Source of the DNA: Penicillus capitatus | Lineage: Eukaryota > Plantae > Chlorophyta | Direction: 5' to 3' | DNA length: 64,000 nucleotides | Assembly: GCA_965649825.1 (NCBI GenBank) | Contig: OZ287697.1 | Coordinates: 1,162,251-1,226,250 of the forward strand | Shown here: positions 1-64,000 of the stretch, piece by piece | Layout: every line of letters begins with the position of its first letter | Position numbering within the stretch: the stretch's first letter is position 1 | Translations under genes and position numbers: made by a program | Notes under the pieces: generated by a model | The model's database searches: none | What the model saw: the letters and a program-made list of their open reading frames with translations, nothing else | Told to the model about the DNA's origin: nothing

Positions 1-579
1 ATCTCACCTTGTTCAATCGCTCTCTCTTGCACCAGGCGTCGACGATATCATCGAAAAGGCGGCGCAAAGTAGCGTGCGGATCGGTTTTGATCGGGAGTAC
101 AGATGGCGGCGTGGAAGTCGGAGGCTTTGGCGATAACGCACCACCTGATACAGCAACGAATGATACCACAGTGCCAGGATGGACAGAGAAGTCACCATCC
201 AAGTACTTTTGTAGTTTTCTTTGAGCTTTTTTCTGATTCTTCGACGGGACGAAATCGTGGACATTGAGTCGAACAGTATAACTGGGACAGCACATGCAAC
301 TCAGATCCGGCTGATGTCACACCCGTTACTCTCTTATCGAAAAAGATAGTTACATCACCTTGTACATATAGTATCCAGCGCGTGTCCAGCCGATGTCCAC
401 GAGGTCCTGATATGCTTGCACCGTCAGTGTCGATGTCATCATTCCTAAAACGATGGAGTGTGTCGGTCGAGAGCGAAGCAGGGCATACCATGCGTGCAAA
501 AACGTGATGATTGTCGACAGTACACGCAGTGACTCTGCGAGGCACCGTAGTCCCGTACGACGTTAATTCGTTCAGACAT
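1..579 (-). CDS. ATE1: Arginyl-tRNA--protein transferase (N-terminal part; gene continues beyond window start)
   Basis: Manual splicing: exons 579-489, 444-359, 310-8, with GT-AG introns of 44 and 48 nt and a next donor at 7. The product MSERINVVRDYGASQSHCVYCRQSSRFCTHG-MMTSTLTVQAYQDLVDIGWTRAGYYMYK-PDLSCMCCPSYTVRLNVHDFVPSKNQKK matches the eukaryotic ATE1 N-terminal motifs (CxYC...HG...TLTV..YQ.L.D.GW.R.G.Y.YK...CCP.YT.RL...F.P.K.Q). No single ORF in the track shows it. Confidence 0.9.
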
Positions 580-1438
580 CTTTACGACGAAACTCAAGTG
601 AGACGACGTAACGCATCCATCGGTTGCCGATAGCCATCGACCGTCACATCAGACATTGCACCGAAGACAACTCCAGTAACGATCGATAGCCGTCGCAAAT
701 GAAAACGCGATATCCGCCATCGCGAACCGTGTCGATCGGAACGCGATCGATCTTAGACGGTGCGATCGAAAAAAGTATCTAAACGAAACCAGCGTTCGAT
801 TTGGAAGAAACGACGCCGATCGTCTATCGCTTTACCGTATCGAAGAAATCGACGGCAGACCCAGGGGTCAGTGCTTGATCCGTTCAAGAACGTCACTTCT
901 CTTCAGCGATCTGTCGCACGTTCCGATCACTCATTCGCATCATGATATAGAGCCCGGTTCCGACATTCGCCTGTGCAACCCTATCATTGACCAAAGCTGT
1001 TCGTGTTTGCGCGATCGCCGCTTATCGATCGGACGCCATTTGTCCCCGTAGTTTCTCTCTTTCCTCTTCGGCCATGTTCCCATACACTAGAGGCCAGCAA
1101 CAGCGCCTCATGATGTGACGTTTACGCTGCCGGATTAGGTGACGTGTCCAATGAGACGCGACGGTGGCAACGGCGCAACATGCGATGTCGATGAAGTCCA
1201 TCGCCGGGTTCTTTCCTTCCTCGACTTTCGTCTTCTGATAGATCGAGAGGCATTTTCGACACCCACGCCATGCGACGTCATTCAAGGACGAAATTGTGGA
1301 CAGACATGGAGCACTGTCCAGTCGTCTGGAGTCTACCAATCGTTGCGCTCATTTTCATCGGAAGGCAAATCGAAGCAATCTCCACCATCGGCGAAGCTCT
1401 CAATACTAGCGACGAGCCAAGCCGTTTCGTTTTCTGCT

Positions 1439-3954
1439 ATGTGCATCATGTCTTCGTGGCGTATATTCGTTCTCTTTGCGGCCCTGTTCATTTCTTCGAG
1501 TCTCGCTGCTGAAGATGACTGCACTGCTGTTCTCGCTGAAGCAGCACGCGTACGCTCGATTCCGTCGGCGATTGACGTGTGAGCTTTTCTGGACGTTTAG
1601 GAAAAGAACGCCCTTTCTGCAAAACTCCAGGCGGAGCAGGTCAGCTATTCTATGTCGCGTTATCTAGCCGTGTCTCATCCACGTCTTGACGAGACAGGAC
1701 CGCATCCAGGTGCTGAAATCGGCACTTGAAGAGAAAGAAGAGGCGGTTTCTAAAGTAAGACGGCATTCACGGAGATGACCTGCCCCGAAGGCTGGGCGAA
1801 TGTCTAGGAAAGGAATGCACTCTCAAATCAACTACAAAATGAGAAGGTCAGTCATGACGGCGACATCGAGACGGGCGTCGGTCATGAAGGTATTGTGGAT
1901 TATGTAGGATCGCGTTCAAGTGTTGACGGCTGTTCTGAAAGAAAAGGAAGACGCGCTTAACAAGGTAGGTCCCTCTTTAGTTCTTCTTCTGATGCAAATT
2001 CTTCTGATCTCGCAGTTGAGTTCAAAGGCGCCATCATCCGACGACAGCGGAGCAAGATTCGAAGAGGAGCTGAAGAAAAAGACAGCTGAATGCAAAACGT
2101 TCGAATCAGAGCTCAAGATTTCGCAAGGAGCCGAAAAACAGGTTTCAGATTCGACACGGATACGTGGGGGTATTGACACAAGAGTGATCTTTGGTGTGTT
2201 AGCTGCAAAAAGAGTTGGCCAAGTCTTTTGCTCGTGTGGATGTTCTTGCTGCGGAGAAGAATCAGTTGCAGAAACTCACGACCGAAGTCATCATCTCCTG
2301 CGATGCACCGATCGGCGTTTTCGATTCTCTGTGTGTCGGATCTAGTTGAAAGAGAATTTGGTATCGTCCCAAGAGAAGGAGGCGAAACTCGAAGAAGATC
2401 TGAAGACAAAGACATCCGAATGCAAAACGTTCGAATCGGAGCTCAAAATATCTCAAGGAGCCGAGAAACAGGTCTCGAAATCTACACGGGTATGCACACG
2501 AGTGATGCTTGGTGTGTTAGCTGCAAAAAGAGTTGGCCAAGTCTTTTGCTCGTGTGGATGTCCTCGCCGCCGAAAAAAACCAGCTGCGGAAGTTGGCAGA
2601 CAAAGTCTCTTCTACAACCTGACGGTCACATCACGCACTCACTTACTCTGTGACCTTTCAGCTGAAGACGACGTCCGCGGAAGGAAGCACATTTGAGGAA
2701 CAGCTGAAGCAGAGCGCCGCCGAATCTAAGAAATGCGAATCGGAGCTCAAAATCTCGCAGGGAGCTGAGAAACAGGTCGTCCGTTTCTAAGAGATCTGGC
2801 AGAAAGCGTTAGGTGACCGTTTCTGTGTTAGATGCAAGTGGAGTTGGCAAACTCATTTGCTCGTGTCAAGATCCTCTCGGCCGAAACAGAACAGTTGACA
2901 ACCTTAGCCGACGATGTCCTGCCCATCCCTCTCCCTACCGTTCCAACTCACCACTGTGTCGATTGCTGTGTCTAGTTGAAGGCCAAAGTGACAGAGAGTG
3001 AAAGAATAACAGCTGCTGCCGTTAAGAGAGCCACTGTTGCCGAAGCCGAAGTGGCAACGCTCAGAGAACAGACGAACCCAGCCGGCGGCCAATTGTGGAT
3101 CGCCATCGATCAAATGGTCGATGTGACACGAGAACAGCTGGCCAAGGTCTCTCCCTACTGGCTCTCTTTCAAAGAAACGTGCCGCCCTGCATGGACGGCC
3201 TTTGTCTCGGCTCCCATCGTTGCATCGCTGATGGACACATGCCAAGAGGCGATGGATACAGTCGTTGAATTCATGACCTCTCTTATGGCCAAAGCCTCGC
3301 CGTACTGCTCAGAGGCATACCAGATGTGCCAGATGTACAGTGGCTTGGCCATTGAGCGTGTCAATGCTGTCTACATCACCACCAAGCCCGTTCTGATTCA
3401 AGGATGGCAGACGATCCAGGTGCGGGTCGTCTCGACAGGAGAGGGGTCACATCACCGAGGGATGGGTGTTTGGTAGGAGAATAGCACCCGTGGGTGGACA
3501 GCTCTGCAGCAGGCCATCCGTGTCAGTGCTCAATCGACCTCGCAGTTCTATCACCAGATCGTAAATTCTGCTTTCGTGGTCGAGGCGCAGCGCCTCAGCT
3601 CTGAAACGGTGGCCGAACTCGAGCGTTACCTCCAGACCCAGATGCAATTCAGCAATGTACTGCACCCCTTTGCCAAGAAGGAATACGTTAGCTTGATTGT
3701 CTATACCTTGCTGGCCATTCCACCGCTCTTCCTCCTGACGCTGTTCCTCACCTGCTCCGGCAAAAGCGCAAGCGCACCCAAAAAGCCGCTGGTCGCTGCC
3801 GCCGCCGCCGCCACTGGACAGAAGAAATCCAAATCGAGTCAGAAGAAAGGCAAAAAGGCACATCTCCTATACCAATCCGCACGTGATGTGACAGCAATGC
3901 TTGCAGGGTAAAACGGTGAATGTTGGCGGCGACGTCGTGAAGTATGGCACATAA
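1439..3954 (+). CDS. Signal-peptide, coiled-coil protein with one C-terminal TM and a basic tail (resembles the plant At4g31340/At2g24420-type uncharacterised family)
   Basis: Signal peptide MSSWRIFVLFAALFISSSLA-AEDD. About 13 short exons joined by phase-0 introns encode a heptad coiled coil. The C-terminus ELERYLQTQMQFSNVLHPFAKKEYVSLIVYTLLAIPPLFLLTLFL followed by a K-rich tail resembles, from memory, the C-terminus of that plant family. The stop is at 3911 if unspliced, or at 3954 if the 49-nt GC-AG intron 3858-3906 is spliced. Confidence 0.7.
2016..2908 (+). repeat. Three tandem copies of a two-exon module (E..LK.K..ECK..ESELKISQGAEKQ | .Q.ELA.SFARV..L.AE..QL)
   Basis: Near-identical exon DNA (gagctcaa..tcgcaaggagccgaaaaacag; ctgcaaaaagagttggccaagtcttttgctcgtgtggatgt) recurs at about 2.1, 2.45 and 2.75 kb. 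All flanking introns are phase 0, and introns of modules 1 and 2 share ...gagtgat.cttggtgtgttag. Confidence 0.9.
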
Positions 3955-4254
3955 GGCTTCTGTTTTGAATAAGTGTCATGTTCTCTTGTACCCTTACCCC
4001 AAATTTCCTAAAGCAATTTCCTCTCCTTGCAGAACAGTCTGTAGAGTATTGATTAATTGTTGAATGGATGCTAAGACACGACGATCCATGAACGTCTTTC
4101 AAAGCTCCCATTCACGAAAAAGGACCCAACGGAGATCCAAAACGCGCGCGCGTTCGATAGATCGATCCAAGAATTCGTTAAACAGCCATTCTGGCACAGC
4201 CGTGTCACAAAAAAACCGACACGTCCGGCTCGTCTTTGGCCGAAAAAATCCAAC

Positions 4255-5823
<1,569 letters not shown>

Positions 5824-5963
5824 ATTGGCACCGTTTCACGAACGGGCAGCGAAAAACACAAGAAAAAGGGGGTAGCAAAGGAATGCAGACGCGTGGATGG
5901 AAAACGCGTGCGAAGTTTACGTTATGAATTGTCTGCACGGATGTGACGTCTCTCGATTGTGCG
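5824..5963. promoter_or_regulatory. 140-bp bidirectional promoter/5'UTR spacer between SAHH and the SSL gene
   Basis: Divergent ATGs at 5823 (-) and 5964 (+); GATGTGAC at 5940-5947. Confidence 0.6.
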
Positions 5964-7187
5964 ATGGGCTTTGCGCGTGCTCTGTTCATCGCGTTCGTTT
6001 TCTTCTCCATCGGCGTCGTCTTCGACGTCGTCCCTATTCAGCTCCCCCATCCCGCCTGCCATCACCGCGTCACGCCGTTAGCCCTTCATGAAGAGCCAGG
6101 AGCACTGACAGGCGTCTTCGCCGCCAATACAGGCCTCCAATCTGCCAAACGCTTCTTCAAAGGCACGCTGCATCAATCTGAATCCATCGCGATCAGCCCG
6201 AGCGGCGACCGTCTTTTCTTTGGCGATAAATTCGGCGCTGTCTATGCTGGACGTCTGATCGAAGGAAAGAGTCTGGATATCGTTCTGGAGCCAAAGGAGC
6301 CGTTGATTCAGATACCCGGTCGACCACTCGGTCTCCATGCCCTCTCTGATACCGAGCTCCTCATCTGTGACGCCGTCAATGGTCTCATCCTTGCGGATCT
6401 AACTAAGCGCAGCCATACCGTTCTCACGGACAAGGCCAAGGCTCATCGGCGCAGTAAGCGAACGTCGAAGATCGTGATGGCCAACGATCTCGATGTCGCA
6501 TCCGACGGCGCGATCTACTTCACCGATTCGACGGACATTCCGGTCGATCGAGGCAAAGACGGAGCGTACTCGACGTTTCGTACCTATATGCTCAATCTCC
6601 TCGAAGGCAGAGCCTCAGGACGTCTCTTGTTTTACGATCGCGAGGCGAATACGACGCGTGAGCTGATGACGCAGTTGTGGTATGCGAATGGGGTGGCCGT
6701 GGCCAAAGATGGCGCCTTCGTTGCGGTCGTCGAGACCAATGCCTTCCGTGTGCATCGTTACTGGCTAAAGGGCGCACGGAAGGGTCAATCGGATGTCCTC
6801 ATCGAACATCTGCCCGGTTTTCCCGATGGCATGTCCACCGCGCCGGACGGCGATTTCTGGATCGCGATGATCGCGCCGCCACCCTTCGTCTGGAAACTCG
6901 TGCCCTTTCACATCATCCGTCTGCTCTACGCCTGGATCTCAGAATTTATCCCACTGTCTATAAAAACCTGGGGCTACGTTATTAAAGTTTCGCCACAGGG
7001 TGACGTGCGAACAGTCCTCTCGGACATCGACGGGGGATTCATCCGTGGCACCTCATCGGCGACGGAACACAGTGGCAAGCTCTTCATGGGTAACCTCATC
7101 GAAGATTACATCAGCGTCTTCGATCTTTCCCTCCTTGGCGAAGTCCGAGAGCATACCAGCAGCGACGACGCCAAGGAAGAGCTCTAG
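5964..7187 (+). CDS. Strictosidine-synthase-like / APMAP-type beta-propeller protein with N-terminal signal anchor
   Basis: Single exon. Hydrophobic N-terminus, then GRPLGL, ANDLDVASDGAIYFTDS, GRLLFYD, LWYANGVAVAKDG.F..V.ET..FR..RYWLKG.RKG, LPGFPDGMS...DG.FWIA, all SSL/SMP-30 family hallmarks. The ORF track start at 5943 is GTG-like upstream sequence; 5964 is the first ATG. Confidence 0.9.
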   Translation: MGFARALFIAFVFFSIGVVFDVVPIQLPHPACHHRVTPLALHEEPGALTGVFAANTGLQSAKRFFKGTLHQSESIAISPSGDRLFFGDKFGAVYAGRLIEGKSLDIVLEPKEPLIQIPGRPLGLHALSDTELLICDAVNGLILADLTKRSHTVLTDKAKAHRRSKRTSKIVMANDLDVASDGAIYFTDSTDIPVDRGKDGAYSTFRTYMLNLLEGRASGRLLFYDREANTTRELMTQLWYANGVAVAKDGAFVAVVETNAFRVHRYWLKGARKGQSDVLIEHLPGFPDGMSTAPDGDFWIAMIAPPPFVWKLVPFHIIRLLYAWISEFIPLSIKTWGYVIKVSPQGDVRTVLSDIDGGFIRGTSSATEHSGKLFMGNLIEDYISVFDLSLLGEVREHTSSDDAKEEL

Positions 7188-7208
7188 ACAGAGACCCGCC
7201 GCCGGCAT

Positions 7209-7592
7209 CTACCGTTTCTTAAATCCGTATTTCTTGCGCTCGTAGAAGAGGTCGGTCTTGGCGGAACCGAGGTTGATGATCTTGGGACAGCCATCTCGAT
7301 CTTTTTCTTGTAACGTGCATTCCTTGCAGTAGTACGCATCCGATACGCCCTGTCCACCGCAGATGACGCAGCGACCTTCGTAGGATCCGTAGTTGCATTC
7401 GTCGCAGATGCGCACCAGAGTGCACGGCCGGACGTAGGAATCGCAGATGGGACACTTGCCATCGCATTTCTCACACAAACGCCCGAGCGCTACGATACAG
7501 GACATCAAACGAGTTCTCACACTTTTGCGCAGCAATGTACCGATGCCCGGTTGCTTCATGCACATAATCAAGTCGGGGTGATGCTTGGCCAT
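7209..7592 (-). CDS. PHF5A: PHD finger-like domain-containing protein 5A (SF3b subunit, Rds3)
   Basis: [39 protein letters not shown]...[16 protein letters not shown]. Removing the 51-nt in-frame intron 7540-7490 gives the canonical 110 aa. Confidence 0.98.
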
Positions 7593-7697
7593 CGCGTCGT
7601 GGGATAACGGGACGCGCGACTGGAAGGCACTGCGTTATGTGATGTGACGTGCAGACCTCCGTAAAGAGTGGTCAGCGGCGATGTGACGTTGCAGCCA
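7593..7697. promoter_or_regulatory. 105-bp bidirectional promoter/5'UTR spacer between PHF5A and DDX10
   Basis: Divergent ATGs at 7592 (-) and 7698 (+); GATGTGAC at 7641 and 7680. Confidence 0.6.
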
Positions 7698-9835
7698 ATG
7701 CCTTCTAAGCGACGCCGACGACAGCGCTATGCGCCACGGGTGCCCAAGTATCGCTACGAGCGCAATTTGATCCGAGGCCTCGAACGTCGTCTACATGACT
7801 TTGCTCCCGAGCGCGGTACGGACCCTGGGGCGCAGCCACTGCCACAGGGGGACGGAAGCTATGTCGGTGCACGGCGATTTGATCAGCTGCCTCTCTCTCA
7901 ACCGACACAGGCCGGTCTCAACGACGCCGGGTACATCGATTTGACCGATATCCAACGATCGGCATTGCCTCATGCTCTGATCGGACGCAATGTTCTCGGT
8001 GCTGCGCGAACGGGATCGGGCAAGACGCTGGTGTTTCTGATCGCAATTCTCGAAAAACTCTATCGGCTACAGTGGTCGCGTATGGATGGATTGGGCGGTC
8101 TCATCATTTCGCCTGTTCGCGAATTGGCCCTGCAGATTTTCGAGGAGCTAAGGAAAGTGGGAAAGCATCACGATTTCAGTGCCGGTCTCTTGATCGGTGG
8201 AAAAGATGTCGATGTCGAGAAGAGTCGCATCGGCATGATGAATCTCTTGATCGCCACGCCGGGGCGTCTGCTGCATCATCTAGACGAGTCCGTGGGCTTT
8301 GATGTGACGTCTCTGCAAGTATTGGTACTGGACGAGGCCGACCGTCTGTTGGATATGGGCTTCGCTCGAATTCTGGACGCCATCGTGGCGCATCTGCCGA
8401 AAGGACGTCAGTCGATGCTGTTCTCAGCCACTCAGACAAAATCGGTTCAGGATCTCGTACGGCTCAGTCTGTCCGATCCGGAATACCTGGCGGTTCATGC
8501 CGATGCACCGACGGCCACTCCTGCTCAGCTGAGGCAATTCTATGTGAAATGTGACCTCCATGAAAAACTCACCGTCCTCTGGTCGTTTGTCAAGACACAT
8601 CCGCATGCCAAGATCATCGTCTTCGTCTCGACCTGTGCACAAGTCAGCTGTCTTTTCATCCGCCGATGTCGGATAACTGACTTGTAGGTTCGGTTTCTGT
8701 ACGAAGCACTCAAGAAGCTCCTGTCACATCAGCATGTTTGCTGTTTGCATGGCAGGATCAAACAGAACCGCCGAACCGAGACGTTCTATCAGTTTTGCTC
8801 AGCGAAAGCCATGGTCCTGTTGGCAACGGATGTCGCCGCCAGGGGGTTGGATTTTCCAGAGGTGGATTGGGTGGTGCAGCTGGACAGTCCAGACACGGTC
8901 GCCGAGTACATCCATCGTGTCGGTCGGACTGCACGGTACAGAGCAGATGGACAGGCACTGCTGCTTCTGATGCCACAAGAAATGCATCTTCTGCCGAAAC
9001 TGCTGGAAAAGCAGATTCCGATCCGTGAGATGCAGCTCAAGAAAACGGCCATGACCTGCCCAACCGTCGCCCTTCAGTCCTTACTGACAAAGACGCCACT
9101 GCTAAAGGTCTGTCAGGAGATAAGGGGCGGGGAATAGATGGATGGTGTATAGGAGTGTGCGAAAAAGGCGATGGTGACGTATCTAAAGGCCTATATGCTT
9201 AATTCCCACAATTCGCTCGAGGGGTTGAAAATCGATAGCTTTGCGGCGTCGATGGGATGGATGACGTTACCGTCTTCTAAAGCACTGAAGAAAATGGTAC
9301 GCCGTGTGCAGTATGCCAACGGAAATTCGGTCGAGAAGACGAAGCCTTCTGCAGAGATGGGTGAAGATCCAGAGGATGTGTCTCTGTTTGTTCCGGCAGA
9401 GCGATCGCCTCAGGTGACATCTACAGCAGCTCCACGTGCGCCTCCTTTGCTCAAGTCTCTGTCCGAAACGTGGCAAGAGTGCGTAGAGGTGTGCTAGTCT
9501 TTTATCATGTGCGAGAATGGTGTTGTGGTAGGGAGCAAGGTGATCGATACGTTAGCGCTTTTCGAGATGCCCACGATCGATTCGCGATCATGCGAGAAGG
9601 ACTTCAGCGAAGGACGGCTGACGATCGTGCCTTTATCAAATCGTGGAAGAAAGAAGCGGCACAACGTGCACGAGAAGCGGCAACAAGTCACCGAATCGAG
9701 ACGACGGTCGAGTTGGCGACATCTGAGAGCAGCGATCTCGAAGAGATTTTCACTTCCGACGACGAAGAGTCGCCCTCGGAAACACCGCATCTGATCAAAA
9801 GATCAAAGTTGTCATTGAAAGCGAGCGATGCATGA
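7698..9835 (+). CDS. DDX10: DEAD-box RNA helicase DDX10/DBP4 (18S rRNA biogenesis)
   Basis: GRNVLGAARTGSGKT, EKLYRLQWSRMDGLGGLIISP, LRKVGKHHDFSAGLLIGGK, LVLDEADRLLDMGF, ARGLDFPEVDWVVQLD, YIHRVGRTAR; the subfamily-specific segments match DBP4. Introns at about 8643-8687, 9108-9152 and 9480-9531. The extreme C-terminal exon is uncertain. Confidence 0.9.
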
Positions 9836-10403
9836 TGGAACCACATCGATGAGATCGAGACGTTTGACGTTTTCGCATGCACGATCATTATCTTCCTCAT
9901 ATTTGAAGGATCTAGAGTGTTATATGTCTCTACATGATCGCGGATCATGATGGACCCGCATGCGTGCCATTTGCGAAGGGGTGAGTGGTACCTTGTGGCT
10001 GTTCGATCATCGAAATGCAAAATTCGATCATCTTTAATAGATCGTCGATCGTAAACTGTCCATCGATCATCGTCGATCGACTGGACAACGCGATATCGGC
10101 TTGGATCGATCGCTTACGGACGACGCTGCCAGACGGACTAATAGAATTCTCTGCCGAACACATTGGGCGCCGATCGTCGCGCGTTTGTTCGTGCGATCCT
10201 TGCATCGAACGTGCTAACAGATGTCAAATATCAAAATAATCGATGACATGACTGCTCCTTTCTTCTCACAACGGGTCTTTCAAAGCAGATGCGTTTGAAC
10301 AACGACAACAGCAAACATGCAGATCATCCACATTCACAAAAGAATCAAATGCATCCGGCAGTAGCATGTCAGGTGCTCTGCTTCGCAAATGTCGTCGGGC
10401 GCA

Positions 10404-10814
10404 TCAACCGAAACTGTTCAGAATACACTCGCCTTTTACGTTGTAACTGGTGGAATTACAATCCAAACGACAAAACACTTCAACTTCGAAACAGGTAGGG
10501 ATCGCTTTACGGGAGAGAAATGCGCAAGCATCTCTACAAAGATCGAACAACACATCGAATGGTTCAGAATTGGATTCGAAAACTAGGCACACATGACGGA
10601 AAACCGTAATGTCTGCCAAACCGTGGCGACGCATGCGCTCAACCTTCTGAAAGTGTCCTTGTCAATTCACGTTTGCCATCTAAGGGCTGCGTTCTTGTCT
10701 GTACCTGCGTCCAGCAAAAAAATCGCCAATGAAGAGTTTGCAAAGAAAGTCGGGTCTTACCGAGAAGACGTAGAGGCCGAGGATTACGATCAGGCAAAGG
10801 ATCTTGGCAGACAT
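10404..10814 (-). CDS. Small secreted cysteine-rich protein of unknown function
   Basis: Exons 10814-10761, 10704-10644, 10582-10404 (GT-AG introns 56 and 61 nt) give MSAKILCLIVILGLYVFSVQTRTQPLDGKRELTRTLSEVFESNSEPFDVLFDLCRDACAFLSRKAIPTCFEVEVFCRLDCNSTSYNVK(GECILNSFG*). A GCGAGT donor after NVK could extend it to about 10265. Confidence 0.6.
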
Positions 10815-11189
10815 CGTCGTGGACGCACCTTCAGAAAAGGATCCGTCGCGAAAAAGGGATGCACAAAGCAGATAAAGGAACAGCAAAAAATGTGGACACC
10901 TCTACTTATACCCCTGACTCATACAGTGTTCCTTCCGTTTTCATCACCTAACGTTACCCGATGCGAAAATGATGGCTCCACATTTTTGTCGATGGTCGGC
11001 GCACAAGATCCGATCTCGCCGATCGCGATCCGATCGGCCCGATATGTATAAACATTCTATTTCGATACAATTGTCCATCTCGTCCTCAGCCAAACGGTTT
11101 TCCTAAACGGGATTATGATGTGCCAGATACAGAATCTGCCACAATTCCCGACAGCAAAGTATAGAAAAAAATCAAACATGAGACAGCCA

Positions 11190-13153
11190 TCACATCGGTT
11201 TCGAGAAATCGTCTTTATCGCCTAGATGCTCACGCCTATCCGACGCCGATCCCCTCGTCGGTTGAAATCTGCAACACAGAGAAAGACCAGTGAGAGAACG
11301 CATATCTATAACACGAGCGTGCGACTTCATCGGTGGAACAGCGATGCCAGAATCGTCGCGACTCTTTGTCTTCGCACTCTCTTCTGCCACTCTCTGTCCG
11401 TTTCCGTCCTACAAGCAGCTGTCCCATCACAGCATGTCGGACACAATCGAATACGTACACGTGCTTTGCTCTCGTGTTTCACCAAACTATCGTCGTGGGT
11501 GCTTTCCTCTACCTACATTACAAGAGGGTGTTCCATAGCGACGTGTGATGTGACAGGTAGGACGTCATCGTGTTTCCTTTTCCTCGATCGCTGCTCTCCT
11601 GGCCGCTCCCTCGCAAAGGAGTTTGACAGAAGATGTGGAAAGGGCACAGCCGATTGTCCTTCTCGATGTCGATCAGGTTCTTGTTTCAACTTTGGCGGCG
11701 CCGAAATCGCCCGAAACGGAGAGACATCGCTCGGCAAGTCCCCTGTCCCATCAACTGTCCCATCATCCATCTCGACTAGAGATGGATCTCACGCATGAGC
11801 GATGGACGTTGAGGAGGCGGTCGAAAGTACTCCTCCAATCCATACCGTCTCCAATGGCACAGGAGATACCCACCGACGACGGACGGCTTGGAAGACCCCA
11901 CCTCCTTAGCTAATGCCTTGTAATTAAACCTACATCACACCACTGTCTCGCCACGTGTCCTGAGCGATCTGCTCAATCGCACCCGAATTTCTCCACAGCT
12001 TCTTTCAGCTCGGTATCGGTAAAACGCTCCGCCGAGTCATCCAATCGCGCTAGGACCCACGATTGAAGCTCCGAGGTGCGCTGCATCTCGCTCATATCAC
12101 GGATTAATGAATCGGATTTCAATACAGACCACATCCGCAAGCCACACGTCTCGCGATTGCTCTCCGATTGCAATCGACGTTTCTTTAGCTGATGCTTGCG
12201 TCGAATGGGTATGAAAATATCCGATTTTTTGTTCGCGTAGAAAAACTCAACGCATTCGCCCGTCGATCGATACGGAAGGCCCTTTGAAATTTGATAGAAG
12301 TCCTGCCCATGCTCGCGTTTCATCACCGGACGATGTGACAGATGTGACAGATGTGACTTGCCTTGGGGTACTCGATAAAACGCTCGAGAAAGATGCGAAT
12401 CTCTTCTGCCGCCCACGGGCGCTCTTCAAAGCTCGGTCGCATATCGATCTCGGGATTTCGCACGAGTCGATTTCGATCGATGAAAGGACGTTGAAACGTC
12501 GAATCGATTTGATCGGGAATCTGTTGCTGCATGTCACTGAGCAGCTCTTCTCCCCACAGTCCCAAGATCCGCTTCCACTCCTCATACTCCGACAAAGGAA
12601 AACGGTATTGTGTCCACATCGCTGGATGGCGTGGGGGATCAGGCTTGTGACGCAAGTACTGTTCAGCTATCGCTCGATCTTGTTCCTCCTGTTGCGCTCG
12701 CGATCGCCTCAGGAGCTCCATGACTTCGTCGTGCACGTCAGAGGGTGGGCAGACGGGAAGCTCAGGACGCGGAGGAGCTGTCACATCATCTTCGATCGGC
12801 ACAGCTGCCGGCGCGGCAATGCAACGCGGATCCGAAAACAGATCATTCGCATCGAACGCCGACCAGTTCACTCCTGTCACTTCAGAAGCCGCACGCGGAG
12901 CCGAGGCATCGTCACACAACGTCGCATCACGCGCCGCCTCGGATTCGAAGCTCTCAACCGAGAGCGTCCCGACAGGCGACTCCGGTGCGCACGGTATCTT
13001 GGCCCACGACCACGTCTCTTCGGCATTGCCGTCCCCCAGCACCGCCAGTTCCCCCTTTACACTCTCCTCTTCTTCCGTCAATCGACGCAACTGGCGTTCG
13101 ACTTCGCGCCGACGCATTTCGAGCGCACGTGCTTCGCCTTCGATCATTTCCAT
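11190..13153 (-). CDS. NCoR/SMRT/POWERDRESS(Snt1)-like double-SANT chromatin co-repressor-type protein
   Basis: FIDRNRLVRNP...W.AEEIRIFLERFIEYPK|DFYQISKGLPYRSTGECVEFFYANKKSD is the typical NCoR/PWR SANT1 with its upstream F-x-D-x-N-x-L-V motif. A second SANT-like unit reads AVEKFG|FNYKALAKEVGS...WRRYGLEEY. There are several short introns, including a GC-AG intron 12361-12303. Distal exon boundaries are approximate. Confidence 0.75.
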
Positions 13154-13350
13154 CGCGTTTGATATCGATCTTCCACGTCGATGCGTTTAAATGACCAGGA
13201 CCTCTGTACGACGTGCTATTGTTCTGAGACGACACGTTGCTTCTTCTCTCTGCACACGTTGCATCCAGTTGTTCGACGTACGGCATTTTTCAGGTCGCTA
13301 TCGTCTAAGACTTTCCATGGGGCACGGGTCGGCGTGTCTAGGTTGCCGTT

Positions 13351-14215
13351 ATGACAAGTGCTTATGCCCGAAGCGCCAGCGAGCCGCGACAGGGACGTGC
13401 CTATGCGCGTGAACGCGGCAACAGCGGCGGGACGTTCTGGAATCCCACAGCGCCTCGAGATTTGGACGCCGATTCGTGGAGGAGAGCCCCGACGGCAGAG
13501 AATCCTGTAACGCGTGGTGCTCCTACGTCTCGTGGTGCGTCGCGTGAAGAGAGGGATCGGTCACGTGGCCGCATCGAACGCCCACCCTCGCGCGGCTCCG
13601 GTGGAGAATACCGCCATTCTTCCTATTCCAGTGGCGGGTCGCGTTATCCTAACAATTACAGAGGACGCGGACGGGGACGTAGCGGTGGTGGACCGCGTAT
13701 GACCGAAGGTCCAATGGCTGGAGACATGAATGGACGTGGCGTCATGTCTTATCGCCATCCTTATCCGAGGTATGAGCTGCTGCTGTCACATCATGGACTG
13801 TGTGAAAGGTGTGACCTGCCAGATATGGTGCGCCGCCGTCTGGAGGAACACAGTTTTTCTCTCCACTGACGTCGCCCCCTCCTGCCGTCGACAACACGAA
13901 ATTTAATGCCGCAGAGGCCTTGGCGTTGTTTGCCGGTCGTTGGCAGTCCGTTTCCGACGACTTAAATAACAAATCGCTGCCGTCAGATCTTAAACCTACT
14001 GTTTATAAAGTCCGTCACACATTTCTCACACTTTTGCTTTTCACACCATCGCGTTCTAGGCCGATACGGCTCCAACAAGCGTCTGGGATCAGTCCAAGGT
14101 CCATGTTCAGGCAGCCATTACAGATTTCTTATCAGATCTGAAGGCAGTCATTGAACGCGATCAGAAGAGTCAAACAGAAGCAGAGACAGACCCTTCACAG
14201 CAATCGGAAGCATAG
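13351..14215 (+). CDS. RGG/SR-rich low-complexity, probably RNA-binding protein with a short helical C-terminal domain
   Basis: Three exons (introns about 13770-13822 and 14011-14060). R/G/S-rich N-terminus with YRGRGRGRSGGG, then FNAAEALALFAGRWQSV...ITDFLSDLK. Divergent from the SANT gene across 197 bp. Confidence 0.6.
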
Positions 14216-14307
14216 GTTGGCTTCTCACACTTTCGATGTGTGAGAGAGTTGGTGCTGAACTCATGCTGTGTACAACAACTGCCTCTGCTGGCTTGTTCGT
14301 CATTTGA

Positions 14308-15164
14308 TTAGTCCGTCGCCATCTCAGTCGTGTCGTTTTCATCCGGTCCCCTCCACCACGTCAGTGGACCGAGTCCTGTCGTCGAGATCTCCCCAAAGAC
14401 CTGCAGCCGCCGCCACTTCTCGGCAGCTTCCCATCGACAACGCACCTGCATCAGAGCGAACGGCTTTTCTTCCGTACCGGACAGCGGATCCTTTTCTGGA
14501 AAAGAGTGAGAGAGTGACGGATGCCGACAGCAACTTACCCCTCTGCAACTGGATCTCTTCCTGCGAAGGCGTGTCGTTGAATCTGACGGAGGTCACTTTG
14601 AAACGCACGTCGTCTTCGATCTCCATATACATCTGATTCGTCTCGCCTTCGTCATTCGTATAGTTCCAAAACCACACTCCTGATTCTCCCTCTCACTCCC
14701 TCTCACTCTTTTTGTGGCGGCGCACCTTCCTGCTCGTCGTAGAAAGACGGCTCGGGTAGGTAATGCTCAGGAATGTGGATGTCTTCGAAGAATCCCATCG
14801 TCAGCTGCAGTCCTTCACTGATGTGACAGGACGAACGATGTGTCCTCTCTTTGCACAGATCGTCCCCCATCATGTCATCTCACCTGGATTCCTTCTTGAC
14901 CTTGGCAATGAGGATCTCGCCGACGAAAGGTCGAAAGACGACCGCGCGGAATTCGACTTTGAACCACACGCCGCCGTCGTTCGGGTAGACGATGCCCGTC
15001 TCGACGCGAAGAATGTCATAGAGTGTGACACAGAGGCCAAGATCGGGGACGATGCGATCGAGGAGGGTTCGTTCGAGAACCGATGCGACCGCCGCCGCAC
15101 GCGGACGTTCGAGATCCTGCGGATCGACGCGGACGTGCTCTTCTAATCGCGACAGGACAAACAT
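14308..15164 (-). CDS. POLR3H: RNA polymerase III subunit RPC8/C25
   Basis: Five exons: MFVLSRLEEHVRVDP...GLCVTLYDI...GIVYPNDG.VWFKVEFRAVVFRPFVGEILIAKV|EGLQLTMGFFEDIHIP..YLPEPS.YDE.E|VWFWNY...QMYMEIEDDVRFKV|...|GEISTTGLGPLTWW. It is collinear with POLR3H from start to end. Confidence 0.93.
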
Positions 15165-15307
15165 CGTCGAAATGACGTCGATGATCGCGGCCTGCGTCGT
15201 GCACCCAGGTCGGCAGTTCTTGGGCACAACACTCGGCCGAGGCAGGAAAACACACCGGCGATATGTGACCCGACGTAGGACACCTTCGCAGCAGCTTCCG
15301 TCTCTTC

Positions 15308-16237
15308 ATGGCTGGAAGTGTAGTGTGCGGATTGCGAGAGAGTGACCGGGAAGGCAGAGAAGGTGGCGAGGTGACCGAAGGTCGGCAGTTGAGTGCAGAG
15401 GTCGTCGTATACAGTTCAACGGTGGTTCTGACGTTCGGGACGTTCTGCACGTGGTTTCTGTTTCGCGATGCTATCGAAGATGTCGTCTATGGCGGACGCC
15501 TTTTCTCACTCTTCGGTAAGATCTCACTCTTTTAGGGTTCTGATATGACGTCTTCGGTCACAGAGACGTCGATTTCGTTGGGAGATGTGACGGCCGTGAT
15601 CCTGTGGACCGTCGCCTACTACTTCGCCAGTCCTTTGCAGCTTTTGCTCGTTTTCTTGGGTCGATTCGAAGTGGATCGCCCGTCGGACTGGATTCTCTAT
15701 CGACTAGGCACCCTCCTCAACCGACCGTAACCCCTGGCCGATCGCCACACGACTCACTGGATGACGCTCTTTTCCAGGGTTGACGACGGGTCCTATGTTC
15801 CGGGGCCAGATCTCTATGCTTCGATGATCGGTGTGATCGTTGGGTTGGGATTGGCAACGGCTGCTGGATTGAAAGTGGCCTTCGGCGGTGCGACGTGGGG
15901 CGTCAGTACTGGACTCGGTGCGTGTATGGCGGCAGGGGTGTTCGAGGTGAGCCGTCCGCAGAGAATCTCGGCCGGGGAGAAAGAGATCCTCGACGCTCAG
16001 TTTGAAGATTTTGTTCGATTCGCGGGGACGAGACTCCAGCGATCGGGATCCTGCCACGAATCCGAAATCTTCCGGGCGTTCCGAACAGAAGTGCCTGGGT
16101 ACAGAGACAAAGAGGCGCTGACAGATTTCACCCTGCGTCAGTTCGTTCAACAATGGGCTCCCGGAATCAAGCGAACGAGCAACGGCTTCTTCAAAACGCT
16201 TTCGTTACTACCTCGAGTGGATCCTTTTGGAGAGTGA
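15308..16237 (+). CDS. Multi-pass membrane protein, probably of an algal/cyanobacterial-derived conserved family
   Basis: Spliced ORFs 15308-15516, about 15536-15725 and about 15778-16237. The segments LWTVAYYFASPLQ...PSDWILYRLG and TWGVSTGLGACMAAGVFEVSRP resemble, from memory, a cyanobacterial hypothetical membrane protein (LWSLALY.GFSP..EW...QL / WAIS.G...C.G.GVYELGR). Start codon uncertain. Confidence 0.55.
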
Positions 16238-16628
16238 TGTCACACTTTTTCTATATGTAAACTTTGAACGGTTGTTGAGAATACGCGTCGAAAAGAGTGA
16301 GATCAACAGTTGCCTGCTCGACGGGATACATGTCGCTATCAGACCATGAGGTTTAGGCGCGCCTTCGCACAGCAGCAGATAGATAGCTCAACGATACGCG
16401 CGCGCTGCAGTACGTTTGAAAAGGTCTTTTCATAGGTCTTATGATGGAAACGCGGTATGCCTTGCTGATTGCGTATTATGGATTACGTTGCGACTACGCG
16501 GCTATGAATTCGTCATCAACGAATTCCCTGGCGCCACTTGCTATCTATCATCGTCAACAGCTGTTTCCGCGTTAAAAAGCATCTGTTCCTGAGACCTCCT
16601 GTCTAGGCGTTTAACTGTTTATACCTTC

Positions 16629-19600
16629 ATGCGACACATGAAAACACTTTTGCTTGCCTATTTCGTAACGTGCCGCGTCTTCTGTCCAGTCGGAGCTCGT
16701 GAAGCAGCCGCAAAGCACTCCGTGCCTTCTCACAGCACAACTTTGCGCTCTGAGTTTTTGACGCACGAGACTGCGAAGAAAGAACGTCCATCTATTGCTC
16801 GGCGAGGTCAGAGTGAGAACCATTCTCTGCGACAAGACGATGATGATCTCAACGACGAAGCTCCTGCAAGTGAGACAGACCCATGTACTCCTCGAGAACT
16901 CTTCTTTGACTCAAGTGTTTCCTGTTTTGACAGGCCTTCCTTGTTCGCTGAGTGAGCAAACCATCGGAGACCATCTGAGTGTAGAGACGCGAACGTGGAA
17001 TATAGACCGTTCGCTTCTCGGTCACGTTGAAGATGACATCCAAGTCATTGTCAACTGTACGAAGCCAGGCGACGTCCTCTCCTTTCGTGTGAAGCGCAGA
17101 ATCCGGCCGCCTTCACGCATCGTCATACCATGGGCACTAACGCTGTCTTCTACAGTAGACAGTTCCGAGATCGATGAAGGCGTGTTCCAGCGTTCCGAAG
17201 TAAAGACGACCTTTACCTGTCCGAACAGAAGAGAGGGTGTCTTCTTGGTGAAGTGAGATTCGAATTCTCGCATCTGCTGTTGTCTGATGTTGATCTCGCT
17301 TTCAGGTCGGAGAATGTGACATTAGCCAATCTTATTTTCGAAGGCTGTGCCTTCGACATGACGAACGGCGGTGAGAAGGACGCTATCGTCAGCGTCGACG
17401 TCGATGTCTGTGCCTCATCACATTCAGACAGCGTGGTACGTCTCCACCATGTCGATTTTCGAGATAATATCCTCGCCGAGAACAACGCCATCCGAGTGCC
17501 CTCGACACCATCATGCGCGAATCTGGAACTGATCGACTTTGGTTTCGAAGACAACACCTGCACCGGTCCATGCATCGTCTTCCCGGTGACTCAAAGCAGT
17601 CAGCTGCGCGATATCAGAGTCCAGAACATCTCGTCATCGGGAGAGACTGCCGACGCCACGACCGTCTTTTGGGGACCTCCTGGTTCGAAGATTGAAACCA
17701 CATGGCTGACAGCAGCCAACAACACGATCCAGATCTTCCGCATCGAAGACGGGACGCTGGTACTGAAGGACTCGAAGTTAACAAACAACAGCGCGAGAGT
17801 TGGAAGTCCAGTTTACCTGACAAAGTCCAAGGCACAGTTCAGAAACGTCAGCTTCACTGGAAACGACTTGTCTCACAGCGCTGGATCGATCATGTCGGAC
17901 AACTCGACGATCCGCATAGATAACTGCACTTTTTCAAATGGCACTGTTGCTGAATTCGGCGGATTCATCGATGCCGAAGAGAATTCTCTGGTGACCATCC
18001 GTGAGTCGATCTTCAATCGTGGTCGAGCGAAGGAGGGTGGATGTCTCCGGGCGCATCTCTCGGAACTCACACTTCTTGATGTGACGTTGCGAGAGTGTCA
18101 TTCCGTGATCGATGGAGCAGCGATGTTTCTTTCCAATGTGACTGCCGATATCACGAATACCGTCATGGAATCGAACAGAGCTCTGGATGACGGCGGATGC
18201 CTGCACTTGCACTTTTCTGATGTCCGAGGAAAGGGATGGAGAGCGACCAACAACTCGGCTGGCGACCATGGAGGGGTCATACGATCAGACCTAAGCACCA
18301 CGATCCATCTCACCAACTCCGTTTTCCTCCACAATTGGGCAGACAGAGGGGGAGTCATGTCTCAGGAGTTGAATTCCGTCGTCAGTTTCACAAGTGTTTC
18401 GTTCGTCAACAACTCTGCTGTGACAGAGGGTGGTGCGTTCTATGTCGCTGAGTCGACGACGATTCTCAACGACTGTGCTTCCGATGACAGCAGAGCTGAG
18501 GATGGCGGATTCCTGTTTGCAAGGACGAATGCCACAGTGAACATCACCGCGTCGATCATGAGACATGGCACCGCGAGACGTGGCGGCTGTCTGCTCGCTC
18601 TCGACGGATCTGTGAGTGTTCAGAACTCGGCGCTGGAGGATTGCGTGTCCAACGAGGACGGCGGGGCCATGCACCTACGCAACATCGCAGCACACATCTC
18701 GAATTCCCGCTTCCTATCGAATCGCGCAGAGGATAGTGGAGGAGCCGTCTTCGCCGATGAGAAGACCCATCTCGACGGAGGTGAATGGAGGATTGAAGAC
18801 AACAGTGCCGGAGGCGATGGAGGAGGCGTTTGGCTGAAGCACTCTACGATCCAAGTGAAGGACTCTCTCTTCCGAAACAACTTTGCTGTCCACGGCGGCG
18901 CTGTGCATCAGAGCTCTTCCTCGAATGGAACGTTCTTCAATGCGACGATGGTAAAGAACACATGCTCAGGGCGCGGCGGCGCCTTCTTCACCGTCGATTC
19001 GTCGAAGCTGAGTATCTCGGCCTCCACGTTTCGTGGTGGAAGCGCAGAAGAATACGGTGGGTTTCTTGCAGCCATCTCGAAGAGCTCTGTCGATTTAGAG
19101 CACACGATCATGGCAAAAGGACACGCGACGAATGGAGGAGCCGTTTTCCTGTCCGACAGTCTCTTTGAAGGGGATCATCTTAACATCACCGAATGTGTTG
19201 CCGATTCAACTGGCGGGGCACTCTTCTTCGAATCTATGAACATCACAATGCTCACAGTTGGACTTGATCACTCCATCGTGCAGAACAACAGAGCGCGTCT
19301 AGGAGGTAAGGGAAGGGGCCCGACGCCCGTTTCTCATGCATTCAATGTGTGTCTAAGGAGGCCTGTACATGACAAACAGCAATGGACACCTGTGTGCCGA
19401 TGGCCACTCCGATTGCTTTTTCGTTACTTTAATGAACACGAGTTTCGTGAACAACAGCGCCGAATATGCGGGAGGCGCCATCTTTACGAGCAGCTCTAGG
19501 AACGTTGGCATCAGTTGTGACAGCGAGGCAGACGATGGCGCAGAGAATTCATCATTGTTACTGGCAGAAGCGTTGAATCTGACGATACCCATCTGTCCAT

Positions 19601-21999
19601 CGTGGAGAGACAACACGGCCAGCTACTACGGTCCTGTCATTGCCTCGTTTGCATCGCAGGCCAACGTCATCATCCACGGAAGCAGCATCACCAGTTCAGA
19701 GGACAGTCCTCTATACATGTACAGAAGCGGCTCGCCGCTTTCCATCGGCCTCGAAGTCCGAGATGACTTTGATCAAGGCCCTGCTGTGGGGAGGAATAAC
19801 CGTGTGGTTTCGAGCTCCGTCTCCTCTCCAGATATCCTCTTCTCGGGGAATCACACAATCCTTTTGGAGTCCTTCACTGCCGAACTCAACGTAACTGGAT
19901 TCGCGAAGCCTGGGAACTATACCGTTCTCATCGATTTTAATGAAGAGAACCTCGACAGCGTGGTGATCAAGTTTGAGGTGCAGAAGTGTGCCATCGGCGA
20001 AGTGTCTCTAGGAGGTGGCACTCTTTGTGAGCCCTGCAGTACGACGACCTACAATTTTAACCCAGACGAGGATCACTCGTGCAAGGAGTGTCCCGAGAAC
20101 GGGATCTGCACCACCAGAGTTATCCTACCCGACCGAGGCTACTGGCATCCGACCCCTTGCTCAACACACATCCAGAAATGCCTTTCGACGGACGCCTGTG
20201 ACGCCGACAACCGCCGGCAGACATTGGAAGGGCTCACAAAGGATGTGGAATCCTGTGACTTCAACGAAACGTTCCTCAAGAACTACACACAAGCGCAGTG
20301 CAGTGAAGTGAGCACTGTGTTTGGCTGTGAGCCGCAACCTTGACTGCTATATTGCTGACAGGGTTATGCAGGACCGCTCTGCGGATCTTGCGAGAAATCG
20401 CACGGAAGCTGTCTATCCTCCAAGTGTCAGAAGTGTCCTGCAGCAATCAGCAATGTCATGGTGATCTGCTCTTCGGCAGTGATCCTGCTTGTATTGTGCG
20501 GCATTACGATGAGAGGGACACTAAGTACGACATGCACCCAACGGATGATGCTGTCCGGCGACAGAAAGATTCACCGCAACATCAAACTTGAAGACCTCTC
20601 TCTGCCAAGCACAACGAAACTGCCGGAGATACAACCGTCAGCATCGCACAAGATCGATGGACCGGATGAACACACCGAAATGCCTGGCGTCAGCGAAGCG
20701 ACGATGGCCCAATGGAAGGCGATCGAGATGTTCAAGGTATGACAGTCCCACACCATCTATTCTTCGGAGATGACTGGAATGACAGATAACGCTGAACTAC
20801 CTTCAAGTCACGGTACTGATTGCATCTCTCAACGTCGGATGGGCCGTTCCTGTCCTCATCGTGGCAGAGACGACAGGTACTTAGCTGTCTCAATCCGCCA
20901 TCTCGGCCGATCGATCGTCGTTGCGTGCGATGCAGAATTCTTCGGAGGACTCGCTGTCGAGAGCATCCGGCGTTCTGTGATCTGTCTTGGCAACGAAGAC
21001 CAGTCCCTGCATCCGACTGTGTGGGCCTCGGTCGTGGGCGCCTGTCTCATTCCCGTTTTCGCATTCCTGCTGCTCGTTGCATTCTGGATGACAGTGGCAT
21101 TCCTCCATCAAGTCCAGCAGCCACTCCGTTACATCGCGCAGAGATCCTTGCTTGCACTCATGGCACTGTGGTACATCACTTCTGTCCCCGTGATCAAGAC
21201 CACACTCAGCGTTGTCCTTTGCGTAAGCGCGTATAATATCCTGGACGCCACGGCAGAAGCCGAAGAGATCAGCTACTGGGCAGTGGACACGAGTCTGAGA
21301 TGCTTTGACGGGCAACACTTGACGCTAGTGATCTGGATTCTCCTGTTTGTCAGCGTCGTCTACGGTGGACTGCTCATCGTCTTTATCTCCATCCTTGCAG
21401 CGGCCAAGAAGCTGCTCGAGCAACCAGGCAGCTGGGTCTATCGAACGACTGGATTTCTGTACCGCGGCTACGGATCTGGATGGCGGCGCTACTGGGAAGT
21501 CGCCATCGTGCTAAGGAAGGCGATGATTGCGTTTCTGGTGTTCTGCGCCCATCTCTTTGACAGTCTGTTCCCCATCACTTGCGCTGCTGTTGTTATCATG
21601 CTTGCGATGGGGGCGCAGATTGTGGTGATGCCCTACAGACAGGAATTTCGTGTCCTGAACAGAATCGACGTGTCCGCCCTCTTCGTCTCGCATCTGACGA
21701 TTATGATCGCCAGTATGCTGAAGAGTGAGCGTCTTACCGACGAGTGGCGTGGCTTAGCACTCTCAAGCATCTGTGCCGTGCTCAATATCTCCACCTTCCT
21801 CGTCCTTCTCTCTTTTCTTTTCAACGATGGTGTGCATTGCATAAGGCTCTCCATGATCGAATGCGGAACGCACATCGATGCAGATGCCGGATCGTGGCGA
21901 GTTCTGGAGATCTGGATGCGCACCAATATCCAACTGTTGGTCGATTCTACGCGATTCGACAAAACTTATGATCATTCGAGTCTTTCTTCTGGCGTGTGA
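16629..21999 (+). CDS. Copy A: beta-helix (Pmp-like GGAI/FxxN) / Cys-rich / multi-pass membrane receptor-like protein, subfamily 1
   Basis: Eight exons spliced in frame by eye (intron 1 16870-16933, intron 2 17253-17305, intron 4 donor 20308). Contains a signal peptide, GGA[IVL]/GG.[LF] and F..N.A repeats, an Ig-like segment (GFAKPGNY), C-x-x-C...C..CP.NG.C...I.P..GYW, GY.GPLCG.C, and a TM region with GFLY..Y...YWE..I..RK and PY....N..D. Confidence 0.85.
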
Positions 22000-22136
22000 C
22001 GGTTCTGTGGCCGACAGATGCCTCTTTGGTTTTAGAATAAATGACGGGGTAAAGCGACGTGCTGTTTCTGACCACAATAATCCGACTCTTTTCACGCCTT
22101 CTGCGCACCACCACCCGCGTCTTGTATAACAGAAGA

Positions 22137-22165
22137 TCGGTGTTCGGTGTTCGGTGTTCGGTGTT
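22137..22165. repeat. Short 7-bp tandem repeat (TCGGTGT)n
   Basis: tcggtgttcggtgttcggtgttcggtgtt downstream of copy A. Confidence 0.85.
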
Positions 22166-22399
22166 TGCTTAGAACAGACATTGTTTCATTAACCTGCTAC
22201 AGTGAAGATGATCCCCTGAATTCAGCCGTACAGCAACCCTGTGCAAATAGCTGTCTGCATTATGAAGTGGCTTACATGATGTGACGTTTGTATAAATAGC
22301 CAGATGCCTAAACACGAAGATCTTGCACTCAACCGGAGAGTTTAATTTGGAGCATATCCTGTTTCTGTAAGCCAGATTCTCATATATTCTCTTTCGCCG

Positions 22400-22720
22400 T
22401 ATCGGTACCTATAACTGAGACTTGTTAGAGAACAAGAGAGACGGATCTGAAACATGCCCCATTGTTGCTGGATGTTGTCGACTGGTGTCCAGTTTCGTGA
22501 ATTCGCCATTTGACGCTATCTTAGCGTCTGTCGAGTACTGTCGACAAGTCGTCATCAACTGCATCGACGTAAGCGACGTGTCCATTCTCTGACATCCACT
22601 GATGCATTCGACCATCTGCTTTAGTCGTCATCTCGCCGAACCCGGTCGCCAACGTCGAGATCTCAAACGAAAAGGCTTCCCTTAACGACAACGCACCGAA
22701 CGTCCGTCGAATCGGCAGCT
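22400..22720 (-). pseudogene. Small remnant homologous to the pseudogene-associated segment at 47375-47480
   Basis: The reverse complement of 22600-22720 (gattcgacggacgttcggtgc...gacgttggcgacc.ggttcgg...agcagatggtcgaatgca) matches 47375-47487 and, over 20 bp, 31506-31525. Confidence 0.45.
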
Positions 22721-23976
22721 AGGGAAAGAGATCGGGCATAAAGCCAAAGGCACCGTCCATCACCGATTGTCTCGCCTTCCGCAATCCACCCGGCAGCACG
22801 CAGAAGCTTGCACCGGCCAAATGCTCCCTGTTTGCCGCAATCCTCTGTCTCTGCAGTGACCCGTTCCTTTGTCGGTTTTCCTTTCGGCTCAGACTGGCGG
22901 CTTGATTGCAGGTCTGAATACACAGCGTGAATGAAGACTTCTGCCATCCATTTCGAATGTCTGTACCTTTGCTCTCCGCTGCGGATGTCTTGATGTTGAC
23001 TGTCTTTGCAGAGGGTGCGCGTTGTGAACACGTCGTCCCTGTCGATTCCAGAATCGCAGAAGTCGACTTCGAAGGCGACCACTTCCAGACCTCGTGCCTC
23101 GTTCCACGGCCATGTGTCTCGAATTCTCTGCCATCGTTGGGTCGAGGCATCATGGTGCGTGCGCCTGTCAGAAACATCATCATCGCGGATCCATTCTCCC
23201 GCGTCAATTCTGGCCAACAGATATAGTGAGAGGCTCCATTGCTGCCCCTCTGTAGCGTAACCTGGCTGACAGATTACAAACACCAGCAACTCCTGTGAGT
23301 TGTTCAAGGGAAACGAGTGAAGGTTTGTGAAGGACGAGCACTCCAGGCGAAACCATCTCGCATTCTGTCAGGGGCTGGAGTCTTGTGCGACGATGGGCAC
23401 ATCATCTCATTGTCTTTATGATTGATACCATGTGCTGGACATATGTGATCCTTGCGTGCTTTCGTGTGATTCGCAAGTCGTTGCCTTTAAAACGAGATTT
23501 CCAACGATGCAAACCTCTTTTCATCGTACTCGCGTTCTGTTACGATCTTGCGTCTCAGATGCGATTCTAGAATCTTCTTCATATGCAGTGCAGTCTTCTG
23601 TAGTACCTCAGATGTCTGACTCGACAGACAGACATGCGTCTCGCCTTCGATCAGGCGAAACCAGAGAGGCAATGAAGTAAGCGTCAGGAACGTTCTCCTC
23701 CTCAGTTCCTCTGGAATCAGAATCTCGAGATGTCACTCGTACGAGTCAGGTAATCATTGCTGCCAGTCTACATCCACGAAACGCCGATTGCCGTTCATCG
23801 AGACGGACGACAGCTGAATCACACACCAAAGAGACACTTTTGCTTAAACACTTTCCATTCACAGTTGATGTCCTGTGACGATGCCAAAAATCATTCAAAC
23901 AATGAAAGGTGAGACGGTTTCAATCGCCTTCCTATTCCCAATACACAGAAAGAGATCTAAAAATCGATAAAGCACT

Positions 23977-26900
23977 TCAAACTGCATAATGGCGATATCG
24001 ACGAGATCTTCCTTTGTTGACCCATCGGATCATGGCAGCTATCGCACGAGCGAAGAGGTAATCGACAAGATAGGCATGGAAAATGCGAAATGTGCCTTCT
24101 ACTGGCGAGGAGTGAACTTCTTCTCTGACCAATACACTTCTCAGGTACATAGCCGCAAATGTCACTAAAAGGGCCAACAGGTAAAGAAAGAAGAAGACGT
24201 TTGTACAGAACAGGAAAACGCTCATCAACACACGAACCCCATATGATACACGATCGTCAGTAAAGAAGATGCTGCTGACAAAGGTGAGTGAGGAAAGCAG
24301 AAGGGAAAGGCTCTCCACGTCATTAAGACAATCAAATTCTTCGCGGTAAGGACGACATTTCATCTGGAAGAAAAGTGCCACGATCAGAACGAAGGAGGCC
24401 AGAACAGCCTGGATGTTGGCACCCAGATCGTACGAGAAGACAACCACGACTGCGAGGACTGCTTTCCTGGACATGATCACAGACTCCCAGAAAATGTACT
24501 TCTTACTGTAGGATCGGTAGACGAAACCAGCGACGGCATAGATCCAACCATCCTTGTAATCATCTGTCACTGTCTTGCCGGTGAGGTATGCGATCGCCAG
24601 CGGAAATCCAAGGGTGAAGATGAAGAGGAATGGCCATGCCAGCAAAAAAGCCAAGGCAGCATGGGATCCTTCATAGCACTCAACGCTGGTGTCCACTGTC
24701 CAGTAAACTGTTGTGGCATCAATCCCAATCAGCGTCGAATCATAGACCTCAACGCAGTTGAGGATGTTGACGAGCGTCTTGGTGATGGAGATGTAGCTGA
24801 CGCAGCAGACGACGAGTGCACTGAGGATACAACACTTCAACAGATACATCAAAGGCTTGTTGCTTATGATCTTGATCACCAGCCAGAAAACAGCAAAGAC
24901 ACAGATGCATGCAATCGGCTGCAACACATCCACCAGTGTACCGGCGATTGAACGATGCAGAGAAGCTTCTGCTGGGATAAGGCAGTCGACAGATCGATTG
25001 ACGGCTTCTGATGTGACGGCGCCGACGAACTCTGCAGAACACAGCACGTGTCATGAGAGTGTCTGACAGAGTTGTCTTTCAGTCACCTGCAGTCTGGAAG
25101 AGTGCGATCAGTGCGAATGTCCACTGAGCATCGATAGCCACAGCTATGGCTGTGACCTGCAGAAAGTTCACTGTTATCTGAAGAACAGTTAGGATGCATA
25201 GACAAAATAGGAAATAGAGAGGTTCAAGACCTTAAAGAGCTCGACGGCCTTCCATTTGCCGAGCTCTGCGTCCTCAGAAGATTGACTAGTATCAGCTTCT
25301 TGATTGTGCTCAGGAGTCGATCCTTCTTCTCTGACCTCTACCATAACTGCCAGTTCGATTCTCCTCTCGGACGGGAATGTCTCGGTGCTGGTGGAGGCTG
25401 TAGATAACTGAGAACATTGTGTTTGCTGTTGCGATGAAACAGAGATGAGGTTGCTTTTGATGGTGATGCCGGACAACCCCATCAGAACAAGAAATGACAG
25501 CATGACTAAGACGACATCAGCACCGTCCGATCGACATTCTTCACAGAGATGAGAGCGAGATTTGCCATGGGATTCCTTACAGGATCCGCAGAGTGGCCCT
25601 TCATGCCCCTGAGAACCAAACGACCCTGATGAGTTTTTCAGACAGACTTGAAGCTTGCCTCTCTGCACTGCGCTTCTGTGTAATTCTGCAGGTACTGTTC
25701 ATTAAAGTCACAGGATTCCACATCTTGTGTGAGTTCTGCTAACGCATCTTCGCGTTTCTCACTCTTACATGCTTCTGCTGTGAGACATCTCTGGACATGC
25801 TCTGAGCAAGGAGTTTGATGCCAGTACCCTCTGTTTGGCAGGATGACATGACTTCTGCAGTCCCCGTTCTCTGGACACGGATGGCATTCTAGATCTTTCT
25901 CTGGAGAGAAATTGTAAGCGGCAACATTGCAAGTTTCACAAAATGTTCCATTTCCTGAAGACACTTCACCAATGTCACACGGCTTCACCTCCACAGTGAT
26001 CTCGAAGCTCTCCATGTCCGCTCCTTCAAACTCAATCAGCACATTGTAATTGCCAGGCTGCACGAAGCCGAAGGCACTGAAATTCGCGCCTTCGAAGTCC
26101 AGAGATTTTCTAACACTTCCGACGAAGAATCCATCTGGCGAAGACATCACGGCTTCGACGTCATTTTTCTTCCCAATGACCGGACCTTGTCCGAGCTCAT
26201 CCATTGGTATTAAGACGATTAAAGGAATCGGTTCACCACTTCTGTGTTTGTGTACGGTGTATTTACTCCCATTCGCCAAACTCAGCATTCCCGTCTCTTC
26301 ATCAGCGATTTCCTTCCGGACATCGGATACGGCAGAAGCCACTCCCGGTCCGTATCTCCCAGCTGTATTGTTTTTCCAGGATGGGCAGATGTCGTCGACG
26401 GATGTCAGGCGCTTCATGGACTTCCACTGTTCTTTCGAATAGAATTGCAGTTCCGGTTCTTTCGATTCGCCAGAACAGTTCAGTCGCAGACCAGCCACTG
26501 TGTCAATGAAGACAGCACCACCTGCCGACCTTGCTCTGTTGTCCATCATCGACGTGTCTGCCACGGCTGCGACAATGCATTCATCCTGCTCTGTCCGACA
26601 TTTCTGTAATGTGGAGGGCCTTTTAGCGGCGATTTGGATCCCACCTACGTAAAGAACAGTGTGCACCTCTCTTCGTTGGCCTTATCATGCATACCTCCGT
26701 ATTCGGCTGAGTTGTTAAGGACAATGCTGTTGTCCAATTGTATGGAAATGGATCTAATGCTTTTGAACTGAAAGAATATAGCTCCGCCGCGCGTTGCTTT
26801 GTTTTCGATCAGAGTGCAGCCACTGCAAAGAAGCCTCGATAAATGTTTTCCCATAACAGCACCTCCATCGGTTCCTGCCTCGCAATGCGAGATCTGGGTG

Positions 26901-29170
26901 TTGATAATCTTGAAGACTGATTCGGAAGAGTAGATAGCACCGCCTTGTCCACTGGCGAACATGTCAAAGGCTTCAGTCCTCCGAATAGAAACGTCTGAAG
27001 ACAGTGCATAGATTCCTCCGCCATTTCTTGCAGATCCCTCGGTGAAGTTGCACTTCTGAACCGAGAGGTCGGAGTCTGCGACGTAGATGGCGCCACCAAA
27101 TTCAGCCGCATTGCCGGAGTAATGCGATCCCGTGTCTGAAAATCTGCAATCGGGATCGCATTCGATCACGCCCCCTCCCTCGGCAGCCATGTTGTTCGAG
27201 AATAGGCAGTTCTGAATACGTATCCTGGAAGTTTCGCCGGAGATGAATCCACCACCACTACCCGCAAACAGGTCGGTTGCGAAGGTGTTCTCGACGAAGA
27301 CACTAGAAGAGGATGCATAGATTCCTCCGCCGTCTATCGCAGATCCCTCGGTGAAGTTGCACTTTTGAACCGAGAGGTCGGAGCCTGCGACGTAGATGGC
27401 GCCACCAAATTCAGCCGAGTTGCCAGTGTACTTCGATCCCGTATCCGAGAGTCTGCAATGAGAATCGCATTCGATCACACCCCCTCCGTCAGAAGCCATG
27501 TTGTCTGAGAATAGGCAGTTCTGCATACGTATCTCGGAAATAATGCCGGAGAGGAATCCACCATAGTTACGTGCAGACAGGTTGGATGCGGAAGTATCCT
27601 CGACAGAGATGTTTGAAAACGGTGCATAGATTCCTCCGCCGTCTGTCGCAGAGCCCTCGGTGAAGCTGCACTTTTGAACCGAGAGCACAGAGTCTCGGAC
27701 GAAGATGGCGCCACCTTTTGCTGACGCATTGTTCTTGTTGAACTGACAGTCGGTGATGTTGCATAATGAGTTCTTTTCCACACTTATGGCTCCTCCGTAC
27801 TCTGCTTCGTTCTGTCGACAAAGGCAATCTTTGATGGAAGCTTTTGCATTCTTCAACTGCAGGGGTGCACTGTTCGCACCATTCTGGCCAATCGGAATAG
27901 AATTCCGGTAAAAGACAGCCTTTGTCATGTTCAAAGATCCTCCTTCGACATTGATGCTTGGGCAACTGTTTTGTGTGCTGTTAATGCCATCCATTGACGT
28001 CTCGGATCCAGGAGGCGCATAGAACAATACCGTGTTCGTCTTCTCAGGGTCGTACGGTTTGTTGTTCCGGATAACGATGTCTCTCAATCGATTCTGCCTG
28101 GACAGAATCACGCCACAACGGCCGTCGCATCTATTGCGTTCAACGACGAAGTCGATCAGCTCCAGCTCAAAGCAAGATGGAGACTGCATTGCGAGTCCCG
28201 TGCCTTTGATCAGGGTGTTCTTCCTGAAGCTGATGTGGTGGAACTGAATGGTGTCTCTGAATTGTCTGGATGAACAGTTTTCAACTTCCACGATGGATCC
28301 AGAACTCCCAGATTCGAACGAGCAGTCCTCGAACATCAGATTGGCGAAAAGGACACCTGTCGACCTAAACGCGACATCGATATCAGACAAGAGCAGATGT
28401 GAGAATTCAAATCTCACTTCACCAAGAACACACCCTCTCTTCTGCTCGGACAGGTGAAGGTCGCCTTTGAGTCGGAACGCGGGAACACGCCTTCCTCGAC
28501 CTCGGGACTGTTCACTGGGGCTGTCAGCGTCAGTGGCCATGGTATGACGATGCGCGAAGACGGCCGGATTCTGCGCTTCGGACTGAAGGAGAGAACGTCG
28601 CCGGGCTTCGTACAGTCGACAATGACTTGAATGTCATCTTCGACGTCATCGAGAAGCGAACGGTTGATACGCCACGTTCTCGTCGTTTCGTTTAGATGTT
28701 CTCCGATGGTTCGTTCGCTGAGCGAACAAGGAAGATCTGCGAACACCAAGAGCGCTGGCGTCAAGCAAGCGTTCTCGAAGACAGCAAAGGGCCTTACTTG
28801 TGAGATTGTCATCTCGGCCATCATCTTGGCACAGAGAACGGCTCTCGCTGCGACTTTGCTCAGCCACAGATGGACGTTCTTTCTTAGCAGTTCTGTCCGC
28901 CCTGGACGTCGGGAGCGGAGCTGTGCCGTGTGAGTGCTTCGTCGTGGACGTGGCAGTCTCTGTCGTGCGAGGCAGTGCAAATGGCGTCATTTCTGGGAGT
29001 GTAAACGGATTTGGGGCAGAGGGTTTGGCGAAAAAGAAAGTGGTCGAGGCATCTTCGGCCGTCTCTGCGGCCAAAGCTCGGCGGACATAAAACGTGCGAC
29101 TAGCAAATTCACCAGCGCTTGCGCCGAACACTATGCAAGTCAACAATAAACCAAAGAAAGGGTGTCGCAT
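23977..29170 (-). CDS. Copy B: beta-helix / Cys-rich / multi-pass membrane receptor-like protein, subfamily 2
   Basis: Eight exons in frame. Signal peptide MRHPFFGLLLTCIVFGASA; intron 1 28797-28737; intron 4 is GC-AG (25658-25609). Same domain order as copy A. Closest paralogue is copy D. Confidence 0.87.
27000..27760 (-). repeat. About 2.5 tandem copies of a 309-nt (103-aa) beta-helix unit inside copy B
   Basis: The anchor accgagag(g/c) plus the ...gatggcgccacc context recurs at 27060, 27369 and 27678 (spacing 309). Confidence 0.9.
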
Positions 29171-29223
29171 TTTTCGTCCGGCGATTTAAAGACAACTTTG
29201 ACAGACGCTTATAAACCGTGCGG

Positions 29224-29353
29224 CTTTTATAGTCGGAAAGAGGACATGTGGAACATGAAATTCGCATGAAAATGAGGTGTCCGTCATCTGATCGGAGCTG
29301 TCGCCCAGCCGCCACTAGGAGCCTTCGTCGGAAGCAGGATCCAGCCACGTGTC
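29224..29353 (-). promoter_or_regulatory. Proximal promoter of copy B: TATAAAAG and G-box/ABRE-like GACACGTGGC
   Basis: cttttata at 29224-29231 (TATAAAAG on the minus strand, about 55 bp before the ATG) and gccacgtgtc at 29344-29353; both are conserved in the copy D promoter. Confidence 0.6.
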
Positions 29354-29879
29354 CCATGGTCTCCCGCTCTCGCCCTGAATGCGGAAAGCGTAGCGATTGC
29401 CGTATCCGCGACGGATAACTGCAGTTTACGCGATTGCATTACGGATGAGGCACCACCACTGTTTCGCGGTCTGCTCATCCTGTCGACTCTCGCTTACGGG
29501 AGGTGCTGTCAGACGACAGTGGTAACGAGTAAGTATGCGCTTTCTTCGTCGCACTTCATAAAGTCGAGCGACAACAACACTCGAACACATCTGGAATCAT
29601 CTTCCATGACAGGAGATGACACTGAATCACTCAGTGCGTGTATCGTCATACTTGAGAGTAGTGGATTTCCATTAATGCCTTCCAGCATGGAATTCTTGTC
29701 AACGATCTGTTCAACTCGCTGTCTTGAATTGGCAGTCTGCTAAGAATCGATGGATCATTACATCCAAGGACACAATACACTTTATCATCTGTCACATCAT
29801 GGAAAGAAACGATGATGGCAATTATTGGCATGAACTGTATGTGTGATCCCAGGAAATAGTCTGATCTAATGGAAGGGGT

Positions 29880-31960
29880 TCGAACATGTTTCAGAGACCA
29901 GTGCAAACCTTGCAAAACCTCAAAGCGTGCCACACAGTCTTCGGCCTCAGGTTTCTGATAGAGTGCAGCAAGACGACTGATCCATAAGCAAATCGCATTT
30001 GGATTTGATTCTGGCAGATGACCCAGGAGATGGAGTGCCACTGCACGCAGTCCACTGGCGTCGACATCAAATGAAACATTCTGATTTGAGAACATCTCTC
30101 AGGTGGTCTGTCATGGATCTCAACAAAATTACCAAAAGGGAGAGAAAGAACAGCAGACTGGATATAAACGTCGGAGAAGATACCAGAATGGAATAACTTT
30201 CCAAGTTGTTCGGCAGATCGAGATCCTCTCTGAATGGTTGACAGGCTTTTGCAGGTAGAAGGCGACGGCGAAGACGAAGGCAGCAAACATGACTTGGAGA
30301 CTGGCACCGATCGGATAGGAAAGAACGACGACGCCAGCAATGACAGCCTTCCGTCCGATGACGACACACTCCCAGTAGCAGTGACTGTCCTTGTGAGACC
30401 GATACATGAATCCGAAGAGGTCGTACATCCATCCCTCGCTCCTATGCGTCCGTTTGCCCAGAGAGATGACAATTGCGGTGATGAGGGGAAATCCCAGAGA
30501 GACCAAGATCAGACCGGACCAGCCCACGACGCGTTCCAGCATCGCGTGTGATGCCTCGTGGCATCGAATGCTGGTCTGTTCTCTTCGAGGATACAGTCTG
30601 CGCACGAAAGAGAAGAGTTCTCTGCTCCGCAGACGCAACCGTCGACTGATGCTGTGCAGTCAACGACGAAGGGCTTGGTTGCTTCGAAAGCCACAGAGGA
30701 TACGGAGATGGATTGTCCACCTCTTTCGGCACTGCCATTTATTGTTTAGACATCTGTTGTTATTGAGACTGGGCTGTTCGAATTCGCAAAGATGAAGCTG
30801 CCATCTGGTCTGGCGTTTTCTCCTCGAAACTCCGAATGTGTGATCTTCAAACTGGATTCCGCGACATGGAAGGAGATGTTGCTCACAGAAGTAACGCCGA
30901 TGACTGCCCCATTGGTTCCGCTCTGATAAACGGCCCCTCCGTTGCCTGAAGAGTGGTCCGTGAATGTCGCATTTGCGAGGTGGGATCAGCATCGCTTGAA
31001 GAGGATCTTGCCTCCAAGAACATTTGCCGTGTTGCCCTCGATGATCGTTCCCTCTTCTGCGAAGTGCTTCTCTTCTGCAACGATTGCCCCACCGCCGTTA
31101 TGCCCTTCATTCTCCGAGAAGTTGCTGTTCGAGATGTGCGTGATCATGTCGACGAGATGCATCTCTCCTCCATCTCCCGAAGATGTACAAGCTTTGCATG
31201 ATCGAGTCGTGGACATGCAGGAATTTCTTGAGCGCCTGCAGGCAGCTACCAGTCTCGCACAGCCGTTCTTGGATGGCGAACTGCTGACGAAGAGAACGGG
31301 GTTTCTCTTGACGTACAGAATTCCACCCTCGTTCTCTGCTCGGTTGGACGTCATCTGTGGCGTTCGCGAGCCGCATGCGTTTCGCCCGAATACGACGTCG
31401 ATCAAAATCTACTCTCGGAAGGTTAGTCACATCATGAGATCAGGACTCTGGCTTGAGGAGGGAAGAGGAAAACTGCTTGTCCTGTCGGGGATGTAGCAGC
31501 GAGAAGATGCATTCGACCATCTGCTCCAGGCGCCATATCGCCAAACACGGTCGTCCATGTCGACGATTCTGCCTGCAGCTCTGGAGGCCGTCAACATCGT
31601 CACGAGTGTTTGGTGTACGATGATTTAACGGTCCTCGATCGCTTGCGAAGAATGATCCGATAAACTTCGATTTCGCCGAGACCTTCACAAGCGAAGAGTC
31701 CTTTCTCGTTGAAGCGGATGACCTTTCGAGGTTTTCGTGCAGTGCCAGTTTCTTCGGCATCCGCCATGGCCGTCATCCATTCTCTCATCGTCAGGATAAT
31801 TTGCACAAGACATGAGTGGACTCCTTCCAAAACAGTGTCTCGCCTGTAAGAGCGCGCAATTGGAAGAGTGGCTCGCAACTCGGTCGATTAGTCGGCCGTC
31901 TCTCCCGGACACTGTGATCAAGCAAGCGGCATATATGAACACAAGCATCGTAACCTGCAT
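29880..31960 (-). pseudogene. Collapsed pseudogene of the receptor-like family (signal peptide + decayed exon 2 + beta-helix fragment + TM fragment)
   Basis: MQVTMLVFIYAACLITVSG start. CTKPRKVIRFNEK and SPTGQAVFLF resemble exon-2 CTKPGDVLSF..K and CP..NQGVFLV. GDGGEMHL...FSENEGHNGGGAIV is a beta-helix relic. DTSIRCHE..H...GFMYRSHKDSHCYWECVVIGRKAV is a TM relic. Frameshifts, stops and kb-scale internal deletions are present. Confidence 0.75.
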
Positions 31961-32790
31961 GTCCGGGTTTGACGATTCTCGAAGGAGTGATTTTTGATGG
32001 GAGCTAGCTACTGAGATTAAACTAAGAGAAGTGGGCCGGTACTACGATCCATCAATCGGAACGCGTCCACGGATACTTGAAACACAGTTTGTTTCACAGG
32101 TTGATCTTGGTTCATTCGTCACAGCTCGAGAAATGGCGTCGTGAGTTCTGATGTGCCGACGGTGCCTTGCATCATCGAGCGATGGAAGCTCGGCTCGTAC
32201 GAGGAACACGTCAGCAACAGGATGAGCGATCGAGAGGCTGACGTGATGATGACGTTGATGTAAGATGAGGTGACGCATAAGGATTTCTGGGCGTCTGAAT
32301 CTGACTGTTCTGCTGTCGAGGCTTCAGTTAATCATCAGTTACCGTTGCCACGCACTTCCTTGCTGGACTCGCATCCGACGAGAGCCGATCTTCGGATCGG
32401 TCTTCACGTGATGTTCGGAGTTTGAGCATGCAGATCTGTGTAAGCACGAGTTGTCAAATCGGTAAGTAGTTGATCGGACAAACAAACAGCGCGATTGTTT
32501 GGATCTGGACGTTCTCGTTTTGAGATTAAGTTTGAGCGATTTTGCCGAAGCACTTAATCGGAAACTAGACGATCGATTTCTAATTGTCGTACATTCACTT
32601 GTACAAATATTCAAACGTCGGCCTACGATCGACCTTGAAAGCAACAATGATAAATTCGCGAACTGAAGATCGACGATCATGCGTAGATCGGACATCGTCT
32701 TGACTGATTTTTTTGTGTGGAGTTGGTTTCGACATCGATCACATCTTAAACCTCGATATCCGATCGAGATCGATCCTCCCGATTGCGTCC
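31555..32790. repeat. Segment duplicated in inverted orientation at about 58570-60965
   Basis: 32101-32220 is nearly the exact reverse complement of 59140-59270, and 31620-32070 matches 60440-60900. Confidence 0.88.
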
Positions 32791-34561
32791 GATCGAGATA
32801 CAGATTTCAAATACACAAAACAAAATTGTTCTAAAATGTCATCGATTCGCCGTGAGACAAAGTGCAAACATCAGAGTGCAAGCACATAATCTATTGTCAA
32901 GACGAGATAAAACGTGGATGTTTAAAACTGAACTATCGCCAAAGAGAAGGCTAGAAGAACAATCTATAAGGCTAGTAGTGATCAGCGATTCTGGTCATTA
33001 AGGCTGTAGATGCGTTTCTCGAACAAGACATGACCTCAGCAAGATGATGAACAGACGAGGGGCTGGCGTGATGAAATAATGATGACAGTCGAGGTGACAG
33101 ATGGCGGATTCCTGAATATTATGACCGTAGAATGATGGATCATCGGATATTGTCTAACACGACGGATGCTGGTAGCACAGCAACGATTCGACTTGCATGG
33201 GATGTCGCTTAGGTCAAGAGCGACCTCCGCACGGGGGCGTGTTGGCATCGTGCCTACGACGGCGTCGATCTATCCTTCTCTTCCATCCATTCGAGCAGTC
33301 CGAAACCAAGAGATCGCTTAATAGGACGCATCCGTCGTGCAGAGCGACACCATGATGCGTTTGGAAATGCCGTAAACTGGGCTCCTGTTTCACATCGAAG
33401 AGTTAGTCGAGTCTCCTTTAGATCTCCGCGGTCATAAAAACAGAGTAAATGATAGATTAGGTTAGTCCTGTTAAATCCGTCTATGTTTCGCTTTTCGATG
33501 AAGGACATTCAATCAGTCCGGCGAGAAACTGCACAAGAAGCATTTCACACAGCAGAAGGTTAGGTATGTTGAAGAGGTCTCCCGATTAAAGATTGTCGTT
33601 TTGTTCTCTGATGCAGTGTGCTGTTGTACACTTTGATATAATGTAACGTTTACTCCAATTCAAAGCACGGGGATTCATGCCTCGGCGAAATGCCACAAAC
33701 GAAACGCCGACGGCGTTCGGTTACGGCAGCAAAAGAACAATCGCGCGGTCGGTTCGAAAACAGCAACATTGTTCTTTTTGTGAAACGCCAAGCGACGACG
33801 GATTCGGTAGTCTTCGAAACGTGTTGCCGTTATTGATGTGACTGATTCTACAGATCGTGCAACCCAGAACAGAGCTGGACATCCGAAATCCTTACGCTTC
33901 TCTACGCTTGAGAACCTCCGTTTAGCAGAATCTCCATCGCAGTCTCATGCAAGTACCGATCCAGGTGCATAGATAGGAGAGGCGACAAATGAAAAGAGCG
34001 ACGGATTCCATTCAAAGAACAAATCGACCGCCTGAGTCACATCTCTCACAGACTTCTTTCGAGAATAGCGCGCGATAAGTACGAGAGCTGTGTGGCTTTT
34101 CGATGCCGCGTTCTGCGTCAAGTTCTGTCCGCAACGATCGTCTTCGTTTCCGAACGTCGCCATCGATCGCAGCGTGCGATCTACAGCGGTTCGATACGTC
34201 GAGCTCAGAGAGAAGCCGGTCACATCACACGCTCGCTGCGCTGGCAGACAGAAAAGCTTCGATGCGTCAGAGGCGCGATGTGACGTCGCTGCGACGGGCA
34301 TCGCGTTCGTGTTTAGGCACGCAGCCATCACATCAAGCCAAGCTTACATGCCGAAAAGCATTCTACGCGAGATTGCACCATCATCAGGTATCCATTCAGC
34401 ACGAACCATTGATAAACAACCCACCCACCATTAAGCCACTCTTTGTGAACGATATTCAAAACAATGCCAAAACAGGTCGTCCCATCCTCTTCTAGAAGCT
34501 TTTGCTTCGCGTTTACTTGAAAAATGATCCTCCTCATCGCGGGAGTGAGCGAGATGATTCA

Positions 34562-37500
34562 TCATGCGTTCTCCGACGCCTCAGCATGTGTGTTTTCCGA
34601 ACTGCTGTGCTTCAAGTAGGTAACGAGGCCCCCGATCTCATGGGTCATCCACGTTTTGACTAGATTCATTCTCGAAGGACTGGATTCGAGCGTCTCCCCC
34701 TCATCTGTTAAATACAGCTTTACGTATTCAACGAAATATCCGAAGAGAAAAGAAACAAACACTGCAAAAGTCGATATGTTAAGCAGGCCGCACAAGGCCG
34801 TGATGGTCACGCGTCCCCACTCCGCGCTGAATATCTCACTCTTCAGGGCGGCGGCGACAAGCGACATCAAGAGTGACACGAACAAGGAAATCACTTCGAA
34901 GTTATTCAGAACACTAAATTCGTCTCGATAAGGATGTGCGATGATTTGCAGTCCCATGGCGATGGCGATGAAGCCAGCGACGCCGATGATCGGCAGCTGA
35001 CTGTCGTAACGTTGGGCGCAGAAAAGAAGGAAGGCGATGAGGATCTTCCTCACGAGTACTACAACTTCCCAGTAACGAAGGTGATTGCTCTTGAAACTGC
35101 GGTACAGAAATCCTGTGGTCTGGTAGATCCAGCTCTCGATGTTGGTCCGCTGCTGTTCAGAAGAACAGAGAACGATGATGAGGAAGCCGAGGAGGCCGCC
35201 GTAGATGATGCCGACGAAGAACCAGATAAGGAGAGACAGCGTTCGGTGGTCGCCTTTGAAGCACTCGAGACTGGTGTCCACCGCCCAGTAGCTGATGATG
35301 CTACTGTCCTCCATGGGTGCCTGGCTGTCGTGCACATTCACGCAGAGCAGGCTGCCGAATGCTGTCTTCATGACAGGGACTGAGGCAATGTACCACAGGA
35401 CCATGACGGAGAGCAGACAGCGCATCATGAGAAAGCGCATCGGCTTGTGGACGCGGTTGTATACAGCGACGGCGATCCAGAAGAGACTGAGCAGAAGGAA
35501 GATGAGCGTGGGGATGGCGCAGATGGTGACGAAGACTGCGAGTGCCGTTGGATGCATCGATTGCTCGCCCGTGCTCAGACAGACGACCGATCGCCGAATG
35601 CCTTCCGCTGCAAGACCGCCGAGAAACTCTGCACACCACGAGACGGCATGATAGGGGCAGTGAGGGCGGGGTTCGATCACGGACCTGCCACCTGTGCGAT
35701 GATGAGCATGGAGACGGCCCATCCGACGTCCACGGATGCGATCAGAATCGTCACCTGTACGTAGTTGAGTGTGATCTGTCACATCATTCCATCGTCATGA
35801 AAAGTGTGACGTCGACCTTGCAGTACTTTGAGCATTTCGACAGCTTTCCATTTGGCCAGGACGGAAGGGCTCGCATGCACGCCATCGTTTCTGTCACTCT
35901 GCGTTGTGCTCTGCCCTTCGCCGAGGAAACCATCTGCTTCATCTGGAACTTTGTCGGTAGGTGGTTCAGCCGAAGCGGAAGCGGCCGAAGAGCTAGAAGA
36001 CACACGGTCTGTCAGAAGGCCGTCTGCAGGATCTTGATGATCGGACCGCAAGGCGCTCAGTGTTCCGCGAATCGTGATGGCGGACAGGACGAGTAGTATG
36101 AGCGTTGAGCTGGCGATCACCATGAGATTGCCAGCAGTAGTCGGACACTCTTGGCATTTTGAAGACAGCGAACTCCCGTGTCCTGACTCGCACGATCCGC
36201 ACAGAGGACCCGAATGACCCTGAATCAAAGCAACATACCCGTTTCGACGGCTTTCTGTCATCGGCGGGGAAAACACTTGCCTTTGCACACTGCGCTTTCT
36301 GGTAATCCTCGACCTCCGTCGGACTCAGATCGCAGCTCTCCGTGTGTTTCGTCCTTTCCTGCAACTTTGCCTTACGTTCATCAAAGTTGCAGGCGTAAGA
36401 TGTTAGACATCTCCTTATGTACACCGAGCACGGCGAACTGTGCCAATATCCGTCGTTCGGTGTGATCACATGGGATTCGCAGTTGCCGTTTGCCGGACAC
36501 GGTTGACAGCCCAGATCCTCGTCGTCTGTCGGATTGAAGCTGTAGGTCGTTGCACTGCACTTCTCACAGAGCGTGCCGCTAATAGAAGGCACTTCGTCGA
36601 TCATGCACTTCTGCACCTCGACTTTGATCTCGACCGTCTCGACGTAGTCATCCTCGAATTTCAGAAGAATAGTGTAGACTCCCGGTTTGGCAAATCCGAC
36701 GGCCTGATGCTTGACCTGGCGCTTGTCCAACAGAAGACTCTGCGTTCCAGCGAAGAGTTTATCTGGAGAGAACACGGTGGCGATCATGCTGCGGAAGTCC
36801 CTCCCGACGGCTGGACTCTGGCGGAAGTCATCTTGTACCTGTAGCGTGATCGTGGGTAACGACGAACCACTCTTGTAGTCCTTGATGCGGTAGGGAGTGG
36901 ATCTGTCCGTCACGACGGTCTTGACTCCATTCTCTTCAACGCTCACAACGGGCCGCGATGCATAAGAGGCGACAACATCGCCATACAATTTAGCTTTGTT
37001 TCCTGTCCACTGCGCACAGCCGCCCTTTGACAACGTATGTCCGTCTGGCGAACTCTTTTTCCGCTTTCCCGGAGAGCGGGTTGATCTGTCGTTTGGAGCG
37101 GGACACTTGATTCTGAGGTTCCTTGACTGGCTGACGAAGATGGCACCGCCCGCTTTCTCGGCGTTGTTGCGCTCGAAGATCGTCCTCTGCAGAGTGACGA
37201 CAGGACAGTCGCCCTTCTCATCCGAGCAGGCGGGCGATTGACCGCCGGTTGTCGCGTAGAGTCCTCCTACATCACACCAGGGTCATGCGTCACCCAATGG
37301 CTGCGAATCCGACCTCCAAAGCTGGCGCTGTTGTTACCGAATGTGCAGCCTGAGAATGTGGCTGTGTTGTTCTGTGGTGCCTTCTCGGACTCGAAGACAA
37401 AGGCGCCGCCGTTAGATCCCGCTGTACAGCTCGTGATCTCGAGGTGGCGTCCCTCGAAGCTCGCATCGAGCACCGCAACGGCCCCTCCCTTCTCGGCGCT

Positions 37501-40500
37501 GCCCCTGCTCATCTGACTCTCTTCCACCACGACAGCACTGTTCGAGATCGCCGAGAGAAAACCTCCCGCCTTCTTTGCCTCTCCATCTCTGAAGACCGAA
37601 CGCTTGATGCTCAGTCGCGAGGCTTCGACCAAAACGGCGCCTCCCTGTTCTGGGCAGCTGTTGCGTTCGAAGATCGCGTTGTCGAGCTCCACTTCGGAAG
37701 AGGATCTCACACACATGGCCCCACCGCCATCACCACCCAGGGCAGCGTTGTTGGTGAACACGGCGTTCTCGATCACGAATGTGGATCCCCACAGGAGAAT
37801 CCCTCCTCCCTCATCGGCGATGTTGTCACGGATGGTCAAGCCGATCCCAGTCAACTCCCCCTTGTCAGCGAAAATCGCTCCGCCGTCGAATTTGGCACTG
37901 TTCTGATGGAAGCTGGAATGGTAAATGTCCGCCTTGACTTCAGACAGCCGCATGGCACCGCCGTCTTCTGTCGAAGTGCAGTGATGCATCTCTGAGTGAC
38001 GCACGGACAGGTGTCCGCTAACCGCTCGCAGACAGGCACCATTCCTCCCTGTGCCGTTCTTCAGCGTTGAACTGTCGATAGTTACGTTGGCATTCCTCTT
38101 GATGAAGAGAAATCCGCCGTCCCCTGCACTGCTGTTCTGGAAGGTGCAGTTGTCGAGATGCGTTTCAGACGCCGTAACGTAGAAGGCGCCTCCTTCTGTC
38201 GCCGCAGAGCTGTTGATGAAGGTCACGTTCGAAAAGCGCGCATTCGATTTCAGCTCCAGCGACACCGCCCCGCCTCTGTCTGCTCTGTTGTTGTGGAAAA
38301 CGGAATTGGCGAGGGCGAACTGAGTCTCGAGTCGGATGCGCAGGGCGCCTGCGTGATCATCCGCCAAATTGCTGTCCACGGTCCAACCATCGCCTGTCAC
38401 AGTCGAGAACTCGGCGTAGAGACACCCACCGTCATCGCCGGCTTGGTTCGACACCATGGTGGTGTTGGTGATCTCGGCAGATGCGTTGGAGAGACGTAGC
38501 ATGCCGCCATCGACCACGGAGCTGCACCCCTCAAGCGTCACGTTGTGCAGGATGAAGTGCGAGAGGTGTGCATGGAGACACCCGCCGTCTTTGGCTAATG
38601 CGGATTCGAATGTCGTGTGTCTGATGGAAACGGTCGCTTCGTCTCTTACGGCGATGAATCCTCCGTGCTCTTCGGCTCGGCCATGATCGAAGGCGCAGCC
38701 ATAGAAATCAATCGACGATCGATACGAGTACAGCGATCCAGCGCTCTCCGACGCCAAGTTGTTGCTGAAGACGGTTCGGGTGAAACGACCGCGAGAGATG
38801 GCCTTGGCGCAAACGGCCCCTCCGGCGCCGCCAGCTGTGTTGTTCTGGAACGCAGCGTCCTTGACAGTGAGGATCCCGCCATCTTGAACGGACATACCGC
38901 CACCGGCTCCTTCAGCTCTGTTGCCGATCAGCGTCATCATCGCCTCTTCGATGTTCGAACCGACGGCGAAGATGCCGCCGCCGTCTTGGTGCGCTTCGCT
39001 CGATGAGATCTCGAGATCTCTGAACGTGGCGTTGGTGAACTGCAGAGCCATCGCCCCGCCTTCTCCCGACGTTGAGCAGCTGTCCATGGTCGAATTCTTC
39101 ACGATGAGCTTTACGCCTTCCGACCACAGACAGCCGCCACCTTTTCTGCTGGAACTGTCCGTCAGCTGCGATCGGTGGATATCAATCGAAGAGTTGCTGC
39201 TCGCGTACAGCAGTCCTCCGCGATCGGCCTCGCCGTCAGAGAAGGAACACCCTTTGAGAGTTACGTTGGATGTCAGGAGATACAGCGATCCGCCGTCCCT
39301 TTCAGCCCGGTTGCCGGTAAAGCGCACGTCGCGGAACACGCCGGATGCGTTTGCCAAGAAGCTGGCAGCGCCGCCGTGCAAATGGGCCAAGTTCATCCGC
39401 AGAGCACTCCCTCTGAAGCGACAGGTCGACCAGCTAGCCACGTACACCGCTCCTCCCTGGCCTTCTGTTGCGGAATTGGACTCGAGCGTGCAGTCGTCCA
39501 CCACAGCCACCGTGTTCTCCACCAGATACAAGGCTCCGCCTCTCTTGCCTCGGTTTCCCTTCAGAATCGACCGGCGCAGCTCGACGGAGGACCGCTCTGC
39601 GAAGACGGCGGCTCCGTCCTCCGCTTCGTTGTCGCGGAATGTGCAGTTCCGGATGCTGACGGATGCTTCCCTGAGGTGGACGCACACGCTGCGCGAGATG
39701 TTCTTCGTCGACTGCGTAAGAACGTTGTTCCGCAGCTCCGAATCTTCTAGCGTCAGAGAGCCGTTGTCGATGCGAAAGATCTTCACCTCGTTCTCCGTTG
39801 CCGAGAGTCGCCGGACGGCGGTCTGTGAACCGGAAGGGGCGTGGAACACGGACGGTGCTTCGCGGGATCTCTTTGGTGGCGCGACCTTGTGGACTCGGAC
39901 ATCACGCAGCCGGTTGTTACGGGTGGACAGGGCGACGCCACACGGACCGTCGCAGTCCGTTCTCGCGAAGCCGAAGTCGACCAGCTCCAAATCCGTACAC
40001 GACGAAGACTGCATCTTGAGAGCGTAATGCTTGAGGAGGGTGTTCCTTCGGAAGTCAACGTGGTGCAGACGCAGAACGCCGTCCAAGTCCGCCGAGATGC
40101 ATTTCTCGACGCTGACGATGGCGTCCCTGGTACCGTCCGTCTTGTTGAAGACGCAGTCTTCGAACACGAGATTCGCCAGCGTCACATCCCTGGACCTGGA
40201 GTGAAGTCACATCGCTGTATCAGCCGCCTGGCTCACTCTTTGCCAGTAAGACGCACCGGACGAGGAAGACGCCTTGGTTTTCTCCGGGGCACCTAAACGT
40301 CGTCTTGTTCTCTGCTCGAGGAAACACGCCGTCGGAGAGCCCGACGCTCGGCACGCTGGCGGATATGGTCAGGGGCCACGGAAGAGTGACGCGTGATGTT
40401 GGCCGAATGGCTTTCGTCGTCGTGAAGAGCACGATGTCTTCAGCTTGAGTGCAGTCGATGATGGCTTGAATGTCGTCGTCGATGTCGTCCAAGTCAGCAG

Positions 40501-41029
40501 CGTCGAGCGACCACGTGCGCGTCGCCAGGTCGAGATAGCGATAGCGTTTTGCCAGGGTCAGTCGACAGACATGCCCTGCCAGAACAACAACCCTTAGCTC
40601 GTCGTCCGACGCGGTGGACACGTCATCGATGTCACCTGTCGTGTCTTCGGGAATTTGATCCGCTTGGAGCAGAGCACGTGCCTCGTTGCTTTTCTAGACA
40701 GCAGCGCGCTTTTCAGACGCGCTTCGGGTAAAACGTGGCTTCATGCTCACGGTGTTCAGACGTCTTGCCCACAGAGCACGCCTCGATGCTTCGTCGTCTG
40801 AGGATTTCTCCGCCTCTGTTCGGGCGTTGAGCGAATGGACCGACAGGGCGGAGGTAGACGACGACGAAGAGAGAAATTTGTCACTTGAGTGCACCGAAGC
40901 CGCTGGTCTGCGCCGTGGGTCTGTTGACTGGACATCCGGCGAGGCGCCTGCGAAGATGACGACGATGCTGAAGCTCAGCAGCAGCACCGTCCTGTGCTTC
41001 GTCCAGAGAGCAAAGGGGTCGGCAGTCAT
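34562..41029 (-). CDS. Copy C: beta-helix / Cys-rich / multi-pass membrane receptor-like protein, subfamily 1 (longest ectodomain)
   Basis: Eight exons in frame. ATG at 41029 (MTADPFALWTKHRTVLLLSFSIVVIFAGA); exon 3 is about 2.9 kb of GGA/FxxN repeats; intron 4 donor is GCAAGT at 36280. The TM exons (ITLNYVQVTILIASVDVGW, LAAEGIRRSVVCL) group with copy A. Confidence 0.87.
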
Positions 41030-41572
41030 GGTCGTCTCTTGAAAACCTTGCACTGTGGTGATGATGAAGTAACTGCCTCGAATTCGTTCGTCGCGATACT
41101 TCCTAAAAAACAATCAACCCGCGTTACAGACCACATGTTCGAAATGCATCGCTCTTAAATGACATTGTTACCCAGTTTCCTTCCTGCTGCTCACGATTCG
41201 TAGACAGACATCAGCAGCATCGTCAACGGCACTGTTGGCGTGTCAGACACAGCCTCGCAATCCACCCATGTCGATAGATTCCTCACAGCTTCCATCTATG
41301 CATTCGCAGAAGGACGAGGAACAGGTGACGAAGATGTGGGACGCAGTGCCGGATCACGGAAAGGAAAACCAGCACACTATGTGATCCTCGCATCTTGTAT
41401 TGACGACTGTCTTCGCATCTTCGTGTTGGCACCCAAAGCGTCGCCTTTCCAGTACATAGTGTGCCCTTCTGCAAAAGATGCACTGTCCATTCATGCCTGG
41501 TGACCATCTGGAGAATTCAGAAAAGTGAAGATGTGCATTGCCAGACGGCAACGTAAAGAAGAAACGCGTTCC

Positions 41573-42750
41573 TTAGTCGCCAAGAGTGATCCCTTCGCCT
41601 GCCGATAACGGAATTCGTTGCATCATCCGTCTCCTGTGGTGGGTGGTGGCGTTGCAAACGGTTCGAGGGACTAGAGAGAACACAGTGTCGTGTAGATGGC
41701 CTTTCTCACCCTTCTCATACCCACATGAAGGATTTCGCCGTTGCGGATGCGGAAGGAGTAGATTCGTGCAGGGCTCTCTCTGCGACAGACAGCCGAAGCT
41801 TCGAATCCTGTCGACGAACGCGCTTCTACTGTCTGAGAGATTTCGTCGCGACGATGATAGACTTTCGCTTCCAAGCGAACAGAACAGCGACGTCACATCA
41901 GCCTGTCTGGAGTCTGTTCGTTCGTTCGCTTGCACTAGAGGCAACATTGGATTCATTCGGTTACAGCAATCTGTCTGTCCATTATGTTTCAGGAATGTCC
42001 ATTACCCTGTCGAATCGAACCCATCAGGACTGGTGATGGTCTTCGATGAGATTTGACAGGACTCGCGATGGTCTGGCATTTGCAGGCGAAAACAGCTGAC
42101 GGTCGACTCCCATCCACATCTCTACACGTTCGTTCGGCTGCTGATGTCGAGGACGCGGTTTGCCGATGGCCCAGCTCGGCGAAAGGCACTGTTGCGGTGT
42201 CTAGCTAGCTAGCTGTCTGCGACAGATCTTCTGGCAGTCACATCAATACGTCATGATTTTCCCTTGTGTGCCCCATCGTCTCTCCGGCAGACATCCACAT
42301 CTACTACGTCATCGATAACGCTCTTTCTGAAGAGGCAGTCAGGATTCCTGATATGCTTGTTGACGATCCTGCAGTTGGGGCGCCGGCCGCCACTCCAGAG
42401 CTGCCCGCGGATGATCTAATCTCAGGAGGTCGCGGCATGCGATTTAGATGTCAAATCGCGCATTCTGGGCCATCACCGCCGTAAGCACTGAGAGAACATG
42501 TGTGATGAAAAAGATCACACCATGCAACTCGTCTGCCGCGCAGCTGGATGAAAGTAACACAGTCTGTTGACCGATTCCATCGCAGGGAATCGCATTCTGC
42601 CAGCTGCCGCGATGTCATCCAAGTAGACTGGGTTCTTCTTTCGACTGAGTCCTGCAGATCTGCCCAGCGGGCATTTATGTCGCAACCCCAGAAGCAAAAG
42701 CATTCATCGCGAATACCCGATATCATCACTGCTTCCACCAATCGCCGCAT
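41573..42750 (-). pseudogene. Probable decayed multi-exon gene of unknown family
   Basis: TATATATA at about 42805 and several 40-60-nt GT...AG segments (e.g. gtatgagaagg...ctctctag at about 41720-41670) separate protein-like pieces (DELHGVIFFITHVLSVLTA; IIRGQLWSGGRRPNCRIVNKHIRNPDCLFRKSVIDDVVDVDVCRRDDG). In-frame stops remain in every splicing I tried. Confidence 0.3.
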
Positions 42751-43298
42751 AGCAGGCAGGCCTTGCAGTCACCTGTGGTCAAATCTACGTCTGTGCTGCG
42801 GGGGATATATATAGACTGTCTAGAATCTCCATTCCGAGATTGAAATTTCCACCAGAACAGTCCATCCAGCGTCTAGATGCTTTGTCTGGCTTCCTCTATC
42901 CACACAGCACGCGTTTCAGACCGTGCTGTCTGTGGGGACCTGTCCGTCGAGCGCTGCTGCGACTCCATTCCATGCGTCGCGCCTTCCAAAGCCAGTCGTG
43001 TCCTCAAATATCTGACGCGACGTGATGCTGCGAGCGCTGACACACGCATGGATCATTCAGTGGCCAGGGAACGAGCGTGGCGACGATCCCATTCTGACCC
43101 GATTCTCTCGAAGGGTCCAGACAGGACACATTCAACGCTGACGTTGGACAGTCGTGTGGCGGAACGGAAACGGCCCCTCGACGAAGGGGTACAAATTTCG
43201 GCAGGCATTCCATGCTGTGAACATTCTTTCTCTCCGCCCTTCTTCGTCGTCGCCTTCGTTGCACAGAGAACTGCTGCTTTCGGTCAGCAAGTGACATC

Positions 43299-44311
43299 AT
43301 GCTCGCGAGAACAGTTGCCGCTTTGGCTGTGCTCGTCTGGTGCGCCGACTGGGCAAGTCTCCGTCCGCTCTTCGACAGCACGCTTACGGGTTTTGCTGTC
43401 TAGCAGGCAAATGCCGAGCTCCGTGCTACGGGAGTGCTCAACACGGTTTTCCGCAAAAAGGCGTTCGGCAAGAAATACACGACGACGGAGACAGATCCCG
43501 TCCTTAACGCACCAACCTGGAACAGAGAGACAGTAGCCGACGAACAGACAGGCACGTCTCTCCTCAGACCTCCACCTCTCTCCTCAGACCTCCACCTCTC
43601 TCCTCAGACCTGAACGACGGTTCAGACCTTTGTACAGCGTTCGTCGGCCAGACGGGAATTCATCTCACTGGAGTCGCGATTAACGACAACGATGTCAAAA
43701 ATCCGTTCGACTGCGCATCACTATGCTACAGGGATCCAAGTGATGCTGTCTGCCCATTCTTGGCGCCTTACGCGCCTGCTTGTGTTGAACTAGATTGTAA
43801 GGCATGGCAAATGGAGTACAACAGTGGAAGGTGTGAACACTACGAGACCGTGACGTCTATAAAAGTCTCGTACAATTACATCAATTGGATCAAGGTAGAA
43901 CAACCAGTTTGTTGCGCTCGACCTTATCTCGCTCTTCGCACAGGGCGACAGAACGAAAGCACAGCTGGAGGAGACGGATTACCGACGAGGTACGTATGAC
44001 GTTGGACACGGGTTTCTTGACTGTCCGTTGATCGTGCCTTGTGCAGTCTACGAGATGAACTTGGGCTACAAGTTTACAGGAAAGGTGGACGATGGGCCCT
44101 TCAGAACTGAGGAGCCTATTCAATGCGCCACTCGCTGCGCCTACAACCCGAGTAATACCAGCCTCTTTGTGTGATCTTTGCTGATGCTTGTTCTCCCACA
44201 GGGTGCTATGCGTATCAGCTGGAATACAGTACGAACCGCTGCGAAGTCTTCTACTACTATCCGGAGTCCGTACCGTCGAAAGATTACCTCTACGCTATTT
44301 ACCAGCGTTAG
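43299..44311 (+). CDS. Secreted protein with two tandem PAN/Apple-like domains
   Basis: Seven exons; introns 43353-43403 (GC-AG), 43552-43607 (GC-AG), 43740-43793, 43895-43943, 43990-44046, 44152-44201. Signal peptide MLARTVAALAVLVWCADWQANA. Domain 1: ...DCASLCYRDPNCKAWQMEYNSGRCEHY. Domain 2: ...QCATRCAYNPRCYAYQLEYSTNRCEVF. Both have the C-x3-C-x4-C-x2-aromatic...C pattern of PAN/Apple modules. Confidence 0.8.
43557..43611 (+). repeat. 20-bp tandem repeat (tcctcagacctccacctctc) x about 2.7
   Basis: Directly visible; it fills the predicted second intron of the PAN gene. Confidence 0.95.
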
Positions 44312-46137
44312 GGCGCGCGTTCGAAGCATCGAACATCACTCATTGTTTCGGTCGTACGCAGTTCCAAAAGATTTTGCATGACGCTTTTGGAGAGAAAGAC
44401 AAACGGTGTTGTCAGATTTATGTAATCCAAATGTGCCAAACACGTTTTTATTTGATATACGTTCAGCTGCGACTGATCGACGCGATCGATCGTCGTCGGA
44501 CGATGCATTCTGTCGTTCGGATCAGCGACATCGATCGAAATCCTTATAACGAAAAGCGTGATCGTGATTAGTCCAGGTCATTCGATCACCCGTATCTATC
44601 CACTCTCAAGAGCCTTCCTCGATAGAACATGTCGACGTGCCGATTTCATCATCGATTGGCAGACGCACTCTCTCGAAGGACTCTGATCAGGACGCGACAT
44701 TGAACGACAGAACTACTCGGTGCGATCTCTAAAGGTCTGATGCGGCATTATTGATACCGTCTCATCCTTGTAGAAGATTCCACGACGAACTGTCCGATGA
44801 CAAACTACCAACGCGTTTCTCGTCATATCGCCTGTGGGCCTTGATCAGTATCGACCTCTGTCCTCTAAACAGCGACTGTCTCGGTCATACGCAGTGCAAC
44901 AGGCCAGGGATGGTCTCTCCGCAACATGCAACCATCTCGACGGTCTATGAGTAGGCGTTCGATAACGCGCTGTGCCACTCGCTTTTCTTCGATTTGTATC
45001 AACTGTCACTTCTACTGTCATTTCGGTCCATCGCTTTGCATCTGTGGATGGATGATCATTCGCGGCTTCGTGATGCGATACCATCAACGCGTTTCTGGCG
45101 ACGCCTTCTTTCGATGGACGTGTGTCATTCTAGCGATGTTTTTTATGTGGTGTCATCGCGAATCTCAGAGTACACGGTGAGTGCATCCGGATTTAAGAGG
45201 AGCTGAGATGTTCATCAAATGCAGCACGGTAAGGTTTCCGACCTCTTCGCCAGATGTCACGCAAAACTCTCTAAACCTAAGTTCGGACAGAAACAATAAA
45301 CTTGATATTCTCTGTCGGGCAACGCGTTCGGCACAGGTGAGGTCCCTTCAGGCACTATTTCGAAATCTGGCAAGTATTGGAACGCCCTGCCCTCACTTTA
45401 ATACCCTCGCAGTGGTCCCGGGCAACACCTCCGAGTACCACCATTCCGCACTTTTCTGAAAGATACCCGATGACACACAATGGCGGCGAAACGCAGCATG
45501 AGGTGTCTTAACAGTACTCTGCCTCCCCTTTCTCCACCGGAATAAGAGCTATCGAATAACGGACAATGCACTTCCGTCCGGATTTGTCATCCTCTTGTAG
45601 ACCAGCGCAGTAAACAGACGACAAGGACGCTGACATACCGCTGTCGTCGCTTTCTTCGTTCAACATCAATGTGCCGTTGACGCCTTCACGCTACCGACAT
45701 GCGTCTATGTGATTGGGCGATGTGCACTCGACTGTCAAGACACTAAAACGATCGCTACTGATAGATATGGAGGGCTGAGGAGAAGGGTTCGAAACCTCTA
45801 AAAGATGGAGAGAAGCTCAAATGCGAACGAGAGAGGTAACGTTGGTCGGAAATGTTGTCGAACGTTATACTGCGTTTTCCTATTCAAATGAAAGAGATTC
45901 GCATCTAGCCATGCCAGCGTCTCTTAAGCCAACGAAGGGTGTTTCCGTTTTGGCTACACCCGTCACTCGTGAGGCTTGCACGAAAAGCTCTTTCTAGGAC
46001 GCTCGTTCTGTCATGCAAGGAATTTTGATGATGTGACGGGCTTCAGCAGACGCAGCATCTCGGCCACGCGCTGACGAAGGCAAAGAGCTTAAGAAGAACG
46101 CAGACAAGCAGCGCCTGACAACGTCATCGTGGAAGAC

Positions 46138-46640
46138 AGAAGGTGGGATGGATTCGGTGGTCAGTAGAGATGAGAGTGTACATGCGGAACGCCGAGTTCG
46201 ATGGCAAGGTCGTACACAAAGGTGTATCGTTCACTGTCGACTGCTTTTGTCAATCGATGTCGAAAGAGTTAGGCTGAAAGAATCGAAAAGGATGAATCTT
46301 CACGCGGGATCGAAGGACGATTCCTCTACGACCTCCATCATGGCCAGATGGAAACGTTAATGATACCGTAAGGAAAACACGCAAAGGAAAGGAAGCGGGT
46401 AGCGGGCGACGAGAGGTGGAGTCTCGACATCGCTGCACTCACAGAAATTAGCTCTTCTTAAATCCTGACAGATGGGACAGATACGTTTAGGAAAGACATT
46501 CATGTTCAAGTCACAGAGTAAGGAAACAACAGATGTTGGCCGAAATGACAGATCACAGTCGTCCGATTGTTAAGCAGATGTCGGCAGTGTCCCATAGAGA
46601 AGTTTATGAATACAATTCCCTACACGCTCAAACAGGCAAA
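46138..46640 (-). pseudogene. Orphan 3' end (last codons + downstream flank) of a copy-E-like gene
   Basis: Roughly 500-bp direct repeat of 61357-61856. It includes the terminal codons (E: LFGRARNAIHKLFCGVRLTSA*; here LFERVGNCIHKLLYGTLPTSA*) and no upstream gene body. Confidence 0.75.
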
Positions 46641-47374
46641 CCTCGTCTGTCCAATAAGATCATACATCGATAGGAAATGACAGACAGCTTTACTCCATCT
46701 GCGCCAAACTCCTTGTTGTCTTCAGCAAAAACTAAAGTGTTCAATCAGAAGCAGCCCCATTCTTTTCTTTGCTGTCCACGGTGAAACGAAAAGAGACATG
46801 TTGTCGGCCAGAAATGCTCACAGCCAGACGAAAAACCTGACGGGTTAAAGGATCTACTGCCGACTACACGAAAGGAGCCCTTTCAAAACTCCAATTGATC
46901 AAAAGAGCAGCTCATCGACTTCTGCAGCTGAGCAGATCGACAAGCTCTCGGGAAATAGCAGTTTGAGCACGAGATGGGACATCTTCATCTTCTTCTTGCT
47001 ACACGCATCTCCAAAGAAGATGGAACAAGGAAGAAGCGCGAATCAGCGTCCAAAGCAACGAAAGCGTTCGTTCAGCCCGATACATCCATTCTTGGCACCG
47101 AAACGACGGCTATCGGCTTTCACAACAAGTTTGAACAATGCGGGTTCATTCGTTAGCAGACCATCACCATATCCCACTGTCGATTTGAACAGACATACCT
47201 CTGTCGAACAGAATCAGAGTACATGCCTTCGCGAAGAACAAGCAACTGTCAACAGACAGCAACCACATCCGGGGTACTCTTAGGAAAAACAGGATAGAGG
47301 GCAGACTTGCAATAGGCGAGATCGGAAAACTCCCTCCCTCTCGAGATATCGTTCATCTAATGGAATTGCTCAAG

Positions 47375-48480
47375 GCCGAATCGACGGACGTTCGGTGCCT
47401 TCTCGTTGGGAAGGCCCCTCGTTTGACCTTCGACGTTGGCGACCAGGTTCGGGGAAATGGCTACTGGAGCAGATGGTCGAATGCACCTTCTGCCTACTGA
47501 GTCCCCGACAAGACAAGCAGCTTTCCTCTTTACTCCTCACACCAAAGTTCGATCTCGAGATGTGACTGATTCGTTGAGAATGGAATTGATCTCAATCGCA
47601 TGGCTCACGGTCATGCCGTCTAACGCTCGAGACGGGACATACCTAGCGAAGAGAGCGTTCCTCAGCGTCGTCGTTCTTCATCTGGGCTCCATCCCCATGA
47701 CGAGCACCTTCATTAGCGTCCTCGACTGCATTAAGGTCAATGAACGGACGGTGACATGGAAACGGCCACAACAGAATACTGGATAGCGGACACCAGCATT
47801 CGATGCCACGAGGGATCAAACGCGATGCTGGAACGCGCCATAGGCTGGCCCAGTCTGATCTTGCTCTCTCTGGGATTCCGCCGCCTCACCGCATGCGTCC
47901 TCTCTCTGAGCAAACGGACGCACAGGAGCGAGGGATGGACTCAAGATCTCTTCGGTTTCATGTATCAATCCTACAAGGACAGTCACTGCTACTGGGAATG
48001 TGTCGTCATCGGACGGAAGGCTGTCATTGCTGGTGTTGTCGTTATTTCCTATCCGATCGGTGCCAGTCTCCAAGTCATGTTCGCCGCCTTCGTCTTCACC
48101 GTCGCCCTCTACCTGCAAACGGCCTGTCGAGCATTCAGAGAGGATCTCGATCTGCTGAACAACTTGGAAAGCTGCTCCCTTCTGGTATTTTCTCAGACGT
48201 TTATATCCAGTCTGCTGTTCTTTTTTCCTTTTGGTATTTCTTTTGAGATCCACGGCAGACAATCTCGAAGATGTTCTTACGAATCAGAATGTTAAATTTG
48301 ATGCCGTCGCAAGTGGATTTCGTTTGTTGGCAATCTATCTTGCGGATCTGCTTGGATCTGTATGAAATGCGATTCGCGCATGCGTCATCCGTTTTGCTGC
48401 ACTCTATCACAAATCCGAAGCCGAAACTGTGGTACACCTTGAGGTATTGTGGTTTTGCATTCTTCCACAGTGCATATTTG
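47375..48480 (+). pseudogene. Pseudogene fragment of the receptor-like family (end of exon 2/intron 2 fused to the TM exon)
   Basis: YWIADTSIRCHEGSNAM...GFMYQSYKDSHCYWECVVIGRKAV...CRAFREDLDLLNNLE with frameshifts before and after; inverted paralogue of 29880-30640 and 31420-31530. Confidence 0.8.
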
Positions 48481-48998
48481 AATCCTTTTACTAAATCAGA
48501 CAGTTCTCAGGGATCACACATACAGTTTATGCCATCGGTGGCATCATCGTTTCTGTCCATGATGTGACGGATTCTGGAATCAGTCGTGTACAGAGGAATG
48601 TAAGGATTCACCGATTCTTAGCAAACTGTCATCTGCAAGACAACAGGCGATACAGTTCGTTGCGAACACTTCCATGCTAGAAGGCACCAATGGAAAATCC
48701 GTCTGCAATGATGAATTTAAGCGCCAAAAGCGATTCTGCGTCGTTTGGTTGTCACGGTAGACGATTTCAGATGTGTTCGGAGTGTTGTTGCCGCTCAACG
48801 CGTGCGCCGAACGAAGCCCATCCTTACTCCTTATACACGGTCATCTGATAATACTTCTTGAGAGTGAAACTCAATCGAATAGGAAAAGCGCGAAGTAGCG
48901 ATTCTTCACACGTAACGCGACAGCTGTGCTCACGGCTACCGGCCACGGACAGGGGAATCGCTACGCTTCCACATTCAGGAGTCGGAGGGAGAACATGG

Positions 48999-49126
48999 GA
49001 CACGTGGCTGGACCGTGGTTTCCGACGAAGGATCACGGTGGCAGCTGGACGACAGCTGCAAGCACGTAACTGACACATCGTCGCGCGAATTTTATACCAC
49101 AGCTGTCCTCTTTACGACTATAAAAG
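48999..49126 (+). promoter_or_regulatory. Proximal promoter of copy D: G-box/ABRE-like GACACGTGGC and TATAAAAG
   Basis: gacacgtggc at 48999-49008 and tataaaag at 49119-49126, about 45 bp before the ATG at 49171; conserved with the copy B promoter. Confidence 0.6.
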
Positions 49127-49170
49127 CCGCACGGTTTTGTTGAAATTGTCTTCAAGCCACCTGACGAAAA

Positions 49171-52100
49171 ATGCGACACCCTATCTTTGGTTTGCTGTTG
49201 ACATGCATAGTGTTCAGTGCAAGCGCGAACAGATTTACCTGTCAGAGGCTTTATTTTCGCGGGGGATTGACTGCAGCGACGGCCGAAGATGCTCCGACCG
49301 CGTCGTTTTCGGACAAAAACCCGAACTCGAATCCGTTGACGCTCTCGAAAAGAATGGCTACTGTGCCGCCTCGCGCGACGGAGACTCTTTCGTTCCCGAA
49401 GAAACGCGAGGACGACGCAGCGGATTCGGCCCCCATGTTCCGGACAGGCGAGACTGATGAGAAAGAACGCCCATCCGTTGCTAAGCGAGGCAGGGGTGAG
49501 GGCCGCTCTCTTCGACAAGATGACGGCCTCGACGACGAGGCCCCTGAAAGTGAGACTCCTGTTCTCCTCGAGAGCTCTTTCTTGACGCCGGTGCGTCCTG
49601 TCTTCGCAGGCTTTCCTTGTTCTCTCGGTGACCAAACCATCAGAGAACACCTGAACGAAACGACCAGAACATGGCGCATCAGCCGTTCACTTCTTGATGA
49701 CGTCGAAGATGACATTCAAGTCATTGTCAACTGTACGAAGCCAAGCGACGTCCTCTCCTTCAGTTCGAAGCGCAGAATCCGGCCGTCTTCGCGCGTCGTC
49801 ATAGCATGGCCATTGACGCTGACTTCTACAGTAGACAATTCCGAGGTCGAGGAAGGCGTGTTCCCCCGTTCCGAAGTAAAGGCGGTCTTCACCTGTCCAA
49901 ACAGAAGAGCTGGCGTCTTCTTGGTTAAGTGAGATTTGAACTCTCACATCTGCTGTTGTCTGACGTTGATCTCGCTTTTAGATCGGCGGGGGTTCTTTTC
50001 GCCAATCTGATGTTCGAGGGCTGCCCGTTCGCATCTGGGACTTCTGGATCCATCGTGGAAGTCGGAAACTGTACTTCCAGTCGCATCAGAGGCACAATTC
50101 AGTTCCACCACGTCAGCTTCATGAGTAACACACTGATCAACGGAACGGGACTCGCAATGAAGTCTCCATCTTGTTTTGAGTTGGAGTTGATTGACTTCAT
50201 CGTCGAGAACAACACATGCGATGGTCGTTGCGGTGTCATCTTGTCTAGACGGAATCGACTGAGAGACGTCATCGTTTATCAGAACAAACCGTTTGATGCT
50301 GAGAACACCAACACGACGGTTTTTTATGCGCCTCCTGGATCAGAGACATCAGTGGACCGCATAAACAGCACACAGAACAGATGCATGAGTCTCGAGGTTG
50401 TGGAAGGCTTCTTGAACATGTCAAAGTCAATATTCATTCGGAATTCGATCACGATTGGCCAGAGTGGTACGAGCAGTGCATCTTTGCAGTTGAAGAATGC
50501 AACAGCGTCCATCAAAGATTGCCTGTATCGAAAGAACAAAGCAGGATATGGAGGAGCCATAAGTGTGCAAAAGAACTCATCATGCAACATCGCCGACTGT
50601 CAATTCAACAAGAACAATGCATCCATATCTGGCGGCGCTGTATTCGTCGTGAATTCCGCCCTCTCGGTTCAGAAATGCGACTTTACCGAGGGATCTGCAG
50701 AAAACGGTGGAGGAATATATGCATCCTCTTCAGACATCTCTGTCAAGGAGACCTCCGCATCTGACATGTCTGCACGTGAGGATGGTGGATTCCTCTCCGG
50801 CCAAACTTCCAAGATACGCATGAGAGACTGTTCATTCTTGGACAGCAGAGCTGTTCACGGAGGAGTGCACCAGTGCGAATCTAATTGCACTTTCTCAGAT
50901 AGGGGATCGCGATACTCCAGCAACTCGGCAGACTATGGAGGGAGCATCTACCTCCAAGACAACTCGTCTGGCATCATAACCGACTGCCAGTTCGACAAGA
51001 ACAATGCATCCAGATCTGGTGGTGCTCTACGCATCAAAGGCTCTGTGTTGTCGATCCGGAAGTGCAACTTTACCGAGGGATCTGCAGAAAACGGTGGAGG
51101 AATATATGCATCCTCTTCAGACATCTCTGTCAAGGAGACCTCCGCATCTGACATGTCTGCACGTGAGGATGGTGGATTCCTCTCCGGCCAAACTTCCAAG
51201 ATACGCATGAGAGACTGTTCATTCTCGGACAGCAGGGCTGTTCACGGAGGAGTGCACCAGTGTCAATCTAATTGCAGTTTCTCAGATAGGGGATCGCGAT
51301 ACTCCAGCAACTCGGCAGACTATGGAGGGACCATCTACCTCCAAGACAACTCGTCTGGCATCATAACCGACTGCCAGTTCGACAAGAACAATGCATCCAG
51401 ATCTGGCGGCGCTGTATTCGTCGCAACTTCCGCCCTCTCGGTTCAGAAGTGCGACTTCATCGAGGGATCTGCGGAATACGGTGGAGGAATCTTCGCATAC
51501 TTTTCAAATATATCTGTCAAGGAGACCTCCGCATCTGACCTGTCTGCACGTGAGGATGGTGGATTCCTCTCCGGCCAAACTTCCAAGATACGCATGAGAG
51601 ACTGTTCATTCTCGGACAGCAGAGCTGTTCACGGAGGAGTTCACCAGTGCGAATCTAATTGCACTTTCTCAGATAGGGGATCGCGATACTCCAGCAGCTC
51701 GGCTGACAATGGAGGGAGCATCTCCCTCCAAGACAACTCGTCTGGCATCATGACCGACTGTCAGTTGGAGAAGAACAGTGCGTCAACTGATGGTGGCGCT
51801 GTATACGTCGAAGAATCCATCCTCTCGGTTAAGAAGTGCGTCTTTAACGAGGGATCTGCGGAAAACGGTGGAGGAATATACGCATCCTCTTCAGACATCT
51901 CTGTCGAGGAGACCTCCGCGTCTGACCTTTCTGCAAGTCAGTATGGTGGATTCCTCTCCGGAGAAACTTCAAAGATACGCATGAAGGACTGTTCATTCTT
52001 GGACAGCAGAGCTGTTCACGGAGGAGTGCACCAGTGTCAATCTAATTGCAGTTTCTCAGATAGGGGATCGCGATACTCCAGCAGCTCGGCTGACAATGGA

Positions 52101-55100
52101 GGGAGCATCTCCCTCCAAGACAACTCGTCTGGCATCATAACCGACTGCCAGTTCGACAAGAACAATGCATCCAGATCTGGAGGCGCTGTATTCGTCGCGA
52201 ATTCCGCCCTCTCCGTTAAGAAGTGCGACTTCATCGAGGGATCTGCGAAATACGGTGGAGGAATATATGTATCCTCTTCAAACATCTCTATCCAGAACAC
52301 CGACGCTTTTTACATGTCCGCCAGTGAGCAAGGCGGTGCTGTCTTTCTTTCCAAATCTGTCTTGAAGGTCAGCAGCACCCAGATCTCACAATGCGAGGCA
52401 GGAACCGATGGAGGTGCTATCATGAGCAATGATTCATCAAGGCTGCTCTGCAGTGGCTGTACTCTGGTGGGCAACAAAGCAAGCCGCGGTGGAGCCATAT
52501 TCTTAGAGTACAATGACACTAGATCCATTTCCCTGCAGCTAAACAACAGCAATGTCCTCAACAACTCAGCCGACTATGGAGGTGTTCGTGTCAAGCCTAA
52601 CAAAAGGAGATTCACACTGTTGCGCTTTACTTTTAGGAGGGATCCAAATCGCCGCTGAAATGGAGTCCACATTACAGAACTGTCGGACAGAACTGGATGA
52701 ATGTGGAGTAGCGACTGTGGCGAACACTTTAATGATGAACAACAAAGCAAGGTCGGCAGGCGGCGCTATCTTCATTGACACAGTGGCTGCTCTCCGACTA
52801 CGTTGCTCAGATGAATCGACAGAACACGGAGTGCAATTCTATTCGGAGAAGCAACGGGAATCCATGAAGAGCTTGACATCCATCGATAACATCTGCACAT
52901 CCTGGACAAACAACACAGCTGATAGATACGGACCGGAAGTGGCAACGTTTGTATCCAATGTCCAGAAGAAGATCGTCGATGAAGAGACAGGAGACTCGGA
53001 GTTAGCGGATGGAAGTCCCCTCACGATACACAACCACAGAAGCGGAAAACCAATACCTGCGATTACCCTAATGCCAGTGGATGAACTCGGACAAGGTCCG
53101 GCTGTTGGGGAGAACAATGAAAACATCGAGGCTGTGATGTTTTCAGAAGATGGATTCTTCGTTGGCAGTGTTCGCAAGCCTGTGGGTGTCGAAGGCGCGA
53201 ATTTCAGTGCCATTGGCTTCGTACAGCCTGGCAATTACAACGTTTCAATTGAGTTTGAGGGAGCCGACTTGGAGAGCTTCGAGATCACTGTAGAAGTGAA
53301 GCCGTGTGAAATGGGTGAGGTGTCTTCAGGTAATGGGACATTCTGCGAATCTTGCAATGTCGCCTCCTACAATGTTTCTCCAGAAAAGGACATGGAATGT
53401 CATCCGTGTCCAGACAACGGAAACTGCACCAGTCAAGTCATCTTGCCAGATCGCGGATACTGGCATCAGACACCATGCTCAGAGCGCGTCCAGAGATGTC
53501 TCACAGCAGAAGCCTGTAAGAGGTATAATCGAGAAGATGCGTTACTGGAACACACACAAGATGTACAGAAATGTCAATTCGACGATCAGTACCTGCAGAA
53601 GTACACAGAAGCGCAGTGCAGAGAGGCGAGCACCGGGTTTGTCTGAATTCTTCATCAAGTTCGTCTGGTTCTCAGGGGCATGAAGGGCCACTTTGCGGTT
53701 CATGCAATGCCACGTATGGCAAATCTCACTCTCATCTCTGTGAAGAATGTCGATCGGACGGTGCTGATGTCGTCTTAGTCATTCTGTCATTTCTTGTTCT
53801 GATGGGGTTGTCCGGCATCACCATTAGAAGCAACCTCATCTCTGTTTTTTCATCGAAGCAACAAACACAAGCTACTCAGTTATCTACTGCCTCCACCAGC
53901 ACCCACACGTTACCATCCGAGAGGAGAATCGAACTGAAAGTTATGGAAGAGGGCAGAGAAGAAGGATCGACTCCCGAGCACAGTCAAGAAGCTGATCGTG
54001 ATCAATCTTCTGAAGACGCAGAGCTTGTCAAATGGAAGGCGATTGAGATCTTTAAGGTCATCACCTTCTCTGTTGCCTGTCGTGCCTATTCATCTAACTG
54101 TTCTGCAGAACACAGTGAACTTTCTGCAGGTCACAGCCATAGCTGTGGCAATCGATGCTCAGTGGACATTCACACTGATCGCACTTTTCCAGACTGCAGG
54201 TGACTGAAAGACAACTCTATCAGACAGTCTCATGACACGAGCTGTGTTCTGCAGAGTTCGTCAGTGCCATAACATCAGAAGCTGTAAATCAATCCGTCGA
54301 CTGCCTTATCCCAGCAGAAGCTTCTCTGCATCGTTCAATCGCCGGTACACTGGTGGATGTATTGCAGCCGTTTGCGTGCACCCTTGTCTTTGCTGTTTTC
54401 TGGCTAGTGATCAAGATCAGAAGCGACAAGCCTTTGATGTACATGTTGAAGCAGTGTGTTCTTAGTGCACTCGTTGTCTGTTATATCAGCTACATCTCCA
54501 TCACCAAGACACTCGTCAACATCCTCAACTGCGTCGAGGTCCATGATTCAAAGCTGGTTGGGATTGATGACACAACAGTTTACTGGACAGTGGACACCAG
54601 CGTTGAGTGTTACGAAGGATCCCATGCTGCCTTGGCTTTTTTGTTGGCATGGCCATTTCTCTTCATCTTCACCCTTGGATTTCCCCTGGCGATCGCATAC
54701 CTCATCGGTAAAAATGTGACAGAGGATTACAAGGATGGATGGATCTATGCCGTCGCCGGTTTCGTCTACCGATCCTACAGCAAGAAGTACATTTTCTGGG
54801 AGTCTGTGATCATGTCCAGGAAAGCAATCCTCGCAGTCGTGGTTGTCTTCTCGTACGAGCTGGGTGCCAACATCCAGGCTGTTCTGGCCTCCTTCGTCTT
54901 CATTGTGGCTCTTTATCTTCAAACAACATGTCGTCCTTACCGCAAAGAATTTGATTGTCTTAACGACGTGGAGAGCGCTTCCATTCTGCTTTCCTCGCTT
55001 ACCTTTGTCAGTAGCATCTTTTTCAGTGATGGTCGCGTATCCCATGGGGTTCGTCTGTTTATGAGCGTTTTCCTGTCCTCTGCAAACGTTTTTTTCTTTC

Positions 55101-55309
55101 TCTACCTGTTGGCCCTTTTAGTGAGATTTGCGGCTATGTACCTGAGAAGTGTATTGGTCAGAGAAGGAGTTCACTCCTCGCCAGTAGAAGGCACATTTCG
55201 CATTCTCCGTGCCTATCTTGTCGATTACCTCTTCGCTCGTGCGATAGCTGCCATGATCCGATGGGTCAACAAAGGAAGATCTCGTCGATACGGCCGTTCT
55301 GCAGTTTAA
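49171..55309 (+). CDS. Copy D: beta-helix / Cys-rich / multi-pass membrane receptor-like protein, subfamily 2
   Basis: Eight exons in frame. Intron 1 49550-49609 is 60 nt and stop-free, so the ORF track reads through it. Intron 4 donor is GCGAGC at 53626. The TM exons are nearly identical to copy B. Confidence 0.87.
50590..52290 (+). repeat. About 4.4 tandem copies of a 387-nt (129-aa) beta-helix unit inside copy D
   Basis: The anchor ca(a/g)tt(c/g)(a/g)a.aagaaca recurs at 50601, 50988, 51375, 51762 and 52149 (spacing 387), with long stretches identical between units. Confidence 0.95.
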
Positions 55310-58196
55310 AGTTGCTTTGTCGTTTTCAGATCTCTTTCTGTGTAATGGGAATAAGAAGGTGATTGAAACCTTCTCCCCTTTCAGTGTTTGACTAGTTTTT
55401 GGTATCGTAAGAGGCTATCAACTGTGAATGGAAAGTGTTTAAGTAGAACTATCTCTTTGGTGCGTGATTCAATCGTCGTCCGTCTCGATGAACGGCAATC
55501 GGCGTTTCGTGGATGTAGAGGGACAACAGCAATGATTGCCTGACTCGTAGGAGTGACATCTCGAGATTCTGATTCTACAGAAGCTGAGGAGGAGAATGTT
55601 CCTGACGCTTACTTCATTGCCTATCTGGTTTCGCTCTGATTGAAGGCGAGACGCATGTCTGTCTGTCGAGTCAGACATCTGAGGTACTACAGAAGACTGC
55701 ACTGCATATGAAGAAGATTCTAGAATCGCATCTGAGACGCAAGATCGTGACTGAACGCGAGGACGACGACAGAAGGCCTGCATCGTTGGACATCTCGTTT
55801 TGAAGACAATGAGTTGAGAATCACACGAAAGCACGCAAGGATCACATATGTCCAGCACATGGTATCAATCATAAAGACAATGAGATGATGTGCCCATCGT
55901 CGCACAAGACTCCAGCCCCTGACAGAATGCGAGATCGTTTCGCGTGGAGGGCTCGTCCTTCACAAACCTTCACTCGTTTCCCTTAAGCAACTCCTGTGAG
56001 TTGCTACTGTGTTATCTGTCAGCCAGGTTACGCTACAGAATGACAGCTAGTTCCAGAGTGGCAGCAATGGAGCCTCTCACTATATATGTGCGCCAGAATT
56101 GACGCGGGAGAATGGATCCGCGATGATGATGTTTCTGACAGGCGCACGCACCATGATGCCTCGACCCAACGATGGCAGAGAATTCGAGACACATGGCCGT
56201 GGAACGAGGCATGAGGTCTGGAATTGCTCGCCTTCGAAGTAGACTTCTGCGATTTCGGAATCGACAGGGACGGTGTGCTTACAACGCACACCCTCTACGA
56301 TGACAGCCAACATCAAGACTTCCGCAGCGGAGTTCAAAGGCACAGACAATTCGGGATGGATAGCAGAAGTTTCAAAATTTCGCACGGACATCACTTGTGT
56401 CGTTTTGTTAGAGTACAGCGCACTGAAGCGATTGTCAAGGCCAGTAGATAAAGATCTCATGTATTCGATGTTCTCGAACATCGATAAGAAAACATACGAG
56501 ATGTTAACGCATTACATTTGACGTTATGTAGAACCTGAGATGAAAGAGCCTGCGAAATGATCGTGTATCACAAATAGTGTCCGTTCTTATGTTCGACGTT
56601 CTTTCAAAAACAACCTCATTCTCATTGTTATCGATTGAAAATGCGTTAAGCCATCGCCATAAAGCCACATTGGGATAGCAAGGATTCGTAACTCGAATAG
56701 CTGTGCGGATATCATCGTGATGTGTTTGTTCAGTTGTCGAGACCATTATCAAAGAGATAATATACAATGATGAAAAACGACCTCCGCATTGTTTCATCGT
56801 CGGACATCCCAGTGAATGCAAGGCTGCATATTATCTAAACCATTCATGCGTTTCACTCTGTGAGACGATTATCCTTTAGGTGATAGACAGTGAGTGATGT
56901 GGAGGATGGTATTCTCTTGAGATTAACGCGATAACCCGATTCCTGCATACCACCTTGCTGGAGATGCGAGTGGCTATGGGCGTGGTGCCGTAGCAAACCA
57001 GTTGGACACGTAACGAACCATGTGTGTTGAAATATCGCCGAGGACGACGACGCATGCATGAGCTTCTTTGGCAAAATTTCCGTTGTTGAGCACCTTTTCT
57101 TGTTTCTCTTGAACGCACTGAACTTGAGTTGTTGTTTGACGTGACAGAGAAATGTGGTCTTTGTTGAAGTGGGCGTTGATTGTCTCCGTGTTTCAAAATT
57201 TTTTGCTGGTTCTGGGTGCTGTGGTTCGAACTCGGGTTCATCCGTTCGCTCGACGAATCGACGCGACACACGACAGAGGGGCAGATGCACGACAGGCTTC
57301 GGGATTCTGCCGTCGATTGCCTCTATATAGAGATGTCACGTCATGTCGTCGTAATCATGCGATGGTCTGTAATGAACAGAGAGCGAAATCCTTCGGCGAT
57401 AGTTGGTGTCGAGTTAGCAGCGCTTGAGGTCAGGCGGTTTGTGCTGTTTCCAATGTCATCGGTAGAAAAGAAGTGCTTTAGCTTTAGACAAGATCGGCGC
57501 GATGGATGACGCAAATGCGATCCGGTCTTCCTTCTACAACTCTGTGTTGTGATGTTGTTTGCTTGTTATGACGGGTAACTGAAGTGTCAGACGTGAAGGA
57601 TGTGACAGTCCGCGGGAAAACAGTGAAATGCATAAAGAACTGATGTTGCAGTAGTATTTTGTAAAAGCTAAATGATGGGTTGGCAACAGTCGCCGCGTGA
57701 TCGATAGATTGCTCTTATCGTAGAGGCATGGTACATCTTAGATTTCGACAGTAACAGGCAGAGCACACGAAAGCAGTCATCATTGTAAACGCGATCTACT
57801 TCTTCATCGACCTTGTCATTCAAAGGGCACTGTTTACACACTCGATTGGTGCGAGACGCCTCGCCCGTCTGATCGAGACCAATCGCCGACACAGTGAGTC
57901 GAACACAGACTCAATTCTGCCGTACAAACTTCCTTACTCAATAACGTGTCAGGCGTTTTGAATACTTAATACACCTCCAAAAAATACGTTCCGGCGGATA
58001 AATGGCGACTTCATCACAAGAGATTAGGTGCTGTATTGGCTTGCTATACTCGTAGATTGCTCATCTAGTCTTACTCTTGGCGATGGTCGAGTTTAAACAT
58101 CCGCGTTTGCGTGTTGACGATAGATAATGCTCTTGCACTTTGCACTTTACAGTTTGGCGACACCGCAAGTCGATGATGTTACAAACGGTCAATCTG

Positions 58197-58485
58197 GAGT
58201 TATCGAAACCCGTTAGTCGATTAAACAATCGGGGATGCTTGATTCAATCGATAGTTACGTTAATCGAAAATATGCGCAGCAGAAGCAATTGAAAGGATCG
58301 AAGACAGATCGGTGGATCAAATGGCTTCGATTACTTAAGTATCGCTATTTAAAATTCAATCGACTTCGACGCTTTGCCTAAAAGAGAAACAATCAGGCTG
58401 GATGATGTTAAAAACAATAAAATTTTGAGTTATCGAAACCCGTTAGTCGATTGAACAATCAGGAATACCCGATTCAATCGATCTT
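58197..58485. repeat. About 58-bp imperfect direct repeat, period 230 bp
   Basis: gagttatcgaaacccgttagtcgatt(a/g)aacaatc...gattcaatcgat at 58197 and 58427. Confidence 0.85.
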
Positions 58486-59285
58486 TCCGTTGATAGACAA
58501 TATGTATGTACATCGAAGTTAAACAAATCGATCTCGATCGGAAGGAATCGGAATAGTCGAGCTCGATCGGACGCAATCGGAAGGTCGATCTCGATAATAT
58601 CAAGGTTTAAGATGTGATCGATGTCGAAACCAGCTCCACACAAAGAATCAGTCTTGACAATGTCCGATCTACGCATGATCGTCGATCTTCAGTTCGCGAA
58701 TTTATCATTGTTGCTTCCACGGTCGATCGATAATCGGCCGACGTTTGAATATTTGTTCAAGTAAATGTACGACAATTAGAAATCGATCGTCTAGTTTCCG
58801 ACTAAGTGCTTCGGCAAAAACGCTCAAACGTAATCTTGAAAGGAGAACGTCTAGATCCAAACAATCGCGCTGTTTGTTTGTCGGATGCGACTGCTCACCG
58901 ATTTGACAACTCGTGCTTACACAGATCTTCATGCGCAAACTCCGAACATCACGTGAAGACCGATCCGAAGATCGGCTCTCGTCGGATGCGAGTCCAGCAA
59001 GGAAGTGCGTGGCAACGGTAACTGATGATTAACTGAAGCCTCGACAGCAGAACAGTCAGATTCAGACGCCCAGAAATCCTTATGCGTCACCTCATCTATG
59101 ATAACTAAATCATCACGTCAGCCTCTCGATCGCTCATCCTGTTGCTGACGTGTTCCTCGTACGAGCCGAGCTTCCATCGCTCGATGATGCAAGGCACCGT
59201 CGGCACATCAGAACTCACGACACCATTTCTCGAGCTGTGACGAATGAACCAAGATCCACCTGTGAAACAAACTGTGTATCACGTA

Positions 59286-60438
59286 ACGACCATCCCATCT
59301 TGGAGAAGGCTCCCCGATGAGCGTCTCTATCTGCCAGTCATGCACTTTGAGGAACTCCATCACCAGTTTGCAAGACAGAGCTGTGGCGCGCCCGGCCGCC
59401 TCCGGCCGCTGGCGACCAGTGGCGGCGGGCCGCTTACTCTGGGTGATGCGGTTGATGGGACACTTGCGCAGCGAAAGTCGTTTTCCTTGCGTTCCTGGCC
59501 TCTCTCTACGGTCGAGGGCGTCGTATGCGTTTGCACGCATACGACGTCCTTGGCCGTATCTTCTTTCCATGCATGCGCGTTACACCTGAATCTGCGCGTC
59601 ATGCGACTTCGCGGTTCTCAGCGACGGGTCAGTCGTTCGGGGACTGTCTTCGGCGTTGGATAGTGGGTCTCCGGAGATGCCTTCGTGCCAAGTCTCGACT
59701 CAAGCGACGCCCTCTACGGGAAGTTGCCCGTGTTACAGTGAAGTGGCGCGAACTCGGTTGAGGCGTTCTGCGATGGCGCTTTTGGCGGCGACGGCGTTTT
59801 CTGGCGACGGGGACTCAGGAAACAGGGTTCTGGTAGACTGGGCAGTGCTCACGGCTTTGGGGGCTCGAAATCGAGCAATTCTGAGGCTTGTTCTTGACGT
59901 TGGTAGATTAGAATGCGGCGCGAGTTGTTTTTTAGGTGCGCGCAGTGGATTTATATATAAGAGTAGGCCTTCCGGCCAGATTCGGTGGATGTTCAGCACA
60001 GAGGAGTCATGCGCGTCCTCATTAGAGTGAGGCAAGTGTTTTTGTGGCGCAGAGCGCGTCTAGGTTTTGAATGTCCCATCAGATTCTATGAGATTCTAGT
60101 ATGATGATGGCTGTGATAGAGTGAGAGACATGGTTATGGAAGGATTTGGTAAGAGAATTAGATGCTTACTCAGCATGCAGAACGCAGTGTCATGTCACAT
60201 CACTGTACATAAGGTGCTTCGCCGATTCTCTGTCGTTTTACGCGTCGCGTCGTCGCCACAGCAAAGCACTGAGTCCTCGTCAGCCCGAAGTGCGTAACAA
60301 GAGCTGTGCTTTCTTTCGACTGCGCTACCGCCTTGTAGTCTTCTTCTTTCGTCAGCGATCCTTCGATGAACACCACGCTGCAATTCTTTTATTCCGACTC
60401 TCTCCTCGAGAAGCCCGGTTAGATCACGAGATTCCATG
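59286..60438. mobile_element. About 1.15-kb insertion/deletion polymorphism between paralogous segments; element type unknown
   Basis: The paralogous site at about 32075 (reverse strand) reads actgtgtttcaagtatccgtgg uninterrupted. Here actgtgtatcacgta and gagtatccgtgc are separated by 1.15 kb. There is no transposase ORF, terminal inverted repeat or clear target-site duplication, so a deletion in the other copy is equally possible. Confidence 0.3.
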
Positions 60439-60554
60439 AGTATCCGTGCATACGTCCCGTTGATGGATCGTGGGTTTGGCTCACTTCTCTTAGTTTAATC
60501 TCAACAGCCAGTGCCCGTCGAAAATCCCTCCTTCAAAGGTCTTCTAACCCGGAC

Positions 60555-60965
60555 ATGCAGGTTACGATGCTCGTGTTCACATATGCCGCTTGCTTGATCG
60601 AAGTGTTTGGGAGAGACGGCCGACTAATCGACCGAGTTGCGAGCCACTCTTCCAATTGTGCGCTCTTACAGGCGAGACATTGTTTTGAAAAGAATCTACT
60701 CATGTCTTGTGCAGATTTCTCCGGACGATGAGAGAATGGATGACGGCCATGGCGGATGTCGAAAAAACTGGCACTGCACGAACAAACCTCGAAAGGTCAT
60801 CCGCTCCAACGAGAAATGACTCTTCGCTTGTAAAGGTCCCGACGAAATTGAAGTTTATCAGATTATTCTTCGCAAGCGATCGAGGACCGTGAAATCATCG
60901 TGCACTGAAGACTCGCCGTGGAGTTGACGGCCTCCACAGATGCAGGCAGAATCGTCGACATGGAC
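60555..60965 (+). pseudogene. 5' remnant (signal peptide exon + decayed exon 2) of the same pseudogene lineage as 29880-31960
   Basis: MQVTMLVFTYAACLIEVFGRDGRLIDRVASHSSNCALLQ|gcgaga...gtgcag then a stop-containing exon-2 relic; inverted paralogue of 31555-31960. Confidence 0.65.
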
Positions 60966-61788
60966 ACGCATGCCTTGCCCTTTTCCTGCACGGCCATGTA
61001 AAAGCTCTATAAAGTGTCCATCGACGGATCGTGTTGAAGAGCTCACCGGTGCCATTCATCCAGAGCTTCGTCTTGCTCGTCTGTCCCTTTGGCGCGTCAA
61101 AAAGTCTCTCAACGTATCGAACGAGGGACGGCACGATGTGTTTTCGGCCTCTTGTATCGTTGATTGGCCGCTGTATACTTGCAGAAGCCCAACGATGAAC
61201 AAAGTAAACAAATGAATGCGACGATTAGTGTCTTCGATTCGACTCTCTGTGATCCAGAATGAGCGATACGCCGCGATGAGGTCGATCCGCAACCCGACCT
61301 TCCGACGATTCAGCCGCGCCGCTATGTGCAGTTTAGCAGCTAACCTCGTGGAAAGACAGGTGGGATGAATTCGGTGGTCCGTAGAGACAAGAGTGAGCAT
61401 GCGGAACGCCGACTTCGATGGGAAGGTCGTGCACAAAGGTGTATCGTTCACTGTCGACTGATTTTGTCAAACGATGTCGAAAGAGTTAGGCTGAAAGAAT
61501 CGAAAAAGATGAATCTTCACCGCGGGATCGAAGGACGATTCCTCTATGACCTCCATCCTTTCCAGATGGAAGCAGTAATAATACCGTAAGGAAGACACGC
61601 AAAGGGAAGGAAGCGGGTAGCGGGCGACGAGAGGTGGAATCTCGACATCGCTGCACTCACAGAAATCAGCTCTTTTTAAATTTCAACAGATGGGACAGAC
61701 ACGTTTAGGAAAGACATTCATGTTCAAGGCACAGAGTAAGGAAAACAACAGATGCTGGTCAAAAAGACAGAGCGCAGTCGTCCGATTG

Positions 61789-64000
61789 CTAAGCAGATGT
61801 CAGCCGTACCCCACAGAAGAGTTTGTGAATAGCATTCCTCGCACGCCCAAACAGGTAATGGTAAAAACAGACCCACAGGATGTGATGGGAACCGCCATCT
61901 GGCTTGTAAGGCACCCCCTTTTCATTAAGAACAGTTCTCAGGTAATCGGCAGCGTAGATAACAAAGACAAAAAGAAAGAACAGAAAGAGAGCAATGTTCC
62001 AGAATGCAAGACCGACAGTAATGACGACACGAACGTTGGAAGACACGTGCTCGTCTCCGAAGAACATACTCGAGCCGAAAGTCATCGCAGAGACCAGAAT
62101 AGACAGACTCTCCATCTTGTTCAGGCTGTCGAATTCTGGACGATAAGGACAGCACATCGTCTGAAGGAAAAGAACAAAAAGGAAAAGGAGCACGACGAGG
62201 ATATGCTGCAGATTGGCACCCAGAGGGTAAGAGAAAACGACGATCACTGCCAGAACAGCCTTTCTGAGCATAATCACAGATTCCCAGAACACATAGTTCT
62301 TCTTGTAGGAGCGGTACAGGAAACCGCACGTCTCGTAGATCCATCCGCTCTTGTAGTCCTCTTCGACGTTTTTAGCGGTAAGGAAAGCAGTGGCTAACGG
62401 AAACCCGAAGGAGAAAACGATCAGCAGGGGGCATCCCAGCATGAAGGCTAACAAGGCATGGGGTCCATTGTAGCATTCGATCTCGGTGTCAGTCGCCCAG
62501 TAGTCCGATGTGACGTCGATCTCGAAGTCGGCAGAATCGTGAACCTCCACGCAGTCCAGGATGCTGACGAGCGTCTTGGTGAGGGAGATGTAGCTGATGT
62601 ACAGGACGGCGACGGCCGTCAGGATGATCTTCTTGAGCAGGTAGGACCACGGCTCTCCTCGCTTGACCTTGATGGCCAACCAGATCACGCTGAAGACGCA
62701 GATGACTCCCAGGGGGATGCAGACGTCGATGATGACGCTGGCGATCGAACGATCCACCGAGGCACCGTCCGGGACGATGCAGTCCACTGACCGGTTCACC
62801 GCCTCCGAGGTAATGCCGCTGATGAACTCTGCAGAAGACAACAGAGAATTAGACGTTCTTATTTAAACCCTCTCCCACCTGCGCCTTCGAACAGAGCTAT
62901 CAGCATCAGAGTCCACTTGACGTTGATGGCGATGGCCACTGCCGTTACTTGGAGAAAGTTCATCATGATCTACATGCAGCAAAGTGTCTTTTAGACAGGG
63001 GAGGTTTGCTCTACCTTGAACATTTCTACAGTCTTCCACTTGGCCAAGTCTGCATCTTCGGATGGCGTTTCGGACACTTGTGCTGAATACAGTTCTGGTT
63101 GCAGAATCTCGGGCGGAACGCGACCGGTGACTATCATCTCCACCATTTCTTCATTAACAGGGACCGAGATTGATCTGCTCGGCAGAGACCTCAGCTGGCG
63201 AATGGATTCGACAGAATTGCCCCCCGAAGTTGGAGTTGAGATTGTGTTGCTTCTCACTGTGATATACGACAGTGCCAGGAGCACCAAGAACGACACAAAG
63301 ATCAAGGCATAGTTACCGAATCCAGAGAAGCACTCCTCACACAATGAAGAGTGAGACTTGCCGTAGGAAGGCTTTGCAGGATCCACACAGAGGGCCCTCG
63401 TGTCCCTGTAGCGACAAACTTGTAGAAACAAGCTACAGCACCCAGAGATCACCTTTCTGCACTGAGCTTCCGTGTAGTTTTGTACATACTCCTCATTGAA
63501 TTTACAGCTGCTGATGTCTCTCGTTGCTGCTGCCATTCTGACTTCCCTCTCTTCTGAACTGCACGCTTCTGAAGATATGCACTCTTGGATGTTCTCGGAA
63601 CAAGGAGTCTTATGCCAGTATCCCTTTGCTGACAGGATGACGTGAGTCGCACAGTCTCCGTTTTCGGGGCAAGGATGACATCCTGTCCCGTCGTTGCCTG
63701 GCTGAAGGTTGTATGTGTCAGAGGTGCAAGGTTCACAGACGGTTCCGTTGGCAGCGGCCACTTCACCGAGCCTACATCCCCTGACGTGCACTTCGACCAC
63801 AAGCGACTCGATTAGTCGTTCGCTGAAGTCGATGATGCATTCGTAGACGCCCTCTGGTCCAAACCCGACCACTCCTGAGAAGTTCCCGACGCCTTCCTCT
63901 ATCTCAATCTTGATGGATCCAGTGAAGAAATTATCTGGAGAGGGTCATCACAGCTTCGACAGTGCCACTGTTGAGAACAAATGCCGGTCCTTGTCCCAAT
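61789..64000 (-). pseudogene. Copy E: 3' half of a subfamily-2 receptor-like gene with two +1 frameshifts (pseudogene or assembly error; 5' part lies beyond the window)
   Basis: The TM exons are intact (TSEAVNRSVDC...GFLYRSYKKNYVFWESVIMLRKAV). Alignment to B/D needs removal of one base at the GGG 63942-63944 (EAVMT-SPDNFF) and one at the TTT 63373-63375 (GPLCGSCK-PSYGKSH). Confidence 0.7.

Follow-up and report, generated by a model that had tools for sequence, protein, structure and literature searches.

Between 16.6 and 64 kb of a 64,000-nucleotide window of Penicillus capitatus DNA (the window being the whole stretch analysed), large membrane-protein genes crowd together, which raises the questions of what these proteins are, how the array has evolved and what purpose it may serve.

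Gene content and exon plan of the array

The array lies in the nuclear genome of a siphonous, coenocytic bryopsidalean green alga, with its genes in tandem and partly inverted. tblastn and gene models located five paralogues, A(+), B(-), C(-), D(+) and E(-), where the first-pass annotation had placed them. Gene A (16629-21999, plus strand, subfamily A/C) is intact and encodes 1679 aa in exons 16629-16869, 16934-17252, 17306-19305, 19358-20307, 20362-20736, 20786-20876 and 20936-21999. Its splice junctions were picked by conservation among the paralogues, and the spliced model contains no internal stops, matches Chlam_PMP (E=4.6e-7) and has nine hydrophobic helices. Gene B (23977-29170, minus strand, subfamily B/D/E) is likewise intact, encoding 1623 aa (Chlam_PMP, E=3e-14) in exons 29170-28798, 28736-28418, 28364-26695, 26644-25659, 25608-25231, 25177-25087 and 25031-23977; its last-exon ORF is identical to database protein P0001 (ENA contig ctg340516_41x_l). 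The intact gene C (34562-41029, minus strand, subfamily A/C) encodes 2044 aa (Chlam_PMP, E=1.3e-13) in exons 41029-40751, 40693-40257, 40195-37314, 37266-36281, 36219-35827, 35775-35685 and 35628-34562. Gene D (49171-55309, plus strand, subfamily B/D/E), also intact, encodes 1937 aa (Chlam_PMP, E=2.8e-13) in exons 49171-49549, 49610-49928, 49982-52581, 52637-53625, 53676-54056, 54109-54199 and 54255-55309.

A common exon plan had been proposed and indeed holds, with conserved exon sizes and one intron beyond the obvious ones: each of A-D has seven exons and six introns at conserved positions, and the ORFs are uninterrupted. Introns measure 47-64 nt and are GT-AG, apart from intron 4 (J3), whose donor is GC in B, C and D. 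A length of 319 nt is shared by exon 2 of A, B and D, and all four genes have a 91-nt exon 6. The ectodomain-coding exon 3 spans 1670 (B), 2000 (A), 2600 (D) and 2882 nt (C), in agreement with the earlier estimate of about 1.7 to 2.9 kb.

Gene E (61789-64000 and beyond, minus strand, subfamily B/D/E) runs past the window end. It is a probable pseudogene, because comparison with B and D shows +1 insertions at two sites, ~63935 (exon 4) and ~63377 (exon 5). Its last three splice junctions and last-exon ORF are intact.

A beta-helical ectodomain on a Cys-rich stalk

The proteins are giant, type-I-like membrane proteins. After the signal peptide and a low-complexity leader of variable sequence come a long beta-helix of the right-handed kind, a probable beta-sandwich and a Cys-rich stalk that ends in a membrane-proximal Cys knot, followed by TM1, a variable loop and eight further TM helices. 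This is the domain order read at first pass. Chlam_PMP (PF02415) matched the ectodomain of all copies, with E down to 3e-14, and a Caulerpa relative (P0067) matched Beta_helix PF13229 at E=2e-29. Each ectodomain contains 20-29 GGx-hydrophobic motifs, versus ~2 expected; these motifs and N-glycosylation sequons are enriched relative to shuffles. Of the motif pair previously thought to build the helix, GGA(I/L/V) and FxxN, the first is thus borne out by the repeats and the GGx-hydrophobic motifs, whereas enrichment of FxxN is modest.

Apart from Chlam_PMP, the Pfam search of the ectodomains returned no family above cut-off. DUF5123 gave weak sub-cut-off matches in A and C. A GCC2/GCC3-type stalk, as formerly suggested, was not confirmed in this search, in which the sole stalk match was Ephrin_rec_like in A (E=0.035, under cut-off). 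The suggested Ig-like segment, a probable beta-sandwich, is weakly supported by an AF2 model with pLDDT 54-78 over residues ~105-225 and by Foldseek matches to filamin and FN3 domains.

The ectodomain resembles chlamydial Pmp adhesins in its GGA(I/L/V)-type repeats (PF02415), its predicted passenger-like parallel beta-helix and its variable repeat number. It differs in being encoded by a eukaryotic gene with spliceosomal introns and in having a Cys-rich stalk; the anchor differs as well, with nine alpha-helical TMs in place of the autotransporter beta-barrel.

Topology and kinship of the membrane domain

We counted nine hydrophobic helices (1 + 8), within the eight to nine expected. The loop between TM1 and TM2 is variable, acidic and Ser-rich, and spans ~85-100 aa. 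An N-out/C-in topology is predicted because a signal peptide is present, the number of helices is odd and conserved Cys are confined to predicted outside loops. Given this topology, both invariant motifs of the transmembrane domain (TMD), GF(L/V)YRxY...(Y/F)WE...RK and P(Y/F)Rx(E)F..LN..E, would lie in cytoplasmic loops. The AF2 model of the last exon of gene C (pLDDT 76.8) has seven TM helices and a Cys-bearing beta-hairpin. Foldseek of the TM model against the PDB gave no significant match (best E=0.24, TM-score 0.18-0.27), and on this basis a GPCR or canonical TRP fold is not supported. Canonical 6-TM TRP/polycystin channels and 7-TM (adhesion) GPCRs are alike in concept, combining a big adhesive ectodomain with a multi-pass signalling domain, but the array proteins have nine helices rather than six or seven and do not match either fold.

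The comparison with TRP-like/FLC-Pkd2 proteins proposed at first pass proved apt. The core of the array proteins appears to belong to the Pfam family PF06011 'TRP' (Flc/Pkd2-like), a membership that is transitive through relatives because the window TMDs themselves matched no Pfam family at threshold. The Ostreobium member P0172 matches PF06011 over the gathering score (E=3e-13), and this match spans the same residues as its match to the window profile. PF06011 was matched by the TMDs of 19 of 79 close relatives, among which no second family recurs. The UniRef name of the Ostreobium member is 'TRP C-terminal domain-containing protein'. As in the array proteins, the multi-pass domain of fungal Flc1-3, S. 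pombe Pkd2 and Aspergillus TrpR follows a signal peptide and an N-terminal domain that is extracellular. The array proteins, however, are much larger, form a clustered multigene family and have a beta-helix, beta-sandwich and Cys stalk in place of the fungal-type N-terminal domain. Reconstituted S. pombe Pkd2 passes Ca2+ upon membrane stretch (PMC9727806).

Profile comparison with sequences from PMC9815656 S2 Table further shows the nine-helix core to be a homologue of the core conserved among cysteine repeat modular proteins (CRMPs) of Apicomplexa and ciliates. In hhalign, A2 against TgCRMPA scored 94.8%; A3 against the CRMPA clade scored 95.9% (E=5.8e-9), the two aligning collinearly from the Cys knot through to the last TM (390 columns); and a 79-sequence family profile against the same clade reached 99.3% (E=7.7e-21). 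CRMPs (TgCRMPA/B, Plasmodium CRMP1-4 and Tetrahymena CRMP1/2) share with the array proteins the same Cys knot, TM1 and 'IK(I)..NY' helix, and, in further TMs, the motifs GF..G(F/Y)...W(Y/W)WE...RK and PFDKR...L(E). Both have nine TMs and a huge modular ectodomain, and the SMART key in the CRMP architecture figure includes the parallel-beta-helix repeat (PMC9815656). CRMPs are surface-exposed and are needed for triggered rhoptry and mucocyst exocytosis; their N-out/C-in topology is experimental for TgCRMPs and predicted for the window proteins (PMC9670195; PMC9815656). The two groups differ in copy number (dozens and tandemly duplicated in the array family, two to four and conserved in CRMPs), in ectodomain (Pmp-type beta-helix versus EGF, Kringle or MAR modules) and in a ~90-aa insert between TM1 and TM2 of the array proteins. 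Pfam DUF7630, which matches the TgCRMPA Cys knot (E=9e-18), was not detected in the window proteins. The family, described at first as uncharacterised, is real and of quick turnover, yet it belongs to a known, poorly characterised superfamily.

Relatives in other green algae

The best full-length matches were hypothetical proteins of Caulerpa lentillifera (g3968, g3776, g3773-g3787 and others), Bryopsis sp. KO-2023 (GMH45542 and others) and Ostreobium quekettii (CAD7697722), with TMD E-values to 1e-132. Two relatives were scanned over their full length, and in both, beta-helix/Chlam_PMP repeats lie upstream of a C-terminal TMD, as in the array; the remaining relatives are 1500-3400 aa long, also with a C-terminal TMD. 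Family copies form genus-specific clades. Caulerpa copies are clustered by model number, with five members between g3773 and g3787. Caulerpa g3968 falls with the window B/D/E clade, and no Caulerpa member among those sampled joins the A/C clade. A strictosidine-synthase-like (SSL) neighbour gene at 5943-7187 is 53% identical to Caulerpa g3967, which adjoins g3968 by model number; this neighbour gene is common to the window and Caulerpa.

Duplication, decay and selection

Several relics accompany the genes. Relic F1 (30148-31354, minus strand) fuses a beta-helix fragment (family HMM 731-938) to a TMD fragment (HMM 1610-1756) and is an internally deleted, frame-broken pseudogene, as seen by tblastn and by hmmsearch on six-frame segments (E down to 2.8e-28). 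Relic F2 (47583-48347, plus strand) is a TMD-only pseudogene fragment (family HMM 1537-1824) with broken frames, 45% identical to B and D by tblastn (hmmsearch E=1.7e-40). A further relic (46127-46639, minus strand) derives from an E-like gene, of which it preserves the 3' end and flank; across 516 nt it is 88.6% identical to the interval 61346-61858, where gene E ends on the minus strand. Decayed fragments are therefore present as previously noted, though instead of about five we count two clear multi-piece relics and one 3'-flank relic.

F1 and F2 mark an inverted segmental duplication. One arm (22932-31563, minus strand) contains F1, B and the B 3' flank, and the other (47430-56374) contains F2, D and the D 3' flank; blastn aligned 47792-49589 with 30575-28757 (74%) and 55200-56374 with 24086-22932 (89.5%). 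Tandem repeats within exon 3 alter ectodomain length. In B (26996-27715, minus strand), a 309-nt unit, coding for 103 aa and several beta-helix rungs, is present 2.3 times (TRF, 83% matches, score 985). In D (50593-52289, plus strand), a 387-nt unit (129 aa) is present 4.4 times (TRF, 88% matches, score 2650), with tblastn matches spaced every 387 nt, and accounts for most of D's additional ectodomain length relative to B.

The split into subfamilies A/C and B/D/E recognised earlier holds across exons 3-7, whereas exon 2 of gene A resembles B/D. The membrane domain had been called conserved, which is true of its length and motifs but not of its sequence: TMD identity between subfamilies is ~28%, below the 38-42% of exon 4. 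In the B-D pair the TM exons are more identical, but their dS is lower (0.12-0.22 versus ~0.6), indicating recent gene conversion rather than stronger constraint. Relics, inverted segmental duplication, conversion mosaics, tandem-repeat length changes and lineage-specific clades together support birth-and-death evolution of the array, and sustain the earlier view that these large surface membrane proteins form a clustered family of varying length with rapid turnover. We are highly confident in this identity and evolutionary mode taken jointly.

The first-pass annotation had gone further and likened the locus to an immune or recognition cluster; on such a reading it would serve immune-like or self/non-self recognition and be shaped by diversifying selection. 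Its high turnover, its relics and gene conversion, length polymorphism in the exon that faces the ligand and genus-specific expansions would suit such a cluster, and on related contigs genes of NACHT and LRR type occur close to family members. Pairwise dN/dS, however, was 0.17-0.48 across every exon, and the ectodomain exons (0.25-0.48) did not exceed the TM exons, although these are pairwise averages in which site-specific positive selection could go unseen. This mode of selection is therefore not supported, and we consider the immune-like reading unlikely. That the array is mostly dead DNA, made up of unexpressed pseudogenes, is scarcely credible: E and the relics are broken, but the spliced ORFs of A-D remain open over 4.9-6.1 kb across six introns apiece, with intact splice sites and dN/dS well under 1.

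Proposed function

We infer that a ligand- or force-sensing receptor controlling Ca2+ entry or triggered secretion is the most likely function. The N-glycosylated beta-helix would extend outward from the plasma membrane and bind a polysaccharide, wall or foreign-surface ligand, or carry mechanical load. The signal would then pass via the rigid Cys-rich stalk into the nine-TM domain, which may open a path for Ca2+ or signal to partners in the cytosol. The cell would then respond fast and locally, for example by secretion, by plugging a wound or by repairing its wall. Taken by itself, the Ca2+/exocytosis-trigger mechanism is a tentative proposal that we rate below even; the Ca2+-channel activity of the PF06011 family has few experiments behind it. 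To our knowledge, green algae have neither rhoptries nor mucocysts, so a literal transfer of the CRMP role is ruled out. Overall, a birth-and-death array of CRMP/PF06011-type surface receptors with a role in Ca2+ entry or as a secretion trigger is the best explanation, with a somewhat better than even chance of being correct.

The proteins might instead be non-conducting adhesion molecules or co-receptors, forming hetero-oligomers (perhaps of A/C-type with B/D-type) without ion flux of their own, so that contact sensing licenses exocytosis or cytoskeletal responses via protein partners. CRMPA and CRMPB belong to an essential complex that also contains partner adhesins, and channel activity has not been reported for these two CRMPs (PMC9815656; PMC9670195), and the conserved motifs in the predicted cytoplasmic loops would suit partner binding. 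Each A/C-type gene in the window adjoins a B/D-type gene (A-B, C-D), and related contig L003 carries a BD+AC pair, but at L004 and L005, two of the three other A/C-type loci examined, no gene of B/D type lies within 10 kb. Pkd2 and Flc, the relatives in PF06011, are moreover tied to Ca2+ permeability and homeostasis, and we regard the co-receptor as fairly unlikely.

Alternatively, in an endomembrane or wall-biogenesis protein, the beta-helix could be a carbohydrate-active enzyme, lyase- or epimerase-like and luminal or apoplastic, anchored on an Flc-like transporter domain that supports secretory-pathway functions such as cofactor or Ca2+ homeostasis. Pectate lyases and related enzymes adopt the right-handed beta-helix fold, and the PF13229 match of the Caulerpa relative is in keeping with it. 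In fungi, Flc proteins mostly reside in the ER or endomembranes, so a plasma-membrane site for the array proteins is not guaranteed. PMC9600462 places fungal Flc (PF06011) in calcium homeostasis and flavin transport. S. pombe Pkd2 is located at the ER as well as the plasma membrane. The array repeats, however, fit the adhesin-type Chlam_PMP and no enzyme family, the DUF5123 matches being sub-cut-off. Tandem expansion of rung blocks and dozens of divergent copies suit binding modules better, and the CRMP relatives are surface-exposed (PMC9670195), which makes such an enzyme quite improbable.

Gene models of the array

The window has a GC content of ~50% and is eukaryotic nuclear DNA. With a hand-built model of gene D as the tblastn query, five family loci were mapped: A (16629–21999, +), B (23977–29170, −), C (34562–41029, −), D (49171–55309, +) and E (−, from 61789 to beyond the window end at 64000). 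A minimum-intron dynamic program placed junctions wrongly and was rejected; instead, splice junctions were all placed where the junction peptide is conserved across the paralogues. Each gene comprises seven exons and six introns of 47–64 nt, with exon 2 measuring 319 nt in A, B and D and exon 6 measuring 91 nt in all four of A–D. One of these introns is located in the variable leader. The spliced models of A, B, C and D yield uninterrupted open reading frames (ORFs) of 1679, 1623, 2044 and 1937 amino acids, respectively. The last exon of gene B contains an ORF identical to a protein called on the 1.46-Mb ENA metagenome contig ctg340516_41x_l (ERZ25074695), of which the window forms bases 14695–78694. 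Collectively, the tblastn mapping and spliced models bear out the first-pass annotation of five paralogues with a common exon plan, corrected by one extra intron and by a broken gene E.

Gene E runs off the end of the window; the three final splice junctions are kept and its last exon is open. Compared with B and D, it carries single-base insertions at ~63935 (exon 4) and ~63377 (exon 5). Because neither insertion falls in a long homopolymer, E is probably a pseudogene. That the whole array is dead is excluded for A–D, all four of which retain uninterrupted ORFs.

The second intron (53 nt, GTGAGA...TTTYAG) lies at 17253–17305 in A, 28365–28417 in B and 49929–49981 in D. It is about as conserved among these three genes as the flanking exons, and a reader or ORF caller would misread it as coding. 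Indeed, the apparently conserved peptide VRFE(F/L)SHLLLSD was rejected, as the A/B/D alignment identified it as read-through of this intron in all copies. At the fourth intron, a GC-AG donor occurs in B (25609–25658, GCAAGC), C (36220–36280, GCAAGT) and D (53626–53675, GCGAGC), and a GT donor at the same site in A and E, so that the non-canonical donor is retained in three of the five copies.

Domain architecture of the encoded proteins

At the N-terminus of each of A–D, a hydrophobic stretch resembling a signal peptide precedes a variable leader. When the ectodomain ORFs of A–D were searched against Pfam, only Chlam_PMP repeats (PF02415, E = 4.6e-7 to 3e-14) scored above cut-off; DUF5123 and Ephrin_rec_like matched weakly, and no fungal-type N-terminal extracellular domain was detected. 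Beta_helix (PF13229) is present in relatives. Each ectodomain contains 20–29 GG-x-hydrophobic motifs against ~2 in shuffled sequences, and N-glycosylation sequons occur at ~2 times the expected number. The beta-helix had been described as built from GGA(I/L/V) and FxxN motifs; the GG motif is borne out, and FxxN is enriched weakly. Chlam_PMP repeats are common to these proteins and chlamydial Pmp proteins. However, the window proteins end in nine alpha-helical transmembrane segments (TMs) rather than in an autotransporter beta-barrel, and whereas Pmp genes are bacterial, the window genes have six spliceosomal introns.

The Cys-rich stalk gave no significant Pfam match; Ephrin_rec_like (PF07699) appeared in A only (E = 0.035, 14.3 bits versus a 23.1-bit cut-off). 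GCC2_GCC3, the type to which the stalk had been assigned, was not found by Pfam. The AF2 model of exon 4 is poor overall (pLDDT 46), and its sole usable part is a moderately confident all-beta module at residues ~105–225, which Foldseek likens to beta-sandwiches of the filamin, FN3 and macroglobulin types. At the level of sequence profiles, exon 4 had no match in the PDB. The predicted beta-sandwich thus lends weak support to the Ig-like segment proposed at this position.

Hydropathy analysis revealed nine helices in A–D: TM1, an acidic Ser-rich loop of ~85–100 amino acids and then eight more. TM1 and TM2 are encoded in exons 5 and 6, and the AF2 model of the last exon (pLDDT 76.8) shows seven long helices and a beta-hairpin with conserved Cys residues. 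The signal peptide, the nine helices and the Cys-bearing outside loops together suggest an N-out/C-in topology. In this predicted arrangement all conserved loop cysteines would fall outside, and the invariant motifs GF.YR.Y...(Y/F)WE...RK and P(Y/F)R.EF..LN..E would lie on the cytoplasmic side. Foldseek recovered no meaningful PDB counterpart of the TM model (best E = 0.24, TM-scores ≤0.32); therefore, the comparison supports neither a 7-TM GPCR fold, raised by the first-pass annotation, nor a canonical 6-TM TRP/polycystin fold.

The membrane core is homologous to that of CRMPs and related to PF06011

Word-indexed homology searches returned unnamed ENA-assembly ORFs only, and relatives came from an exhaustive profile search. 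In that search the TM-domain profile matched 9519 representative proteins (50%-identity representatives) at E ≤ 0.001, indicating that the nine-TM domain is widespread; among the matches listed, proteins are 1500–3400 amino acids long with the domain at the C-terminus.

[quoted passage not shown] A profile of 19 last-exon sequences aligned with TgCRMPA over 183 columns (alignment A2; probability 94.8%, E = 4.9e-8). The spliced C-terminal regions of A–D aligned with three CRMPA-clade cores (A3 versus A4; probability 95.9%, E = 5.8e-9) over 390 collinear columns, from the Cys knot to the last TM, and 79 family TM domains aligned with the same cores over 222 columns (A6 versus A4; probability 99.3%, E = 7.7e-21). 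The homologous region includes the GF..G(F/Y)...WYWE...RK and PFDKR motifs. The G.LCG.C...(Y/H)G...C.(E/K)C pattern preceding TM1 aligns with the EGF-like Cys knot of CRMPs; DUF7630, which represents the TgCRMPA Cys knot and is the sole Pfam match of the TgCRMPA and TgCRMPB TM cores, had no match in the scanned C-terminal halves of A and D and matched weakly in two relatives, P0172 and P0160. The hhalign homology of the membrane core to CRMPs means that the family can no longer be called uncharacterised.

A second connection leads to PF06011, the Pfam TRP (Flc/Pkd2-like) family. The Ostreobium relative P0172 bears the UniRef name 'TRP C-terminal domain-containing protein' and matches PF06011 (E = 3e-13, 49.8 versus a 28.5-bit cut-off) over the same residues as the window-profile match. 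PF06011 was matched by 19 of the 79 close TM-domain relatives at E ≤ 0.01, and no other family recurs. The window TM domains themselves, alone or in spliced C-terminal halves, gave no Pfam match, with none to PF06011 even at E ≤ 10. The comparison with TRP-like/FLC-Pkd2 proteins proposed earlier is therefore positive for some close relatives and negative for the window's own TM domains, and PF06011 membership is transitive only.

On these comparisons, the family joins the CRMP/PF06011 superfamily as a new algal member with a Pmp-type beta-helix. The membrane core of apicomplexan CRMPs and the PF06011 domain appear to constitute one superfamily, with the algal family as the bridge. The term PF06011 is absent from the text of both CRMP papers (PMC9815656, PMC9670195). 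CRMPs are Cys-rich modular proteins with nine TMs and Dictyostelium homologues, and their domain key includes Ephrin-receptor-like, EGF-like and parallel-beta-helix modules (PMC9815656). In both Toxoplasma and Tetrahymena, triggered exocytosis depends on them (PMC9670195).

Exon-level divergence, selection and turnover

Pairwise codon analysis was performed exon by exon. Between B and D, exons 5–7 show 83–93% amino acid identity with a dS of 0.12–0.22, a recently converted 3′ half, and exons 3–4 show 66–74% identity with a dS of ~0.6, an older divergence. The higher B–D identity in the TM exons thus reflects younger sequence, not tighter constraint. Between A and D, exon 2 is 75% identical (dS 0.36), and exons 3–7 are 27–42% identical with saturated dS; A is a mosaic whose exon 2 resembles that of B and D. 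Between the A/C and B/D/E subfamilies the TM domain is no more conserved than the stalk, which qualifies the earlier description of the membrane domain as conserved. Every exon in every pair gave a dN/dS of 0.17–0.48, so purifying selection dominates. An immune-like recognition role, suggested by the first-pass annotation from the rapid turnover of a clustered, length-variable family, is less supported given these ratios, and the immune-like behaviour is not upheld.

The length of exon 3 is 1670 nt in B, 2000 nt in A, 2600 nt in D and 2882 nt in C, in agreement with the range of ~1.7 to 2.9 kb noted for the ectodomain exon. The gap between B and D results from tandem arrays of rung blocks (309 nt × 2.3 in B, 387 nt × 4.4 in D).

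Searching all six-frame segments outside the five loci with the family HMM identified two relic genes: F1 (30148–31354, −), a beta-helix piece fused to a TM-domain piece, and F2 (47583–48347, +), which contains a TM domain only. A relic of an E-like 3′ end was additionally found by blastn at 46127–46639. Decayed fragments are therefore present as claimed, in a smaller number than the five or so estimated. F1, B and the 3′ flank form one arm, and F2, D and the 3′ flank the other, of an inverted segmental duplication detected by blastn; the identity between the arms drops from 89.5% in the 3′ flank to 74% in the 5′ part. In a neighbour-joining tree of TM domains, clades are genus-specific: the window B/D/E clade is sister to Caulerpa g3968, the majority of Caulerpa copies form their own clade, and the A/C clade is separate and deep. 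Collectively, the array is a clean example of birth-and-death evolution, as originally proposed, alongside gene conversion at the level of exons and changes in repeat number.

Two intergenic repeats were also observed. A repeat of ~110–140 nt (80–83% identity) lies beside family genes or relics at 22603–22716, 31425–31563 and 47375–47567; it could belong to the duplication unit or represent a small mobile element. Between C and D, at 43553–43611, the 20-nt unit CACCTCTCTCCTCAGACCTC is tandemly repeated three times, perfectly as far as can be seen.

A putative surface receptor

S. pombe Pkd2, termed a TRP-like channel in the literature, carries a PF06011 domain. Reconstituted S. pombe Pkd2 is Ca2+-permeable on membrane stretch (PMC9727806), and two papers provide precedent for PF06011-type roles in Ca2+ permeability or homeostasis (PMC9727806; PMC9600462). 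Because of this precedent and that of CRMPs, surface sensors that license regulated exocytosis, we favour by homology a receptor with a sensing beta-helix and a signalling nine-TM core. The glycosylated beta-helix would bind a wall, polysaccharide or foreign-surface ligand, or bear load, and the nine-TM core would turn this binding or load into Ca2+ entry or a cytoplasmic signal. Support is weaker for an endomembrane or enzymatic function of the family.

The main rival is a non-conducting co-receptor working in hetero-oligomers. Such partners are suggested by the way A/C-type and B/D-type genes alternate along the window (A–B, C–D) and by a B/D-plus-A/C pair on the related contig L003; three of five A/C-type genes, two of them in the window, adjoin a B/D-type gene. 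However, the alternation is not general, as the A/C-type genes on contigs L004 and L005 stand alone, and constant pairing was rejected as a rule.

Beyond the favoured receptor, we consider it a rather improbable, speculative extension that the CRMP core and PF06011 represent one ancient eukaryotic nine-TM force- or ligand-gated Ca2+ entry module, multiplied in coenocytic algae as A/C plus B/D heteromeric (CRMPA/CRMPB-like) sensors that start fast wound-plug or contact responses. If that were true, rhoptry discharge would follow from Ca2+ conduction by apicomplexan CRMPs and not from GPCR-like signalling.

Of the by-products, the sequence bridge from CRMPs to the Flc/Pkd2 'TRP-like' domain is the most interesting. 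For parasitologists, it suggests that the CRMP membrane core may be channel-like, of PF06011 type, rather than GPCR-like. A large unannotated family of siphonous algae is now tied to two experimentally studied groups: CRMPs, which are essential in Apicomplexa for triggered exocytosis and host-cell invasion, and Flc/Pkd2 proteins, which are linked to fungal Ca2+ entry and mechanosensing. In giant single algal cells, its members are candidate proteins for surface sensing, wound signalling and wall integrity, and RNAi is workable in Bryopsis.

Neighbouring genes and synteny

Housekeeping genes occupy the region left of the array. The S-adenosylhomocysteine hydrolase gene (4255–5738, −) has as its best PDB match a plant (Lupinus) enzyme, well above the Plasmodium and Cryptosporidium enzymes; it appears as two ORFs, probably owing to a short intron near 5224–5264. 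It is followed by a single-exon strictosidine-synthase-like (SSL) gene (5943–7187, PF03088/PF08450), a small Cys-rich ORF (7209–7592, −) read as PHF5A-like from its sequence, and an ORF with DEAD-box helicase motifs read by eye (7668–9137).

The nearest named relatives of the SSL protein are Caulerpa lentillifera g3967 (53% identity), Ostreobium quekettii (42%) and Bryopsis sp. KO-2023 (39%), and the best full-length relatives of the array family come from the same three genera. The taxonomy of these best matches places the source among the bryopsidalean green algae, which are siphonous and coenocytic, and speaks against an apicomplexan or oomycete origin, considered at first. By model number, Caulerpa g3967 adjoins the family member g3968, and five family members lie between g3773 and g3787. 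This adjacency suggests that the array position is syntenic across genera and, together with the cluster, that the locus and the clustering habit are old and the copies young.

Neighbours of family members on related contigs include a NACHT and HEAT/ARM-repeat gene 5 kb downstream of the B/D-plus-A/C pair, an LRR_14 gene and a retroelement (RVT_1, rve, aspartic protease), at L003 16076–19621, L004 3285–4100 and L005 12960–17425. In a second sample (ERZ26696514), one contig carries an SSL copy of 88% identity. Coverage differs widely among the contigs with family members and syntenic genes: 12x, 13x, 41x and 344x in ERZ25074695 and 96x in ERZ26696514. The samples seem to contain several related siphonous algae or subgenomes, and database 'paralogue' counts are therefore not assignable to one genome. 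In the genus Halimeda, genome analysis identified four subgenomes (PMC11441479).
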